64,000 nt of DNA from Mobula hypostoma (taxonomy: Eukaryota). Under the pieces are notes generated by a model. That model ran no database searches, had not been told where the DNA came from, and saw only the letters and a program-made list of their open reading frames with translations. Location of the stretch: NCBI RefSeq assembly GCF_963921235.1, contig NC_086108.1, forward strand, positions 90,584,001-90,648,000. Direction: 5' to 3'. Made by a program: the position numbers and the translations under genes. Shown here piece by piece: positions 1-64,000 of the stretch. Every line of letters begins with the position of its first letter. Within the stretch, counting starts at the first letter, position 1.

Positions 1-100
1 AGATCCTGTTTTATAATTTCAGAGATTGGGAGTTTATGCAAATTAGCAGCATACTCCAGGGACAGGCAACTGCAGATTATGGTAACACTGATGTATAGAG

Positions 101-543
101 TTGGGTAGTGGGTAGTGGCTCCATATGTCACTACTACAGGGCGTGACGACCCTGCCTTACACGAGTCCCGGGCTCAGCTGGCTCCGGCTGACAGTACCCG
201 GTATGGGCCCCTATCCAGGGTTACGGATCCCACTGCCTTGTGGGTATCTTTGGGAGAAGAGAAGGCTGAGCAGTAAACCCTACACAAATCCGGAGTGGAG
301 CCCCTAAGGCGGTTGGATGACGTATCACATCACCTCCTGGCAGCTCCTGCAGCCAAGCTGATGCCAAATGTACTGCTTCGCATTCCTTTGGACCACATCC
401 GTGAGGCCGAGAGGGGGATCTTGATGTCTGGGCAGCCCAGGAACTCCATATTCATCGTCTAGGTCTGCGCCCCAGAAAGGACCGGGCACATCCATTGTCT
501 AATTAGACAGATGGAGCCATTATTATTATTATTATTATTATTA
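101..543 (+). mobile_element. Non-autonomous RTE-type LINE derivative ending in a (TAT)n tail
   Basis: GC/CpG-rich island. Shares motifs (GTAAACCC...AAATCCGGAGTGGAG...CCTAAGGC; CTGGCAGCTCCTGC...TGCCAAA) with the element at 16991-17545, which carries the RTE 5' motif. (TAT)n tail at about 519-543. Confidence 0.5.
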
Positions 544-904
544 ATATGTAGAGGAAATACAGTCTTGTAGATCTGCTGCTAATAATCTCTTTCTAAATGC
601 AGCCTGATTTTAAATTGCGAGGCTCTGCATGGCACAGATTGCTGTCGCATTGTGCGTGTAGCATGCATAGCTCACCCAACATGGCTGAAAAATGCTTTCA
701 GCAGATGACATGCTTAATCCGATTATGCCAAGAGCATGGAAAATTAACAATGTAGAAACAAAATCAATTATTTACCACTTCCAGGTAAGTAAATTCATTA
801 AAGTAAGCTCTTGAGCTCAAGTTCTTTGTAAAAATAAAATGTAAATTACCTAATACTTACCAATAACTTACTCACTGATAAGCAACTTACTCAATTACAC
901 AAGC

Positions 905-1021
905 AACTTCAGTTGCCGAAATCTGGAGCAACAGAAAATCTGCTGGAGGATCTCAGCAAGTCAAGCAGCATCTGTTACAGGGGAAGAAGTTGTTGATGAT
1001 TCGGGAAGAAATGCTGCATCA
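905..1021 (-). mobile_element. Decayed Penelope terminal repeat remnant
   Basis: TGCTGGAGGATCTCAGCAAGTCAAGCAGCATCT matches the reverse complement of the Penelope tail seen elsewhere in the window. Confidence 0.5.
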
Positions 1022-1124
1022 TTGGGCTCATTTTACTTCATTGAAGATATATATATTCCTCAATGCTAGAAAGTTCTTAAAATCCATCTTGTAACTTTAC
1101 TTGTACACCAAAGTAGAAATCAAT

Positions 1125-1301
1125 CCTATTCTTCTATCCTTCCCGTTATCCTCTTTCCCCTCCTCTCACCTTTTTATTCTGGCATCTTCCATCTTTCTTT
1201 CCAGTCCTGAAGAAGGGTCTCGGCCTGAAACATCAGCTGCTTATTCATTTCCATAGATGCCGCCCGACCTGCAGAGTTCCTCCAGCATTTTGTGTGTGTT
1301 G
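1125..1301 (+). mobile_element. Penelope 3' terminal repeat fragment with hammerhead motif
   Basis: Pyrimidine tract, then CAGTCCTGAAGAAGGGTCTCGGCCTGAAAC, then the CATAGATGC...TCCTCCAGCATTTTGTGTG tail. Confidence 0.75.
1202..1239 (+). ncRNA. Minimal type-I hammerhead ribozyme motif (helix I decayed)
   Basis: CAGUC CUGAAGA A GGG UCUCGG CCU GAAA CA UC AGCUG. Confidence 0.55.
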
Positions 1302-3343
1302 ATTCAGAAATCCATTGCTTATGTGATGGAAATTATTCAGAAAGAGTTGCATTAGGAAATCTCCTCGCTTTTGAAACATTTAATTGCATCCTGATGAATG
1401 TTTTTTTTACCTCTTTCACATGTGTGCATTTCATGAAATACTAAATAATTGTACACCTTTATTATTCTATAATTGCACATTAGAATCTGCACAACACTTT
1501 AGTCAGGGGATAACTTATTACCACATTAAAAAAATAGGTCAGTGGTAACGTCACTTGATGATCATCAACCACAAGGGCTTAAAACCTACCCGTCATGCAT
1601 TCCTTAACAGCAGCTGATATTTTACTAGGACTACCTAGGTGCAGCACTAGTGTAATTACCTAGCTGTCAGTGTGATAAGTGGGATTAATGGCGGGCTGAT
1701 GCACTTTAGTCTGCAGAGTGGTTAGAGAATTGCAAGATGGGATTATTATTATAGGTACTTGTCTGTACCAAGGTAATCACAGCAGTGGAAAAATGGCTGC
1801 AATTTACTATAGCATTGCCCTGCCTCATTAACATTTGACATTTTCAACAGCTGTTTATTTGTGAACCTGTTCAATAATAAAGGTAAAACAAATTGGTAAA
1901 GACTTTTACTGAAGTGCTGCTATTGTCTGTATCTTATTACAATGCTACAAAACACAAGTTTAACCAAGACCGGTTACATATTTTGAGTATTGAAACATTC
2001 AATGAATATTTTAGTACATAAAAGAGGCTGTTTTCTTGACTCCATGATAACATAGTGCCATATACTGGTGCAGATTGAGATCATGCCCTTGAATCTAAGC
2101 TATTATCAGCTATATCATCATGGGAAAGATCCGCAAGGTATTTCTTAATATACTGCCCAGGATATAAGCGTTGAAGCACAGGTCCGTGATGTTGTGATTC
2201 CTGTGCTTTCGATCTGTTTAATGGTGCTGCTGCTGTTTTCTTTTACAAATCTCTTCTCATGTCTTCATTTGTGGGAGAGTCTGAAATTCAGCACTCTGTC
2301 ACTCAGAAATCCTGGTGGAAATCTGTGAGAAACGGAAAGACGTGGGCCTGCTACCTCTGAGAACTATAATTGATCAGAGTGGAATTTAAGTGCAAGCTAC
2401 GTGAACGTATTAAGTACAAAGGCAGGAAGATTACAGCGATAGAGCTGGATGAAGAGAAATTGGAGAGCCACATGGTAGAGGATCAATTCGTTCAAATAGC
2501 TGAGTTCTGATAGTTAAGTCTGAGGAAATTTGTATATTGGCCTTTTGAATCCATGAGAATGAGTTTTCAATGCAGCCTTTTGAGGACATTGGATTTACTG
2601 AAGTTACAGAATTTACACATGTTGGGAGGAGTGATAGGCACTTAATAAAAGGGTTGGACAGCTATTTTTCTTCTTTTGGTGGCTGGTTTTAAACTTCTGA
2701 GAAACTATTTGGAATGTACTTATTATGGGAATAGATTATGAAAACAGATAAGACAGAAAATTTCAGTGCTGAATTTTCTGGCCTTTAGTAGCCCAAGCCC
2801 ATTTTGCATGTAGCTTCAATTTTAAAGTAAATTTATCATTAAAGGACGTATGCAATATATACTGAGGTGAGTGAAGCTGGTCAAGCAAGAGCTCGATGGC
2901 TGCAGGCAACAGGTGCGGAGTCCCTTCAGTGCTGAGGCAAGTGATACTGGTCCAGGAGTCCGATGGCTACTCCCGAACCTGGCAATGTAGCAGCTAGGGG
3001 TGAAGTTGACAGAGAACTCGGGGATTCCAAGCCCACATTCATTTACATTTCTTTCAAATCCCCAATTTTGAAGGTGAGTGTTCCTTGTTCTATTCCATTC
3101 CTGTGATATCACAGAAAGAGTTAAGATTATTGGAAGGGTGTTATCATCTGTCCTGCTAATTACACTTCTCTCACTCTTATTTAAATATGAAGATAAGAAA
3201 TTGGATTCAAAATATCAGAAAAGGGCCTGGTTTTCTCCTTTTAAGATCTGATTATTTCATCATAATTGAAATTAATTTTTTAAAGATTTCAGCAGACATT
3301 TTTGCCCAGTTTTTGCACAACAGGCTTTCCTCACATCTTAGTT

Positions 3344-3515
3344 ACTTATGCTGTTTTGTAACTCCAAAACATAAGTCTAGTTGAAATAAAACAGGGGAGT
3401 CCCAAATAATGTAAATAACTAGTTTTTTTACTATAAGCGATGTGTGCAAGTATCATTTGGTAGTGTTATGAGATATGCAATTCACTTATTTTTACATATA
3501 ACCCATCATGAATTC
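3344..3515 (-). mobile_element. Gypsy LTR fragment, split by the Tc1 insertion (appears to resume at about 5027-5055)
   Basis: Diverged copy of the LTR at about 7972-8219 (TTATG...TAACTCCAAA...ATGCAATTCAC...TTTTTACAT). Confidence 0.55.
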
Positions 3516-3518
3516 TGT

Positions 3519-5025
3519 GAAGTACCTACAAAAAGTATTCACCCTCTTGGAAGTTGTCATGTTTTATTGTTTTGTAACATTGAATCACATGGCTCTTTTG
3601 ACGCTGATTACCAGAAAACGCTGATTACGCGTCAAAGCAAAAACAAATTGGTCTATAGTTATTACAATTATTAAACACAAAATAATTGATTTTATAACTA
3701 CTCACCCCCTGCAAGTCAGTATTTAGTAGATGAACCTTTGGCAGCAACTACAACCTTGAGTCTGTGTGGATAGGTCTCTATCAGCTTTGCACATTTGAAC
3801 ACTACAACTTTCCCCATTCTTCTTTACAAAACTGCTCAAGTTCTGTCAGATTGCATGGGGATCGTAAGTGAAGAGCCCTTTTCAAATCCATCCACAAATT
3901 ATCAATTGGATTGAGACCAGGACATTAACTTTGTTGTTTTTTAAGCCATTCCTGTGCAGTTTTGGCTTTATGCTTGGGGTCAATGTCTTTCTGGAAAACA
4001 AATCTTCTCCCAAGTTGCATTTCTCTAGCAGACAGCACCTGGTTTTCCTCCAGGATTTTCCTGTATTTTGCTGCATTCATTTTACCCTCTACCTTCACAA
4101 ACCCTCCAGGGCCTGCTGCAGTGAAGCATCCCCACAGCATGATGCAGCCACCACCATGCTTTGCGATAGGGACGGAGCATCTCAATTTTGGTTTCATCAG
4201 ACCATAGAACTTCTTCCAGCTGACCGCAGAGTCTCCCAAACACGAGCTGAGATTTCATGTGAGTTCTTTTCAACAGTGGCTTTCTCTTTGCCACTTAGCA
4301 AAGCACCCAGGCAACAGTTGTTTGTGCAATCTCTCCCATCTCAGCCACTGAAGCTTTTAACTCCTCCAGAGTAGTCATAGGTCTCTTGGTGTCCTCCCTC
4401 ACTCATCCTCTTCTTGCACGGTCACTCAGTTTTTGAGGACAGCCTGCTCCAGGCAGATTTACGGCTGTGCCATATTCTTTCCATTTTTTGATGATTGACA
4501 TAACTGTACACAAAGGATATTCAGTGACTTGGAAATTTTCTTGTATCCATCTCCTGATTTGTGCTTTTCAATATCCTTTTCACAGAGTTGCTTGGAGTGT
4601 TCTTTTGTTTTCATGGTGTAGTTTTTTTCCAGGATACTGACTAACCAGCAGTTGCACCTTCCAGATACAGGTGTATTTTTACTACAGTCAATTGAAACAC
4701 CTTGTCTGCACACAGGTCTCCAAAAACAGATCTCCATTTAACTAATTATGTGACTTCTGAAACCAGTTGGCTGCACCAGCAATGATTCGGTGTGTCATAT
4801 TAAAGGGGGTGAATACTTATGCAATCAATTATTTTGTGTTTTATATTTGTAATTAATTTAGATCACTTTGTAGAGATCTGTTTTCACTTTGACACAAAGG
4901 AGTCTTTTTCTGTTGATCAGTGTCAAAAAAGCCAAATTACATCCACTGTGATTCAATGTTGTAAATCAATAAAACATGAAATCTTCCGCGGGGGTGGGGG
5001 GGATGAATTCTTTTTATAGGCACAG
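3519..5025 (-). mobile_element. Tc1-family DNA transposon, decayed transposase
   Basis: Terminal inverted repeats (AAAAAGTATTCACCC...CATGTTTTATTG / CAATAAAACATG...TTTTTATAGGCACAG). Frameshifted peptides MKTKEHSKQL...GDGYKKISKSLNI, VLWSDETKIE and KHGGGCIMLWGCF...FVFQKDIDPKHKAK. Confidence 0.9.
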
Positions 5026-5057
5026 TATATACAATATTCTGTATAATACAGCTGCTA

Positions 5058-5477
5058 CAGTTGAAGTCAGAAGTTTACTTACGCGTCAGCCAAATACATT
5101 TAAACTCAGTTTTTCACAATTCCTGACATTTAATCCTAGAAAACATCCCCTGTCTTAGGTCAGTTAAAATCACTACTTTATTTTTTGAATGTGAAATGTC
5201 AGAATAATAGAAGAGAGAATGATTTATTTCAGCTTTTATTTCTTTCATCACTTTCCCAGTGGGTCAGAAGTTTACATACAGTTTGTTAGTATTTGGTAAC
5301 ATTGCCTTTAAATTGTTTAACTTGGGTCAAACGTTTTGGGTAGCCTTCCATAAGCTTCTCACAATAACTTGCTGGAATTTTGTTCCATTCCTCCAGACAG
5401 AACTGGTGTAACTGAGTCAGGTTTGTGGGCTTCCTTGCTCGCACACGCTTTTTCAGTTCTGCCCACAAATTTTCTAT
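5058..5477 (-). mobile_element. Sleeping Beauty-like Tc1 3' fragment (right IR/DR and transposase C-terminus)
   Basis: TA|CAGTTGAAGTCAGAAGTTTAC outer DR and CAGTGGGTCAGAAGTTTACATACA inner DR (5257-5280). Peptide WAELKKRVRARKPTNLTQLHQ...YPKRLTQVKQFKGNVTKY*. Confidence 0.92.
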
Positions 5478-5480
5478 CGA

Positions 5481-5600
5481 ACTTGGCCCAAATCATCGAT
5501 TCTTTACTCTTTTCCATAGATGCTGCCTGGCCTGCTGAGCTCCTCCAGTATTTTGTGTGTGTTGCTTGGATTTCCAGCATCTGTAGTTTTTGTCTTGTCT
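5481..5600 (+). mobile_element. Penelope terminal repeat tail (hammerhead core lost)
   Basis: TTCCATAGATGCTGCCTGGCCTGCTGAGCTCCTCCAGTATTTTGTGTGTGTTGCTTGGATTTCCAGCATCTG. Confidence 0.75.
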
Positions 5601-5989
5601 GTTACAGTACATATGCAGTTTTTTGTCTCCCACTTTAAGTTCATGCAATGTACTCAATGAACTCAGAGGAAATTCTGCTTCTTTATACTCACAAAGACTG
5701 AATGCTTCCATCTTTCCTGAAGCTCCTTGAACTCTCTTCCAGGTTATAACCAAGCTAAATTTTGCAAGTACTGCCTGATTAACATATCAGAAGCTTTCTC
5801 AGATATTTGCCTGCAAAAACTTTTGCAGTTGGACCACTGCTTTCGTCTTTTTTTTTTACAATTCCTCTGAGCAGCATGGTCTTTCCAATATGCTTTCCAA
5901 CCAGAGGCACAGAGGTTGGCACCAGCACCTGTTTACCCCTTGTTGAGCAGTAGTTCATCGTATACAGCTCGGAGACAATTGTGGCATTA

Positions 5990-8219
5990 TACATTACATT
6001 TCTTAATTTGCTTTCAGTTGATTCTGTTGCAGGAGATGTGACGAATAAAAAATGGTGGAAGGATCTCCTATCGAGTTGTAGTTGTCCCTGTCACTCACAT
6101 CCCCACAGTACTGACCCTCCTGTTTTTACCACATATAGTCCGAATGTGGCTTGTTAGTTGTATTTCACTGTTACAGCTTTCATTCCCACAGGAGTTATCT
6201 TTTCTTAGCTGAATATCAGCAGGCTTTAGTTCAGTATCTTTGAAATGCCGTGCAAGCTCATTTTGTAGAATGGCTGAAAAGGCTGAGTAAGTGTCCAGTT
6301 CTATTTTAATTAGTTTGCCATTCACTTCAGGTGTAAGCCATATTGCTTGACCATTATTAGTTTACACAGTGTAAATCTTGAGGCCACACAGTCCTGTGAC
6401 ACTCTCATCATCATCAGTTTTTTTTTTATCAAGAGCATGCAGATTAGTGCTCTTTTAGAAACTGTAACTTGGCTTTTTACCTTTTTCTCTTCCCTGTACA
6501 GTCCATTTATTTTTGCCTACCCAACATGCTCTTGGTATACCCTGTACATATATATAGCTTGGCTGCCTAAGACCTTTGCACAGTACTGTGGTAATTTTAT
6601 GTACTGTACTGTACTGCTGCTGCAAACAAAACTCATTTCATGACATGTGTGAGTGATGATAAACCAGCTTCTAATCTAGGCCTCTGTTGTGGACTGAGTG
6701 TGGGAAGGGGGTAGGGAGAGGGAAAATCATGGTAGGATAAAGGGAAAGGAAGACAGCAGAAACTGGGAAGCACCAAGAGAATCATTCTCTAAAGATCAAT
6801 AAACGAATTGTTTGGAATCAAGTGACCTTGCCTCTGTCTCAGGGCTGGGTGTGTCTGCAACCTCGCCACCCACCACCCCTGGGACTCCTCTGCTATCTGT
6901 CCACACCCCTGCCACACTGCTCCACCCTCACCATTCCCAACATCCTTTGCTCCCACCAGATGTACAAACTTGCTCTCTGCTGCACATTGACAAATACTGT
7001 GAAAAAGTCATAGGCACCTTAGTTATATATACTGTATGTGCCTAAGACTGTTGCACAGTACTGTGTATCCTACTTTGTTATATTTTCTGCAAGTTTCACC
7101 TTTAAGCCTGCATTGGTCTGGTGAATGTGAGCTGCTGCAACAATGGTAACACTATTTTTTCGCCCAGGCTGGTTTCTGTTTAGATGTTATAGTTTTTTTC
7201 ACACTCACTTTTATTCCTAACTGCAATTCACTTGTGTATCTGTCTGCTGTTTCCACTGATACAGCTATTTCAACTGCTCTTTTCAATGTAAGTTGTGCTT
7301 CAGTTAGAGTCACCTTTCTTGTAAGACTCCACAAACTAAATGATCTCTCAGTACATCATTAAGCCCATTACTGAACTGCCAATGCTCAGACAACTTCTTC
7401 AATTCAGCCACGTATGCTGAAATGGACTCCCCTTCCTTTTGATTCCACTTACAAAACCTAAAGCATCTTGCAATTAACAATAGTTTTGGTTCCAAATGTT
7501 CCTGCATTATTTTCACAGTACTGTATCAGCTAAGCACATTTCAGCTGGTTTGGTAGGAGGAGCAATGCAAACTACCCATGCAAACTACCCATGCAAACTA
7601 CCAATGCACTCAGCAAAAGTGATACTTGTTTCTCATTGGCTATTTCATTTGCTTCAAGATGCTGCTTAATTTTCTCAGTTTACAATACTGCGTTGTTTGT
7701 AATCAACACATCAAACTTTCTGATGTAGCCAGCCATTTCTGCTTTTTTAAAAAAGTATTATTATTATCACATGGCACTCACTGTTTATTAACCTGTGAAT
7801 TTGTCCATTTTCTGTTTTTAAGAAAAAACTCAGTTGTCTCTTTCGTAAAGAAAATGTGCTGTTTTTTTTTTACTTGGCTGTTTCTTGCTGTACTTTTTTT
7901 TACTGGAATGTCTCGCTATGCTTCAGCGGGTAGGTAGTTGTCCCAGATATGTTTAAAACTTTCTCATCACCACTGTTATGTTTTTTAACTCCAAACATAA
8001 AATTAATTGAAACAAAAACAAAGAAATCTGGAATAACATATCTAACTTTGTTTTTTACTTTAAGTGATGTGTGTATTTAACATGTGGTAGCATAATGATG
8101 TATGCAATTCACGTATTTTTACATGTAACCTAAAATGAATTGTTTAAATTAACAATAATGCTTAATCAAACAATATATTTACAATTTTACACAAATACTA
8201 CTGAAATATTAAATACACA
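5990..8219 (-). mobile_element. Decayed Gypsy (Mag-like) LTR retrotransposon: 5' LTR, PBS, gag, protease
   Basis: LTR at about 7972-8219 followed on the minus strand by a TGGTGATGAG PBS-like site. Gag peptides QEHLEPKLLLIARCFRF...ESISAYVAELKKLSEH and LTEAQLTLKRAVEIAVS. Protease-like VNGKLIKIELDTYSA. Confidence 0.85.
6540..7062 (+). mobile_element. Composite repeat bounded by mini Tc1-like MITE modules, inserted in Gypsy gag
   Basis: TGCCTAAGAC(C/T)(T/G)TTGCACAGTACTG near both ends. The internal part is homologous to 8415-8560 in reverse orientation. Confidence 0.6.
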
Positions 8220-8293
8220 ACTGGTCTTGCCAAAGTGAGGGCATTTTTTTTCCTCCCTCAAGCATAAGTAATGGTGGCTTCATCAAAATAGTA

Positions 8294-8328
8294 CAGTACT
8301 GTGCAAAAGTCTTAGGCACATGTGTATA

Positions 8329-8381
<53 letters not shown>

Positions 8382-8412
8382 CTAGGGTGGCCAAGACTCT
8401 TGCACGGTACTG
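8294..8412. mobile_element. Tiny Tc1-type MITE enclosing a (TA)n microsatellite
   Basis: TA|CAGTACTGTGCAAAAGTCTTAGGCAC ... GTGGCCAAGACTCTTGCACGGTACTG|TA. Confidence 0.8.
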
Positions 8413-8559
8413 TATTTCTCAATGTGGAGTGGAGAGCGAGTTTGCAAATCTGGTGCAAGCAAAAGTTGTTCAGAATGGTGAGGGTGGTGTGCCACGGGAG
8501 GTGTGTGATACACGCGGCCGAGAAGGAGTGCTGGTAGGGGAGATGGCACAGGTACAAAT

Positions 8560-8857
8560 TCAGTAGGTACAAGGAAGCACAATAGAGTCAATGAAAATTG
8601 CAGACAATGACAAACAAGCAACCAATGTGCAAATACAGAGGAACCATGCAAATACAACACCAAAACAAATAATAATAAATAAATAATATTGAGAACATGA
8701 GTTGCAGAGTCCTTGAAAGTGTCCATAGGTTGTGGAATCAGTTCAGCATTGAAATGAGTGAAGTTACCCATGCTGGGTCATGAGCCTTAATGTTGAAGGT
8801 TAATAACTGTTCCTGAACCTGGTGGTGTGGAACTTAACGTTCCTGTTCCTCCTTCGA
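8560..8857 (-). mobile_element. Rex1/Babar-type LINE 3' fragment
   Basis: Minus strand reads ...ACCACCAGGTTCAGGAACAGTTATT (TTRFRNSY), followed by the family 3' UTR. Confidence 0.65.
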
Positions 8858-9515
8858 TATAGCAGTTTGTCCTTCTGAAGATCTCAATTAAAATTCTTTC
8901 TTCTCAGTTAAAAAAATTAAATTATTTATTTATTACAACAGTGTCACGTATATTCTATAAAAAGCAACATCTGACTATTCAGATTAAATATGTATAAGTA
9001 CTGAACCCTGCTAATAATGCCTGGGTCGATGACTAGCTGAATGAAGCTGTAATGTGTACAACATGTATATTTAATAATGGAGTACTTTGATTTTGACAAA
9101 GTGCTGGGAATTGCAATGTTTTTCACTTCTCTTCTGCACAATTGAAAAAGCACTTTGCCATCCAGCACTTCAGACCAAGCATTTTGTTGACGAGAGTACC
9201 AGGCCAATCACAAAGGTAAGTCGGAGCACGAGACATTGAATCTTACACAACTTTGTTGCTTGCTGGTGAAAACTACAAATTCATAGTTAAAATGAGTGAA
9301 ACTGAACTTCAGTCAAAATGAGTAAGATTGGATTACAGTGGGAATTTGCAATACTGAAACATCTCAAAGAGCATTGTTACAACAATCAATGAGGCTTAAA
9401 CAGGCATTGAAAAATATCAGAACCCAATTGGATGCCCTTATGTGAGGAAATAAACCTTCTTTCTCTTCTGTATTCACATTCCTTCCAGTTGGCAAACATT
9501 TCACCAGCACTGCTC

Positions 9516-9747
9516 ATTTATTTATTTACTTATTGAGATACAGCATAGGGTAGGCCAGACTGGCACTTCGAGCCATGCTGGCTAGCAATCCCCGATTTAA
9601 GCCTAGCCTAATCACAGGACAATTTACAATGAAACCCACACAATCATGGGGAGAACATACAAGCTCCTTACAGACAGTGACAGGAATTGAACCTGGGTCA
9701 TTGGTACTGTAAAGTGCTGTGCTAACCACTGCACTACCATGCTGCCC
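9516..9747 (-). mobile_element. tRNA-derived V-SINE (HE1-like)
   Basis: Head GGGCAGCATGGTAGTGCAGTGGTTAGC with B box GGTTCAATTCC, partial V domain, (TAAA)n tail. Confidence 0.75.
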
Positions 9748-9808
9748 ATATCCATAAGAGATTAAACTACCAGAAATAGGAATAGTCACTTTGCTCTTGT
9801 TGGGTCTA

Positions 9809-10352
9809 CACTTAGTGGCTACTTTATTAGCTAAACCTGTATACCTGCTTGTTAATGCAAATATTTAATTACCCATTCATATAGCAGCAACTCAATGCAT
9901 AAAAGTGTGCAGACATGTTCAAGAAATTCACTTGTTGGTCAGATCAACATTAGAATAGGAAAAAATATGATCTAAGTGATTTTGACCATGGAATGATTGC
10001 TGGTGCCAGATGGGGTGGTTTGATTATCTCAGAAGCTGCTGACCTCCTGGGATTTTCATGCATAACAGTCACTAGAGTTTACCGAAAATTGTGCCAAAAA
10101 AACAGAAAATATTCAATGAGCGGCAGATCTGTGGGCAAGGACACCTTGTTAATGAGAGAACTGAAGGAAGGATGACCAGACTAGTTCAAGCTGACAGGAG
10201 GTCGACTGTAACACGAATAACCATCCATTGCAACAGTGGTATGCAGAAGAGCATCTCTGAATGTACAAACCGTCAATCCTTCAAACAGGGCTATGGTAGC
10301 AGAGAACTATATTGAATTCCTGTTCTGTACCTAATAAATTGGCCACTGAGTG
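9809..10352 (+). mobile_element. Internally deleted Tc1/mariner element
   Basis: TIRs CACTTAGTGGCTACTTTATTAG / CTAATAAATTGGCCACTGAGTG. HTH peptide DLSDFDHGMIAGARWGGLIISEAADLLGFS. Confidence 0.8.
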
Positions 10353-10395
10353 GATGCCATTTATAGCTGAGTCCTACCTCAAGCTTCTATCTTCA

Positions 10396-11098
10396 CATAA
10401 GGGGGTTTCATCTTTTATGTTACTGTGTAGGCTAATTAAAATGGCTTCTTTGTTATGTTATACTTAAGAATGCTTCTTTGTTATGTTAAACGCTGAGGAA
10501 GTTCTTGTGCTGGCAGTTTGTTTTGGATTATCTACTGGTAAGAGGGCAAATGAACCAATTGGGTTAGGTGTTATGCCTGTGGGGTGTCTGTAAGAGATTG
10601 TATGCGTGGGGTTTTGGGGGCCAGAAGGCGGGAGAGAGAGACAGGATGGACCAGGTGCTGTGATGTCCGCTAACGGGGTCGGACCCCAAGCAGGGCGTTC
10701 GGTGGGGAGAGGAGACGGACTCGTGTGGAGCGTCTGGTTGACCACCGTTGTTGGTCCCAGGCGGCCGGTCGAGGTGGTCCGAGGGGTCACAGGGTGAAGA
10801 AGAAGGGTCCTGAGCTCCAACTGTTTGTGCACGAAGAGATTGAACTTTGATAAGTGTAGCGCCTTTTATTTTCCTTTTATATTTTATTCTCTATTTATTA
10901 TATAGTTCCAGTAATATCTATAAATTGTAAATCATTTAATCGTATCTGGTGTATTGTCTGTTATTTGGGCGAGGTGGGGTACATCACATAGCATCCACTT
11001 AAACTAATTACCCAGTTTGGCGGGGCCGAGGGCTGTTTCCCTAGATGACAGCGAGCCGAGCGACCCTGAGGCTGGCCGGCGGGGGGGGGGGGGCTACG
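10396..11098 (+). mobile_element. Putative solo LTR
   Basis: About 700-bp CpG-rich non-coding insert flanked by a TTCA direct repeat (10392-10395 and 11099-11102), interrupting a CR1 3' tail. Confidence 0.6.
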
Positions 11099-11102
11099 TT
11101 CA

Positions 11103-12045
11103 TATCTCTTGATTCCCTTAATCTCCAGAAATCTAACAGTTTTTGTTTTGAATGAATTCAATATCTGAACTTCCACAGCACTCTAGGGTCCAGAATTCCA
11201 AATGTTCCCCACCCTCTGCATGAAGAAATTTCCTCTCATCTCATTCCTAAATAGCTTTCTTGTTCTGACACTTGGTATGGAAGTTGTCCTGTCCAAGACT
11301 GAAAGAAACTGCAGAAGATCATGAACATGGCGCAGCACATCACACAAACCAATCTTCCATCCTTGGACTCACTTTACACCGCACGCTGTTGGAGCAGTGC
11401 TGCCAGGATAATCAAGGACACGACCCACTCAGCCAACACACTTTTCGTCCCCCGTCCCTCTTCCCTCCGGGAGAAGGCTCAGGAGCTGGAAGACTCGTAT
11501 GGCCAGATTTGGGAACAGCTTCTTTCCATCTGTGATAAGACAGCTGAACGGATCCTGACCGGGATCTGGGCCGTACCCTCCAAATATCCGGACCTGCCTC
11601 TCGGTTTTTTTGCACTACTTTACTTTCCATTTTTCTATTTTCTATTTATGATTTATAATTTAAATTTTTAATATTTACTATTGTTTTGTAATCCAGGGAG
11701 CAGGAAGCGCAGAATCAAATATCTCTGTAATAATTGTATGTTCTAGTATCAATTGTTTGGCAACAATAAAGTATAAAATATAAAGTATCCCTGGTTTTAG
11801 ACACCTTAGCCAGAGGAAATATCCTCAATGCATCGAGTACTATAAGAATTTTGTAGATTTCATTGAGATCTTCTCTCGTTCTTTGCAACTCTAGAGAAAA
11901 TGTAGCTCTAGTCTACCATCTTTCCTCAAAATTCGAGCCTGTTAAAGCTTCCCGTATTCCCTATGTAGCAAATGTATTTTTTTTTCTGAAAATTAGATCA
12001 AATTATAATCATAATATTCCATGTGGTGGTTTGCCCTTCCCTTAG
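11103..12045 (-). mobile_element. CR1 LINE 3' fragment interrupted by Rex1
   Basis: CCACCCTCTGCATGAAGAAATTTCCTCTCATCTC is the reverse complement of the CR1 C-terminal region (MRGNFFMQRV). It resumes at about 11785. Confidence 0.65.
11272..11785 (+). mobile_element. Rex1/Babar-type LINE 3' end
   Basis: Peptide NMAQHITQTNLPSLDSLYTARCWSSAARIIKDTTHSANTLF; 3' tail AATAAAGTATAAA. Confidence 0.75.
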
Positions 12046-12109
12046 GAGATAGGCATGGTAACCCCTCTGTTAGGATTCCATCAACAGCTTGTCGTTGTGG
12101 CCCAACAGT

Positions 12110-13605
12110 CATGGGTGGCAAGGGTACTATTCAGAAGAGATGCTGAGGCTTTATAAGGCATTGGTCAGACTGCACTTAAGGGTATTGTGAGCATTTTTGG
12201 GTCCCTTATAGAAACATAGAAAATAGGTGCAGGAGTAGGCCATTCGGCCCTTCGAGCCTGCACCGCCATTCAGTATGATTATGGCTGATCATCCAACTCA
12301 GAACCCTGTACCAGCCTTCCCTCCATACCCCCTGATCCCTTTAGCCACAAGGGCCATTATGTACTGGCATTGAAAAGAGTCCGGAGGAGGTTCATGAGAA
12401 TTATCCCAGGAATTAAAGAGTTAGTATATTAGATTATGAGGACACTCAGTCCTTGTTTATTGTCATTTAGAAATGCATGCATGCATTAAGAAATGATATA
12501 ATGTTCCTCCGGAGTGATATCACAAAAAAAACAAGATAAACCAAAGACTAACACTGACAAGACCACATATTTATAACATATAGTTACAGCAGTGCAAAGC
12601 AATACCATAATTTGATAAAAAGCAGACTGTGGGAATGGTAAAAAAAAAATTCTCAAAGTTCCGATTGACACCCGATAGTCCCCGATAGCCCCCGATAGCA
12701 GGTGGCAGAAGGAGAAACTCTCTCTGCCATAAACCTCCAGGCACCGACAACTGTCGATGCGCTGGAAGCACCCGACCACAGCTGACTCTGTGTCCGTCCA
12801 AAAACTTCGAGCCTCCGACCAGCCCTTTGACACCAAGCACCGAGCACCATCTCTGCTGAGTGCTTCGACCCTGTCCCGGCTGCCGAGCAACAAGCAAAGC
12901 CAAGGATTCGGGGCCTTCCCCTTCGGAGATTCTGGATCTCACAGTAACAGCAGCAGCAAAAAAGGCATTTCAGCAGTCCCTCCAGATGTTCCTCAGTTCT
13001 CTCACGTCTGTCTCCATCAAATCAGGATTGTGCACGGCACCCTACTTGACAGATAACAGATATCATTCACTGGAGTGGCCGCGCAAGCTGTGTCGCGCCT
13101 CCATCTTCTCCTCCTCCTATGAGGAGCATTTGACAGCTCTGAGCCTGTACTCACTGCAGTTGAGAAAAATGAGGTGGTGGGGATGGAAATTAATTAAAAC
13201 CTATTGAATATTGAAAGGCTGAGATAGAGTGGGCATGGAGAGGATGTTTCCTACTCCAGGAGTTCCCAATCTTTTTAAGACCATGGAGTGTTACCAGGTT
13301 GGGAGAGTTTAGGACCAGAAGGCACAGCCTCAGAATAGAAGGATGCCCCCTTAGAGCAGATATGGGGAAGAATTTCTTTAGTCAGAGAGTGGTGACTGTG
13401 TGAAATACAATTCCACTGTCAACTGTGGAAATCAAGTCATTGGGTATATTTAAAGTGGAGGTTGATATGTTCTTGATTAATTGGGGTGTCAAATGGGAGA
13501 AGGCAGGAGAATGGGATTGGGAGGGATAATAAATCAGCTATGATGGAATGGCAGAGCAAACTCGATGGACCAAATAGCCTAATTCTGTTCCTATGTCATA
13601 AGGTC
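12110..13605 (+). mobile_element. CR1 LINE 3' portion with two nested insertions
   Basis: MLRLYKALVRLHL...YEEHLTALSLYSL...GHSLRIEG...NFFSQRVV and the CR1 3' UTR. Interrupted at about 12209-12357 (inverted CR1 tail) and 12430-13117. Confidence 0.75.
12430..13117 (-). mobile_element. Non-autonomous retroposon (AAGATGG head, CTAAT-type tail), copy 1
   Basis: Reverse-complement homologue of 28562-29220 over its full length. Confidence 0.75.
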
Positions 13606-14289
13606 TAAGAGGTCCGAGATACAAAGAGCACATTACTTGCTTTTCCACTGGCAGAGTCTGGTACGTCAGCACTGGGAAGGTTGAGTTGAGCAGGAAAGCC
13701 ACTGGGTGCATCAGAAAATGTGTGATAGAGAAGCTAGTGGTAGGCGGGACTGCAACTCATATATCGGTATGTTAGGATTGCTTAAGGCATATCAGTGGAG
13801 AGATATAATGCACAAACTATTAGCTGGGAAGAAAATTATGCAGCTGTGGTTTAAAGTGCTACAGACAACTTATTGGGAAGTATCACAATAGACATGACTT
13901 CCTCAGAACCTCAAACCTTCACCAGACTGTTCTGAAGTAGACATGTTTGGGAGCAAAGGTGGTTTAGACTAAACAAAAACTAAACCTAACACTGTAACAG
14001 GGTAACAAAGGAGCTTGGCATCTAACACTTGTTCTTAATGGCTGCTGATGCAGAGACAGTGCTGTAAAAGATGGATGTAAAGCATATTGTCCTCTGCCCC
14101 ACTGTGTGAGACTATTATAACATACTTGCAAGGTAAGTAGACCCAGATTTTAAGACAGTGTTGACAGCAATTTTGTCCCTTTTTATATTCTACTTACAGG
14201 TGACCTTACAGATGAAGGTTCAGCTGTGCATCTGTCTTACTAATCATCCGTAGCCTAAAACAGAGCTCCCTGCTGTTTTTACTCAATGG

Positions 14290-14832
14290 GTATGCCACAG
14301 ACTGCAGAAGTGGTTGGTGGTATTTTGGCAGGTGTGAGTCTACAACGCCATCTACAACGAGCGCTGCCACAAAGAAGCAGCATCTATTATCGAGGACCTC
14401 TACCACTGAAGACATGCTTTCTTGTCATTGCTGACATTGGGAAGGAGGTACAGGAGCTGTAGGTCACACACCATCAGGTTCATGTACTGGTAATAACCTT
14501 AAACCTTCAGTCTCCTGAAGCAGCATGGAAAACCTCACTCACATTGACACTGAACTAATTCCATAACCTGTGGACTCACTTTCATGGACTCTACAACTCA
14601 TGTCCTCAATTCCATTTATTTGTGTGTGTTTATTCATTCACTCATCTATCTATCTATTATTTGATTTTTTTTGTATGTTTGTATTCTATTGTGCATTGGT
14701 TGTGCAGTGTTAGGGTGTAATTTTACATTGATTCTATTGTTTTACTGTGAATTTCTGAAAGAAAATGAATCTCAGGCTGGTATATAGTTTCATATGTACT
14801 TTGGTAATAAATTTGCTTTGAACTTTGAACTT
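14290..14832 (+). mobile_element. Rex1/Babar-type LINE 3' end
   Basis: GCAGCATCTATTATCGAGGAC...GGAAGGAGGTACAGGAGC; tail AATAAATTTGCTTTGAACTTTGAACTT. Confidence 0.65.
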
Positions 14833-14884
14833 GCGATTGTGCAGAAATTCCAGGAACATTAGAAGCATCTGACTTGTGCCATAC

Positions 14885-15225
14885 ATAAGGCTAGCACAGT
14901 TCTGCAGCTGGAAGTGGCACTACCTCATAGTTCCAGTGACTGGGTTTAAGCCTGATATCTGGTGCTCTCTCTCTCTTGCGTTTGCACCTTTTCCCTGTGA
15001 CTCCATGTGGTTCCTCCCGGTGCTTCAGTTTCTTTCCGTATCCCAAAGGCAGGCAGGTGCCAAGTTAATTGGCCGCTGCACATTGTCCCTCGTGTGCAGG
15101 CGTGTGGTTGGGATGGGGAGACGATGGGAATATGGGGAGAATACGTTTTTGAAAAAATTATGGGAAAAGGGGTTTGCTCTGTCTGCTGGTAAGGAATGAA
15201 TGAACTGAATTGACTTCCTTCTGTG
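14885..15225 (+). mobile_element. V-SINE, decayed
   Basis: V domain TTTGCACCTTTTCCCTGTGACTCCATGTGGTTCCTCCCGGTGCTTCAGTTTC. Confidence 0.65.
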
Positions 15226-16990
15226 TGGTAAGGAAACGAGGAACACATATGCCATTGCATAATTTGCTAGGACTCGTGCTGCTCCACAGAGATTCTTGCC
15301 AAAAGAATTGAACAGCTAATTATAATAACTCTGTGCCCCTGTTAATTAATGGCAAGATTAAGTTTGATTAATTATTATTACTATGATTGTCACAGCCGTT
15401 TAAACCATCACAGAATGGCTCTGGAGGGGTGTGAGTCACTCAAACCACTTTGCCAGTTGCTTGAAAGAAGGAGTTGTTCTAGAACTCAACTGAAATTATA
15501 AACTTCATTGTAATACTGACAACGGTGACCTTGCTTCGAAAGTGTTTATCCACTGCACTTGTACTGCAGATTTCAAGCATTCTGAGAAAGTTAGGGTTGT
15601 ATCTGTCTGTATAGAAGCAGCTAGCTCGTTATAGTGAGCAAATCATATTAAAACAAAACTGCCTGGTTTTGAATTATGAGAATTATAATGGTATGTACTC
15701 AATATAAATTAGTACAGAATATATGATTTTAAAATGGATATGTGTAATATCTGTGCACTTCAATCCAGTTATTCTATCGCTGCTTCAACTTAACCTTGAT
15801 CCATGTCGCACCATAGAAGCCATCTAACAATACTGACAAAAAAGAACCCTCTTCCATCACAGTGCTTATTTTTGTGAAGTGAAATACTAAAGCGTCATCA
15901 GCTCATTGCTTTTGTTAAAAGTGTATTTAAATTTTCAGCAATTTGATTTGCCAGGGTCAATACCACAGCAATGATTTCTGACAACTTTTCATCCAGTATT
16001 GCAGTCTAGAGAACTACCAAAAATACAATGCATTTGCAACGGAATTTTCAAAATGTTCCATAGAAGAACTCATGCGGTGAGCATAAAATGTTGGTCTTTA
16101 TTTCTTAAAAGAAAGCAAGATGCCGGGTTACCAGGGGATTTAGGCTACATGTGCAGAGTATACTGAGTACTCCTTCATGTACTGCCTCAAGTAAGACATT
16201 ACAATTCCTGAGTCCTCTTACGACTTTCCTGACTACTGTCTTACCTACAGTGCATGCCCTCCTGCTAGCTGAGTCTGGAGTCAAAGGCAAACAACAATGA
16301 CCTGTGTGCAATTCAAACTGCTGGAAGAATTTGTCACCATGACAACATTCACAGCTGTCACAAGTCCCTGGAGAACCTAACCCAGAAGTCACATGAACAG
16401 TAGTATTCCACCAGATGTCTCCATTTAAGATTTTTTTAAAGGTTGCAGGCCTTACCCTCTGTGGTAGTTTGTGCAGAACTCTTTAATCTTTTTAACCGAA
16501 GATCTGGTTACTGTCTGTACTATTCTCTCTCCCCGTTCTAGCCAGAAGTTGGCTTTTGTTTAATTCTGACAAAGATGTCATTCGCATAGTAGTAACTTCT
16601 CTGACTGATTGAAGACAAAAAGCCTAGACTGCCATGTACTAAACAGTATTAAGAATAATTATAGCTATGATCCACTTAGAAAACTCACTGAGAAGGTAGA
16701 ATTTATTAAATGGAAACTCAGCTAGACCAAAACAACAGTCAGGTTTCTTTTAAAGAGAATGAAAAAAATTGAATTAATTATTGACATTTAAAATTATTAA
16801 ATTTATTATAGTATATTTTTAAAACTTTAATTCTTATTAATATTAGCAATTGCACTGTTTATTCATTATATTTGTCATTTAATTTTTAATGATTGTTTAA
16901 AATGTAAATTTGTTCAAAATTATTATCTTAATAAATCATTTCAAAATTTATGTACATTTGTAGGCCTGGTTTCTTAAGAATGACACAGCT

Positions 16991-17545
16991 GGGGGAGTAG
17001 TGCTGAAATGCTCCCACTACCTATTAAATGTTCCAAATGGTGTGAATCTCAAATAGTCTCTGACAACCAAATCCAGCTCCTGACCTTCACGTGTGGCTTA
17101 GCTACTAAGGCGGTGGAACCATTTCTACCGACAGGAGAAGGGGCTCCTCAGCTGTGGTTGGCAGCTCATCTAGGAGAAGGAAAACTCTGATCTCAACCCT
17201 CCGCTGCCTTGCAGCTGTACCCACTCATGAGGAAGGTTTCAGGGATAACTCACGAGGAAGGTTTCAGGGGTAAATCACGAGGATAAATCTGGAGCTATGG
17301 TCACTTAGGCAATCCTAAATTGAGTTCAACACCGGCTGGCAACTCCTGCGATGCCGCTGGTGCCAAAATATATCAGGCTCTGCTGTTCTGTTGGAGTCAG
17401 CAGGTGCATGGAGAGGGAGTATAATATGGAGAGGAGTATGCAGCTTGCTCTCCATATTATACTGCCCTGGCTTGTGTGTTGTCGTGTGTATCACTTAGGC
17501 AGTTAGGATGCAATATCCATATTTGACCCCAACTAACGGTGAGCC
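16991..17545 (+). mobile_element. Non-autonomous RTE-type LINE derivative (5' UTR-like)
   Basis: CTAGGAGAAGGAAAACTCTGA (17170-17190), a motif I recall from RTE-clade 5' regions. No ORF; related to 101-543. Confidence 0.6.
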
Positions 17546-17844
17546 CCATGGTATCAGCATATAAAGAGGATAAACATTACTGTCCTAGTTTATTGCAAGC
17601 CACTTAAAATGTCCATTCTAGTGTGAAGAAAATGCATATTTGTGTTAACATTGGAAAGGGTTTGGCCCTGAATTTGCAGGCAGTAGTAAAGGCACAATGG
17701 TTACCATTGAGTTGCCACATAATTTTCCTAAAAGCTGAGTGGACTTGCGTGTGTGGACTGTGAGCACTTTCAATGAGCAAATTCAGTTTTCAGCATTTAT
17801 AAGTGTATTTATGAGATTGGGTTTAGCCGGGGGGGGGGGCGGGG

Positions 17845-18022
17845 GAGCGGGTAGGATACCAATGTAGTATAGCAGTTAGCATGACAGATTTCAGAGTTCA
17901 ATTCCGGCACCATCTGCAAGGAATTTTTACATTCTCCCTATGACTGCATGGATTTCTTCCGGGTGCACGAGGTTCCTCCTGTATTCCAAAGCCGTTATGG
18001 CTGTGGGAGGAACCATTAGGCT
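17845..18022 (+). mobile_element. V-SINE 5' part (tail resumes at about 19290-19345)
   Basis: B box GAGTTCAATTCC and V domain TTTACATTCTCCCTATGACTGCATGGATTTCTTCCGGGTGC. Confidence 0.65.
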
Positions 18023-19270
18023 GTAAGACCATAAGCCATAGGAGCAGAATTAGGCCATTCAGCCCATCTGATCCACTCTGCCAATTCATCATGGCTGATC
18101 CCAGATCCCATTCAACCCCATATACCATCCCTCTCACCTTATACCTTGATACCCTGACCAATCAGGAATCTATCAACTTCTACTTTAAACATACCCATAG
18201 ACTTGGCCTCCACCATTGTCTGTGGTATAGCTTTCCACAAATTCACCACTCTTTGGCTAAAAAAAAAATCCTCCTTCCTTCTGATCTAAAAGGTCACCCC
18301 TCTATTTTAAGGCTGTGCCCTCTAGTTTTGGATACCCTACCTGAAGGACCATTCTCTTCACATTCACTCTGTCTGGTCCTTTCAACTTCTGGTAGGTTTG
18401 AATGAGATCCTCCCACATTCTTCTAAATCCCAGTGAGTACAGGCCCAAAGCTGCCAAATGCTCCTCATATGTTAACCCCTTCATTCCTGGAATCATTCTC
18501 GTGAGCCTCCTTTGGACCCTCTCCAATGACAACACATCCTTTCTGAGATAAGGGGGCCAAAACTGTTCACAATACTCTAAGTGTGGCCTGATTATAAAGC
18601 CCTGGCATTACCTCCTTGTTTTTATATCCTACTCCCATTTAAATAAATGGCAACAGTGCATTTACCTTCTTTACCACAGACTCAACCTGTAAATTAACCT
18701 TCAGGGAGTCTTGCAAGACGATTCCTAAGTCCCTCTGCACCTCTGATGTTTGAACCATCTCCCCATTTAGATAATAGTCTGCACTTTTGTTCCTGTTACC
18801 AAGATGCATTGTCGTACATTTCCTAACACAGTATTCCATTTGCCACTTTTTTGCCCGTTCTCCCAATTTGCCTATGTCGAGCTCCAATCGCATTGTTTCC
18901 TCAGCACTACCTACCACTCCACCTATCTTCAAATCACCTGCAAACTTTGCCACAAAGCCATCAATTTCACTTTCTAAATTATTGATAAACAATGTAAAAA
19001 GCAGCAGTTCCAGTGCTTACCCCTGAGGAACATCACTAGCCACTGGGAGCCAACCAGAAAAGGCCCCTTTTATTCTCACTCGCTGCCTCCTGCCTGTCCT
19101 CCATTCCTCTATCCATGCCAGTGTCTTTCCTGTAATGCCATCGGGTTTCATCTTGTTAAGCAGCCTCATGTGAGGCACTTTATCAAATGCCTTCTGAAAA
19201 TCTAAGTAACTGACATCCTCTGCCTCTCCTTTGTCCACCCTGCTTATTATTTCCTCAAAGAATCCTAACA
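18023..19270 (-). mobile_element. CR1 LINE, 5'-truncated (RT domain and 3' end)
   Basis: YLDFQKAFDKVPH, SDVPQG, FINNLE...AKFAGDLK, LERVQRRLTRMIPG; 3' (TCTTATGG)-like tail. Confidence 0.9.
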
Positions 19271-19347
19271 GTTTTTTTTTCTAGTATTAAATAGGTGGGT
19301 TGCTGAGCAGTGTGTCTCGTTGGGCCGGAAGGCTGTTCTGGGATGTA

Positions 19348-20353
19348 TAATGGCATGCAAAAGTTTGGGCACCCCGGTCAAAATTTCTGTTATCGTGAAT
19401 AGCTAAGCCAGTAAAAGATGAACTGATTTCCAAAAGGCATAAAGTTAAAGATGACACATTTCTTTAATATTTTAAGCAAGAAAAATTCTTTATTTCCATC
19501 TTTTACAGTGTCAAAATAACAAAAAAGGAAAAGGGCCAGAAGCAACAGGACTTGTTACCAAAATGCATTGGGCTTGTTTAGATGTTCCTTTGAAACTTTT
19601 GAATAGAACTTTTTGGCTGCAATGAGCAAAGGTATGTTTAGAGAAAAAAAGGTGCAGAATTTCATGAAAAGAACACCTCTCCAACTGTTATGCACAGGGG
19701 TGGATCGATCATGCTTTGGGCTTGTATTGCAGCAGGGAACATTTACTGGTAGAGGGAAGAATGAATTCAATTGAATACCAGCAAATTCTGGAAGCAGACA
19801 TCACACCGTCTGTAAAAAAGCCAAAGATGAAAAGAGGATGGCTTCTACAACAGGATAATGAACCTAAACATACCTCAAAATCCACAATGGACTACCTCAA
19901 GAGGTGCAAGCTGAAGGTTTTGCCATGGCCCTCACAGTCCCCTGACCTAAACATCATTGAGAATCTGTGGATAGACCTCAAAAGAGCAGTGCATGCAAGA
20001 CAGCCCAAGAATCTCACAGAACTAGAAGCCTTTGCAAGGAAGAATGGGTGAAATCCCCCAAACAAGAATTGAAAAACTCTTAGCTGGCTACAAAAAGCGT
20101 TTATAAGCTGTGATACTTGCCAACGGGGGTGTTACTAAGTACTGCCATGCAGGGTGCCCAAACTTTTGCTTTGGGCCCTTTTCCTTTTTTGTTATTTTGA
20201 AACTGTAAAAGATGGAAATAAAAAAGTTTTTTTGCTTAAAATATAAAAGAAATGTGTCATCTTTAACTTTATGCCTTTTGGAAATCAGTTAATCTTTTAC
20301 TGGCTTAGCTATTCACAGTAACAGAAATTTTGACCGGGGTGCTTATGCCACTG
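19348..20353 (+). mobile_element. Tc1 transposon with internal deletion (same family as 59481-60959)
   Basis: TGGCATGCAAAAGTTTGGGCACCCC TIR, TA flanks, peptide QQDNEPKHTSK...WPSQSPDLNIIENLW. Confidence 0.9.
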
Positions 20354-20867
20354 TATCTCTAAAAAATTAAATAATTCACTATTAAATATTATTCCCTGTA
20401 GGAAGATGGTGGTGAACCTTTTTGATTATTTCATTGCATGTGGCAGAGGTATTTCTATAGTGCAGATAAATAGAGAATTCCAGGATTTTGACCCAGTGCC
20501 TAAAAGTTGTGGGGATAAATTTGAAAGTTCGCAGCAGTTCTTTGGATGGTATCTTCTCCTGAAAAGCGAGCAGATCCATTCATATCTACCATCTTTTAAA
20601 ATGGCAGTTATTTGGGTCTCATGGACACATGCTTATTGTCCAGCTAAATGGTACACCTCTATAAAGACAGAGTTTCCCAGATTTCCCATCAGTTGGATTG
20701 GAGAATCTGTCAGCGGAGCACTTGTGAGGAAAGTCCAGGTGCAATTCTTACTGACTGTTGAAAGCAATGGGGGAAAGCAAAAGAAAAGAGAATTGGCAAG
20801 AACAAGTTAATTCCAATTTTATTTCATTATATTGAGTTGTTGTGTATTATGTTGAAGTAGAGTTTTA

Positions 20868-21070
20868 GTCATAGGGCCATAGAGCACCACAGTGCAGAGA
20901 CAGGGCCTTTGGCCTACCTAGCCCATACCAAACAATTGTTCTGCCAAGTGCCATTGACGTACATTTGGACCGTAGCCCTCCATACTGCTCCCATCCATGG
21001 CCCTATCCAAACTTCCCTTCAGTGTTGAAATCGAGCCCGCATCGCTCATTCCACATTCTCACCACCCTTG
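20868..21070 (-). mobile_element. CR1 3' tail fragment
   Basis: CACAGTGCAGAGACAGGGCCTTTGGCC...TTCCACATTCTCACCACCCT. Confidence 0.6.
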
Positions 21071-22729
21071 GTGTCCTAAGTTATTTTATACAATGGTACC
21101 TTATTTTTAAATAGTGCTGGGTGGTTCTGAATTCTGAAGATATTCAGAAACATTTAATTTTAGCAACAGCTTTGGCAGCCGGTGAGCCTGGGGCAGGGAA
21201 TCACTGGCAGTTAGAGACATTCTGGGGAGTAAGGCACGTCAGTGGCACTCATGGTTTTACCATCTCCTGGGTCTCTGATCGCTGGTTCCTTGGGGAAGAG
21301 AGCATACTGCAGGAAAAGAGTGTTCTCCAAGGCGGGCAGCTGGTGCAGTCAGGCGTCTTGCCGACCTTCCCCAGTTGATCTTTGCATCAACAAAACCCGC
21401 AACAGAGCAGCCTATGGAGGAAAGTGGTCTTTCTGCTAGTGTTTAACTGCACGCAGCCAGACACCAGAAGTTGCTGTCAGCTTTACACCATAACGATGAC
21501 GAGCACTGACAGTTACGCTCGCATTACAGCTGTAAATGCTGCGCCAGTGTTTCCTGCTTTACGCTGAGAGAAGATTTCCTCTTCTCTTTCCTCCTGACTT
21601 TGAATGGACTTGAAAGCAGCAAATAAGGTAGAGAGCTGTTGGAACTATGAGCTGCATTGTAATAAGGCACAAATGACAAATATGTCCCATTTGTCCAGTG
21701 TTGCTAAGGGGCTGCCGGACAAAATGTAATTTTAAAAGGCTGTGTTGCCTAGTCAAAACAATTGCAGTGATTGACTGCACTTGCCAGTGCAGGGGATTTT
21801 TTAAATTTAATTTACTTCTGTCAATGGCAGCAATCACACTACAATGCAGCAAGCATGTGGCCATATTTTGTCTTTGCATATGGTTAAAAGGTAAATTAGC
21901 CAAATGGGGTCACACTGTTGGCCTATTTATATAGAAATTCTCTTGTGGCATTACTCATGGAAAGTCAGAGGATGTACCGTTTTCAGAGGACAGGAACAGT
22001 ATGCCATGTAAAATTGATGCAATGTTAGTTTGTGTAATTACTCTGTACAGTGTATGGGGAAAAGGACTAAGTGGTTAAGTCTTGAGCGGAACTACTGTAG
22101 TATAATAGAATGAATGACCTACTGATAAAATGCTGGAAATAAATTAGAAGTTATATGTTTGCTTATGCACTTCCTATTTGTGAATAATATTTTATAATAC
22201 AGTAATATCTACGCTTACTGTTTTTTTCTTTATTTGCAACTGCACTGATTTTTATTAAAAAGATCAACAAAAGTTCTTGCAGCCTCTTGCCACTACCCAG
22301 TAATAAATGATTCATGAACACAATGTCAAACACCAATCAGACTGCAGTACATTCTGTTACTCGTTCTCACATAGGAGCCCCATTGTACAGCTTTATCTAA
22401 TCTGACAGTGTTAACCCACAAACGGTTCCTGGATATTTTATTTGGAGGGCTCGTCATTACCAGTCAAAATAATACTTAATATCCTGCTCAAGGTGTAGGC
22501 TGTGTTAGTGGGGAGAAAAAAGCACACATCATGCATGACTCAGTCAGGTACACGAGTAACGCTGTACAGACCAGAAATTCGTATGTGCTTGGAGGAGTTG
22601 TACCAACATTGTGGGGATCCACAAAGAGCAAGTCTTTATTGGCACTTGACGATTATTGGATGCTGTGCCAGTGGGATCACTGTGCCTCACCAGATCCCAG
22701 TGGTGAGTGTAATTTAAATTTCTTATTGA

Positions 22730-23075
22730 CATGGTAACGAGAAAGACTGCTGCCCTTCAGCTCCAGTGACCTGGGTTCAATCCTGGCCTCGGGTGCTTTC
22801 TTCGTGGAGTTTGCGATTTTCCTTTTGACCAAGTGAGCTTCTCGTGGGTGAGCTGGTTTCCTCCTACACCACAAGGATGTGCTGATGGTAGGCTAAATGA
22901 CTAGTGTAAGTATCCCCGAGGATATGAGGAGAATCGGATGATGGGAGATGATGAGCTCATGATGGATACTGCAACTTTTTGCTTTCTATATTCAAGGAAT
23001 TAGGGATCCTCTTAAGGAAGGTGGAATTGCTCTGAGTGCCTGGATAGGCTCAATAGGCCAAATAGTTTCTCTGCT
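22730..23075 (+). mobile_element. V-SINE
   Basis: B box GGTTCAATCC and V domain GTGGAGTTTGCGATTTTCC...GGTTTCCTCCTACA. Confidence 0.7.
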
Positions 23076-23118
23076 GTAAGGGAACATGAAAACATGCCAC
23101 ATCATAAGCATTAGCTAC

Positions 23119-23401
23119 ATTATTTATTTATTTATTGAGATATAGCGCAAAATAGGCCCTTCTGGCCCTTTAAGCCGTGCTGTCCAGCAACCCCTGATTT
23201 AACCCTGAGCCTGATTTACAATGGCCAATTAATCTACCAACCGGTACGTCTTTGGATTCTGGGAGGAAACTGGAGCACCGGGAGGAAACCCACATAGTTA
23301 CGGAAAGAATGTACAAACTTTTTAGAGGCAGCGGCAGGAATTGAACCTGGGTCACCTGTACTGTAAAGATTTGTGGCAACCACTAAGCTACCACGCCACC
23401 C
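23119..23401 (-). mobile_element. V-SINE
   Basis: Minus strand GGGTGGCGTGGTAGCTTAGTGG...GGTTCAATTCC...GGGTTTCCTCCCGGTGCTCCAGTTTCCTCCCAG; (TAAA)n tail. Confidence 0.8.
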
Positions 23402-23544
23402 CTGCTAGAATACTATAGCAGTATTATTACTGCTCCAGTGGTCAACCAACGTTCACCTCTGGTTTTACCTACTGTATAACTGCAAAAACTTATTTATGAG
23501 GCCTGCATGGCAGATTAACTGACCATCCTCAACTTTTTTTTTGC

Positions 23545-23612
23545 TTATTTATTTATCTATCTACCTCTCTATCTATTTATTTATCTATCTATCTATTTAT
23601 TTATTCATTCAT
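23545..23612. repeat. (TCTA/TTTA)n microsatellite
   Basis: Direct reading. Confidence 0.85.
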
Positions 23613-23859
23613 ATAGGCATGCATGCCACTGGTAGCACCAGCATTTTCTGTCCCTCCCAATTAGCCCCTGTACCGTGGAAGCAGATAAGAACTACCCACA
23701 TTGCTGTGTCTGCAGTCACCTGTTGGCCAGGATAAGGATGGCCGATTTCTCTCCATGAAGGACATCAGTGAACACTGAGGTTTCTCCCAGAATTTCAGTC
23801 ATTTTAGAGTTAGTGATATCAAGGAAAAAAAAACCCGTAATTCCAAATTTCAATATTTC

Positions 23860-25030
23860 CTTGGACTTAAGATAGCATTCATGGTGGGATTTCCTTTACA
23901 GGATTAGCAAGAAGTATAGACGGGATCCATAGAAGGGATTCTCGTGTGCATGATGTACTGAGCTATGTTCACAACTCTTTCTTGTGGTCAAGTGCCGAGC
24001 AGTTGCCATACCAAACCACTTTACATCCAAGTAGGATGCTTTCTATGGTGCATTGAAAAAATAATTGGTAAGGGTTGACAGGGACATGCCAGATTTCTTT
24101 AGCTTCCTGAGGCAGTAGAGGCATTGGTGAGCTTTCTTTGTTATGAGATCAACATGGTTGGACCAGGGGAGGCTATTGGTGATACCCTTGCTCGGTCAGC
24201 TCAGAAGGCCTTTAAGGGTCAATTATTTTGTTGGGTCTGGAGATGTGAATCAGCCAGACTGGGTAAGACTGCAGAACTGATCAACCAGACCTGTTCTGGA
24301 TCCATCTCCCTATTTAGCAGATCTGGTGCCACAGAGTAGGATGCAAGGTGTCCTTGATGTGACGACTGAACTATTTCTTCACAATGACTATTCGGTGGTT
24401 TTATTTCTACCTGTTCTGTCATGGCAGAAGTATCTGCCAGAAGAAAACTGGTTGAGGACAATGTGAAGTAAGTAGATCTCTTGTGTTGGCTCACTCACTA
24501 CCTGCCACAGACCTGTTCTGGTAGCTATGACATGTAGGACTCAACCAGCTCAATGTGAATTGATGCTGCCTAGCCGCTCTCACTGATAACCACTAAAGTC
24601 CCCCATTCTGTTCACATGCTTCTAACGTTTCCCTTCCAAGTGTTGTTCAACATGAAAGAGTGCTGATTCATTAGCTTAGTGAGCACTGCTGATCAGGCAA
24701 CAGTGCCCTATGATCTGACGTTTGATCTGATGCCTTGAGATTTTATGGTATCTGAAACCAATGGTGAGGATGATTGTGATACTACTGTCTCATATGGATG
24801 TGCTGCCACTATAGATGGTCTGCTAATGGGACAAGATGTACCCAGTGACTGTGAAGTCCCTGGCACACTGTGTAGGTGGTATGGTTCTGTGAGTGAGATA
24901 ATGGCAAACTTTTGTCAGTTTGGCCTGTGAGGACAGTGGGACAATGCTGATAATTCATATGAGGAGAGTTCTGCAAGGTCAACTGGACGTGAAGCAAGTT
25001 TGTTATTCCAAATTCAGCATATAGCTCGGC
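23860..25030 (-). mobile_element. Old LINE fragments (Rex1/CR1-group)
   Basis: GCAGTTGCCATACCAAACC...GCTTCCTGAGGCAGTAGAGGCATTGG is Rex1-like antisense. The remainder is heavily decayed LINE-like sequence. Confidence 0.45.
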
Positions 25031-25455
25031 ATTCAGTTGTTTCCTAGGTTTATTCATTCTGTCTAAGAATGATACAAATCAGAGATTTGCTAGGTTCCTT
25101 CATAGAGCATTTAAGAGTCGAACCGATGGGCTGAATCTGGAGTCAGTTGTAGGATAATTTGAATGATGATTTCTTCCCTGAAGGGCGTTGTGAAATCATG
25201 TTAAAGCTTGATGACAATCTAGCAGTTTTCATGACTGTGGTATATGATGAGCAGTTGCTTATTTTTCCACCAAACTCCAAACTACTAATTGAATTTAAAT
25301 TACACAGCTGCCATGATGGAATTTGAACTCTGATTATTAGTTTAGGTTTCTGGGTTTTTAGTCTAGTGACTGTGACACATATAACCATATAACAATTGCA
25401 GCACGGAAATAGGCCATCTCGGCCCTTCCAATCCATGCCGAATGCTTACTCTCAC

Positions 25456-28255
25456 CTAGTCCCACCAACCTGCACTCAGCCCATAACACTCCATTCCTTT
25501 CCTGTCCATATATCTATCCAATTTTACCTTAACTGACAATATCGAGCCTGCCTTTACCACTTCTACTGGAAGCTCGTTCCACACAGCCACCACTCTCTGA
25601 GTAAAGAAGTTCCCCCTCACGTTACCCCTAAACTTTTGCCCCCTAACTCTCAACTCGTGCTCTGTTTGAATCTCCCCTACTCTCAATGGAAAAAGCCTAT
25701 CCACGTCAACTCTATCTATCCCCTTCATAATTTTAAATACCTCTATCAAGTCCCTCCTCAACCTTCTACGCTCCAAAGAATAAAGACCCAACTTGTTCAA
25801 CCTTCCTCTGTAACTTAGGTGCTGAAACCCAGGTAACATTCTAATAAATCTTCTCTGTACTCTCTCTATTTTGTTGACATCTTTCCTATAATTCGGTGGC
25901 CAGAACTGTACACAGTACTCCAAATTTGGCCTTACCAATGCCTTGTACAATTTTAACATTGCATCCCAACTCCTATACTCAATGCTCTGATTTATAAAGG
26001 CCAGCATACCAAAAGCTTTCTTCACCACCCTATCCACATGAGATTCCACCTTCAGGGAACTATGCACCATTATTCCTGGATCCCTCTGTTCTACTGCATT
26101 CTTCAATGCCCTACCATTTACCATGTATGTCCTATTTTGATTAGCCCTAACAAAATGTAGCACCTCACACTTATCAACATTAAACTCCATTTGCCATCTT
26201 TCAGCCCACTCTTCTAAGTGGCCTAAATCTCTCTGCAAGCTATGAAAACCTACTTCATTACCCGCCACCTATCTTAGTATCATCTGCATACTTACTAATC
26301 CAATTTACCACCCCATCATCCAAATCATTAATGTATATGATAAACAACATTGGACCCAGTACAGATCCCTGAGGCACACCACTAGTCACTGGCCTCCAAC
26401 CTGACAAACAGTTATCCACCACTACTCTCTGGCATCACTCATCCAGCCACTGTGAATCCATTTAATTACTTCAATATTAATACCTAACGATTGAACCTTC
26501 CTAACTAACCTTCCATGTGGAACCTTCTCAAATGCCTTACTGAAGTCCATATAGACAACATCCACCACTTTACCTTCGTCAACTTTCCTAGTAACCTCTT
26601 CAAATAATTCAATAAGATTTGTCAAACATAGCCTTCCACGCACAAATCCATGTTGACTGTTCCTAATCAGACCCTGTCTGTCCAGATAATTAGATATACC
26701 ATCTCTAAGAATACTTTCCATTAATTTACCCACCACTGACATCAAATTTACAGGCCGAGAATTGCTAGGTTTACTCTTAGAACCCTTTTTAAACAATGGA
26801 ACAACATGAGCAATATGCCAATCCTCCGGCACCATCCCTGTTTCTAATGACATTTGAAATATTTCTGTCGGAGCCCCTGCTATCTCTACACTAACTTCCC
26901 TCAAGGTCCTATGGAATATCCTATCAGGACCTGGAGACATATCCACTTTTATATTCCTTAAAAGCGCCAATACTTTCTCTTCTTTAATCATCATAGTTTC
27001 CATAACTTCCCTACCTGTTTCCCTTACCTTACACAATTCAATATCCTTCTCATTAGTGAGTATCGAAGAAAAGAAATTGTTCAAAATCTCCCCCATCTCT
27101 TTTGGTTCCACACATAGCTGTCCACTCCCACTCTGATTCTCTAAGGGACCAATTTTATCCCTCACTATCCTTTTGCAATTAATATAACTGTAGAAACCCT
27201 TTGGATTTATTTCACCTTACTTGCCAAAGCAACCTCGTATCTTTTTAAAGCTTTTCTAATTTCTAAGATTCTTTTTACATTCTTTATATTCCTCGAGCAC
27301 CTCATTTACTCCATGCTGCCTATGTTTATTGTAGATAGCTCTCCTTTTCCGAATCAAGTTTCCAATATCCCTTGAAAACCATGGCTCTCTCAAACTTATA
27401 ACCTTTCCTTTCAATCTAACAAGAACATACAGATTCTGTACCCTCAAAATTTCACCTTTAAATGACCTCCATTTCTCTATTGTATCCTTTGCATAAAACA
27501 ACTTGTCCCAATCCACTCCTTCTAAATCCTTTCACATCTCCTTGAAGTTAGCCTTTCTCCAATCAAAAATCTCAACCCTGGGTCCCGACCTATCCTTCTC
27601 CATAATTATATTGAAACTAATGGCATTGTGATCACTGGACCCGAAGTGCTCTCCAACACATACCTCCATCACCTGACCTATCTCATTCCGTAACAGGAGA
27701 TCCAACACTGCCCCTTCTCTAGTTGCTACCTCTATGTATTGCTGCAAAAAACTATCCTGCACACATTTTACAAACTCCAAACCATCCAGCCCTTTTACAG
27801 TATGGGCTTCGAGTCTATGTGTGGAAAATTAAAATCTCCCACAGTGACAACCTTGTGCTTACTACAAATATCTGCTATCTCCTTACAAATTTTCTCCTCC
27901 AATTCTCGCTCCCCATTGAGTAGTCTATAATACACCCCTATAAGTGTTACTACACCTTTCCCATTCCTCAGTTCCACCTAAATAGCGTCCCTAGATGAGC
28001 CCTCTAATCTATCCTGCCAGAGCACCGCTGTAATATTTTCTCTGACAAGCAATGCAACACCTCCCCCTCTTGTCCCTCCGATGCTATCACACCTGAAGCA
28101 ACGAAATCCAGGAATATTTAGTTGCCAATCACACCCCTGCTGCAAGCGTGTTTCACTAATAGCTACAACATCATACTTCCAGGTATCAATCCATGCTCGA
28201 AGCTCATCCACATTTCTTACGATGCTCCTAGCATTAAAATAAATGCATTTAAGAA
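25456..28255 (-). pseudogene. CR1 ORF2 (apurinic endonuclease + reverse transcriptase), disrupted
   Basis: YFNARSI, ISETRL, VGDFNFPHID, GSSDHN, QHGFVRGRLCLTNL, YMDFSKAFEKVPH, KYADDTK (about 26275-26295), YKALVRPNLEY. Several stops and frameshifts. Confidence 0.93.
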
Positions 28256-28354
28256 ATGTTCCACCTCTTTTGCTCTGTTTATCACTGATGGTGCAAGCAA
28301 CTTCACTATCTCCTTTTTCTTCCTTCTCCCTCTGGTTCCCCTCCCCTCTTGTAT

Positions 28355-29963
28355 CTAGTTTAAATCCACTGGAGCCTCTCTAGCAAACCTACCTGCAAGA
28401 ATATTTGTCCCCCTCCAGTCCAGAGGTAAACCATCCCGCCGGAACAGGTCCCACCTTCCCTGGAAAACTGCCCAATTATTTATAAATCTGAAGCCCTCCC
28501 TCCTGCACCATGTTTTCAGCCACATGTTGATCTGCGCTGTCTTACTATTTCTCCCTATACTGGAGAGGAGAAGATGGTGGCGCGACATAGCTCGCAGCGG
28601 CCACTCCTGTGGTGATTTCTGTTATTTGTCAAGTCGGGTGCCGTGCACAATCCTGATTTGATGGAGACGGATGTGAGAGCACGGAGGAACATCTGGTGAA
28701 ACTTCTGAAATGCCTGCTTCCCTGCTGCTGCTACTGTGCGATCCGAAATCTCCGGAGGGGAAGGCCCCGAGTCCTCAGCTTTGCTTGTTGCTCGGCGGCC
28801 GGGACGGGATCGACGCGCTCGGCAGAGGATGGTGCTCGGTGCTCGGTGTCGACGGGCTGGTCAGAGGCTCGAAGTTTTTGGATGCTGTTGGGTGCTTCCA
28901 ATGGTGCTGCATCGGCAAGTTTGCGGCTCTTGGAGGTTCATGGCAGGGAGAGTTTCTCCCTTGTACCATCTGCGTGAGATGGTGAGGCTATCGGAACTTT
29001 GAGACTTTTTTTTAATGTGCCCATGGTCTGCGCTTTATCAAGTCATGGTATTGCTTTGCACTGCTGTAACTATATGTTATAATTATGTGGTTTTGTCAGT
29101 TTTAGTCTTGGTTTGTCCTGTGTTTCTTGTGATATTCTGGAGGAACATTGTATCATTTTTTAATGCATGCATTTCTAAATGACAATGAATGAGGACTGAG
29201 TGTCCTCATAATCTAATCTAAACCCGCCTGCACGTGGCACTGGTAGCAATCCTGAGATTGCTATCCTGGAGGTTCTGTCCTTTAACTTGCCGCCTAACTC
29301 CCCGAACTCACCTTTCAGGACCTCATCACTCTTCCTACCCACGTCATTGGTCCCTAAATAGACCACGACTTCCGGCTGCTCACCCTCCCCCTTGAGAATA
29401 CTGAGAACTCGATCTGAGATGTCGCGGACCTTGGCACCAGGGAGGCAACAGACCATCTGGGATTCTCAGTCTCTTCCATAGAACCTCTTATCTGTCCCCC
29501 TAACTATCGAATCCCCTATCACTACTGCTCTCCTCTTTTCCCTCCTTCCCTTCTGAGCTGAGGTTCCAGTCTCGGTGCCAGAGACGCAACCACTGCAACT
29601 TGTCCCTGGTAGGTCGTCCCCATCAACAGTATCCAAAACGGTATACTTATTATTGATGGGAACGGCCACAGGGGTGCTGTGCTCTTTCTTTCTGTTTCCC
29701 TTCCCTCTCCTGACAATCACCCAGCTACCTGTCTCCTGACTCTTAGGGGTGACTATCTCTCTGTAACTCCTGCCTATTTCTGCCTCTGCCTCCCGAATGA
29801 TCCGAAGTTCATCCAGCTGCAGCTCCATTTCCCTAACTCGGTTTGTCAGGAGCTGCAGCTGGATGCACCTTTTACAGGTGTAGTCATCAGGGGCAATTGT
29901 GCTCGCCCTGACTTCCCACATACTGCAAACAGAGCACTCAACTGCCCTAACTGCTGCCTCCAT
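28355..29963 (-). pseudogene. CR1 ORF1 (zinc finger/leucine zipper + SGNH esterase), disrupted
   Basis: CSVC...CKRC zinc finger, heptad repeat, VVIGDSIVR, CLPGAKV, YLGTNDV and DGLP (for DGLH). Frameshifted and split by 28562-29220. Confidence 0.9.
28562..29220 (+). mobile_element. Non-autonomous retroposon (AAGATGG head, CTAAT-type tail), copy 2
   Basis: Starts GGAGAGGAGAAGATGGTGGCGCG and ends CCTCATAATCTAATCTA. Interrupts CR1 ORF1. Confidence 0.8.
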
Positions 29964-30111
29964 TATCTACTGTTAAGGTAATTTAATTAAAGGAACTTAC
30001 TCGGCCTTACCTCACTTGGAGTGAAGCTTGTCCTCAGCCTCCGCTCGCCGAAGCCTCTCGAGGCAAAGCCTCCCTACTCTTGTCTCCCACTACTCCGTCG
30101 CCTGCTCAGTT

Positions 30112-30392
30112 AATCTGCTCACTTTTTAACTCTTCCGCTGCCTCACGATCTGACTTTCTCGCGCTTCCGCAGTCTTACCCCATTCAACCGCCGAAGAAAT
30201 GACCGACCCTTCTCAATCTGCTCACTTTTTAACTCTTCCGCTGCCTCACAGTCTTCTGCAGTCGTGCCCCATCCAACCGCCGAAGAAATGACTGACCCTT
30301 CTCAATCTGCTCACTTTTTAAGTCTCCTGCTGCCTCACAGAACAACTTTCACAGGCTTGCACAGTCGTGCCCCATTCAACCGCTGAAGAAAA
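30112..30392 (-). repeat. Three tandem 89-103 bp monomers at the CR1 5' end
   Basis: AATCTGCTCACTTTTTAA begins at 30112, 30215 and 30304; each unit contains CAACCGC(C/T)GAAGAAA. Confidence 0.85.
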
Positions 30393-31059
30393 CACCTTGA
30401 AACCCTCTATCTCATTTTTGGACCCCTTAAGAAAAGTAACTGTAGAATATCTTTATGGTATTAGAAAATGGTGCTGATGGCATTTAATCTGTCATGATTA
30501 CATGGAACATTTTGAGTTCTGAAATCTGTTTTCTAAATGCATTTTTAAACATAGCAGGAGGAGTGACACACCTTACCCACTTCTTCTTTTCTGCCATCTA
30601 CCATGGAACCAAACTCCAGATAAACACTTTCGTGCAATATTTTCTCATACTTCTAAATGACAAAAATATATGAGACAGTTTTAAAATTAGTGATTGATCT
30701 GAAATCAGGTCTAATTGGCAGAACAGATCCAATTTAAACTATCCTCTTTGGTGGAAGATATGTTCTATCTTCAGTCCGGAGAAGTCAGGATGTTTTTCTT
30801 TCAATCCTATGCTATCATGTCCCAGGTACTCTGGATAGCAGAAGTATTTTCTTCCTGTCTTCTCAAACAACTTTATTACCATCTTGAATCTTTGGTCAAA
30901 CCAACATTTCACCTTCAAACCCAGTTTTGTGTAAACCTGCTTTGCAGTTGAATCTTAGATGTTCATGCATTTTTCTAAGCTGAGCTGTTAATATTTCAGG
31001 TGGAATCTAACCAGAGCTTTGTGACTCTCAGAACAAATTGTCTACCTTTACTTTCTGTC

Positions 31060-31195
31060 TTTCCCATTTATGACGAAGAGTCTTCTGCCTGAAATGTGAA
31101 TTGCCTTTCTCTTTCCACAGATGCTGCCTGACCCGTTGAGTGCTTTCCTCAATTTCTGTTTAGATTTCAGATTTCAAGCATCTGCAGTTTTTAGG
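31060..31195 (+). mobile_element. Old Penelope terminal repeat remnant
   Basis: ATGACGAAGAGTCTTCTGCCTGAAATG...CACAGATGCTGCCTGACC...AGCATCTGCAG. Confidence 0.6.
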
Positions 31196-31324
31196 TTTAC
31201 AGAATGTCAGAAACATATGCTAACTGACTAATCGGATGAAAAGTTTCAAGGTGGCTCCCTGAGGGCTAAGTCACGAAATTAGATGTACAGCTCCAGGTTT
31301 TTGAAGTAGAACCATATCAGAATC

Positions 31325-32200
31325 AAGTTTATTTATTTATTTATTTGTTATTTAGCGATACGGCGGCAGAGTAGGTCCTTCCAGTCCTTTAAGCCACATT
31401 GTACCAGCAACCCTTGAAAAACTCAATTAACCCTAACCTAATCTTGGAATAATTTTCAATAAACAATGAACCTACGGGGTACGTCATTAGACTGTAGGAG
31501 GACCGACATGTCATGAAATTTGTTAATTTGTGGCAGAAGTATAGTGCAAGACATAAAAATTACCATAAGCTACAAAATAAGTATATAGTGAAAAAGGTGA
31601 ATAATGAGGTGGTGTTTATGCATCATTCAAAAATCTGATGGCAGAGGGGAGAAGCTGTTTTTCAAACGTTGAGGGTGCTATTTAGGCTTCTGTACCTTCT
31701 CTGCAATTATAGTAACCTGGAAAGAGGGCAAGTCCTGGGTGGTGTGGGCCTCTAGTGATAGATGCTGTTTGAAGCACTGCCTCTTGAGGGTGTTGTGTGT
31801 TGTGCCCATGATGGAGCTGCCTGAGCTCTAATCCTCTGAAGGCTCTTGCAGTCCTGTGGCATTGGAGGCTCCTCACCGTGCAACTAGTCAGAATGAGCTC
31901 CATGTTACAACTCTAGAGATTTTCAAGCACCTTTGGTGACATACAAAATCTCCTCCAAACTTTTAATAAAGTAGAACTGCTGGCATGTCTTCTTTGTGAT
32001 TACATCAACGTGATGGTTCCAACATAGATCCTCTGAGATATTGGTGATCATGAGTTTGAAGCTGCTCACCTTTTCCATCAACGACCCCTCAATGAGGAAT
32101 GGCTTACGTTTTTTCTGACTTCATCTTCCTGAAGCCCACAATCAAGTTTTCGGTCTTGCTGACACTGAGTGTGGGTTTATTGTACAACAGTGCACTCTGA
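31325..32200 (-). mobile_element. V-SINE tail followed by Rex1/Babar-type LINE fragment
   Basis: (TTTA)n SINE tail to about 31505, then Rex1-like antisense (TASITRGPHHPGLALF; LSVSKTENLIVGFRK). Confidence 0.65.
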
Positions 32201-32669
32201 AAGTGACACAGCTCATTAGTTACATGAGGAAACAGACAACACAATGGAAAAATAGCAGCATTTTTTGAAGCCACACAAATTAAAAGCAGGAATAGAATTT
32301 CTTGGTTATAATTTCTTAAATAAAAATAAAATTCAGACAACTAAGATTATAATTGGAAGATCTGCAGTGTTATTAATTCCTTGAATTCCAGGCGCAGCAT
32401 CAACTTGGTTCTGAGGATCTGTCACTCTTTAGTGTTTTTTTCATTTTCTTCATTAGAGTTACTTTGATAATATTAATTTTGGTCAGGCCATCCCATAAAT
32501 ATTAACTTTCCCAGGATGTCTTGAACATTACCTCCTGTCTCTGCAATAAATATCAATGCAGAGTAGTCGTTAAGCACATCTGTCATTCTCTTATTGCTCA
32601 CTTAATCGTTAAAACACCCACCTTGTTCTTAAGCTCATAATTTTTCTTCATTTAATCTAAGGTTTTTAA

Positions 32670-34075
32670 TCAAGGTAAATCAAGGTGGTGATAAATTGGC
32701 ATTTCGGAGAGAGACTGAAAATCTGGTTGAGTAGTGCCACAACAACAACCGAAGCATTGATTATCGACTGGAGGAAGAAGGTAGAGGTCAATGAGCCAAT
32801 TCTCATGAGGGCAATGGAGGCGAGAGTCTGCAGCTTTAAATTCGTTGGTGTTAATGTATCAGAGGTTCTGTCCTGGGACCAGCACATAAGTGTCATCACA
32901 ACGAAAGCAGGGCAGCACCTCTATTTTCTTAGAGGATTGCACAGATTTGGCATGTCACCAAACACTTTGACAAAACTCTACAGAGCACAGTGGTGAATAC
33001 CTCATTGGTTGCATCATGGTCTCGTATGGAAATGCCAAAGCCCAAGACTGGAGAAGACTACAAAGAGTGGTGGATATCACTCGGTGCCTTACAAACAAAG
33101 CTGTCCCTACCATTGAGTACATTTACATAGAGTGCCACTACATTGTGGCAGCATCCATCGTCAAAGATCACCGCCATCCAGCCCATGCCTTCTTTTCACT
33201 GCCGACGTACATTCTAAAGGAAGTACAGAAGCTGGAGGCCTCATATCAGCAAGTTCAGGAATACTTATTACCAATGTTCCCTCTAAGGTGCGCGCGCACA
33301 CAACTTACACTACTCATGCACAAAGGAATTTAAAATGTGTACACAAGGTTGTTACCCTCTACCTCGTCGGCATGTTCATTATCTTGTTCGACTTTATGTC
33401 TCTTATGTGATTAAGCTACAAAATCTGTGCTGTATGCAGTGATCTCCAAATAAAATACATATCTGGATATTTTGTCAACTAGCTTTGTAATTTGACCATT
33501 TTATTTGACCATTTCAAACAACTTTATTAATATATGAAAAGATTGATATTATTACATGCTGTTGTATAGCATATGAAAAATAAGACTCATTGATGTATAT
33601 TGTTTTATTTCTTTTTAACAATGAACAACAAATTGGACTTGGTAGTTTATTAATCTTAGAAGAGCTTCAGGTTTACTTCCACTTAAGAATTCAGCACACA
33701 CATGTTGTTGTCATGGGGCAAAAAATTGCACGGCACAAGATTTTTGTGCACACTGGTCATTACAAATTAGAGAGAACATTAGTTATTACCCTACAACCAT
33801 CATGCTCCAGAACCTGCTTGGATAACTCCAATCACTACTCTGCACAACCTACAGAATCACTGTCAAGGACTCATTCTCAGTATTATTTTTTGTTATTTGC
33901 ACAATTGATCTTCCTTTGTACATTGTTTTTTTTTCAGTCTTTGTTTATGTATAGTTTTTGATGAACTGATATTCTTTGTCATTTTTCTCTGCAAGTGCTT
34001 GCAAAAATATGAATCTCAAGGTAGTTATGGTAATATATACATACTTTGATAATAAATTTACTTTGAACTTTGAAT
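32670..34075 (+). mobile_element. Rex1/Babar-type LINE 3' part, split by a hAT MITE
   Basis: ARVCSFKFVGVNVSEVLSWDQH...KAGQHLYFLRGLHRFG; RRLQRVV...AASIVKDHRHPAH; tail TACTTTGAACTTTGA. Confidence 0.8.
33272..33781. mobile_element. hAT-type MITE
   Basis: TIRs CAATGTTCCCTCTAA / TTAGAGAGAACATTA with an 8-bp TSD, CTTATTAC / GTTATTAC. Confidence 0.8.
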
Positions 34076-36842
34076 AAATAATATACTATATATAGGGGCT
34101 GCTTTCATGCAAGTTTAATGCTGACAACCAAGGACGAACTTATAGCCCGTGATCTTTATTGAAATTACTTACATGGCAAATGATTCTGCAAGATTAAGAA
34201 CCCTGGGTTACTTTTGTCAGAATCACAACCAGCACAAACGATACAACTATTTATTTGTGATTTATGTCAGTGCAAAATATCTTTTCATTGCAATATTCCG
34301 TTAACATAATGTAAAAGTTAAGAGGGTATTACAGTTTTAATTAATCCTCCTGATTAGAAATTTTAAGTGATATACTTACTGCAACCTATTACTTTTCACC
34401 TAATTGTAAATTGTAAATTAATTGGTTCTGTCCCCTTTTCAAGACTTGTTGCCAATTATGTTCATGCAGAGAATTTCAGGTGGACTTTGAATGATTGGAT
34501 TAATTGACTGGAGTAAAATAAGAACACATCAACTATTTCATTAGCATAGTAACAGATATATATGCATATCTCGTTGTCAGTTACCAAATCCCAAATGAAG
34601 TGTTTTTTTTTCAGAAATATACTGCAATGGTTTGATTGCTCATTAAAAAGGGATCTTTTACAGAGAACCACAAAGGGAAGCCCACTCACTATTCAATATT
34701 CATGCAGCATGTCACTTAAAATAATGCACGGTCATTGCTTGTTTCATTATGTGCCATGAATGCTGCCTTTGCGCTGTTTCATGTAAAATGTCTCAATTGT
34801 TAAAGCTCTAATATATTATATGTTTTTCTAAAATTATTTCAACCATGTCATAGCACTTTCATTGAATTGAATGGTTGGTAGAATGTAACTACTTTGTTAT
34901 GTTTTATTTGTGCTTCATCAACACAATTTAAGACTGAAGGAAGATACATTAAGAAAAGGTTGCAGACCAAATCATTCACTGAGAATAATTATTTTTAAAT
35001 AGTTTATTTGCTTATTTGCCAAATGCCTCTTCTAATTTAGAATCAATTTATTTCCTTGATCTATATTTTAGAAGTGTGTCTAAATCCAATTTGAGATTTT
35101 ATATTCATTTATTTAGTCTTTTTGTTAAAGATGAAGCATTATGCTGGGGGAATATTTGCTCCACTACTTCCCCATTTTTTAGCAAGTACTTTGAGTAAAG
35201 TATTTGGTCCCGAAAGAATGCTATGTTAAAAATGGAGTGTTGCACAAAATATATATATTGTTTTGTATTGATTAAATATGCATGATTTATTGTTAAGTAC
35301 TTTGTTCAGTCTTAGCAAGAAAGCTGTGCACTAAATGAAGTGTCATGGTTTTCGTAACTATGTGTAGTTGAGTGATAAATTATTTACTCTGCTTCGAAAG
35401 CAAAGCATGAAAATATTTTGTTGTAAATATTACCATCTGTACCTTAACTATTCTTTAATTCTGCAAAATATTACAGCCTCTTGCCCTCTGCCATCCAATT
35501 TCTATATGAGCCCATGAACACTACCTCACTTACTTTTCTGTTTTTGCACTACTTTTAATTTAACTATTTTATATTTTTACTGGAATGGATTGGTTTATTT
35601 TTCTATATTTATCATGTATTGCATTCTACTACTGCTGTTTAAGTTAACAAAATTTCAGGACATATGCCGATGATATTAAACCTGACTCTGATTCTGATTC
35701 TGACATTACGAAAATGCTAAAAAGTCTAACAGACTTTAGATATTACCTTTTGTTTTCAAATTTCAGAATACTGAACTCTTGATTGTGTAGATGAAATGAA
35801 AAAATACACATCAAACAAAGTAAAAACAAGGAAAAAACGCTTTCCTAACCTCTTCAGACCCCATTAAACTGTATACACCATTTAATAGCACCATTAAAGA
35901 TATTTTTGACAGGCTTTTAATTTTTTCCTTCAATTTTCTAAGTTCATTCCTGTATATAGCAATCTAGTACATAAATTAAATCCAAATAATTTATGCTTTA
36001 AATTGTATTTAGTTTATGCTGATTCTGACTTGTAAATCTGCTTCTTGGAAAATAGGGATATACTTGAGAGAAGTGGAATAACCATTTGGAATAGGGCAGA
36101 GAAAGATAATTCTGAGGATTTAGTGGATAATTTGAATTCTCCAGTCCAAAGTCTGTGGATGTTCAGTTATTGCCTAACTTCAAGATTGAGATCCATAGTC
36201 TTTTGCAGACAAAGGAATTGTAGTTTAAATTAGTGTGCGTCAATCTTTAAGAGCTAACTGTATTATTTGCTCCATTAGTTGAGAGTTACTGCATGCAATA
36301 AATAAATTTTTGGCTATGATTTTGCTGTTTGCACAAGCAGCAACAGAAAACAAGAATCGAGGCTTATACCAATTGTTCAGTGAAATAGACTTGAAGTTCA
36401 GAATCCTGTTGAAAGATAAAGCAAATTCAAGGGGATATGAGGATTGCTGCTCCTTCTCTTATGTTTGTTTACAAAGAGGGCTAATAACCCAGAAGTGGTA
36501 AAATACAACAGCGAACTTACTTTTCTAAAGAGCAGTGATGATGTCAGTATAGCAGGTGCATTTCAATAGTTACATGGAAACCATGTGATTATTTCTACCT
36601 AATGTTTGGTGATGAGAATGCTTTGCACTTTGGAATTGTGGAAGAGGATAAGGTCGGAGGCTTAAGAGAGAGTCGAGCAGCGAAATAAAATGATGTGACC
36701 TCCTAATTGTTGATTGTACAGACCTAATCCTAGACTGTGAGGACCTGGGTGGATTGAGAAAGGATCCAAATTTAAACTGGGGTGAAAGTAGTCATTTAAT
36801 AGATTATAGTTAATCAAAGCCTCCTTCATCTGTAAGTATGAT

Positions 36843-37401
36843 AAGCCTGTCCACCATCTACAAGGCTCAGGTCAGGTGTGTAATGAAATACTCTCCACTC
36901 ACCTGGATGAGTGCAGCTCTAAGACACTCAATAAGCTTGACACCATCCAGTACAAGGCAGCCCACTTGATTACTATCCCTTCCAGAAGCATCCAATCCCT
37001 CCACCATTGATGAACAGTTGCAGATGATAGCAGTGTGTACTATCTACAAGATGCGTTGCAACAACACACCAAAGTTCCTAAGGCAGCGCCTTCCAGACCC
37101 ATGACCACTACAATCTAGAAAGATGAGAACAACAGATACCTGGGAGCACCACCACTTGGAAATCCCCCTCCAAGGCACTCATCGTCCTGACTTGGAAACA
37201 TATTGCCATTTTTTTCAATGTTGTTCGGTCAATATCATGGAATTCCCTCCCTAACAGCTCTGTGGGTGTACCTACACCTCAGGGACTGCAGCGGTTCAAG
37301 AAGGCAGCTCATCACCACCTTCTTAAGGGCAACTAGGGATGGGCAGTAAATGCTGGTTTAGCTGGCGATGCCCACATCCCGTAAATGAATAAATAAAAAA
37401 A
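36843..37401 (+). mobile_element. CR1/L2-group LINE 3' end (distinct family)
   Basis: SLSTIYKAQVRCVMKYSPLTWMSAALRH, then by frameshift LDTIQYKAAHLI; ends GATGCCCACATCCCGTAAATGAATAAATAAAAAAA. Confidence 0.75.
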
Positions 37402-37618
37402 ACAGGTTGAACAGTGGCCATGCCATCATCTGCTATGCTCAACACAAGTTCAGTGAAGATATCTTTAAGATAAATTCCCCCTCCTAAAGTGCTGATGAGT
37501 CACAAAGTCAATTTATAGATATTGTTTCAATTATACTCAAGAAGAATTATACGTCGAACATTTACAATATTTCATGTTGGGGCAGCCAGTTTTATCTTGG
37601 CCAGCAAAGAAATCTTTT

Positions 37619-37716
37619 GCAACACACATAAGTTGTAGGAGGAACTCAGCAGGTCAGGCAGCATCTGTGGAAAAGAATAAATAGTTAACATTTTGGGCTG
37701 AGACCCTACGTCAGGA
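37619..37716 (-). mobile_element. Penelope terminal repeat remnant
   Basis: Minus strand CCTGACGTAGGGTCTCAGCCCAAAATG... followed by the family tail. Confidence 0.7.
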
Positions 37717-37895
37717 TAAAAAATCTTTTGTCATATTCCTGGGATTTGCATATTCTTCCTTGTACTTTGAAAATATTTTGAGAAGTTAATTGTTTTTTCT
37801 CAAATCTCCAATGGATGCTTCAGTTTGCTGTATTCATTTATAAAAATACATCATATAATCAATCACATATTATAGATTTGTTAAAATATAGCATA

Positions 37896-38275
37896 CACTT
37901 AGTAGCCATTTTATTAGGTCTAATAAAGTTTAGCTATTCTCCTCTGACCTCTCTCATTAACAAGACTTCTTTTTGCCCACAGATTAGCTGCTCGTTGGAT
38001 TTTTTTTTATTTTCGCACCAGCCTCTGCAAAATCTAGAGACTGTTGTACATGAAAATCCCAAGAGATCAGCAGTTTCTGAGATACTCAAACCGTCCTGTC
38101 TAATATCAACAATTATTCCACCGTCAAAGTCATTTAGATCATATTTCTTCTCCATTTTGATGTTTGGTCTGAACAATAACTGAACATTTTGACCATGTCT
38201 GCATGTGTTTATGCATTGAGTTGCTGCATTGATTAGATATTCACATTAATGAGCAAGTGTACAGATGTACCTTTG
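37896..38275 (-). mobile_element. Internally deleted Tc1/mariner (same family as 9809-10352)
   Basis: TA|CACTTAGTAGCCATTTTATTAGG; peptide DLNDFDGGIIVDIRQDGLSISETADLLGFS. Confidence 0.75.
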
Positions 38276-38353
38276 TACAGAAGTGTACAGAAAACCTTAG
38301 CGGTTTCCCCCCAGGGCTAAAATGGTTGCCACAAGAGAACACAGGTTTAAGGT

Positions 38354-38667
38354 AACATACATCAAAGTTGCTGGTGAACACAGCAGGCCAAGCAGCATCT
38401 ATAGGAAGAGGCGCAGTTGACGTTTCAGGCCGAGACCCTTCCTGACGAAGGGTCTCGGCCTGAAACGTCGACTGCGCCTCTTCCTATAGATGCTGCTTGG
38501 CCTGCTGCGTTCACCAGCAACTTTGATGTATGTTGCTTGAACGAAGGGTCTCGGCCTGAAACGTCGACTGCGCCTCTTCCTATAGATGCTGCTTGGCCTG
38601 CTGCGTTCACCAGCAACTTTGATGTATGTTGCTTGAATTTCCAGCATCTGCAGAATTCCTGTTGTTT
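38354..38667. mobile_element. Non-autonomous Penelope-derived insertion (inverted plus two tandem units) with 13-bp TSD
   Basis: TSD ACAGGTTTAAGGT at 38341-38353 and 38668-38680. 88-bp inverted arms. Tandem units 96 bp apart. Confidence 0.88.
38442..38474 (+). ncRNA. Hammerhead ribozyme core (5' helix I strand removed by the inversion junction)
   Basis: CUGACGA A GGG UCUCGG CCU GAAA CG UC^GACUG. Confidence 0.65.
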
Positions 38668-39959
38668 ACAGGTTTAAGGTGCTGGGGAGTAGGTATAGAG
38701 GAGATGTCAGGGGTACATTTTTTTACTCAGAGAGTGGTGAGTGCGTGGAATGGGCTGCTGGCAACGATGGTGGAGGTGGATATGATAGGGTCTTTTAAGA
38801 GACATTTGGATAGGTACATGGAGCTTAGAAAAATAGAGGGCTATAGGTAAGCCTAGTAATTTTTAAGGTAGGAACATGTTCGGCACAACTTTGTGGGCTT
38901 GAGGGCCTGTATTGTGCTGTAGTTTTTCTATGTTTCTGTGTTTCTATATACCCAATAAAGTGGCTGCTGAATGTAAAATAGTGATGCTGCAACATTTCAT
39001 GTACTTAAAAAAAACAAAGGCTTTCAACATGACTAAAGGGCATTTCAAATGGGAGGCATTGATTAACCACATTAACCTCTGGATACAACCAGTTACCTGT
39101 CTGATGATGACAAAGAAATATGTGTTGAAGAGGCTGCTGTAACAATCAATTGCCTAGCACCTATAGTTCTCAGTGGGACAATTACCAGACCATTACTCTG
39201 GTCCCAAATGTCGAGGAACCAACAGCCCCAGGAGATAAGCTGGGTAGAGACAGGCTTTTCTGGCAGATTTTGATTGATGGCCCAGTGCACAGCTCAAATG
39301 CAGCCCCAGAGACTAGCTTTTTTTGGCTTTCTTAAATTCTGGTCTCTCATTCTCTTCCTCTAGTACAAACTAACAAAAAATATTGATTCTATTTCATTAA
39401 AATCTGAGGAAAGCAAATGACCACATTACTTCAATCACAACTGATTTTTGAATCTGTGGTTGGACCTTGGCTTGAGCACAGAGCACACAATAATAATGCC
39501 ACTCAAGAATAATTTGAAATGTTTATACCCATTCCAGCTTCAGTAATTTCCAAAAAATGGCAAAGAGCATTTATATTGTCCACATCTAAACTATATCCCA
39601 GCTTTTCCTCCATGGTGTTTGTTCCGTTTTGAAATCAATATCCTCTTTTTCAGTGCAAAACCTGTTAAAATCCATCTTTGCTTTCCCCATGCTATTTAGA
39701 AGTGATCAATTTTATAGACCCTTTATAAATTGAGATTTTATTCCTCTTTTGTGTTACTTCTGCATATTGCAACCTGCAGGATTTTTAAAAATTTACAGTA
39801 AATACGAAAACAATTTTATTTTGTTCAAGGTGATTTTCTAGTTTCTGGAATAAACAGTATGAAATCACGAAATCCTGTTCTGAAGTTGGAGCTCCATGAT
39901 AATCCAGTGGTATCCCAGGATGATTCCATGGAAAGCTGGGACGGGTAAAGGGAAACGGT

Positions 39960-40262
39960 GAACTTTTTTATGTTATTTATTAGTCTGTACTGAGATACAG
40001 ACAGATCACATAACATGAGTAAAATGGAAACAGAATGCAGAATGTAATGTTGCAGGGAAACATAAATCTTAAAGGCCTCGATGAGATAGAGTAGGAGATC
40101 AAAAGTTTATCTTTTAGTGTAGTAGAGGTCTATTCAAGAGACTGATAACAATGGGATAGAAGCCTGTAGGTCATTCTGCCAGGTCTCTGCCTGATTAGAG
40201 AGGGAGAAGAGAGAAGGAGCAGGGTAGGACGGATGCTCGATTATGTTAGCTGCCTTCCAGAA
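39960..40262 (-). mobile_element. Rex1-type LINE 3' remnant
   Basis: TATTCAAGAGACTGATAACAATGGGATAGAAGC is antisense to the SFYP-like end; 3' UTR-like sequence follows. Confidence 0.45.
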
Positions 40263-40279
40263 GACAACTTGCTCTGAAC

Positions 40280-41840
40280 ATCATACACAGATTGCTGGAA
40301 GAACTCAGCAGGTCAGGCAGCATCTATGGTAATGAATAACTAGTCAATAGTTCAAGCTGAGACCCTTCATCAGCACCGGGAAAATAAGGGGGGAAATGCC
40401 AGAATGAAAAGGCGAGGGGGAGGGGAAGGAGGACAAGTTAGAAGATGATGGGTAAGCCAGGTGAATGGGAAAGGTATAAGGCTGGAGAAGAAGGAATCTG
40501 ATAGGAGAAGAGAGTAGACCTTGGGAGAAAAATGGAGAAAGAGGGGTCTTAGGGGGAGGTGATACGCAGGTAGGGAGAAGAGGTAAGTGACCAGTGTGTG
40601 GAATAGAAGAAGAGGGAAGGGGAGAACAAAAGAAAAGAAAATTACCAGAAAGAAAAATCAATTTTCATGCCATCAGGCTGGAGGCTACCTAGATAGAATA
40701 TGAGATGTTGACCTTCCACCCTGAGAGTGACCTCACCATTACAGAAAAGGAGGACATGGGCTGACATGTTGGAAAGGGAATAGGAATTAAAGTATTTGGC
40801 TACTGGGAAATTCTATTTTTGGCAGATAGAGTGGAGATGTTAGATAAAGTGGTCCCCCAACTTACGTTGGGTCTCACTGATGTAGAGGAGGACGTATCAG
40901 CAGCACCAGATACATAGACAACCCCAACAGATTCACAAGTGAAGCATTGGCTCACCTGGAACGACTGTTAGGGGCCTGAATGAAGTTGACGAAGGAGGTA
41001 AATGGGCAGGTGCAGCATTTCTCTCGCTGGCAGGGATTTGTGCCAGGAGGAAGATTAGTGGGGAGGGAAAATGGATGATGAATCGTGGAGGGAGCCAACC
41101 CTGTGGAAAGCAGAGAATGGGTGGGGGACAGTAAAGGTGCATTTGGCAGTAGGATCCCCATTGAACATGGTAAGGGTAGCAGAGAATGATGTGTTGGATG
41201 TAGAGGCTCATGGGGTGGTAGGTGAGGACAAGAGGAACTCTATCCTGTTAAGGTGGCAGGAAGAAGGGGTGTGCGCAGATGTCCAGGAAATGGAGATGTG
41301 AGTGAGGGCAGCAGTAATGGTGGAGGAAGGTTAACTCCATTCTTTGAAGAAAAAGGATATCTCTGATGTCCTGGAAAGGAAAGCCTTGTCTTGGGAACAG
41401 ATGTGGCAGAGAAGAAAGAACTGAGAAAAGGGAATAATATTTTTACAGGAGACAGGGTGGGAGGACAGGACGTCAAGATAGCCGTGGGAATTAGTAGGTT
41501 TATAAAAGATGTCAGTAGAAATATTGTCTCCAGAGATGGAGACAGGGGGATTGAGAAAGGGAAGAGAGGTGTCAGAAATGGACAAAATGAATTTAAGGGC
41601 AGGGTAGAAGGTAAAGTCAAGGTTGATGAAATTGATGAGCTCAGTATGAACATGTGAAGCAGCACCAATGCAGTTGTCAGTGTAGTGCAGAAAGAATTGG
41701 GAAGCATTACCAGGGAAGGCTTGGAACATGGACTGTTTCATATTGCCATCAAAGAAGCAGGCATAGCTGGGGCCCTTGCTAGTGTGCATGGTTACCCCTT
41801 GAGTTTGGAGGAAGTGGGAGGAGCCAAAGGAGAAATTTGT
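40280..41840 (-). mobile_element. Penelope-like retroelement: decayed RT, GIY-YIG endonuclease and hammerhead-bearing terminal repeat
   Basis: NFSFGSSHFLQTQGVTM...GPSYAC...FFLHYTDNC...LPFLN...FYKPTNSHGYL...HPVSCKNIIPFSQF. FTCESVGVVY/LYISETQRKLGDHF at about 40845-40960. Degenerate hammerhead at 40341-40378. Confidence 0.9.
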
Positions 41841-41849
41841 ACATTGAAC

Positions 41850-42520
41850 ATACAAACATAAGGAATTGAGAAGCAGGAGCATGATTAAGCGACCTGGTCC
41901 TTCAAGACGTCTCTGCCACTCATGTGGTCCATGACTTATCTTCCACTTCAGTGCCATTATTCTCATGTATCTTAATTTTCCATTGTTTGGAAATCCTTCC
42001 ATCTCTGTTTTGAAGGAACACAGTGACTGAGTTTCTAATTCCAGAGGTTTGCTCTCTTCTAGATGAAAAAATAAATCTCCTCATTTTAGTCCAAAACAGC
42101 TTACCCCTTGTTCTGAAACTGTGCCCACATTCTTGTTCCTAGATTCCTCATTGAGGAGAAGCATCATGCTTACATTTGACTTACTATCTTGAAGAATTTT
42201 TTGAGTTTCAATTAGATCTCCTTTCATCCTTCTAAAGCCAAGGAAATACAATTCAAATTCTACTTAATCGCTCTTCCTAAGGAAAACCACCATTCTTGGG
42301 CCAGGTCTAGTGATATTTTTGCTGCTTTTATGGTCAATATATTTCTTGCATAAGGAGACCAAAACTGTACTCAGTGCTCCAGATGTGGTGTCACCAGGGC
42401 CCTGCACAATTGCAATAAGACTTACCTAGCTCTATATTCAAACCTTATGAAGTAATGGCCAACATAAAAATCAGCTTAATAATTGCATCTATCACTTGCA
42501 TGGGACCTTCAGTGACTTAT
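41850..42520 (-). mobile_element. Old CR1 3' fragment
   Basis: GGAGACCAAAACTGTACTCAGTGCTCCAGATGTGGT is antisense to PHLEH*VQFWSP. Confidence 0.65.
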
Positions 42521-42583
42521 GTATGAATTGGTATATTTATCAATTTGTACATAAGGTAAACAAATTGACATTTTTTCACATTA

Positions 42584-43500
42584 CAGTTGGCCCTCCTTAT
42601 CCGCGGGTTCCGCATGCGCTAATTCAACCAACTGCGAATCGAGAAAACCTGGAAGTGCTCTTACAGCACTTGTTCGAATATGTACAGACTTTTTTTCTTG
42701 TCATTATTCCCTAAACAATACAGTATAACAACTATTTTACATAGCATTTACGTTGTATAGGTATTATAAGTAATCTAGAGATAATTTAAAGTATACGGGA
42801 GGATGTGTGTAGGTTATTGTGGATTGGGATTGAAAAAAACTGGAAGTTCTCTTACTAAGTAAATCGGAACAGGTACATCTGGTATTATTTAGAGTCCGTT
42901 AGTCAAACGTTTGTCTTAGTATATAGTATATACTTTACCTTTCTATGGCTATAAAACACTTAAGAAACATATGTTTCAGCGCCGGGCCCGGAAACGGAAA
43001 TTCCCGAGTGCGATCCAGTGACAGACCGCTCCTGAGCGTGCTCTCCATCCATGCCGGGTTGATGTAGAGGATCAAAAACCCAAAACCCCAAAACCCAATA
43101 ATTAAACCACTGTGTTGCTTAGTAATAATTGTAGCTTTCATTGGGGCAGGGCTTTTCTCACTTTGTCCTTTAAAATTGTTCCGATTGTTGACCGACTGTA
43201 GCCTAACGCTATTCCAATGACCAATGGCGTTTCACCTCTTTCCGATCACTTTATTATTTCCACTTTATTTTAAATCGCGATTGTGATTATTTTCGTGAAC
43301 AGAAGCACTCGGATTCAGAGCTCTACCGCCGGGTCCTAATGTCCACTGCACTGAGACAGGTTAAATAAGGTCCAGGGTTCCACTGGGTCCTAAGGTCCAC
43401 CGCATTTACACAGGTTGAATAAGGGACTTGAGCAGCCGCGTTTTTTGGTAACCACGAGGGGTCCCGGAACCAATCTCTCACGGATAAGGAGGGCTGAACG
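42584..43500 (-). mobile_element. Tigger/pogo (MER2-like) internal-deletion transposon
   Basis: TA|CAGTTGGCCCTCCTTATCCG ... CGGATAAGGAGGGCTGAACG|TA. Minus-strand HTH remnant NKVEIIK*SERGETPLVIGIALGYSRSTIGTILKDK...MKATIITKQHSGLI. Confidence 0.88.
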
Positions 43501-43554
43501 TATTTTCTCTCCGCCATGTCCTCACTCACTCCTTTGTTTAACTCTATCCTATTA

Positions 43555-44331
43555 TGTGCCAGCAGCAATAGACCATAGACTCAGTTTTTAATGTTAAACA
43601 GCTATATTTTCAGTATCTACCCAAAATACAGACAATTAAACAAATTATTCCCCTAAATAAAAATTAACAGCGCTATGCATTTGTTGCTCACAAACGGTGT
43701 CTGGTTTGGGAACAGTTCTTCTTAAATCTTACTCAAACACAGTCCCAGAAATGGCAATCCAGATGATTCCAGAAATCCATGGAAACAGGTGAGGGAAAGA
43801 AGCATGTAAATCCACACTAAGATGACACGAGGCAGCGATCACAGAAAATTCCAGAGGATCCACACTGGGAAAACAAGATAGCAGTCACAGCAAATTTCAG
43901 TCGTTGAGTAGCATTCCAAAATCCACCTAGGGATATCACAAGGTGACGGTCACGGAATATTCCTTAACACAATTGGTCGCCACCTAACACACCCAAATCC
44001 ATGTATGGGTTAACAAAAAGTGGTCGCCACAGGAATACTCCAGAAATCCAAGTATGGATCATGTAAAGTGACAGTCATGTATCCAATATGCACTGTATGC
44101 TGCTAATTATCACACTCCTCTGGACATGGAGAAGGATTAGACTCGTCCGCTGCTGTAGCAAGCTCTTCAACTATCTCCACCCAGCTCGCTGTCCTGCTGG
44201 TACCTCGCAGTCCGCTGTTCCTTCTCTGCCAAATGTCCCAGAAACCTGTCCGCATTTTTATAATGACATCATCCACCCGCCTCATCCAAGCGCTTAAAAT
44301 GACGCTCGCAGTAAAAAAAATTGTTGACACA
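43555..44331. mobile_element. Possible LTR-like repeat
   Basis: TG...CA-bounded non-coding block with repeated CCAGAAATCCA-like motifs. No clear TSD. Confidence 0.3.
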
Positions 44332-44439
44332 TAACAAACTCCTTGAATTTTTTAAAATCCTTCTTCATGCTGGTAATTCCAGTTATCAGCAGACACATGA
44401 GTACGATCCTAATTCCCCCTAAATCAGGTTATTGCTATG

Positions 44440-45630
44440 GATCTTGAATAGCTGGGGCCGCAACACCAGTCCCTAATATATTTCACTGGTCATGTACAAC
44501 CAATATGAAAATCTGTTTATTCCCACTTTGAAAAAAAGGAAGCTGCAATCTATGTCAGTGTATTAACCCAATTCTGTGCTGTAAATGCATTGGCCAACCT
44601 CTATCAAAAATATTCTGAAAATCCAAATGCACTACATTCAGTAGTTCACTCTTATCTGTTATAGTGACTGCCTTCTCAGTGGACTTCAGTGCATTAATCA
44701 AATCATCTGTGCTGACCTTCCTCAATAGTATTAATCTTTTCAAAGTGCTTTATTTTACTCTCTGCCTTAAAGGTTCCAGCATTTCCCTACCACCATAGTT
44801 TAACTAATAAATCACTATTTCCTATTTTCTCCCTGTCCATTTGCTACTCTTCAATTCACAGGAATAAGTCCACAATCTACAGAACCCTGTTAAATGATAA
44901 CCAACACATCTGTTGTCTTAAGAACAACCCTTTCAAAATTCTGGGATGTAGAGCATCTGGTCCTTGTGATTTATCACATTTTATGCTCACAAATGTTTCT
45001 AGTACTATTTCTTGGCTAATACTTACCTCCTTGTGTTTCTCATTCTTCATAGATCTTAGTCCTGTAATATATTTGGTCCTTTTTATGTGTCTTCCTCCAT
45101 GAAGACAGATACCAATAAGTTGTTTAACTCTTCTGCTATTTCCTGTTTCCCATAATAACTTCTCTTGGGAGGAAGGGCACATTTCCCCATGTTCAGTTTT
45201 TGTTTCTTTTCATATAGCTCTTACTTTTTTATGTTTTCCCATTCTAATCTCATAAAATATCTTTCTTTATCAATTTCTTAATTTTCCTTTGCTGATTTCT
45301 AAAATCTTTCCAATCCTTAACTCTACTGCTGAATCTAACAAATTTCTAAACCTCATCCTTTGGCTTGTTACTGTGTTTAATTTCTGTTGTCAGCCACAGA
45401 TAAAGCACTTCCCTTTTGGGTTTGTGTCTTAAAGGTCTTTTTTTGGCATTATTTATTTAAATCATATCTGCTTCTTGTCCATTATTGTACTTTTCAATGT
45501 ATCCACCAAATCAACAACTCTCCAGTGATACTTTCGTAGTTTTCTTTGCTTAGATTTAAGACCAGAATTTTAAATTCAATGTCAAATTCTATCATATAAT
45601 AGTTACTCTTTCCCAACATCCCCTTGAAAA
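44440..45630 (-). mobile_element. Old CR1 ORF2 fragments
   Basis: VVHLDFQNIFD; DKSQGPDALHPRILK. Confidence 0.7.
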
Positions 45631-45636
45631 TACAGT

Positions 45637-46440
45637 CATCATAGAATCATAGAAATCTACAGAGCATTACAGGCCCTTTGGCCCACAATGTTGTGCTGAC
45701 CATGTAACCTACTCTAGAAACTGCCTAGAATTTCCTTAGCGCATAGCCCTCTATTTTTCTAAGCTCCATGTACCTATCTGAGAAGCTCTTAAAAGACCCT
45801 ATTGTATCCACCTCTACCACTGTCGCTGACTGTGCATTCCACGCACCCACCACTAACTGTGCGGAAAAACTTACCTCTGACATCCCCCTTGTACTTACTT
45901 CCAAGCACCTTAAAACTATTTCCCTTCATGTTAGCCATTTCAGACCTGGGAAAAAGCCTCTGGCTATCCACACAATCAATACCTCTCATCATCTTATGCA
46001 CCTTTATCACATTACCTTTTATCCTCTGCCAAGTTAACTCAACCTATTCTCATAAGGCACACTCTCCAGTCCAGGCAACAGCCTTGTAAATCTCTTCTGC
46101 ACCCTTTCAATAAAAACTTTTATTGAGGAAAAACTTTTTCACACAGAGGGTTGTGGTTCTGTGGAATGCTCTGCCTCAGAAGGCAGTGGAGGCCAGTTCT
46201 CTGGATTCTTTCAAAAAACAAAGTTAGGTAGAGCTCTTAAGGATAGCGGAGTGAAGGGATATGGGGAGAAGGAAGGAAAAGGGTACTGATTGTGGATGAT
46301 CAGCCATGATCACAGTGAATTGTGGTGCTGGCTCGAAGGGCTGAATGGCCTACTCCTGCACCTATTGTCTATTGTCAATAGTATCCACATCCTTCCTATA
46401 GCGTAGTGACCAGAACTGAACGCAGTACTCCAAGTTGTAT
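45637..46440. mobile_element. Two nested CR1 3' ends in opposite orientations
   Basis: Minus strand VHKMMRGIDCVDSQRLFPR. Plus strand 46110-46380 FFTQRVVVLWNALPQK with a CTATTGT tail. Confidence 0.75.
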
Positions 46441-48099
46441 CTTCAACCTATTGATCTAATAAAGCATCCTGTTTACATTCTAATAATTCAACATCCCATT
46501 TATTTCTGTAAATTTGATTTATCCATTATATATGTACATTAGTGTTCCAAGATTAATTCAGATTCAGATTAATTTGCTTATCCATGTACATTGAAACAAA
46601 CAGTAAAATGCAACATTTGCATTTTAACAACCTACACATCTTACGTATGTACAGGAGGCAGCTCACAATTACTGCCACACCTTCTGCCATTTACGCTGTT
46701 GCCTTTTACATTTGTGTATGTATTAACCATGGTTGTATCAGGCATAAGATACAAGAAGTAGCTCCCCTTGCTTGCTTCCGATGCAGTGTCTTCACAAGAC
46801 GGGTGACCCTGAACATTGTCCTATTAAAAGGATCTACTGCTCAGTGTCTGAGAAGCAGGAACCATCGATTGTGTTACTCACAACTTGCCTTTTGCTTCAT
46901 CCACCACCTGCACCCCATGGCTTCACTGTAACCCAAGTAGGGAGGCTAACAGGTGCTACACCTTGCCTAAGGGTGACCTGGAGGTAGCTGTGGTTAATGG
47001 TAACCTCACTACCCAAAGCAAATGCTCCACAGCCGGACTAAATGCTCCTCATACCCAAGAGAGACCCCACCACTACTTAATAAATTTTTTCGTCAGTCAC
47101 CTTACGTAAAGACAGTGCTGTGCATAGCGTCACTTTATGATCTATATATCCTATCTTACGTATTTATATTTATTATGTTTTTTTTATCTTATTGTGTTTT
47201 TTTGTGCTACATTAGTTCAGAAGTAACAATTATCCTGTTCTCCTTTGCACTTCTGTATGGCAATTGACATTAAACAATCTTGCCACACACACACAGAGAC
47301 AGTCCTTCGACCCTAGGACAGGCTATCTTGTGGCTTCCAACCTCCAGTGGACTTAGAGACTCAGGGACTCGACCTTTAGATGTATAAATGCATATTTTCC
47401 TTTTCATTTTTGATTTCATCTGTATTATTCCCATCTCGTGCACCTCGAATTTCCTGAATTATGTCGCAACCACACATTACAAAATTTCAGTGGCAAAAAA
47501 TAACTCCTATAGATGTTTTCTGTTTTGCCTAATTCGTATGTTTATACACACAGCTTAAGATATGCTTTATCTGTATTTTCTAAGCTATAGGAAAAAAGTT
47601 CTTTTCAGTTCTATTACTGAAAAATCCTGTTGATAAGGGACACAACTGCCATGTGCTAAATGGTTTCTGCATGGGTTAGAAACTTCCCTATGTTTTGAAA
47701 ATAAACATGATCTTGTTGTTTGGTAAAAGAAATGAGGTGGGAAATGTTATAGATAAAATATGTTTCACCGAATAATACAACAATAAATGTATTTCCCCTA
47801 TTGGTGAAAAAGGTAGATGCAATGTGTAGAGACTGTGTGAGGAAGGATAGGCAGTGGACAGGGCATAAATGCAGACAGATGGGTTGAAATGTGTTTACTT
47901 TAATGCAAGGAGTATCAGGAATAAGGGTGATTAACTTAGACATGGATTAGTACATGGACATTGTGGGCATTACAGAGACTTGGCTAAGTACCTTGCTTCA
48001 ATATTTACCGGTTAGATGGACCTTGCAGAATGTGAGGACAGCATAGAATAAGCTAATATGCTGAAAAAATGTCATGATTAATATAGAGGATGTGCTGGA

Positions 48100-48940
48100 A
48101 CTTTGAAAATCTTTAGGTTTAAACTGGTTAATACTTCATCGTTATGTGCTCGCCATTCCCTCATACAATTTAAGGTGGTACGTAGAGCTCATATGACTAA
48201 GGATAAGCTATCTCATTTTTATTCAGATATATCTCCCTACTGTGACAGATGTAATAATGGAGAAGCTTCATTAATTCATATGTTTTGGACTTGTCCGAGT
48301 CTTGAAAAATATTGGAAAGAAATTTTTCAAACTTTTTCTTTACTTTTCAAAATCAATTTTAAGCCGAGTCCTCTGATGACTCTATTTGGTCTTGTTGCAG
48401 GATAAGATATCAAGCTGAAGACGTCTGATTTACATATTTTGGCCTTTAGCTCTCTTATAGCTAGGAGGGTGCTTTTGTTTAAATGGAAAGATGTTTTTCC
48501 TCCTACTCATGCTCAATGGTTATGCGACGTTATGTCATGCTTAGATTTAGAGAAGATTCGTTGTTCAATTTCTGAATCTTGTCAAGACTTTCAAACATTG
48601 TGGGGACCTTTTCTGAATTATTTTCAAAACCTTCAATTCGTTGTTTAAATTCAGATGTTAGCTGTTATTATTTTTTATTATATGAGAAGATATTTTACCT
48701 TTTTTCTCCTTAATAAACAGCTTTGATCTTGGTAGGGGTTAAATTCTTATTTTTTGTAATAAATTAGTATATTTCAATATAACTATTGATTAACTTACAT
48801 GAATATGGGGCAACGAGATTGTAATTATGAATAGATATAATGTAATTGGTAGTTTTTAAAAATCTTTTTTGACCTTTTATATATGCTTTCTTGTACTCTG
48901 TATTCTTCTATGTAGAAACAAATAAAAATATTGGAAAGGA
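48100..48940 (+). mobile_element. L1-clade LINE ORF2 3' end (CCHC zinc finger) and 3' UTR
   Basis: CARHSLIQFKVVRRAHMTK...CDRC...LIHMFWTCP; FSSLIARRVLLFKWK...WGPFLNY; AATAAA at the 3' end. Confidence 0.88.
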
Positions 48941-48944
48941 ACAT

Positions 48945-49745
48945 CATTAGGATTGGTGAATTTTATAAAACTCTGGTTAGACCACACTTGGAGTATTGTG
49001 TTCAGTTCTGATCACTCATTATAGGAAGGGCATTGGAGCCTCAGAAGGGATGTACAAGAGATTTACTAGGATGCTGTTTAGATTAGAGAGCATTTCTTAG
49101 GAGGACATTTCCAACTTCACTTTCAAAGATTCTTCACAATTCACATTTTCAGTATTTTTTTAATTTGGACAATTTGTCTTCTTTTCCACATTGATATTTT
49201 TTGTCAGCCTTTGTCTGTTCATTTATAGATTTTTTTCATAAATCCTATTGCATTTCCTGTAATTCCTTGCATGAAAATGAACATCAGAGTAGTATATGGG
49301 AACATACATATACTTTTGATAATAAATTTAATTTAAACAGTGAACTTTGAAAGGTGGACCAAGCTAAGGATTTTCTTCTTGGAGCCGAGGAGAATGAGTG
49401 ATGTAGGTGTACACTGTGATAAAAGGCACAGATAGGTTGGACAGCCAGTCCCTTTTTCTCAGGGTACAAGGGAGCATACTGTACTTTTGAGGTGACTGGA
49501 GGAAAGTTCAGCAGGCATGTCAGAGGTAGCGTACTTTTACACAGAGTGCATTGAACATACTGCTAGGGGTGTGGTTAGAGTCAGAGACATTAAGGATGTT
49601 TCAGAGACTATTAGATAGGCATATGGATGAAAGAAAAATTGAGGCCTATGTGGGAGGGAAGGTTAGATAGATCTTTGAGTAGGTTAAAAGGTCAGCACAA
49701 CATTGTGGGCTGAAGCGTCTGTACTCTGCTGTACTGTTCTATGTA
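48945..49745 (+). mobile_element. CR1 3' fragment with nested Rex1 tail
   Basis: FYKTLVRPHLEYCVQF; CR1 3' UTR at about 49690-49745. Rex1-like UTR at about 49110-49350. Confidence 0.7.
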
Positions 49746-50446
49746 AACTTTACTCCTCTTTAAGGATAGTCTTCCATTGTTTGAATAGTAATGGAAACAA
49801 CCTATAATGAGGTTTCTAGGGAATGCATTTTCTCTAGAGGGGCAGCCCTTAAGTCTGGCTTACCTAAAAGTAAACTCTCGAGCTGCACAGATGTCACACT
49901 TTACCATCTGGTGTATACAAACCACAGTAGCTTACAATTTATCATAGAAAAATGGATATGCCAAAAAAAAACTCTGTTCAACTCTTATTTAACAATCTTA
50001 TTTACCATTCCCCGCTATTAAATTGTACCCAGTGTTGTAGCTCACTATAGGTTTTTGGATACAATTCAAAATTCAGTCTATTTCTCTGTTTGCCTTCCTG
50101 AGTAACTGGAAAACCCCTTACTTTCAAGTCTGGCATGGTGCTCTGAAACAATATAATTTGTATCAAGGCATGGCATTGACATGCATTTGAAACCATACCA
50201 ATGAAAGTTATACTGGCAATTTCATTTCCTTTTGGATAAATTCACGTTAGTCAAAATTGGCTTGGTTGCTGCTTTAAAGATTGCCCAATAGATAAACGTG
50301 CAAGCTAAAAGCCAAATTGAAGATTTATATCTAATAAATATTAATAAACACAAATAATTCAAGGACTTGTAGGAGCGGTGAATTAAATTGAACCATTAGG
50401 ATAAATGATTACGAGCACATGAAATATATAAGCCATTCAGCAATTG

Positions 50447-50618
50447 AAATGCAAAACACCGTGGATGCTGGAAACCAGAAATCAGAACAGAAATTGGTGG
50501 AAACACTCAGAAGGTCAGGCATCATCTGTGGAGAGAGAAATTCAGTGAATCTTTCAGTTCAGTGACTTTCATCAGATGAAAGGTCTATTGAAAGTCATTG
50601 ACCTGAAACATTGACTCT
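50447..50618. mobile_element. Old head-to-head Penelope terminal repeat remnants
   Basis: GGATGCTGGAAACCAG...AGGTCAGGCATCATCTGTGG (minus) meets GATGAAAGGTC...CCTGAAACATTGACT (plus). Confidence 0.55.
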
Positions 50619-50832
50619 TGTATCAAGGCACTAGATTGACATGCATTTCATTCATACCAATGAAACTCTAACCGGCAGTTTAATTTCTTTAGCATTGCAG
50701 TATCTTCATCAATATCTGCTTTTATTCAGAGCCTTTGTGTACTAGATAGGACTACTTCTAAATGTCTGAAAAAATACTTTTTTATTTTTTATTAAAAAAA
50801 AATCTGAACCTAATGCTTTGTGAAAGGTATTT

Positions 50833-51218
50833 GACAAGGGATGGCAGGCATGGTTGTTCCCTGTGGAGATCGGCTGCAGGGGTTTCCCAGCCAAATCAGC
50901 ATGGCGGTTGTTGTCAGATCTGGGCCTGGACAAAAGGAGCAAAAAACAAACAGCTCGTAGGGTGGGGAAAGAGGCAGAACGAGCTTCTTGTTGGATTTGG
51001 AGTAGGCGAGAAGAGGGAAGCTGGAAGCCAGGAGCAGATGGGCAGTGATTTGGCCACCACTGCCGGCCCACCAACTGGAGAGTGTTGTGGTTAACGGTCG
51101 AAACACTCATTGAAGGTTGGGAACCACCTGATGACATCTGCTCCTGGCTGAAGGCTACAGTTACCTTATAAGGTAACTGGAGAATGCACCCTAACAGGTG
51201 TATGTAACAAGTAACAAG
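50833..51218 (+). mobile_element. HERO-like non-LTR retrotransposon 3' end (restriction-like endonuclease C-terminus and 3' UTR)
   Basis: DKGWQAWLFPVEIGCRGFPAKSAWRLLSDLGL...EAERASCWIWSRREE*; (GTAACAA)2 tail. Confidence 0.75.
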
Positions 51219-51385
51219 ATTAGATAGAAGAATGAAAAATATTCCAAAGAACAACAAAAAACACATTTAATTAAAAGTTGTCCATTAGATTAGTAAGACA
51301 GTACAAAGAACAAACCATGTCTCAGAATCAAACATTTAGAACTTGGTAAAATTGAAGTAATTATTTTGTATAGTATTGCATAGGA

Positions 51386-52175
51386 CAGCGGTCCCCAACC
51401 ACCGGGCCGCAAAGCATGTGCGACCGGGCCATGGGCCGCGAACCACGAGGAAACGATATGATTTGGTGATATGAAACGATATGAGTCAGCTGCACCTTTC
51501 CTCATTCCCTGTCACGCCCACTGTTGAACTTTTATCGCACGCGAGGTCATCAGTGACCCAAGAAGTGCAAAGGACTGGGTCCGTGACCCATTTGTGAATG
51601 TTTCTGGTGAATTTTCCATGTCAGCGCGGGAAGGAGATCAACTCCTCGAGCTTGCAAATGACGGTGGGCTGAAAAGTATGTTTGACATAACGTCTCTGCC
51701 AGCATTCTGGATCAAAGTCAAGGCTAAATATCCTGAGATAGCCATGAAAGCACTGAAAACGTTGCTTCCATTTCCAACATCATATCGCTGCGAAGCGGAG
51801 TTTTCTCGATGAATGCAGCACCTAATCAATCATCTTGTTTATTTCGGCTTTTTTCTTAAAGACATACCAGGTGAGTTCCGGTCACCCCTGTACTGCTGCA
51901 TTCTTCACGGCCCAGAGGTTTGGGACCACTGTTATAGTTGATTTATCACTATATTCATGCGAGGAAAATATGCGTTGTGTGTTTAATATTAATTTTGTTA
52001 GATAAACCCCTTTAGAAACGAAATTGAGTGTATTAGCCACTTATAAGTGACTTATCACCTATATTCTGGTCGTGATTAACACCCACCCCGCCCTGCACCC
52101 CCCGGGTCAGCCGGTCCGCAAGAATACTGTCAATATTAAACTGGTCCGCGGTACAAAAAAGGTTGGGGACCCCTG
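51386..52175 (+). mobile_element. hAT Buster/Charlie-family transposon, internally deleted
   Basis: TIRs CAGCGGTCCCCAACC / GGTTGGGGACCCCTG, perfect 8-bp TSD GCATAGGA, dimerization-domain peptide WVRDPF...LLELANDGGLKSMF...FWIKVKAKYPEIAMKALKTLLPFPTSYRCEAEFS. Confidence 0.93.
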
Positions 52176-52399
52176 GCATAGGATATACAGTAAATACAGA
52201 AACCAGAGTGTTATAACATTCATTATACAGTACAATTGATTTTCCTTCTGTTCTTTCTCATTCTGCTTTTTTCCCCATCCCTCAAATATATCCATTAATA
52301 GCTCAATAATTCCTGATGAAGTTTTTCAACTTCAAAAATGGAAGTGGCAATTATCTTCTTTGTATGCAAGAAGCTTTTAGACCTTCATTTTCTCACCTC

Positions 52400-54325
52400 G
52401 CACCTTTCGTCATCAGTACAGGTGCACCACAAGGCTGTGTGCTTAGCCCCCTGCTCTACTTGCTTTAAGCGTGTGACTGTGTGGCTGAGCACAGCATCAG
52501 TGCCATATTCAAGATTGCTGATGACACCACAGTGGTAAGCGGAATTAAAGGTGGTGACGAATCAGCATACAGGAGGGAGATTGAAAATCTGGCTGAGTGG
52601 TGCCATAACAACAACGTCTTACTCAATGTCAGCAAGACCGAGGAGCTGATTATTGACTTCAGGAGGAGGAACCAAGAGGCCCATAAACCAGTCCTTATCG
52701 GAGGATCAGAGGTGGAGAGGGTCAGCAGCTTTAAATTCCTCGGCGTTATTATTTTGGAGCACTTGTCCTAGGTCCAGCAAGCAAGTACAATTATGAAGAA
52801 AGCACGTTAGCGCCTCTACTCTTTCTGAGTTTGTGAAGATTCTGCATGATGTCTAAAAATTTGCCAATCTTCTATAGATGTGCGGTGGAGAGTATATTGA
52901 CTGGCTCCATCACAGCCTGTTATGGAAATACCAATGCCCTTGAATGGAAATTGCTACAAAAATTAGCGAATACGTCCCAGTACATCACAGGTAAATCCCT
53001 CCCTGCAGTTGAGCATATCTATCAAAAGTGTTGTTGCAGTAAAACAGCATCCATCATTAGGGTCCCCTACAACCCAGGTCTTGCTCTCTTCTCACTGCTA
53101 CCATCAGGAAGAAGGTACAGGAGCCTCAAGACCATCGCCACCAGGTTCAGGAACAGTTATTACCGCTCAACCTTCAGGCGCTTGATCCAAAGGGGATAAT
53201 TTCACTCGACTTCACTTGACCCATCATTGAAATGTTCCCATGGATTGTTCATCTCATGTTCATGATATTTGTTGCATATTTATTGATTATTATTATTTCT
53301 TTCTTTTTGTATTTGCAGTTTGTTGTCTTTTCCTCACTGGCTGAACACCCAAGTTGGTGTGGTCTTTCATTGATTCTCTTATGGTTATTATTCAGTTGAG
53401 GATTTATTAAGTATACCCATAAGAAAGGTCAACATGATGCCTGCGTACAATGCTCCCATGGTCAACATTTTCTGGATTGAACATGGAACCATATATTTCA
53501 CTTATTTTATGTCTTTTGCATCCATTTCTCATCTTGATTTTGATTCTGGAACTGCTGGAGCCTGTGATTTACAGTTTGGAGGTAATTTCGATGTTTCAGC
53601 ATTCTGAAGTTTCCAAGGGGATTCAGGGAGGCAAAAGCAGCATGCATGAACCTTGTGGCAAGAAGGCTGCAAGATGGTGTGAGCTGATGTTAGACTCCAT
53701 TTCATCGATTAAAGCTTCCATTGTGCGCTGATTAAAGCTATGAGGGAGATTGAAACATTGAAGTGAATATGAAGGGTGAGGATCGGCTGCCTGCCTTTTG
53801 ATCACTGGTGGGATTGCTCTGCTGTTGGAGAGGGGAGACTGCCTTTTGATCCTGGTGGGATTTCTCTGCTGTCGGAGAGGGGAGACTGCCTTTTGCTCAC
53901 TGGAGGGATTGCTGTGCTGCCAGAGAGGACAGAGGCTGCCACTGTTACCCAGGTTTATTGCGTTTTGGATATGGATATGATATGGACTTGGACTATGGAC
54001 TTTTTTTCAGTCTTATAGTTTTTTTATATTTTGCATTTTTGGCATGATCTTTCTTGTTTTTTTGTTTGCGGGGGAGAGGGATTTGGAGGGGCCAATGTGC
54101 CTGTTCTGTTTTTGTTCATTTTTTTGAGCAAGGAGGGGGTATTTGGGGATTGATGATCGTGCTGCTGTTCTTTCCTTTCTTTGTTTCATGGCTATCTGGA
54201 GAAGAAGAATTTCAGAGTTGCATACTTTGATAATAAATGAATATTGAACCTTTGAAAATGCATCTCAGGGTTGCATATGGTGACAAATATGCACTTTGAT
54301 CATAAATTTACTATAAACTTTGAAC
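52400..54325 (+). mobile_element. Rex1/Babar-type LINE (RT and 3' end) with nested insertion
   Basis: IFKIADDTTVV...LNVSKTEELIIDFRR...SSFKFLGV; FYRCAVESILT...LLPSGRRYRSLKT. The 3' UTR is split by about 53430-54255. Confidence 0.88.
53430..54255 (+). mobile_element. Non-autonomous retroposon with internal ~46-bp tandem repeats
   Basis: GACTGCCTTTTG...GGATT...CTGCTG x3 (about 53785-53935); Rex1-like tail CTTTGATAATAAATG...GAACCTTTGA. Confidence 0.55.
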
Positions 54326-54409
54326 TTCTTTGCTCAAGAAGAGGCCCAGACTGTTCAACTGTTTCTGATATGTGTACCCTCACATTACCTGAACCATTCT
54401 TGTAAATCT

Positions 54410-54848
54410 TATAGAGTGATACAACTTGGGAACAGGCTCTTTGACACATCGAGGCCATGGTGACCATCAACCAGCTATTCATTCCTACCCTGCACTAATT
54501 GCATTTTATTGTTCCACATTACTATCCAATGTCTCCAGATTTCAGCGTTTACCAAAAACAACAAGAAATTTATAGTGGCCAATTAATTTTCTGTCTCGGC
54601 CTGAAACGTCGACTGTACCTCTTCCTAGAGATGCTGCCTGGCCTGCTGCATTCACCAGCAACTTTGATGTGTGTTGCTAATCTTCTGACTGATGACTTTG
54701 GAATGTCGGAGGACACTGGAGCACCTGGAGGAACCTCATGTGGTCACAGGAATGTGAAATCTTCACACTGATAGTGCCCAAACTCAGGATTGGATCTGGA
54801 TTTCTAATCTGTGAGGCAGCAATTCTAATAGTAGTTTTCTACAGCCTT
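54410..54848 (-). mobile_element. V-SINE interrupted by a Penelope repeat piece (about 54591-54678, plus strand)
   Basis: V-domain antisense GGAGGACACTGGAGCACCTGGAGGAACC. The insert reads GTCTCGGCCTGAAACGTCGACTG...AACTTTGATGTGTGTTGC. Confidence 0.65.
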
Positions 54849-55360
54849 AGTATCCTCAAGTGTCTCCATATCCTCCTCCAAATATGGTGACCAGGATACT
54901 CCAAGCTTGGTCGAGTCACAGTTCCAGACAGGTTTTAAATTATCTCCTTACCTCAACTCTGTCCCTCTAAAAATAAACTCTTATTCTTGGTTTGCTTTTA
55001 TTATGGCATTGTTAAGCTATGGCACAGCTTTTAGTAATCAGTGTATTTGAACTCAGGAATTCCTTTGTTTTCTCTAGCCTATCTAGACTGACAGCTCTCA
55101 AGAAACAAATGAGCTCCTTTCCCTTTCTCTCTTGCTCTCTTGCTGTCTTTTTCTTTCTTCCTTCCTTTCTTTCTTTCCTTCTTCCTTTCCTTTCCCTTTC
55201 TAGCCCTTTGAATCATGCCACTCCAGCAACCCCGGTTAACTCAAACATGGGAAAATTTACATCGTCCAATTAACTTATTCAGTAAGTCTTTGGCTTGTAG
55301 GAGGAAACCAGAACACGTGGGGAAAGCCCACACTTTCCACAGGGAGGACATATACAGGCT

Positions 55361-55558
55361 CCCACAAAATGCTGGAGGATCTCAGCAGGCCGGACAGCAT
55401 CTACGGAAAAGAATAAACGGTTGATGTTTCGGGCCGAGACCCTTCATCAGGACTGGAAAAAAAGATGAGAAGTTAGAGCAAGAAGGTGGAGGGAGGGGAG
55501 GAAGAAGTACATGGTGGTAGGTGATAGGTGAAACTGGGAGAGGGGGAGGAGGAGTGTA
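55361..55558 (-). mobile_element. Penelope 3' terminal repeat fragment
   Basis: Family tail plus hammerhead and a purine-rich upstream tract; abuts a V-SINE piece at about 55200-55358. Confidence 0.8.
55418..55455 (-). ncRNA. Minimal type-I hammerhead ribozyme motif (core and helix II intact, helix I weakened)
   Basis: CAGUC CUGAUGA A GGG UCUCGG CCC GAAA CA UC AACCG. Confidence 0.65.
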
Positions 55559-55559
55559 A

Positions 55560-55860
55560 CACCCTTAAGAGCTCTTTTAGGCTTTTCCGATACCATAGAA
55601 CTCATCTTGCAAACGGCTGCTCACAAGCATGTGTCTAAGCAATGCTAGCTAGAATACAGTTCCCGGGGAGAGTGGCTGCTCGGGGCGCACACTGCCTTTT
55701 ATCGCGTGCTGATTTTTTCGCGCCCTGATTTTTTATCGCGCGCTGCTTTTTTTTTGTAACAGTGAAAACACCTTCTGAAAGCGAAAACAGGGTACTAATG
55801 TAGGTCTTTCGTAACAGTGAGGTTTCGTAAAGCGAACTTTCAAAAAGCGGGGGACACCTG
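55560..55860. mobile_element. Tigger/pogo-like transposon end
   Basis: ...TTTCGTAAAGCGAACTTTCAAAAAGCGGGGGACACCTG|TA terminal repeat; the other end is missing. Confidence 0.6.
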
Positions 55861-56495
55861 TATTATACTTTGACACTCTCACTCAGATCATTAAATTGTG
55901 ACCGGCTGTGGCTTTTACAGATCACCAACCGTCCCTCCCCTACCCCAGAAGACTACCATTCACATCTTTTTTAATCTAAAAAAAGGCTGATTTATTCCTA
56001 CTCTTTGTTGTGTCCATTAACCAATCACAGAAGAACAATTTATTACCCCACTATCATGTGCTTCAGTTTTCTTCAGGAATGCACTGCATTGTGTGATACC
56101 TTATGAAATATACTATGTCAACAGGTCTGCCTTTGTCTGCTTTGCTCGTTACATTCTTAAAATGCTCTAACAGATTTGTCAAACATGATTTCCGATTCAT
56201 AAATTCATGTTGACTCTGCTTAATTCTGTTGCTGCCATCATTTTCACAGTTATTGATGTAAGGATAAATGGGGTTTAGTTCTCTGATTTCTCTCTTCCTC
56301 TTAAATAATAGGGTTATATTTACTTTTTTCTGATCTGTTCTCAAATCTGTGAAATACTAGCAAGGAACAGCTAATTCATCTTCAATTTTTTGAGATGGAG
56401 TGCATGAAAAGTTGGAGATTTAGCTCCTTTAATACCTCCATTAGCAGCTTGTTTCCCTGAGTCCTTGACTTGCTATAAACTATACCCTACTTCCA

Positions 56496-56712
56496 AAAAC
56501 AAACGAGAACATTTGCAGATGTTGGAAATCCAAGCAACACACACAGAATGCTGGAGAAACTCAGCAGGCCAGGCAGCATCTATGGAAAAGAGTACAGTCG
56601 ACATTTTGGGCCAAAATTTCGACTGTACTCTTTTCCATAGATGCTGCCTGTCCTGCTGAGTTCCTCCAGCATTTTTTGGGTGTAGCCTTACTTCCAACAA
56701 ATCTGTTGTGTT
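56496..56712. mobile_element. Head-to-head Penelope terminal repeats (fold-back)
   Basis: About 70-bp imperfect inverted arms centred near 56610. Confidence 0.8.
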
Positions 56713-56744
56713 TTCTTCTCTGAAAACAGACACGGAATAGAATA

Positions 56745-58930
56745 TCATAAGACCATAAGACATAGGAATAAAATTAGACCGTTTGGCCTATCGAGTCTGA
56801 TCCACTATTCCATTATGACTGATTTATTATCCTTCATCCTCCTGTCTTTTTCTTGTAACTTTTGACACCTTCACTCATCAAGATTCTGTCCAAGAAAAGT
56901 TCCACTCTAAATATACCCAATGGCTTGGCCCTCATAGCTGTCAGTGGCAATGAATTCCACGGATTTACCAAAAGTTCAATGTACATTTATTATCAAAGTA
57001 TGTATACTTTATACAGCCTTGAGATTCGTCTCCTTACAGGGAGCCAGAAGACAAAGAAACCCAAGAGAATCCATTAAAACAAAAGAAGACTGTCGAGCAC
57101 CCAATGTGCAGAGAAAAAAGAGCAAATTGTGCAAACAATGAAAGTAAGCATTCAGAAGTAAAGTCCGCGAAAGTAAGTCCACAGCCAGGCAGATTCAGAA
57201 GCCTGTTAGTTGCAGGCCCCAGCCTCAGTTCAGCGCAGAGACGAGTAAATCTTACAGAGCAGTGAGCTGAAGTTCAGCGCAAAGACGAGTAAACCTCTTG
57301 GATCAGTGAGCTGTGCTGGTCTGTCCCTTGCCTCCAGCCCCGACACCTTGATCTTTTCAATCTGGCCCAGCACTTACTGAAGAAATTCCTCCTCATCTCT
57401 GTTCTAAAGGGACGTAAAATATTGTTTAACCACTCTCCTCTCATTTAGTCATCGATTTCTGACGCAGTCAGAAGGGAAACAGATTAGTTTAAGATATTCC
57501 TTTCCTTTTTGTATATCAGTAGAACACTTTCTGATTTGTGTTTATATTTCTTGCTGGCCTGTTTTTCTGGCTTTCCATTTCTTTTTTAATGTCCTGGTTC
57601 TTCCTTGCTGAATTCAGAAAATGTTCTCAATCCTCAGGCTTTGCTTGTTCCCAGCAACATTATAAACCTTTCCCTTTGATCTAATACTATTTTTAACTTC
57701 TTCCGACAGTCACATCAGACTATTTTTCTTGTTTTTATTTTGCCTTAAGGTCATATATATAACTTATATATTATGTGCTAATTCTTTGATAGTGAGCTAT
57801 TGCCTTTTTTCCTTGTATAGCTTTTCGTGTTGTTTCCCTATCCACAACAGCAGCCTTCACCTCATTCTTTCATATTCAGATTTAATATGCTGGTTTCAGA
57901 TTTAACTAAATCATTAATAGTCTGTAGATAATAATTCTGCAATATTATGATCATTATTCGCTGAAGGAGCCTTAGCTACCAAATCATCAGTTGGCACTTT
58001 CTTATTGCACAGCACGTGATCTAAGATAGTCTGTTTCTTTCTTGGTTCTTCAACATATTGATCTGGCAAGCTATCTCTTATACACTTTGTGTACTTATCC
58101 TCCATACAGTTTCTGGTCGCAGAGTCATGGAGCATGGAATGATAATTTGGTTTGCCCAGTCATATGTAGATTGAAGTCCATCATGATTATTTTACTCTCT
58201 GAGAATAATTATCATCAAAAGTAAATGCTGCCCTTACCTTCAAGCCCATCCAAGAAATAAATGCAAACACTTATAGAATTTCTTTTTCTTCATAAATAGA
58301 GATGAACACAGAACTACAAGTACTTCGTCTTTGCAACCAAAAATAAAACACAGAATAGTACAGGAGCAGGCCCTTTGTGCCACAATGGTGTGCCGAAGCA
58401 ATTAAATTAGTAATCAAATGGCTAATTAAACTAATCTATGCTGCCTACACAATGTCCATATCCTAATCTTTTCCTCACATTCATGTTCCTATCCAAACAT
58501 CTCTTAAAATGTTTCTGGCTCTTACGCCATCCCAGATAGTCCATTCCACGCACCCATCAATCTCTGCGTTTAAAAAAAACTTGCCCTTCAACTCTCCTTT
58601 CAAATTACCCTCTCTCACTTAAATGCATACTCGTTGGTGTTAGACATTTCAATGCTTGGAAAAAGGTTTTGTTTGTCTGGTCCATCTGTGTCTCTTGTAA
58701 TCTTATGAACCTCTATCAGATCTGCCCTCAGTCTCCGCTGCTCCAGAAAAAACGTCCTCCTATAATGGAGCAGCCAGAACTGTTTGCAATACTCCAGATG
58801 CAGCCTATAAAGCTGCAACATAACTTCTTGACTTGAACTCAGTGCCACAGGTAATAAAGACAAGCATGCTATATGCCTTCTTAACCACCCTATCAACCTA
58901 TGTAGCTGCTTTAGGGAGCTATGAACTTGT
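56745..58930 (-). mobile_element. Mosaic of CR1 fragments with a Rex1-tailed insert (about 56970-57375)
   Basis: CR1 tails at about 56745 and 58345; DQYVEEPR...ILDHVLCN...NDHN; LHLEYCKQFW...RRLRADLIEVHKI. Confidence 0.65.
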
Positions 58931-59086
58931 TTGAATTAGTTTTAAATTGTTGCAGAGTAGTGGCAATATCCTGGAGCAACTGAAAACTTACAAAAATATT
59001 TATCTTCTATATTCCCATTTACTTCATCTTGAGAAGTATCATTGGTGGAAAAAGTTTATTTGTTTTATAGAGAGCAAGTCAGGTTA

Positions 59087-59372
59087 AAGCAACACACATA
59101 GAAGTTGCTGGTGAACGCAGCAGGCCAGGCAGCATCTCTAGGAAGAGGTGCAGTCGATGTTTCAGGCCGAGACCCTTCGTCAGGACTAATTGAAGGAAGA
59201 GTGAGTAAGGGATTTGAAAGTTGGAGGGGGAGGGGGAGATCCAAAATGATAGGAGAAGACAGGAGGGGGAGGGATGGAGCCAAGAGCTGGACAGGTGATA
59301 GGCAAAAGGGATATGAGAGGATCATGGGACAGGAGGTCTGGAAAGAAAGACAAGGTGGGGGGGACCCAGAGG
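59087..59372 (-). mobile_element. Penelope 3' terminal repeat fragment inserted in CR1
   Basis: Family tail, hammerhead and purine-rich tract. Confidence 0.82.
59151..59188 (-). ncRNA. Minimal type-I hammerhead ribozyme motif (best-preserved fold)
   Basis: UAGUC CUGACGA A GGG UCUCGG CCU GAAA CA UC^GACUG; helix I is UAGUC/GACUG. Confidence 0.72.
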
Positions 59373-59436
59373 ATGTTAAACTTGGGTTGTCTGCTCTGGA
59401 GTATTGGAGGCTGAGGGGAGATCTGATAGAAGTTTA

Positions 59437-61900
59437 AATGAATTGAATTGACTTTATTTCTTACATCCTTCCTTCACATACAGTGGCATGCAAAAGTTTG
59501 GGCACCACCAGTCAAAATTTTTGTTCTGTGAATAGTTAAATGAGTAGAAGTTGAACTGATCTCCAAAAGTCATGGAGTTAAAGATGAAACATTCTTTTCA
59601 ACACTTTAAGCAAGACTAGTGTATTATTTTTGTTTTGTATAATTTTAAATGAAAAAAAGGGAAGGAGCACCATGCAAAAGTTTGGGCAACCCAAAAGATT
59701 TGAGCTCTCAGATAACTTTTACTAAGGTCTCAGACCTCAATTAGCTTGGTAGGGCTATGGCTTGTTCATAGTCATTGTTAGGAAAGGCCAGGTGATGGAA
59801 ATTTCAAAGCTTTATAAATACCCTGACTCCTCAAACCTTGTCCCAACAATCAGCGGCCATGGGCTCCTCTAAGCAGCTGCTTGCAGTCTGAAAATTAAAA
59901 TAAATGATGCCCACAAAGCAGGAAAGGCTATAAGAAGATAGCAAAGCGTTTTCAGGTAGTCGTTTCCTCAGTTCGTAATGTAATTAAGAAATGGCAGTTA
60001 ACAGGAACGGTGGAGATCAAGTTGAGGTCTGGACGACCAAGAAAATTTTCTAAGAGAACTGCTCATAGGATTGCTAGAAAGGCAAATCAAACCCCCGTTT
60101 GACTGCAAAAGGCCTCCAGGAAGATTTAGTAGACTCTGAGACTGATGCATTTTGGAAACAAGTCCTGTGGACTGATGAAGTTAAAATAGAACTTTTTGGC
60201 CACAATGAGCAAAGGTATGTTTGGAGAAAAAAGGGTGCAGAATTTCATGAAAAGAACACTTCTCCAACTGTTAAGCATGAGGGTGGATCGATCATGCTTT
60301 GAGCTTGAGTTACAGCCAGAGGCATGGGGAATATTGCACTGGTAGAGGGAAGAATGAATACAATTAAATACCAGCAAATTCTGGAAGCAAACATCACACT
60401 ATCTGTAAAAAAGCTGGAGATGAAAAGAGGGTGGCTGCTACAACAGGATAATGATCGTAAACACACCTCAAAATCCACAATGGACAATCTCAAGAGGTGC
60501 AAGCTGAAGGTTTTGCCATGGCTCTCACAGTCCCCCGACCTAAACATCATGGAAAATCTGTGGATAGACCTCAAAAGAGCAGGCAATGCAAGACAGCCCA
60601 AGAATCTCACAGAACTAGAAGCCTTTTCCAAGGAAGAATGGGCGAAAATCCCCCAAACAAGAATTGAAAAACTCTTAGCTGGCTACAAAAAGTGTTTGCA
60701 AGCTGTGATACTTGCCAAAGGGGGTGTTACTAGGTACTGACCATGCAGGGTGCTCAAATTTTTGCTTCAGGCCCTTTTCCTTTTTTGTTATTTTGAAACT
60801 GTAAAAGATGGAAATAAAAAAGTAGTCTTGTTTAAAATATTAAAGAAATGTGTCATCTTTAACTTTATGGCTTTTGGAAATCAGGTCATCTTTTACTCGC
60901 TTAGCTATTCACAGTAACAGAAATTTTGACCAGGGTGCCCAAACTTTTGCATGCCACTGTACATGAGGAGTAAAAATCTTTACGTAATGTCTCCATCTAA
61001 ATGTGCAATGTGCAAATATAGTAATTTATAATAATTTATAATAAATAGAACAGTCAATGTAACATAAAATACACTCAAATCAGCGTGAGTTAATTAGTCT
61101 AATGGCCTGGTGGAAGAAGCTGTCCCAGAGCCTGTTGGTACTGGCTTTTATGCTGTGGTACTGTTTCCCGGATGGTAGCAGCTGGAATAGATTATGGTTG
61201 GGGTGACTGGGGTCCTCAATGATCCTATGGACCCTTTTTACACCTCTGTCCTTGTATATGTCCTGAATCATGGGAAGTTCACAACTACTGGCTGTCTGCA
61301 CCACTCTCTACAGAGTCCTGTGGTTAAGGGAGGTACAGTTTCCATACCAGGCAGTGATGCAGCCAGACAGGATGTTCCCAATTGTGCCCCAGTAGAAAGT
61401 TCTTATGGTTTGGGGGACATACCAAACTTTCTCAACCGTCTGAGGTGAAAGAGGCGCTGTTGGGCCTTTTTCACCACACAGCTGGTGTGTACAGATGACG
61501 TGAGGTCCTCGGTGATGTGGATGCCGAGGAACTTAAAGCTGTTTACCCTCTCAACCCGGATCCATTGATGTCAATAGGGGTTAACCTGTCTCCATTCCTC
61601 CTGTAATCCACAACCAGCTCCTTTGTTTTTGCGACATTGAGGGAGAGGTTGTTTTCTTGACACCACTGTGTCAGAGAGATGACTTCTTCCCTATAGACCA
61701 TCTTGTTATTGTTTGAGATAAGGCCAATTAATGTATTGTTGTCAGCAAATTTAATTAGCAGATTAGAGCTGTGGGTGGCGACATAGTGATGGGTATACAG
61801 GGAGTAAAAGAGGGGACTTAGTACACAGCCCTGCGGGGCTCCTGTATTGAGAGTCAGAGGGGTTGGAGGTGAGGGAGCCCACTCTTACCAGCTGCCAGCA
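59437..61900 (-). mobile_element. Rex1/Babar-type LINE (RT to 3' end), with the tail split by Tc1
   Basis: GAPQGCVLSPLFYSLYT, IKFADNNT, LNVAKTKELVVDYR, LFQLLPSGKQY...DSFFHQAIRLIN; (TTGAA)n tail at about 59437. Confidence 0.88.
59481..60959 (+). mobile_element. Tc1 (DD34E) transposon with both TIRs; transposase disrupted
   Basis: TA|CAGTGGCATGCAAAAGTTTGGGCAC ... GTGCCCAAACTTTTGCATGCCACTG|TA. MGSSKQL start at 59859, WTDEVK, and QQDND...DLNIME with 34 residues between D and E. Internal deletion and a stop at 60300-60302. Confidence 0.95.
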
Positions 61901-62280
61901 ATTACAAGATCATGAGAGTCAGAGATAGGGTGGATGGATGGAGTATCCAGTTCCCAGAGCTGAGATGTCATAATACCAGAGGGCTTACATTGAAGATGAG
62001 AGGGGGTAGTTTCAAGGGGGATGTGAGGGGTAATTTTTTTACTTAGAGAGTCGTAGATTCCTGGAATGCACTGCTTGGTATGATAGAGACAAATACATTA
62101 GAGGCTTTTAAGAGATGTTTGTATAGGTACATGGTTGTAAGAAAGTTGGAAGGATATGGATATTGTGTAGGTAGGAGAGATTAGTGTTTGGGTGTTTCTG
62201 AATTGCTTTTTAGCTGATTTGACACATCATTTTGGGTCGAATGGCCTGCTCCTGTGCTGTTCTGTTCTATGTTCTATGTT
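61901..62280 (+). mobile_element. CR1 3' end (continuation of about 59375-59436)
   Basis: YKIMRVRDRV...DVRGNFFT*RVVDSWNAL; (TTCTATG)n tail. Confidence 0.75.
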
Positions 62281-62369
62281 TAAAATATGTTGTGACATGT
62301 AATAAATTCTACAGCTTTTTTCAAATTTGTATGGTTTATACAACAGTGCAATTGGTTGTCTATCTATGA

Positions 62370-62690
62370 TGACAGGAAACCTGTAAGCAGGATAGTCTAG
62401 TAAAGGGGAAAAGCCATTGTATCTCGCTGTTGATCTCATCCACCCAGCCACTGGACAGGCATGTCTCTGTCTTACTGGGGTATGAGGTCTGCCGGCTGGC
62501 TTCATCCGGTTTAGCCTGCCTTTTGAAGCGGTGTACCAGGGTGTCACTGCCATCACATGCAGACAGCTACTTGGAGCCACAGCTGAGAGCTGAGCATCCG
62601 GTGGGGACCAAAGATGAGTGAGCTGCCCCAGAATGGACATAGAAAATCCATTCACCAGAGATGCTAGCCCTCCCTGGATACTCTAACCCC
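62370..62690 (-). mobile_element. Non-autonomous RTE-type derivative
   Basis: GC-rich structured head (CAGCTCTCAGCTGTGGCTCC...GGCTAAACCGG) joined to a CAGGTTTCCTGTCATC end; resembles RTE-type termini from recall. Confidence 0.45.
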
Positions 62691-63614
62691 CTATGCAATA
62701 TTAATGAAATAAGAAATGAGTATTTTTTTTTAACTTGAGTGTCTATTCCCTTGAAAACTCCAGTTGTAAATGGGAACATTCTTATGGCTCACAAGTTGAT
62801 TATATTTTCTTTGCAAAATCCTGCAATTCCACTGGAGGGTTAAGTGACCCAGGATCAGCGTCGTCTCCCAAGCCAACATCCCATCTTCAAATTGTCCTCA
62901 GCTGATTCCAGTAGATGAACTGCACTGTCTGCATGCTGGACATCAGACATTCAAAGCGGTTCAGAAAGTCACTCTACTCTGAGTTTGATTGTGGCAAAGG
63001 ATTGGCTTACCAGGTGGCTAGAGAAAATCATTCAAAGATCTTCTGAAAGAATCCTTGGATAAAATGTGAGATTCTCACCAGCTTCTGCCAATCTATTCCT
63101 TGTGGCCACTCAAAACGAAAGAGCATCTATAGTGTACTTGAAACCCCTGGCACTCTTTGTCAAGTAAAAATGCACACCATCTTCCTTACCTGCCATCCAC
63201 TCACCCCATAAAAAATGTTAATTATGGATGGATACCTTTCTGACCAGAGCAATCCCCTGTGCAGTTTGCTCTGTCTAGAGTTTGCTGCACAGCTATATCA
63301 AAACACAGAGAAGGAAAATGAGTCAAGAGAGTAAATTGCTCAGTTTACTGTCTCTACTCACTTCCCTTTGTTTTTTTTGGTGGCACTTTCCTAAACCAAG
63401 GGGTGATATGCAGTTCACCTCTTTTAGATGTGGGAGTAAACTGGCTCATGCAGCAGACACTTACGCAGTCTTGAAGAGAATGTACTAATCCTTGTGAACT
63501 GCACGTGTGCTCGGGTTCAATCCCAGTTTCCTGGATCTGTGCCACTGTGAAGCCTCTGGTAGAATTGCCAGACTCAAAGGCAGCTTCTGCCTCACTGTTA
63601 TCATACTCTTGGAT

Positions 63615-63733
63615 TGAATGCTGGAGGAACTCAGCAGGCCAGGCAGCATCTATGGAAAAGAGTACAGTCAACATTTCAGGCTGAGACCCTTCATCAGGAC
63701 TGATTTCTGGCATCTGCAGATTTTCTCTTGTTT
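63615..63733 (-). mobile_element. Short Penelope-derived insertion (minus unit plus inverted tail tip)
   Basis: Family tail and hammerhead on the minus strand, then plus-strand GATTTCTGGCATCTGCAGATTTTCTCTTGTTT. Confidence 0.78.
63665..63702 (-). ncRNA. Minimal type-I hammerhead ribozyme motif
   Basis: CAGUC CUGAUGA A GGG UCUCAG CCU GAAA UG UU GACUG; helix I intact. Confidence 0.65.
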
Positions 63734-63923
63734 GCCCTTGAATTGCCCCCTCATCTGCTAAAGAATGATTTCCTGATCTCCCAATCTGCATTCTCGTGGC
63801 CCTTACACTTCATTTTTCCTCTTGCATTGCACTTTCTCTGTATCCCTTTCTTTTTATTTCCTTATTGTAATTATGTGTGGCATGAACTGTCTGGATGGCA
63901 CACAAAAGAAAAGCTTTTCGCAA

Positions 63924-64000
63924 GGGCAGCGGGGTAGCCTAATGGCTACGGCAATGCTTTACAGTCCCAGGGATCAGAAGATCTCTCTACCTTCCTTTGT
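63924..64000 (+). mobile_element. V-SINE head (truncated)
   Basis: GGGCAGCGGGGTAGCCTAATGG...GCTTTACAGT matches the other SINE heads in the window. Confidence 0.55.

Follow-up and report, generated by a model that had tools for sequence, protein, structure and literature searches.

A very high-copy repeat of Mobula hypostoma with a minimal type I hammerhead ribozyme, probably the pseudo-LTR of a Neptune-like Penelope retroelement

Minimal hammerhead ribozymes (min-HHR) have been described in the pseudo-LTRs (pLTRs) of metazoan Penelope-like elements (PLEs), including the fish elements Xena, Poseidon and Neptune (Cervera and De la Pena 2014, PMC4209133). For PAc, a Poseidon element of the green anole, the parts of the account used here report that reverse transcription has two internal starts, that both strands are nicked, that the main template is uncut RNA and that the ribozyme is assisted by protein (Frangieh et al. 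2024, PMC11167929). A CX2-5CxxC motif is given as common to the Neptune and Nematis clades in the relevant part of Craig et al. (2021, PMC8557442). Non-LTR retrozymes, according to the portion of the preprint drawn on, occur in the one cartilaginous fish that was sampled (Li, Clavereau, Pollet, bioRxiv 10.64898/2026.07.22.740005).

The repeat analysed here is very probably the pLTR of a Neptune-like Penelope retroelement. Its minimal type I hammerhead is maintained from one subfamily to the next but decays once copies are inserted, and the element RNA likely starts at the first helix of the ribozyme and is likely copied uncut. As this type is already published, the motif itself is unsurprising and the present family is a further case. 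In the window, i.e. the whole analysed stretch of 64,000 nt of contig NC_086108.1, 16 segments at 13 loci were found with scores of 29-107 bits, compared to 8.6 bits for the best of five reversed or shuffled controls. This bears out the approximately 13 loci sharing one repeat that the initial annotation had reported. The features of the window are as follows.

898-1021, minus strand: old copy, decayed
1193-1314, plus strand: older pLTR copy with whole core; palindrome altered, as is the 3' strand of helix I
5479-5601, plus strand: stump beginning in loop II, tail present
31071-31192, plus strand: oldest-type copy, decayed
37609-37717, minus strand: older stump beginning just before the core; core broken
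38341-38680, no single strand: compound young insertion, counted as one, with a 13-bp target-site duplication at 38341 and 38668
38354-38443, minus strand: inverted stump within this insertion, head to head with 38440-38541
38440-38541, plus strand: stump within this insertion, beginning 2 nt before the core
38541-38667, plus strand: tandem stump within this insertion, with a 34-nt tail
40273-40650, minus strand: pyrimidine-rich 3' UTR and pLTR of the 40651-41837 element; hammerhead 40341-40378 dead (GAAC, without helix I)
40651-41837, minus strand: decayed 3' third of a Penelope-like ORF (RT thumb, linker, GIY-YIG); P0001 matches by tblastn at 48% (aa 639-949) and 41% (aa 834-1040), L136 by blastn at 71% over 1217 nt
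50454-50616, no single strand: oldest-type copy (minus, 50454-50575) and short inverted remnant (plus, 50573-50616, weak match); core letters there, without helix I
54593-54681, plus strand: young stump beginning inside helix II, without CUGANGA
55361-55464, minus strand: older pLTR copy with whole core; palindrome gone, as is the first pair of helix I
56503-56702, no single strand: head-to-head stump pair with the joint in loop II, without CUGANGA
59088-59375, minus strand: young-subfamily 3' UTR and pLTR, 93% to L136 over 286 nt; hammerhead 59151-59188 complete in core and both helices, but without the palindrome (CG to CA); descriptor match
63617-63704, minus strand: pLTR copy; hammerhead 63665-63702 complete in core and both helices, but without the palindrome (CG to TG); descriptor match

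Six copies had been named as retaining the 5' part, by coordinates that are the low ends of a 38-nt motif (1202 and 38442 on the plus strand; 40341, 55418, 59151 and 63665 on the minus strand). None of them proved to be a whole ribozyme. At 40341, GAAC replaces GAAA and helix I is missing; helix I is down to 2 bp at 38442 and has lost its first pair at 1202 and 55418; 59151 and 63665 retain core and helices, the palindrome being gone through CpG decay. Among the 16 segments, six have the full core, two satisfy a strict hammerhead descriptor and none combines core, helix I and palindrome. A target-site duplication is clear at one of the 13 loci. A retrozyme is defined by two or more consecutive tandem units whose hammerheads are whole. 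No such array was found in the window, where the tandem at 38440-38667 is without a whole motif. A tandem trimer elsewhere in the genome (L140) has two whole motifs 441 nt apart and qualifies as a retrozyme.

The repeat is tied to a Penelope ORF by the RT and GIY-YIG remains at 40651-41837, which lie upstream of a window pLTR. This link was made by tblastn after Pfam had given nothing (no family in any of the five decayed PLE frames of the window, and likewise none in the L026 frame). A full-length copy elsewhere in the genome, L136, has the order pLTR, open frame of 1043 codons, 3' UTR, pLTR, with a hammerhead in both pLTRs (5648-5756 and 2141-2243). Its product, P0001, is encoded by a single ORF with RT and C-terminal GIY-YIG domains, for which the Pfam scores (GIY-YIG and RVT_1) are below the cut-off. 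A compensated frameshift spans the catalytic YIDD motif, which is therefore out of frame in L136. P0001 has 784 homologues at E≤1e-20, with RVT_1 in nearly all among the matches listed; the best named ones are from bamboo shark (64-67%), and a PDB sequence search gave no match below E=0.27. Between RT and EN, P0001 carries CX4CX2C, which fits the Neptune definition CX2-5CxxC as worded in the part of PMC8557442 used here. The element is thus called Neptune-like, a placement suggested by one linker motif, shared with Nematis, rather than by a tree. Further hallmarks of EN+ Penelope-like elements are present, namely partial tandems, inverted 5' copies and a tail (30-40 nt in the class).

A genome-wide pattern search found 48,862 exact core matches and none in the reversed control. 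In 102 evenly placed 10-kb stretches, 226 copies were counted (2.2 ± 0.18 per 10 kb; reversed control 0), so that the density of one locus per 5 kb proposed from the window holds across the genome. By extrapolation of this sample, the genome contains about 770,000 copies, and the element covers approximately 5% of the sampled DNA (49,456 of 1,020,000 bases). Together with the pLTRs of L136, these counts support the earlier assignment to a very high-copy Penelope terminal repeat with a minimal type I hammerhead. The full CUGANGA and GAAA core with a UH cleavage triplet is present in 47 of the 128 sampled copies that span the motif. The strict descriptor has 27 matches in 1.02 Mb and none in the control; the palindromic helix III stub is found in 21 of these 27, compared to neither of the two matches in the window. 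Whole motifs comprising core, helix I and palindrome number 21 in the 1.02-Mb sample against 226 copies (about 9%), which extrapolates to about 70,000 in the genome. Part of the value of the family lies in its scale, with total and whole-motif numbers well above published counts.

The initial annotation gave the correct consensus, including the core, helices I and II, the ACGU palindrome and the CpG decay. Helix II is present as described, but 4 bp including a U-G pair and a 4-nt loop fit better than the proposed 3 bp and 6-nt loop. The type I features, a CUGANGA and GAAA core with UH cleavage triplet, occur in all four subfamily consensuses, and the consensus has an unpaired base after A9 and a palindromic helix III stub. 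Conservation of core and pairing across subfamilies, which had been named as a check, is observed: none of the 11 core positions and none of the 8 positions in helix I differ among the four consensuses, and helix pairing is kept through changes. Differences are found at 11 of 15 positions in the next linker, at all 8 upstream and at 15 of 47 downstream. For pair 2.1-1.1, 14 of 27 old copies (oldest family) have U-A and 76 from the younger group have C-G; pair 10.4-11.4 is U-A in 22 old copies (oldest family) and U-G in 108 younger ones. Each of these compensatory, pair-keeping changes between families represents one event. The oldest family was gathered with a profile search. A TTAACT pattern for this family was dropped, as those listed of its 308 matches were mostly doubly decayed young copies.

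The ribozyme is kept between subfamilies, yet in inserted copies it decays as the flank does. In old inserted copies, the core is changed at 78 of 688 positions (11.3%) and the downstream region at 246 of 2610 (9.4%; p=0.15). Genome-wide, the core position G5 is changed in 203 copies against 36,060 unchanged ones (0.56%), twofold lower than a control G at a helix end (422 against 39,871, 1.05%; p=4e-14). This deficit could be read as selection on inserted copies, but it is confounded by sequence context: in the element body, G in TGA is changed about three times more rarely than in TGC or TGT (6/1065 versus 43/2484), a calibration made in coding sequence.

The ends of 103 young copies were analysed, many of them from pattern searches and 25 loci from the tail pattern. 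The 5' ends fall at -10 to +9 in 31 of 86 copies at risk, compared to 18 of 317 for five 20-nt windows elsewhere (p=7e-12), and the most frequent end is -4 (seven copies). A heptamer with A at -4 was seen in all four natural copies checked and presumably resembles an initiator motif. Ends are also raised at -30 to -11 (12/55) and at background beyond -32; given these raised ends, the RNA start is other than one sharp site. Only one of the 103 ends lies within 2 nt of the cut site, and the idea that ribozyme cleavage sets the 5' ends of copies was rejected. Because the ends cluster where the ribozyme begins and not at its cut site, helix I is the likely start of the RNA, which is likely copied uncut. 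The 3' ends form two classes 34 nt apart (45 at +85 to +102, 53 at +123 to +148, none between and five elsewhere). An inverted 5' partner accompanies 49 of the 103 copies, and 14 of 15 head-to-head pairs consist of one short and one long arm. Target-site duplications of at least 7 bp flank 18 of the 49 non-inverted young copies, with a shuffled mean of 1.0.

We consider it moderately probable that the majority of young copies arose by run-off from the first 100-135 nt of the element RNA, whose start maps to the A of helix I, and that two-armed insertions are two cDNAs primed on opposite target strands from two start sites. The ribozyme would then include the initiator and, on cutting, remove the capped first 32 nt. 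The element protein may nick both target strands, for which the anole element is an in vitro precedent, and by the same analogy would begin cDNA synthesis internally, at one site about 96 nt and another about 130 nt past C3. A cDNA begun in the 5' pLTR would run off the RNA 5' end after 100-135 nt and leave a stump; from the 3' pLTR, longer, randomly truncated copies would result. The ribozyme probably cuts rarely or late, aided by element protein or a tandem partner, and may serve the element, e.g. by taking off the capped leader, with the dispersed copies as bystanders. If this is true, the copy number of the family lets this genome read out the Penelope insertion mechanism at base resolution. 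The copy ends also narrow the role of the ribozyme in Penelope elements, with uncut templates, a likely RNA start at the ribozyme and arms using different start sites.

Alternatively, the 5' pile-up could stem from RT stalling or fold-back priming at a hairpin, in which an upstream pyrimidine run pairs with the start of helix II, and not from an RNA 5' end. Such a hairpin, spanning approximately -17 to +11 in the young subfamily, forms in predicted folds of young and D subfamily copies, and the pile-up is strongest among inverted copies (21/36). However, it is also seen in non-inverted copies alone (10/47 versus 8/190), the mode at -4 sits in the hairpin loop instead of at its 3' base, and the ends drop to background beyond -32. 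The hairpin reading is considered rather unlikely. A further reading is that 3' UTR and ribozyme belong to a retained intron, with its donor at the stop codon and its acceptor either in helix I or 20 nt past the cut site, as in Drosophila Penelope, and that splicing disables the ribozyme. Precedents are given in the parts of PMC4209133 and PMC8557442 considered, older subfamilies have a GT-AA donor-like site at the ORF end, and pyrimidine tracts precede both AG sites. Nevertheless, GT is missing in the youngest subfamily and the second AG mostly in subfamily D, spliced genomic copies were found for neither acceptor, and no GT-AG occurs among the listed joints (15 of 393 and 15 of 39). Since PLEs retain introns, this reading is unproven rather than excluded, and we regard it as quite improbable.

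It is extremely unlikely that the motif arose as a by-product of chance without ever having been a ribozyme. In favour of this view, none of the 12 Rfam matches at E≤1 was a hammerhead family (all 12 being hairpin artefacts), and the predicted minimum free energy structure of the monomer is a different fold. Against it stand the fit of all 11 core positions, both helices, the extra base after A9 and the palindrome to the published minimal form, the pairing preserved through changes, and the empty reversed controls. The proposal of the initial annotation that the family cuts intronic or lncRNA transcripts, here taken as shaped by host selection, found no support and is very unlikely. In its favour are the extrapolated number of whole motifs, the exact core matches, the halved change rate of G5, the two whole motifs in L140 and the presence of the element in contigs of runs presumed to be RNA. 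However, the absence of whole motifs among the window segments and their small share in the sample make host-RNA cutting unlikely; the core is unprotected in old copies (G5 changed in 10 of 67), and the G5 deficit agrees with sequence context. The motif needs a partner, and in about half of the young copies the inverted arm would pair with it, which leaves host cutting unsupported. Hammerhead helices have a probability of at most 0.003 in the predicted fold of one natural tandem. In vitro, single minimal motifs were without cleavage and dimers showed low activity in the experiments covered from PMC4209133, and one of nine Xenopus dimers was cut according to the part of bioRxiv 10.64898/2026.07.22.740005 used.

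Compared with known systems, in each case as far as the parts of the sources used here describe them, the family agrees with min-HHRs (PMC4209133) in its type I topology reduced to the core, helix I of 4-5 bp, unpaired base after A9 and palindromic 15.2-16.2, as well as in its position in both pLTRs, the prevalence of solo motifs of truncated copies and the opposite-strand pairs. In contrast, helix II is short (4 bp), the youngest subfamily has G-U and not G-C at 10.1-11.1, and the exact matches of one pattern exceed the approximately 9,000 of Xenopus and 4,000 of coelacanth, numbers obtained with different search methods. With PAc (PMC11167929), it shares the two 3' end classes giving a 30-40 nt tail, copies of uncut RNA and a pLTR hammerhead. 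It differs in the Neptune-type CX4CX2C of the EN linker, in the first Met of the long ORF, which lies about 160 nt past the core and in PAc within stem II, and in the proposed RNA start at helix I, where the PAc account, in those parts, does not place it. PLE-derived tandem units with one hammerhead per unit, as in animal non-LTR retrozymes (bioRxiv 10.64898/2026.07.22.740005), are represented by the L140 trimer, whereas those of the window are stumps, solo or inverted, that have target-site duplications and form no arrays of whole ribozymes. Like Neptune-clade EN+ PLEs (PMC8557442), the element encodes RT followed by C-terminal GIY-YIG with a CX2-5CxxC linker and leaves partial tandems, inverted 5' copies and a tail, but its copy number is far above the 37,000 called exceptional for Naiads.

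A profile made from five copies in the window recovers 16 segments (29-107 bits) at 13 loci of the window, with a best score of 8.6 bits in five reversed or shuffled controls. This agrees with the initial annotation, which had counted about 13 loci with one common repeat and had proposed a hammerhead consensus that proved correct. The condition of the copies is poorer than depicted there: the full core is present in only 6 of 16 segments, a descriptor that demands at least 4 bp in helix I and 3 bp in helix II besides the core is passed by 2 of 16, and core, helices and palindrome (the helix III stub ACGU) are all kept in none of the 16. An Rfam scan of the window yields no hammerhead among 12 matches at E≤1; its spurious microRNA matches are due to a (TA)n and (TG)n microsatellite at 8316-8384. 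The compound insertion at 38341-38680 has a 13-bp target-site duplication, and at 40273-41837 (minus strand) a decayed RT-GIY-YIG frame is followed by a pyrimidine-rich UTR and then the repeat. Further repeats in the window are:

19343-20342 and 59479-60964: Tc1/mariner-type DNA transposon copies, 90-93% alike, with inverted ends of ~200 nt
60309-60737: DDE_3 match (Pfam) within the Tc1/mariner-type copy 59479-60964
3352-4254 and 7979-8158: further Tc1/mariner-type remnants
25456-29966, minus strand: long decayed non-LTR retrotransposon, presumably CR1-like, with endonuclease-like and RT frames
26422-27216: RVT_1 match in this non-LTR retrotransposon
18302-19016 and 44877-45209: shorter pieces of the same non-LTR type
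12486-13207 and 28555-29114: two copies of a GC-rich repeat in inverted orientation, 86-87% alike, the latter copy inside the non-LTR element
30164-30340: two tandem copies of an 89-nt unit, 91% alike

An exact search of 3.48 Gb with a core pattern of 33 letters gives 48,862 matches (control 0). In an even sample of 102 stretches of 10 kb, all from large contigs, the profile detects 226 copies against 0 in the control, which scales to ~770,000 copies (standard error ~64,000); the very high copy number proposed initially is borne out. The element accounts for 49,456 of 1,020,000 sampled bases. The descriptor is passed by 27 sampled motifs, and 21 of these, nearly all of the youngest type, also keep the palindrome, which scales to ~70,000 whole motifs.

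Clustering covered the 148 of 226 sampled copies of sufficient length, and the four main consensuses were compared, with 14 copies in two loose clusters excluded. As anticipated, core and pairing are preferentially conserved across subfamilies: differing positions number 0/11 in the core, 0/8 in helix I and 1/8 in helix II, against 11/15 in the next linker, 8/8 upstream and 15/47 downstream. Pair 2.1-1.1 is mostly U-A in the oldest family (14/27) and C-G in younger copies, and pair 10.4-11.4 is U-A in the former versus U-G in the latter, one event each. Inserted copies, in contrast, show no protection of the core, which is changed at 78/688 positions versus 246/2610 downstream in old copies (p=0.15) and at 3/329 versus 17/1085 in young ones (p=0.59); in old copies helix decay exceeds flank decay. 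Genome-wide, the core residue G5 is changed in 203 cases versus 36,060 copies, a twofold deficit relative to the G closing helix I (422 versus 39,871). This is opposite to neutral decay, yet sequence context can account for it, since in the element body too G is changed ~3x less in TGA context (6/1065) than in TGC or TGT (43/2484), although that comparison lies in coding sequence. These data are most simply read as selection acting on source elements, with neutral decay once copies are inserted. Recurrences of a G-to-C variant closing helix I are nearly confined to a single downstream haplotype, which suggests a minor source lineage among young copies.

Elsewhere in the genome, the full-length copy L136 consists of two pLTRs that flank, in this order, a 1043-codon open frame and a UTR; both repeats hold a hammerhead motif. 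Its protein matches GIY-YIG and RVT_1, both below the Pfam cut-off, and the catalytic motif is spanned by a compensated frameshift. By eye, an ATG lies behind a pyrimidine tract of the pLTR, ~48 nt past core residue C3 (L136 5710; window 63655 region). In older subfamilies it apparently shares the frame of the long ORF; in the youngest, a 2-nt gain makes it open a 16-codon upstream ORF. Reading the UTR with the ribozyme as an intron is not supported. Donor-like and acceptor-like sites lie on either side of the UTR in older subfamilies, and Drosophila Penelope carries a comparable intron according to the available text of PMC2377424 and PMC4209133. However, the donor is missing from the youngest subfamily, 0 spliced genomic copies match two junction probes, and no GT-AG joint occurs among the joints listed for run contigs (15 of 393 and 15 of 39); the 20 runs are contigs, none recorded as RNA.

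Ends were mapped, counting from C3, for 103 young copies: the even sample and the window supplied 42, and two search patterns downstream of the ribozyme the remainder. The 3' ends fall into one class at +85..102 (45 copies) and another at +123..148 (53 copies), with 0 between. An inverted partner adjoins the 5' end in 49/103. Of the 15 pairs in which both arms were mapped, 14 combine a short with a long arm, although one arm is long by selection in five of the 15. Among 5' ends, 31 of 86 at risk fall within -10..+9, compared with 18/317 across five other 20-nt intervals (p=7e-12); this enrichment persists in non-inverted copies (10/47 versus 8/190) and in the even sample alone (12/36 versus 7/139). 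The -30..-11 interval, kept out of the pooled control, is also raised (12/55). The modal end, -4, is the A with which helix I begins; in 4/4 copies checked it lies within a heptamer that we take to be initiator-like. Only 1/103 copies starts ≤2 nt from the cut site, and the start lies at or downstream of -32 in 61/103. Of 49 non-inverted copies, 18 are bounded by target-site duplications of 7-14 bp (shuffled mean 1.0).

From this element structure and these end distributions we infer that a pLTR promoter drives transcription mainly from about -4 and more weakly from positions as far out as -32. The element protein would nick both target strands and cDNA would be primed at +96 and +130, running off after 100-135 nt when begun on the 5' pLTR; palindromic pairs would be two such run-off cDNAs joined head to head. 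RNA templates would stay uncut, and the ribozyme, if cutting, would strip the capped first 32 nt, probably late and with help. The main rival ascribes the 5' pile-up to an upstream hairpin. In predicted folding of L140, a natural 441-nt tandem, this hairpin takes the core, so that the hammerhead helices have a probability ≤0.003, in agreement with low spontaneous ribozyme activity. L140 (G000:C1:46047200-46048400, minus), a derivative that resembles a retrozyme and would offer a natural dimer substrate, is a trimer of an internally deleted 435-441 nt unit that comprises pLTR, tail, ORF start and UTR. Two of its hammerheads are whole and lie 441 nt apart; comparable spacings of 420 and 456 nt occur at loci L138 and L139. 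The earlier proposal that dispersed copies cut intronic or lncRNA transcripts is unlikely, less so for rare tandems: whole motifs make up about 9% of copies and many are adjoined by an inverted arm. Moreover, minimal motifs show no cleavage as singles and little as dimers in the available text of PMC4209133, and 1/9 Xenopus dimers cut in that of bioRxiv 10.64898/2026.07.22.740005.

The repeat belongs to an already known class of ribozyme-bearing element. The literature covered, mostly open-access and outside Repbase, holds no paper describing this family, including PMC6155905 and PMC6765202 as far as available, and none in which the RNA of a PLE begins at its hammerhead, excepting one PMC4209133 supplement and those of the bioRxiv paper, which cover one cartilaginous fish. 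The two 3' end classes correspond to the tail that PMC11167929, in its accessible part, attributes to RT starting at either of two internal sites. Residues 430-1043 of the L136 protein have 784 homologues at E≤1e-20 among 7987 scored, the best-matching named ones from bamboo shark (64-67%), and the CX4CX2C motif of its linker suggests the Neptune clade under the definition given in the available text of PMC8557442.

Follow-up and report, generated by a model that had tools for sequence, protein, structure and literature searches.

As reported, the canonical plan of EN+ Penelope-like elements (PLEs) runs from a reverse transcriptase (RT) through GIY-YIG to a hammerhead-bearing repeat (PMC8557442, PMC4209133), and an inverted 5′-truncated copy combined with a tail is their typical layout (PMC8557442, PMC2377424). 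Pen2a_Av of Adineta combines two direct terminal repeats (pLTRs) with an adjacent inverted pLTR shorter by 37 bp; its tail is 31 bp long and its target-site duplication (TSD) 9 bp (PMC3846280). In vitro, the PLE protein of Anolis, a predicted dimer, nicks its target on both strands and extends each of them; reverse transcription of the lizard element starts at two internal positions that delimit the tail and does not require ribozyme cleavage (PMC11167929). For head-to-head junctions, self-priming on an antisense template has been favored (PMC3846280). The mechanism that generates complex tandem and inverted PLE products is still described as unexplained (PMC8557442).

In this study, we analyzed an insert of 314 bp in a 64-kb window, that is, the whole stretch of Mobula hypostoma DNA under analysis. 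Similar to EN+ PLEs such as Pen2a_Av, the insert has two direct pLTRs, an inverted pLTR that is 37 bp shorter and a head-to-head junction. Like the EN+ PLE insertions described in PMC3846280 and PMC8557442, it has a tail of 30–40 bp at one end and falls within their TSD range of about 8–13 bp. In contrast to Pen2a_Av, the direct repeats of the insert, both truncated in the hammerhead, enclose neither an ORF nor captured sequence, and the overlap at the junction is 2 nt instead of 15. We consider it about 80% probable that the insert is a dead-on-arrival, 5′-truncated EN+ PLE insertion that holds only pieces of the 3′ terminal repeat. The inverted-tandem-tail pattern of insertion is already known, and the insert is a clean young example of it rather than a new retrozyme.

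Results

The 13-mer ACAGGTTTAAGGT is found at 38341–38353 (plus strand), within the tail of a host LINE, and again at 38668–38680 (plus strand), with a 13/13 match that cannot be extended. A search of both strands of the window returned these two occurrences only. The TSD score of the insert is 13, and random intervals (n = 400) reach at most 8. An AC...GT symmetry at the TSD ends was dropped as a feature, being absent from other TSDs.

The sequence between the two copies of the 13-mer (38354–38667) is made up of three repeat units and a tail. The first is an inverted, 5′-truncated and tail-less pLTR copy of 88 bp (38354–38441, minus strand), which ends at the upstream terminus of the family, hereafter site A. 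Self-alignment demonstrates that this arm is the reverse complement of 38447–38534 with two mismatches (38380 and 38418), the 5-nt loop of the fold-back being CTGAC (38442–38446). At the head-to-head junction, self-alignment and the upstream sequence of the family define a 2-nt overlap, TC (38440–38441); these two letters close the inverted arm and are also the end of the 5′ strand of stem I in the family. The second is direct pLTR unit 1 (38445–38540, plus strand), whose homology starts from 38440 and which also ends tail-less at site A. The third is direct pLTR unit 2 (38541–38637, plus strand), which starts within the hammerhead core and whose CUGAnGA is destroyed. These two units meet at TTGA-ACGA with a 1-nt overlap, and over the 96-bp period (38445–38540 against 38541–38636) they are 100% identical (96/96). 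Unit 2 runs into the PLE tail (38638–38667, plus strand), which, based on alignment and the loose ends of sequencing run X1, marks a downstream start site, hereafter site B.

An earlier, sequence-only reading had described the 13-bp TSD, the 314-bp insert, the 88-bp fold-back and the 5-nt loop, and our coordinates reproduce them all. The same reading had seen a second direct unit 96 bp downstream that looked identical and had lost CUGA, and it had found no coding capacity; both observations about unit 2 are borne out above, and no ORF of at least 150 aa overlaps the insert in a listing of frames of that length and longer. The 30-nt tail of the last unit was missing from its description. The insert folds with z = −23.5 (0/100 shuffles as good), and a read-through transcript would form an 88-bp hairpin.

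The host is an older 5′-truncated LINE 3′ end that is split by the insert (approximately 38300–38945, plus strand), with a tail that we take to be of CR1 type. This tail is similar (68%, E 2e-7) to the 3′ end of the LINE at 25.5–27.2 kb, whose RT is identified by Pfam (RVT_1). When the flanks are rejoined, they form a LINE 3′ end, and the reading frame continues through a single 13-mer. Moreover, related LINE copies in four sequencing runs contain the 13-mer once and uninterrupted (loose ends at 38353 and 38668). Because related LINE tails hold one copy, the 13-mer is a true target duplication made by the insertion. The left flank at 37900–38260 is itself repetitive, its summed depth being very high in each of the four runs. 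The segments 25456–27216 and 29466–29966 (minus strand) are pieces of one long LINE copy with an RT domain by Pfam; its upstream frame, presumably ORF1-like, gave no Pfam match.

The three units of the insert are the 3′ terminal repeat of a very abundant PLE. Outside the insert, tblastn and alignment identify a decayed, 5′-truncated PLE (40279–41840, minus strand) with several stops and frameshifts. It comprises an RT (41837–40914), GIY-YIG to about 40651, a pyrimidine-rich UTR and a pLTR (40373–40279). Its relative P0002 aligns by tblastn across 41837–40651, covering the RT and the C-terminal GIY-YIG. In Pfam searches of relatives, P0002 matched GIY-YIG (E 8e-4) and P0003 matched RVT_1 (E 1e-4), both below the curated cut-off; the window's own decayed PLE frames gave neither an RT nor a GIY-YIG match. 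A PDB sequence search returned nothing relevant, and an atlas lookup gave PF26215/RVT_1 clusters as a lead. Because the decayed copy joins the same repeat to an RT and GIY-YIG, the family of the insert is an EN+ PLE, in agreement with the Penelope origin proposed previously.

The repeat of the decayed PLE is 75% identical to the insert and thus belongs to a more distant subfamily, and no intact source element was seen. A profile search found 16 repeat units in the window, three of them within the insert. The summed read depth over the insert is 4–5 orders above that of the unique flanks, which shows abundance and gives no copy number. Additionally, all three units of the insert share minority letters of run X1 (T at 38497, G at 38476 and A at 38626). 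Based on these shared letters, a single source for the three units is likely. A partial literature yielded no paper on this ray PLE family.

Outside the insert, at 56485–56700, there is an older fold-back built in the same way, with its tail-bearing long arm on the minus strand and its shorter arm on the plus strand. Its 76-nt arms are 91% complementary and centered on the GGCC of stem II; it has a TSD of about 12 bp with one mismatch, and only one arm has a tail. We searched for TSDs around eight other copies with bounds set by eye, leaving out the copies at 40.3, 31.1, 50.5 and 0.95 kb. Two of the eight (37.6 kb and 56.5 kb) beat all 400 controls, three were within the chance range, and three gave no TSD. 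The copy at 37607–37730 (minus strand) is an older solo pLTR with a 13-bp TSD with one mismatch, and it shares its TCCTGA starting point with unit 1. The pLTR copy at 63617–63735 (minus strand) has an inverted tail fragment (63703–63733) at its 5′ end, which is the 'tail at either end' form, and a candidate 9-bp TSD within the chance range. Three more diverged pLTR relatives (31064–31158, 50487–50557 and 924–1020) differ in their stem II sequences and probably represent other PLE subfamilies.

These copies bear on whether the composite was copied whole from a pre-existing non-autonomous mini-PLE master moved in trans. As reported, pLTR sequences suffice for mobilization in trans (PMC3846280), and some PLE derivatives that are putatively non-autonomous form multicopy head-to-tail insertions (PMC8557442); the two changes in the arm could also predate such a move. 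However, the site A end of the arm abuts the TSD, as priming there predicts. The 56.5-kb fold-back has a different center (56610), so the junctions look event-specific; the composite structure is seen once in the window, where neither of its internal junctions has a second copy. A master of this kind is therefore a distinctly improbable source. The non-autonomous element assumed by the sequence-only reading is not needed either, as a 5′-truncated copy of an ordinary PLE transcript would explain the structure equally well.

The ends of the units fall at a few recurrent positions. At their 3′ ends, the arm and unit 1 stop at site A (38534 and 38540), and unit 2 extends 30–37 nt past it to 38667 (30 beyond unit 1 and 37 beyond the arm). 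Among 13 window units aligned and scored by eye, a count that omits the three most diverged copies, eight end at site A, three at the tail end and two earlier. In run X1, 203 loose ends mark a family terminus near 38667. At the other side, 9 of the 13 window units start 10–35 nt upstream of the hammerhead cut (by eye), and the three cDNA stops of the insert lie within 8 nt in the hammerhead core (38440, the equivalent of 38445 and the equivalent of 38447). This arrangement is similar to that of Poseidon PAc of Anolis carolinensis, in which two preferred ends delimit the tail and the hammerhead lies approximately 100–130 nt upstream of them (PMC11167929). In contrast to PAc, whose start sites lie in an AC-rich stem-loop, the sites of the present family follow GU-rich sequence.

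The same ends argue against retroposition of a pLTR RNA in trans by a LINE (CR1 or L1) through twin priming. The 13-bp TSD and the 5′ inversion do resemble L1 twin-priming products (PMC2837659), and LINEs are abundant in the window. However, the insert has neither a poly(A) nor a LINE-type microsatellite end, both of its primed ends are the PLE family's own two termini, as seen family-wide in the window, and both arms copy the same sequence. We find a LINE origin scarcely credible.

To assess the hammerhead, we compared the units with the minimal type I hammerheads of metazoan PLEs (PMC4209133). The motif pattern places a minimal core in unit 1 at 38442–38469 (plus strand; CUGAcGA, stem II and GAAAC-GUC), with predicted cuts at 38469/38470 in unit 1 and 38565/38566 in unit 2. 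Less truncated copies contain CUGAnGA, stem II and the palindromic ACGU ahead of the cut. Like the published motifs, the family has CUGAnGA, an extra A before stem II, no stem III and ACGU before the cut, and the less truncated window copies at 59.2 and 63.7 kb have a stem I of 4–5 bp. In contrast to those motifs, unit 1 of the insert has a stem I of 2 bp and unit 2 has a broken core, and stem II is just 3–5 bp long. Intact copies have a 5-bp stem I, and unit 1 is not a full hammerhead because the inverted arm replaces the 5′ strand of stem I. In run X1, 307 loose ends continue upstream of 38440 as ...AG, and window copies read ...AG-TCCTGA. The pattern together with a 5-bp stem I occurs in two of six other core-bearing window copies, both of which are changed elsewhere, and this is pattern evidence only. 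The claim that unit 1 keeps the full hammerhead core thus holds for the core letters and not for a full hammerhead.

Rfam gave no match at the gathering score on the window. Around the insert, it gave seven weak matches, none to a hammerhead; the miRNA and RRE matches, below their cut-offs, arise because of the long hairpin. The sole conceivable active site in the insert is a half-site formed by the core of unit 1 and the cut strand of unit 2. In folding, this conformer reached −169.4 compared with a minimum of −227.8, a cost of +58 kcal/mol. According to this prediction, the insert should not self-cleave.

All three units retain 23–30 nt upstream of the predicted cut, no junction of the insert lies at the cut, and none of the 16 units found by the profile search in the window begins there. 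Because cDNA of a cleaved 3′ product cannot contain these 23–30 nt, the insert was copied from an uncleaved template. CUGAnGA is missing from the 96-nt period, and a circle of that length would have no core. The template was also not a circle, because the tail lies outside the 96-nt period, as does the 5′ TCCTG. Collectively, the ribozyme took no part in making this copy.

These results bear directly on the previous proposal that the insert is retrozyme-like and derives from a short RNA, either ribozyme-cut or circular. Like non-LTR retrozymes (PMC7229834 and bioRxiv 10.64898/2026.07.22.740005), the insert is non-coding and related to PLE pLTRs and contains head-to-tail units with hammerhead letters; its TSD exceeds 4 bp, which matches metazoan retrozymes (PMC7229834). 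A further point in favor is that one family junction at another locus sits at the cut (run X1). The non-coding state, the lack of an LTR and the TSD of more than 4 bp are unspecific, however, truncated PLEs sharing them. Unlike non-LTR retrozymes, the insert has ends that are not set by the cut, an inverted arm and a tail, and a minimal rather than canonical motif. Complete type I hammerheads, which the retrozyme criterion of bioRxiv 10.64898/2026.07.22.740005 calls for in at least two consecutive units, occur in 0/2 direct units, and the repeat unit is not a cut-to-cut monomer that could circularize and be cut again. It is also below the monomers tested, of 150 nt and more and mostly 220–350 nt (PMC7229834); predicted retrozyme consensus lengths reach down to 51 bp, and the supplements of the preprint (bioRxiv 10.64898/2026.07.22.740005) list chondrichthyan retrozyme families that may include the repeat of the insert. 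With the upstream nucleotides kept in all three units and both the tail and TCCTG outside the period, we regard a retrozyme-like origin as very improbable, and the proposed copying from processed RNA is not upheld.

Two observations from other loci of the family concern the same region. Among the matches listed, a contig of run X1 (depth 52) is the one that joins 38667 to 38566, the first base past the cut; cleaved templates may therefore occur at other family loci. Three contigs (X1 and X11), again among the matches listed, link 38470–38474 back to 38440, a pattern suggestive of short (35–40 nt) duplications in which the ribozyme domain is repeated in tandem elsewhere in the family; the joints are listed without their direction.

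Both changes in the arm are derived CpG transitions (P about 0.012 if randomly placed), which is what real, recent aging in the genome, and not a library fold-back, would be expected to leave. The insert has 2 changes per 264 compared positions, both of them hypermutable, compared with 8 differences per 685 flank bases to organism B. Judged from these counts, the insertion would date near or after the split from organism B, with a large error, in line with the recent insertion proposed previously.

The read-based checks used contigs from 4 of 23 sequencing runs. Joints that skip 326–337 bases appear in all four runs, with sides of 25–26 letters and mostly at several times the single-copy depth; one in X5 has a depth of 5.6, near single-copy depth, and is equally short. 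We rejected these joints as an orthologous empty allele. Because of their short sides, their high depth and the LINE-family letters held by the loose ends there, they are read as paralogous LINE tails. Among the contigs of the four runs, all short, no orthologous empty allele was seen, and none of those listed spans the insert.

The distribution of the changes leaves room for a later tandem duplication or conversion, since the arm holds both of them and the direct units hold neither (P about 0.11 if all units are equally old). In that case, a simple tailed fold-back would have acquired the 96-bp tandem by local duplication (slippage or unequal exchange) or by assembly expansion. The 96/96 identity of the direct units beside an arm with two changes fits such a history, as do a near-microhomology (CCTGA/CTTGA) at both ends of the period and the lack of a spanning contig. 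Against it, the junction joins the commonest 3′ end of the family (site A, 8/13) to the stop zone of the other units, slippage on TGA predicts a period of 95 nt whereas 96 is observed, the split of mutations is not significant, and partial tandems are routine in PLEs (PMC8557442). We therefore consider a later duplication improbable and retain a single 5′-truncated PLE insertion as the preferred reading.

Discussion

Based on this one sequence and on the enzyme of another species, we infer the following order of events, including priming on both strands. The PLE protein would nick the target on both strands, the nicks being 13 nt apart. Priming from the bottom-strand 3′ end would start a cDNA at the tail end (38667), and this cDNA would stop in the core at 38541. 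The RT would then restart at site A (38540) and stop again in the core (38440–38442), producing the partial tandem. Primed by the top-strand 3′ end, another cDNA would start at site A and stop at the equivalent of 38447, which would yield the inverted arm. Finally, the two cDNA ends would be joined via the 2-nt overlap, and host repair would fill in the gaps and duplicate the 13 bp. The left TSD can pair loosely at its 3′ end with RNA just past site A, a weak hint at priming there. Several reverse-transcription starts within one event, previously proposed as template jumps, are supported by this layout.

The proposed order is consistent with PAc, which also makes copies from uncleaved RNA and whose activity on both strands would explain the inversion (PMC11167929). 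For the head-to-head junction itself, self-priming on an antisense template, as preferred in PMC3846280, may have operated instead.

The stops in the core and the starts of the window units upstream of the cut admit a further explanation, which we put forward tentatively and consider unlikely. They might reflect the fixed 5′ end of a short (approximately 130-nt) SINE-like pLTR RNA, or an obstacle to the RT in the form of the folded ribozyme. The family would then be a hugely amplified non-autonomous PLE partner, in which a minor class may be copied from ribozyme-cut RNA. If this were true, the insertions of the family would map RT start and stop sites in vivo.

As a single locus, the insert matters little. 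It records PLE transposition legibly, with two start sites, priming on both strands as proposed above and an uncut template, matching the in vitro results from the lizard. The genome contains very many young copies of the family, and a survey of where they begin and end could show whether the PLE hammerhead ever influences the template in vivo.
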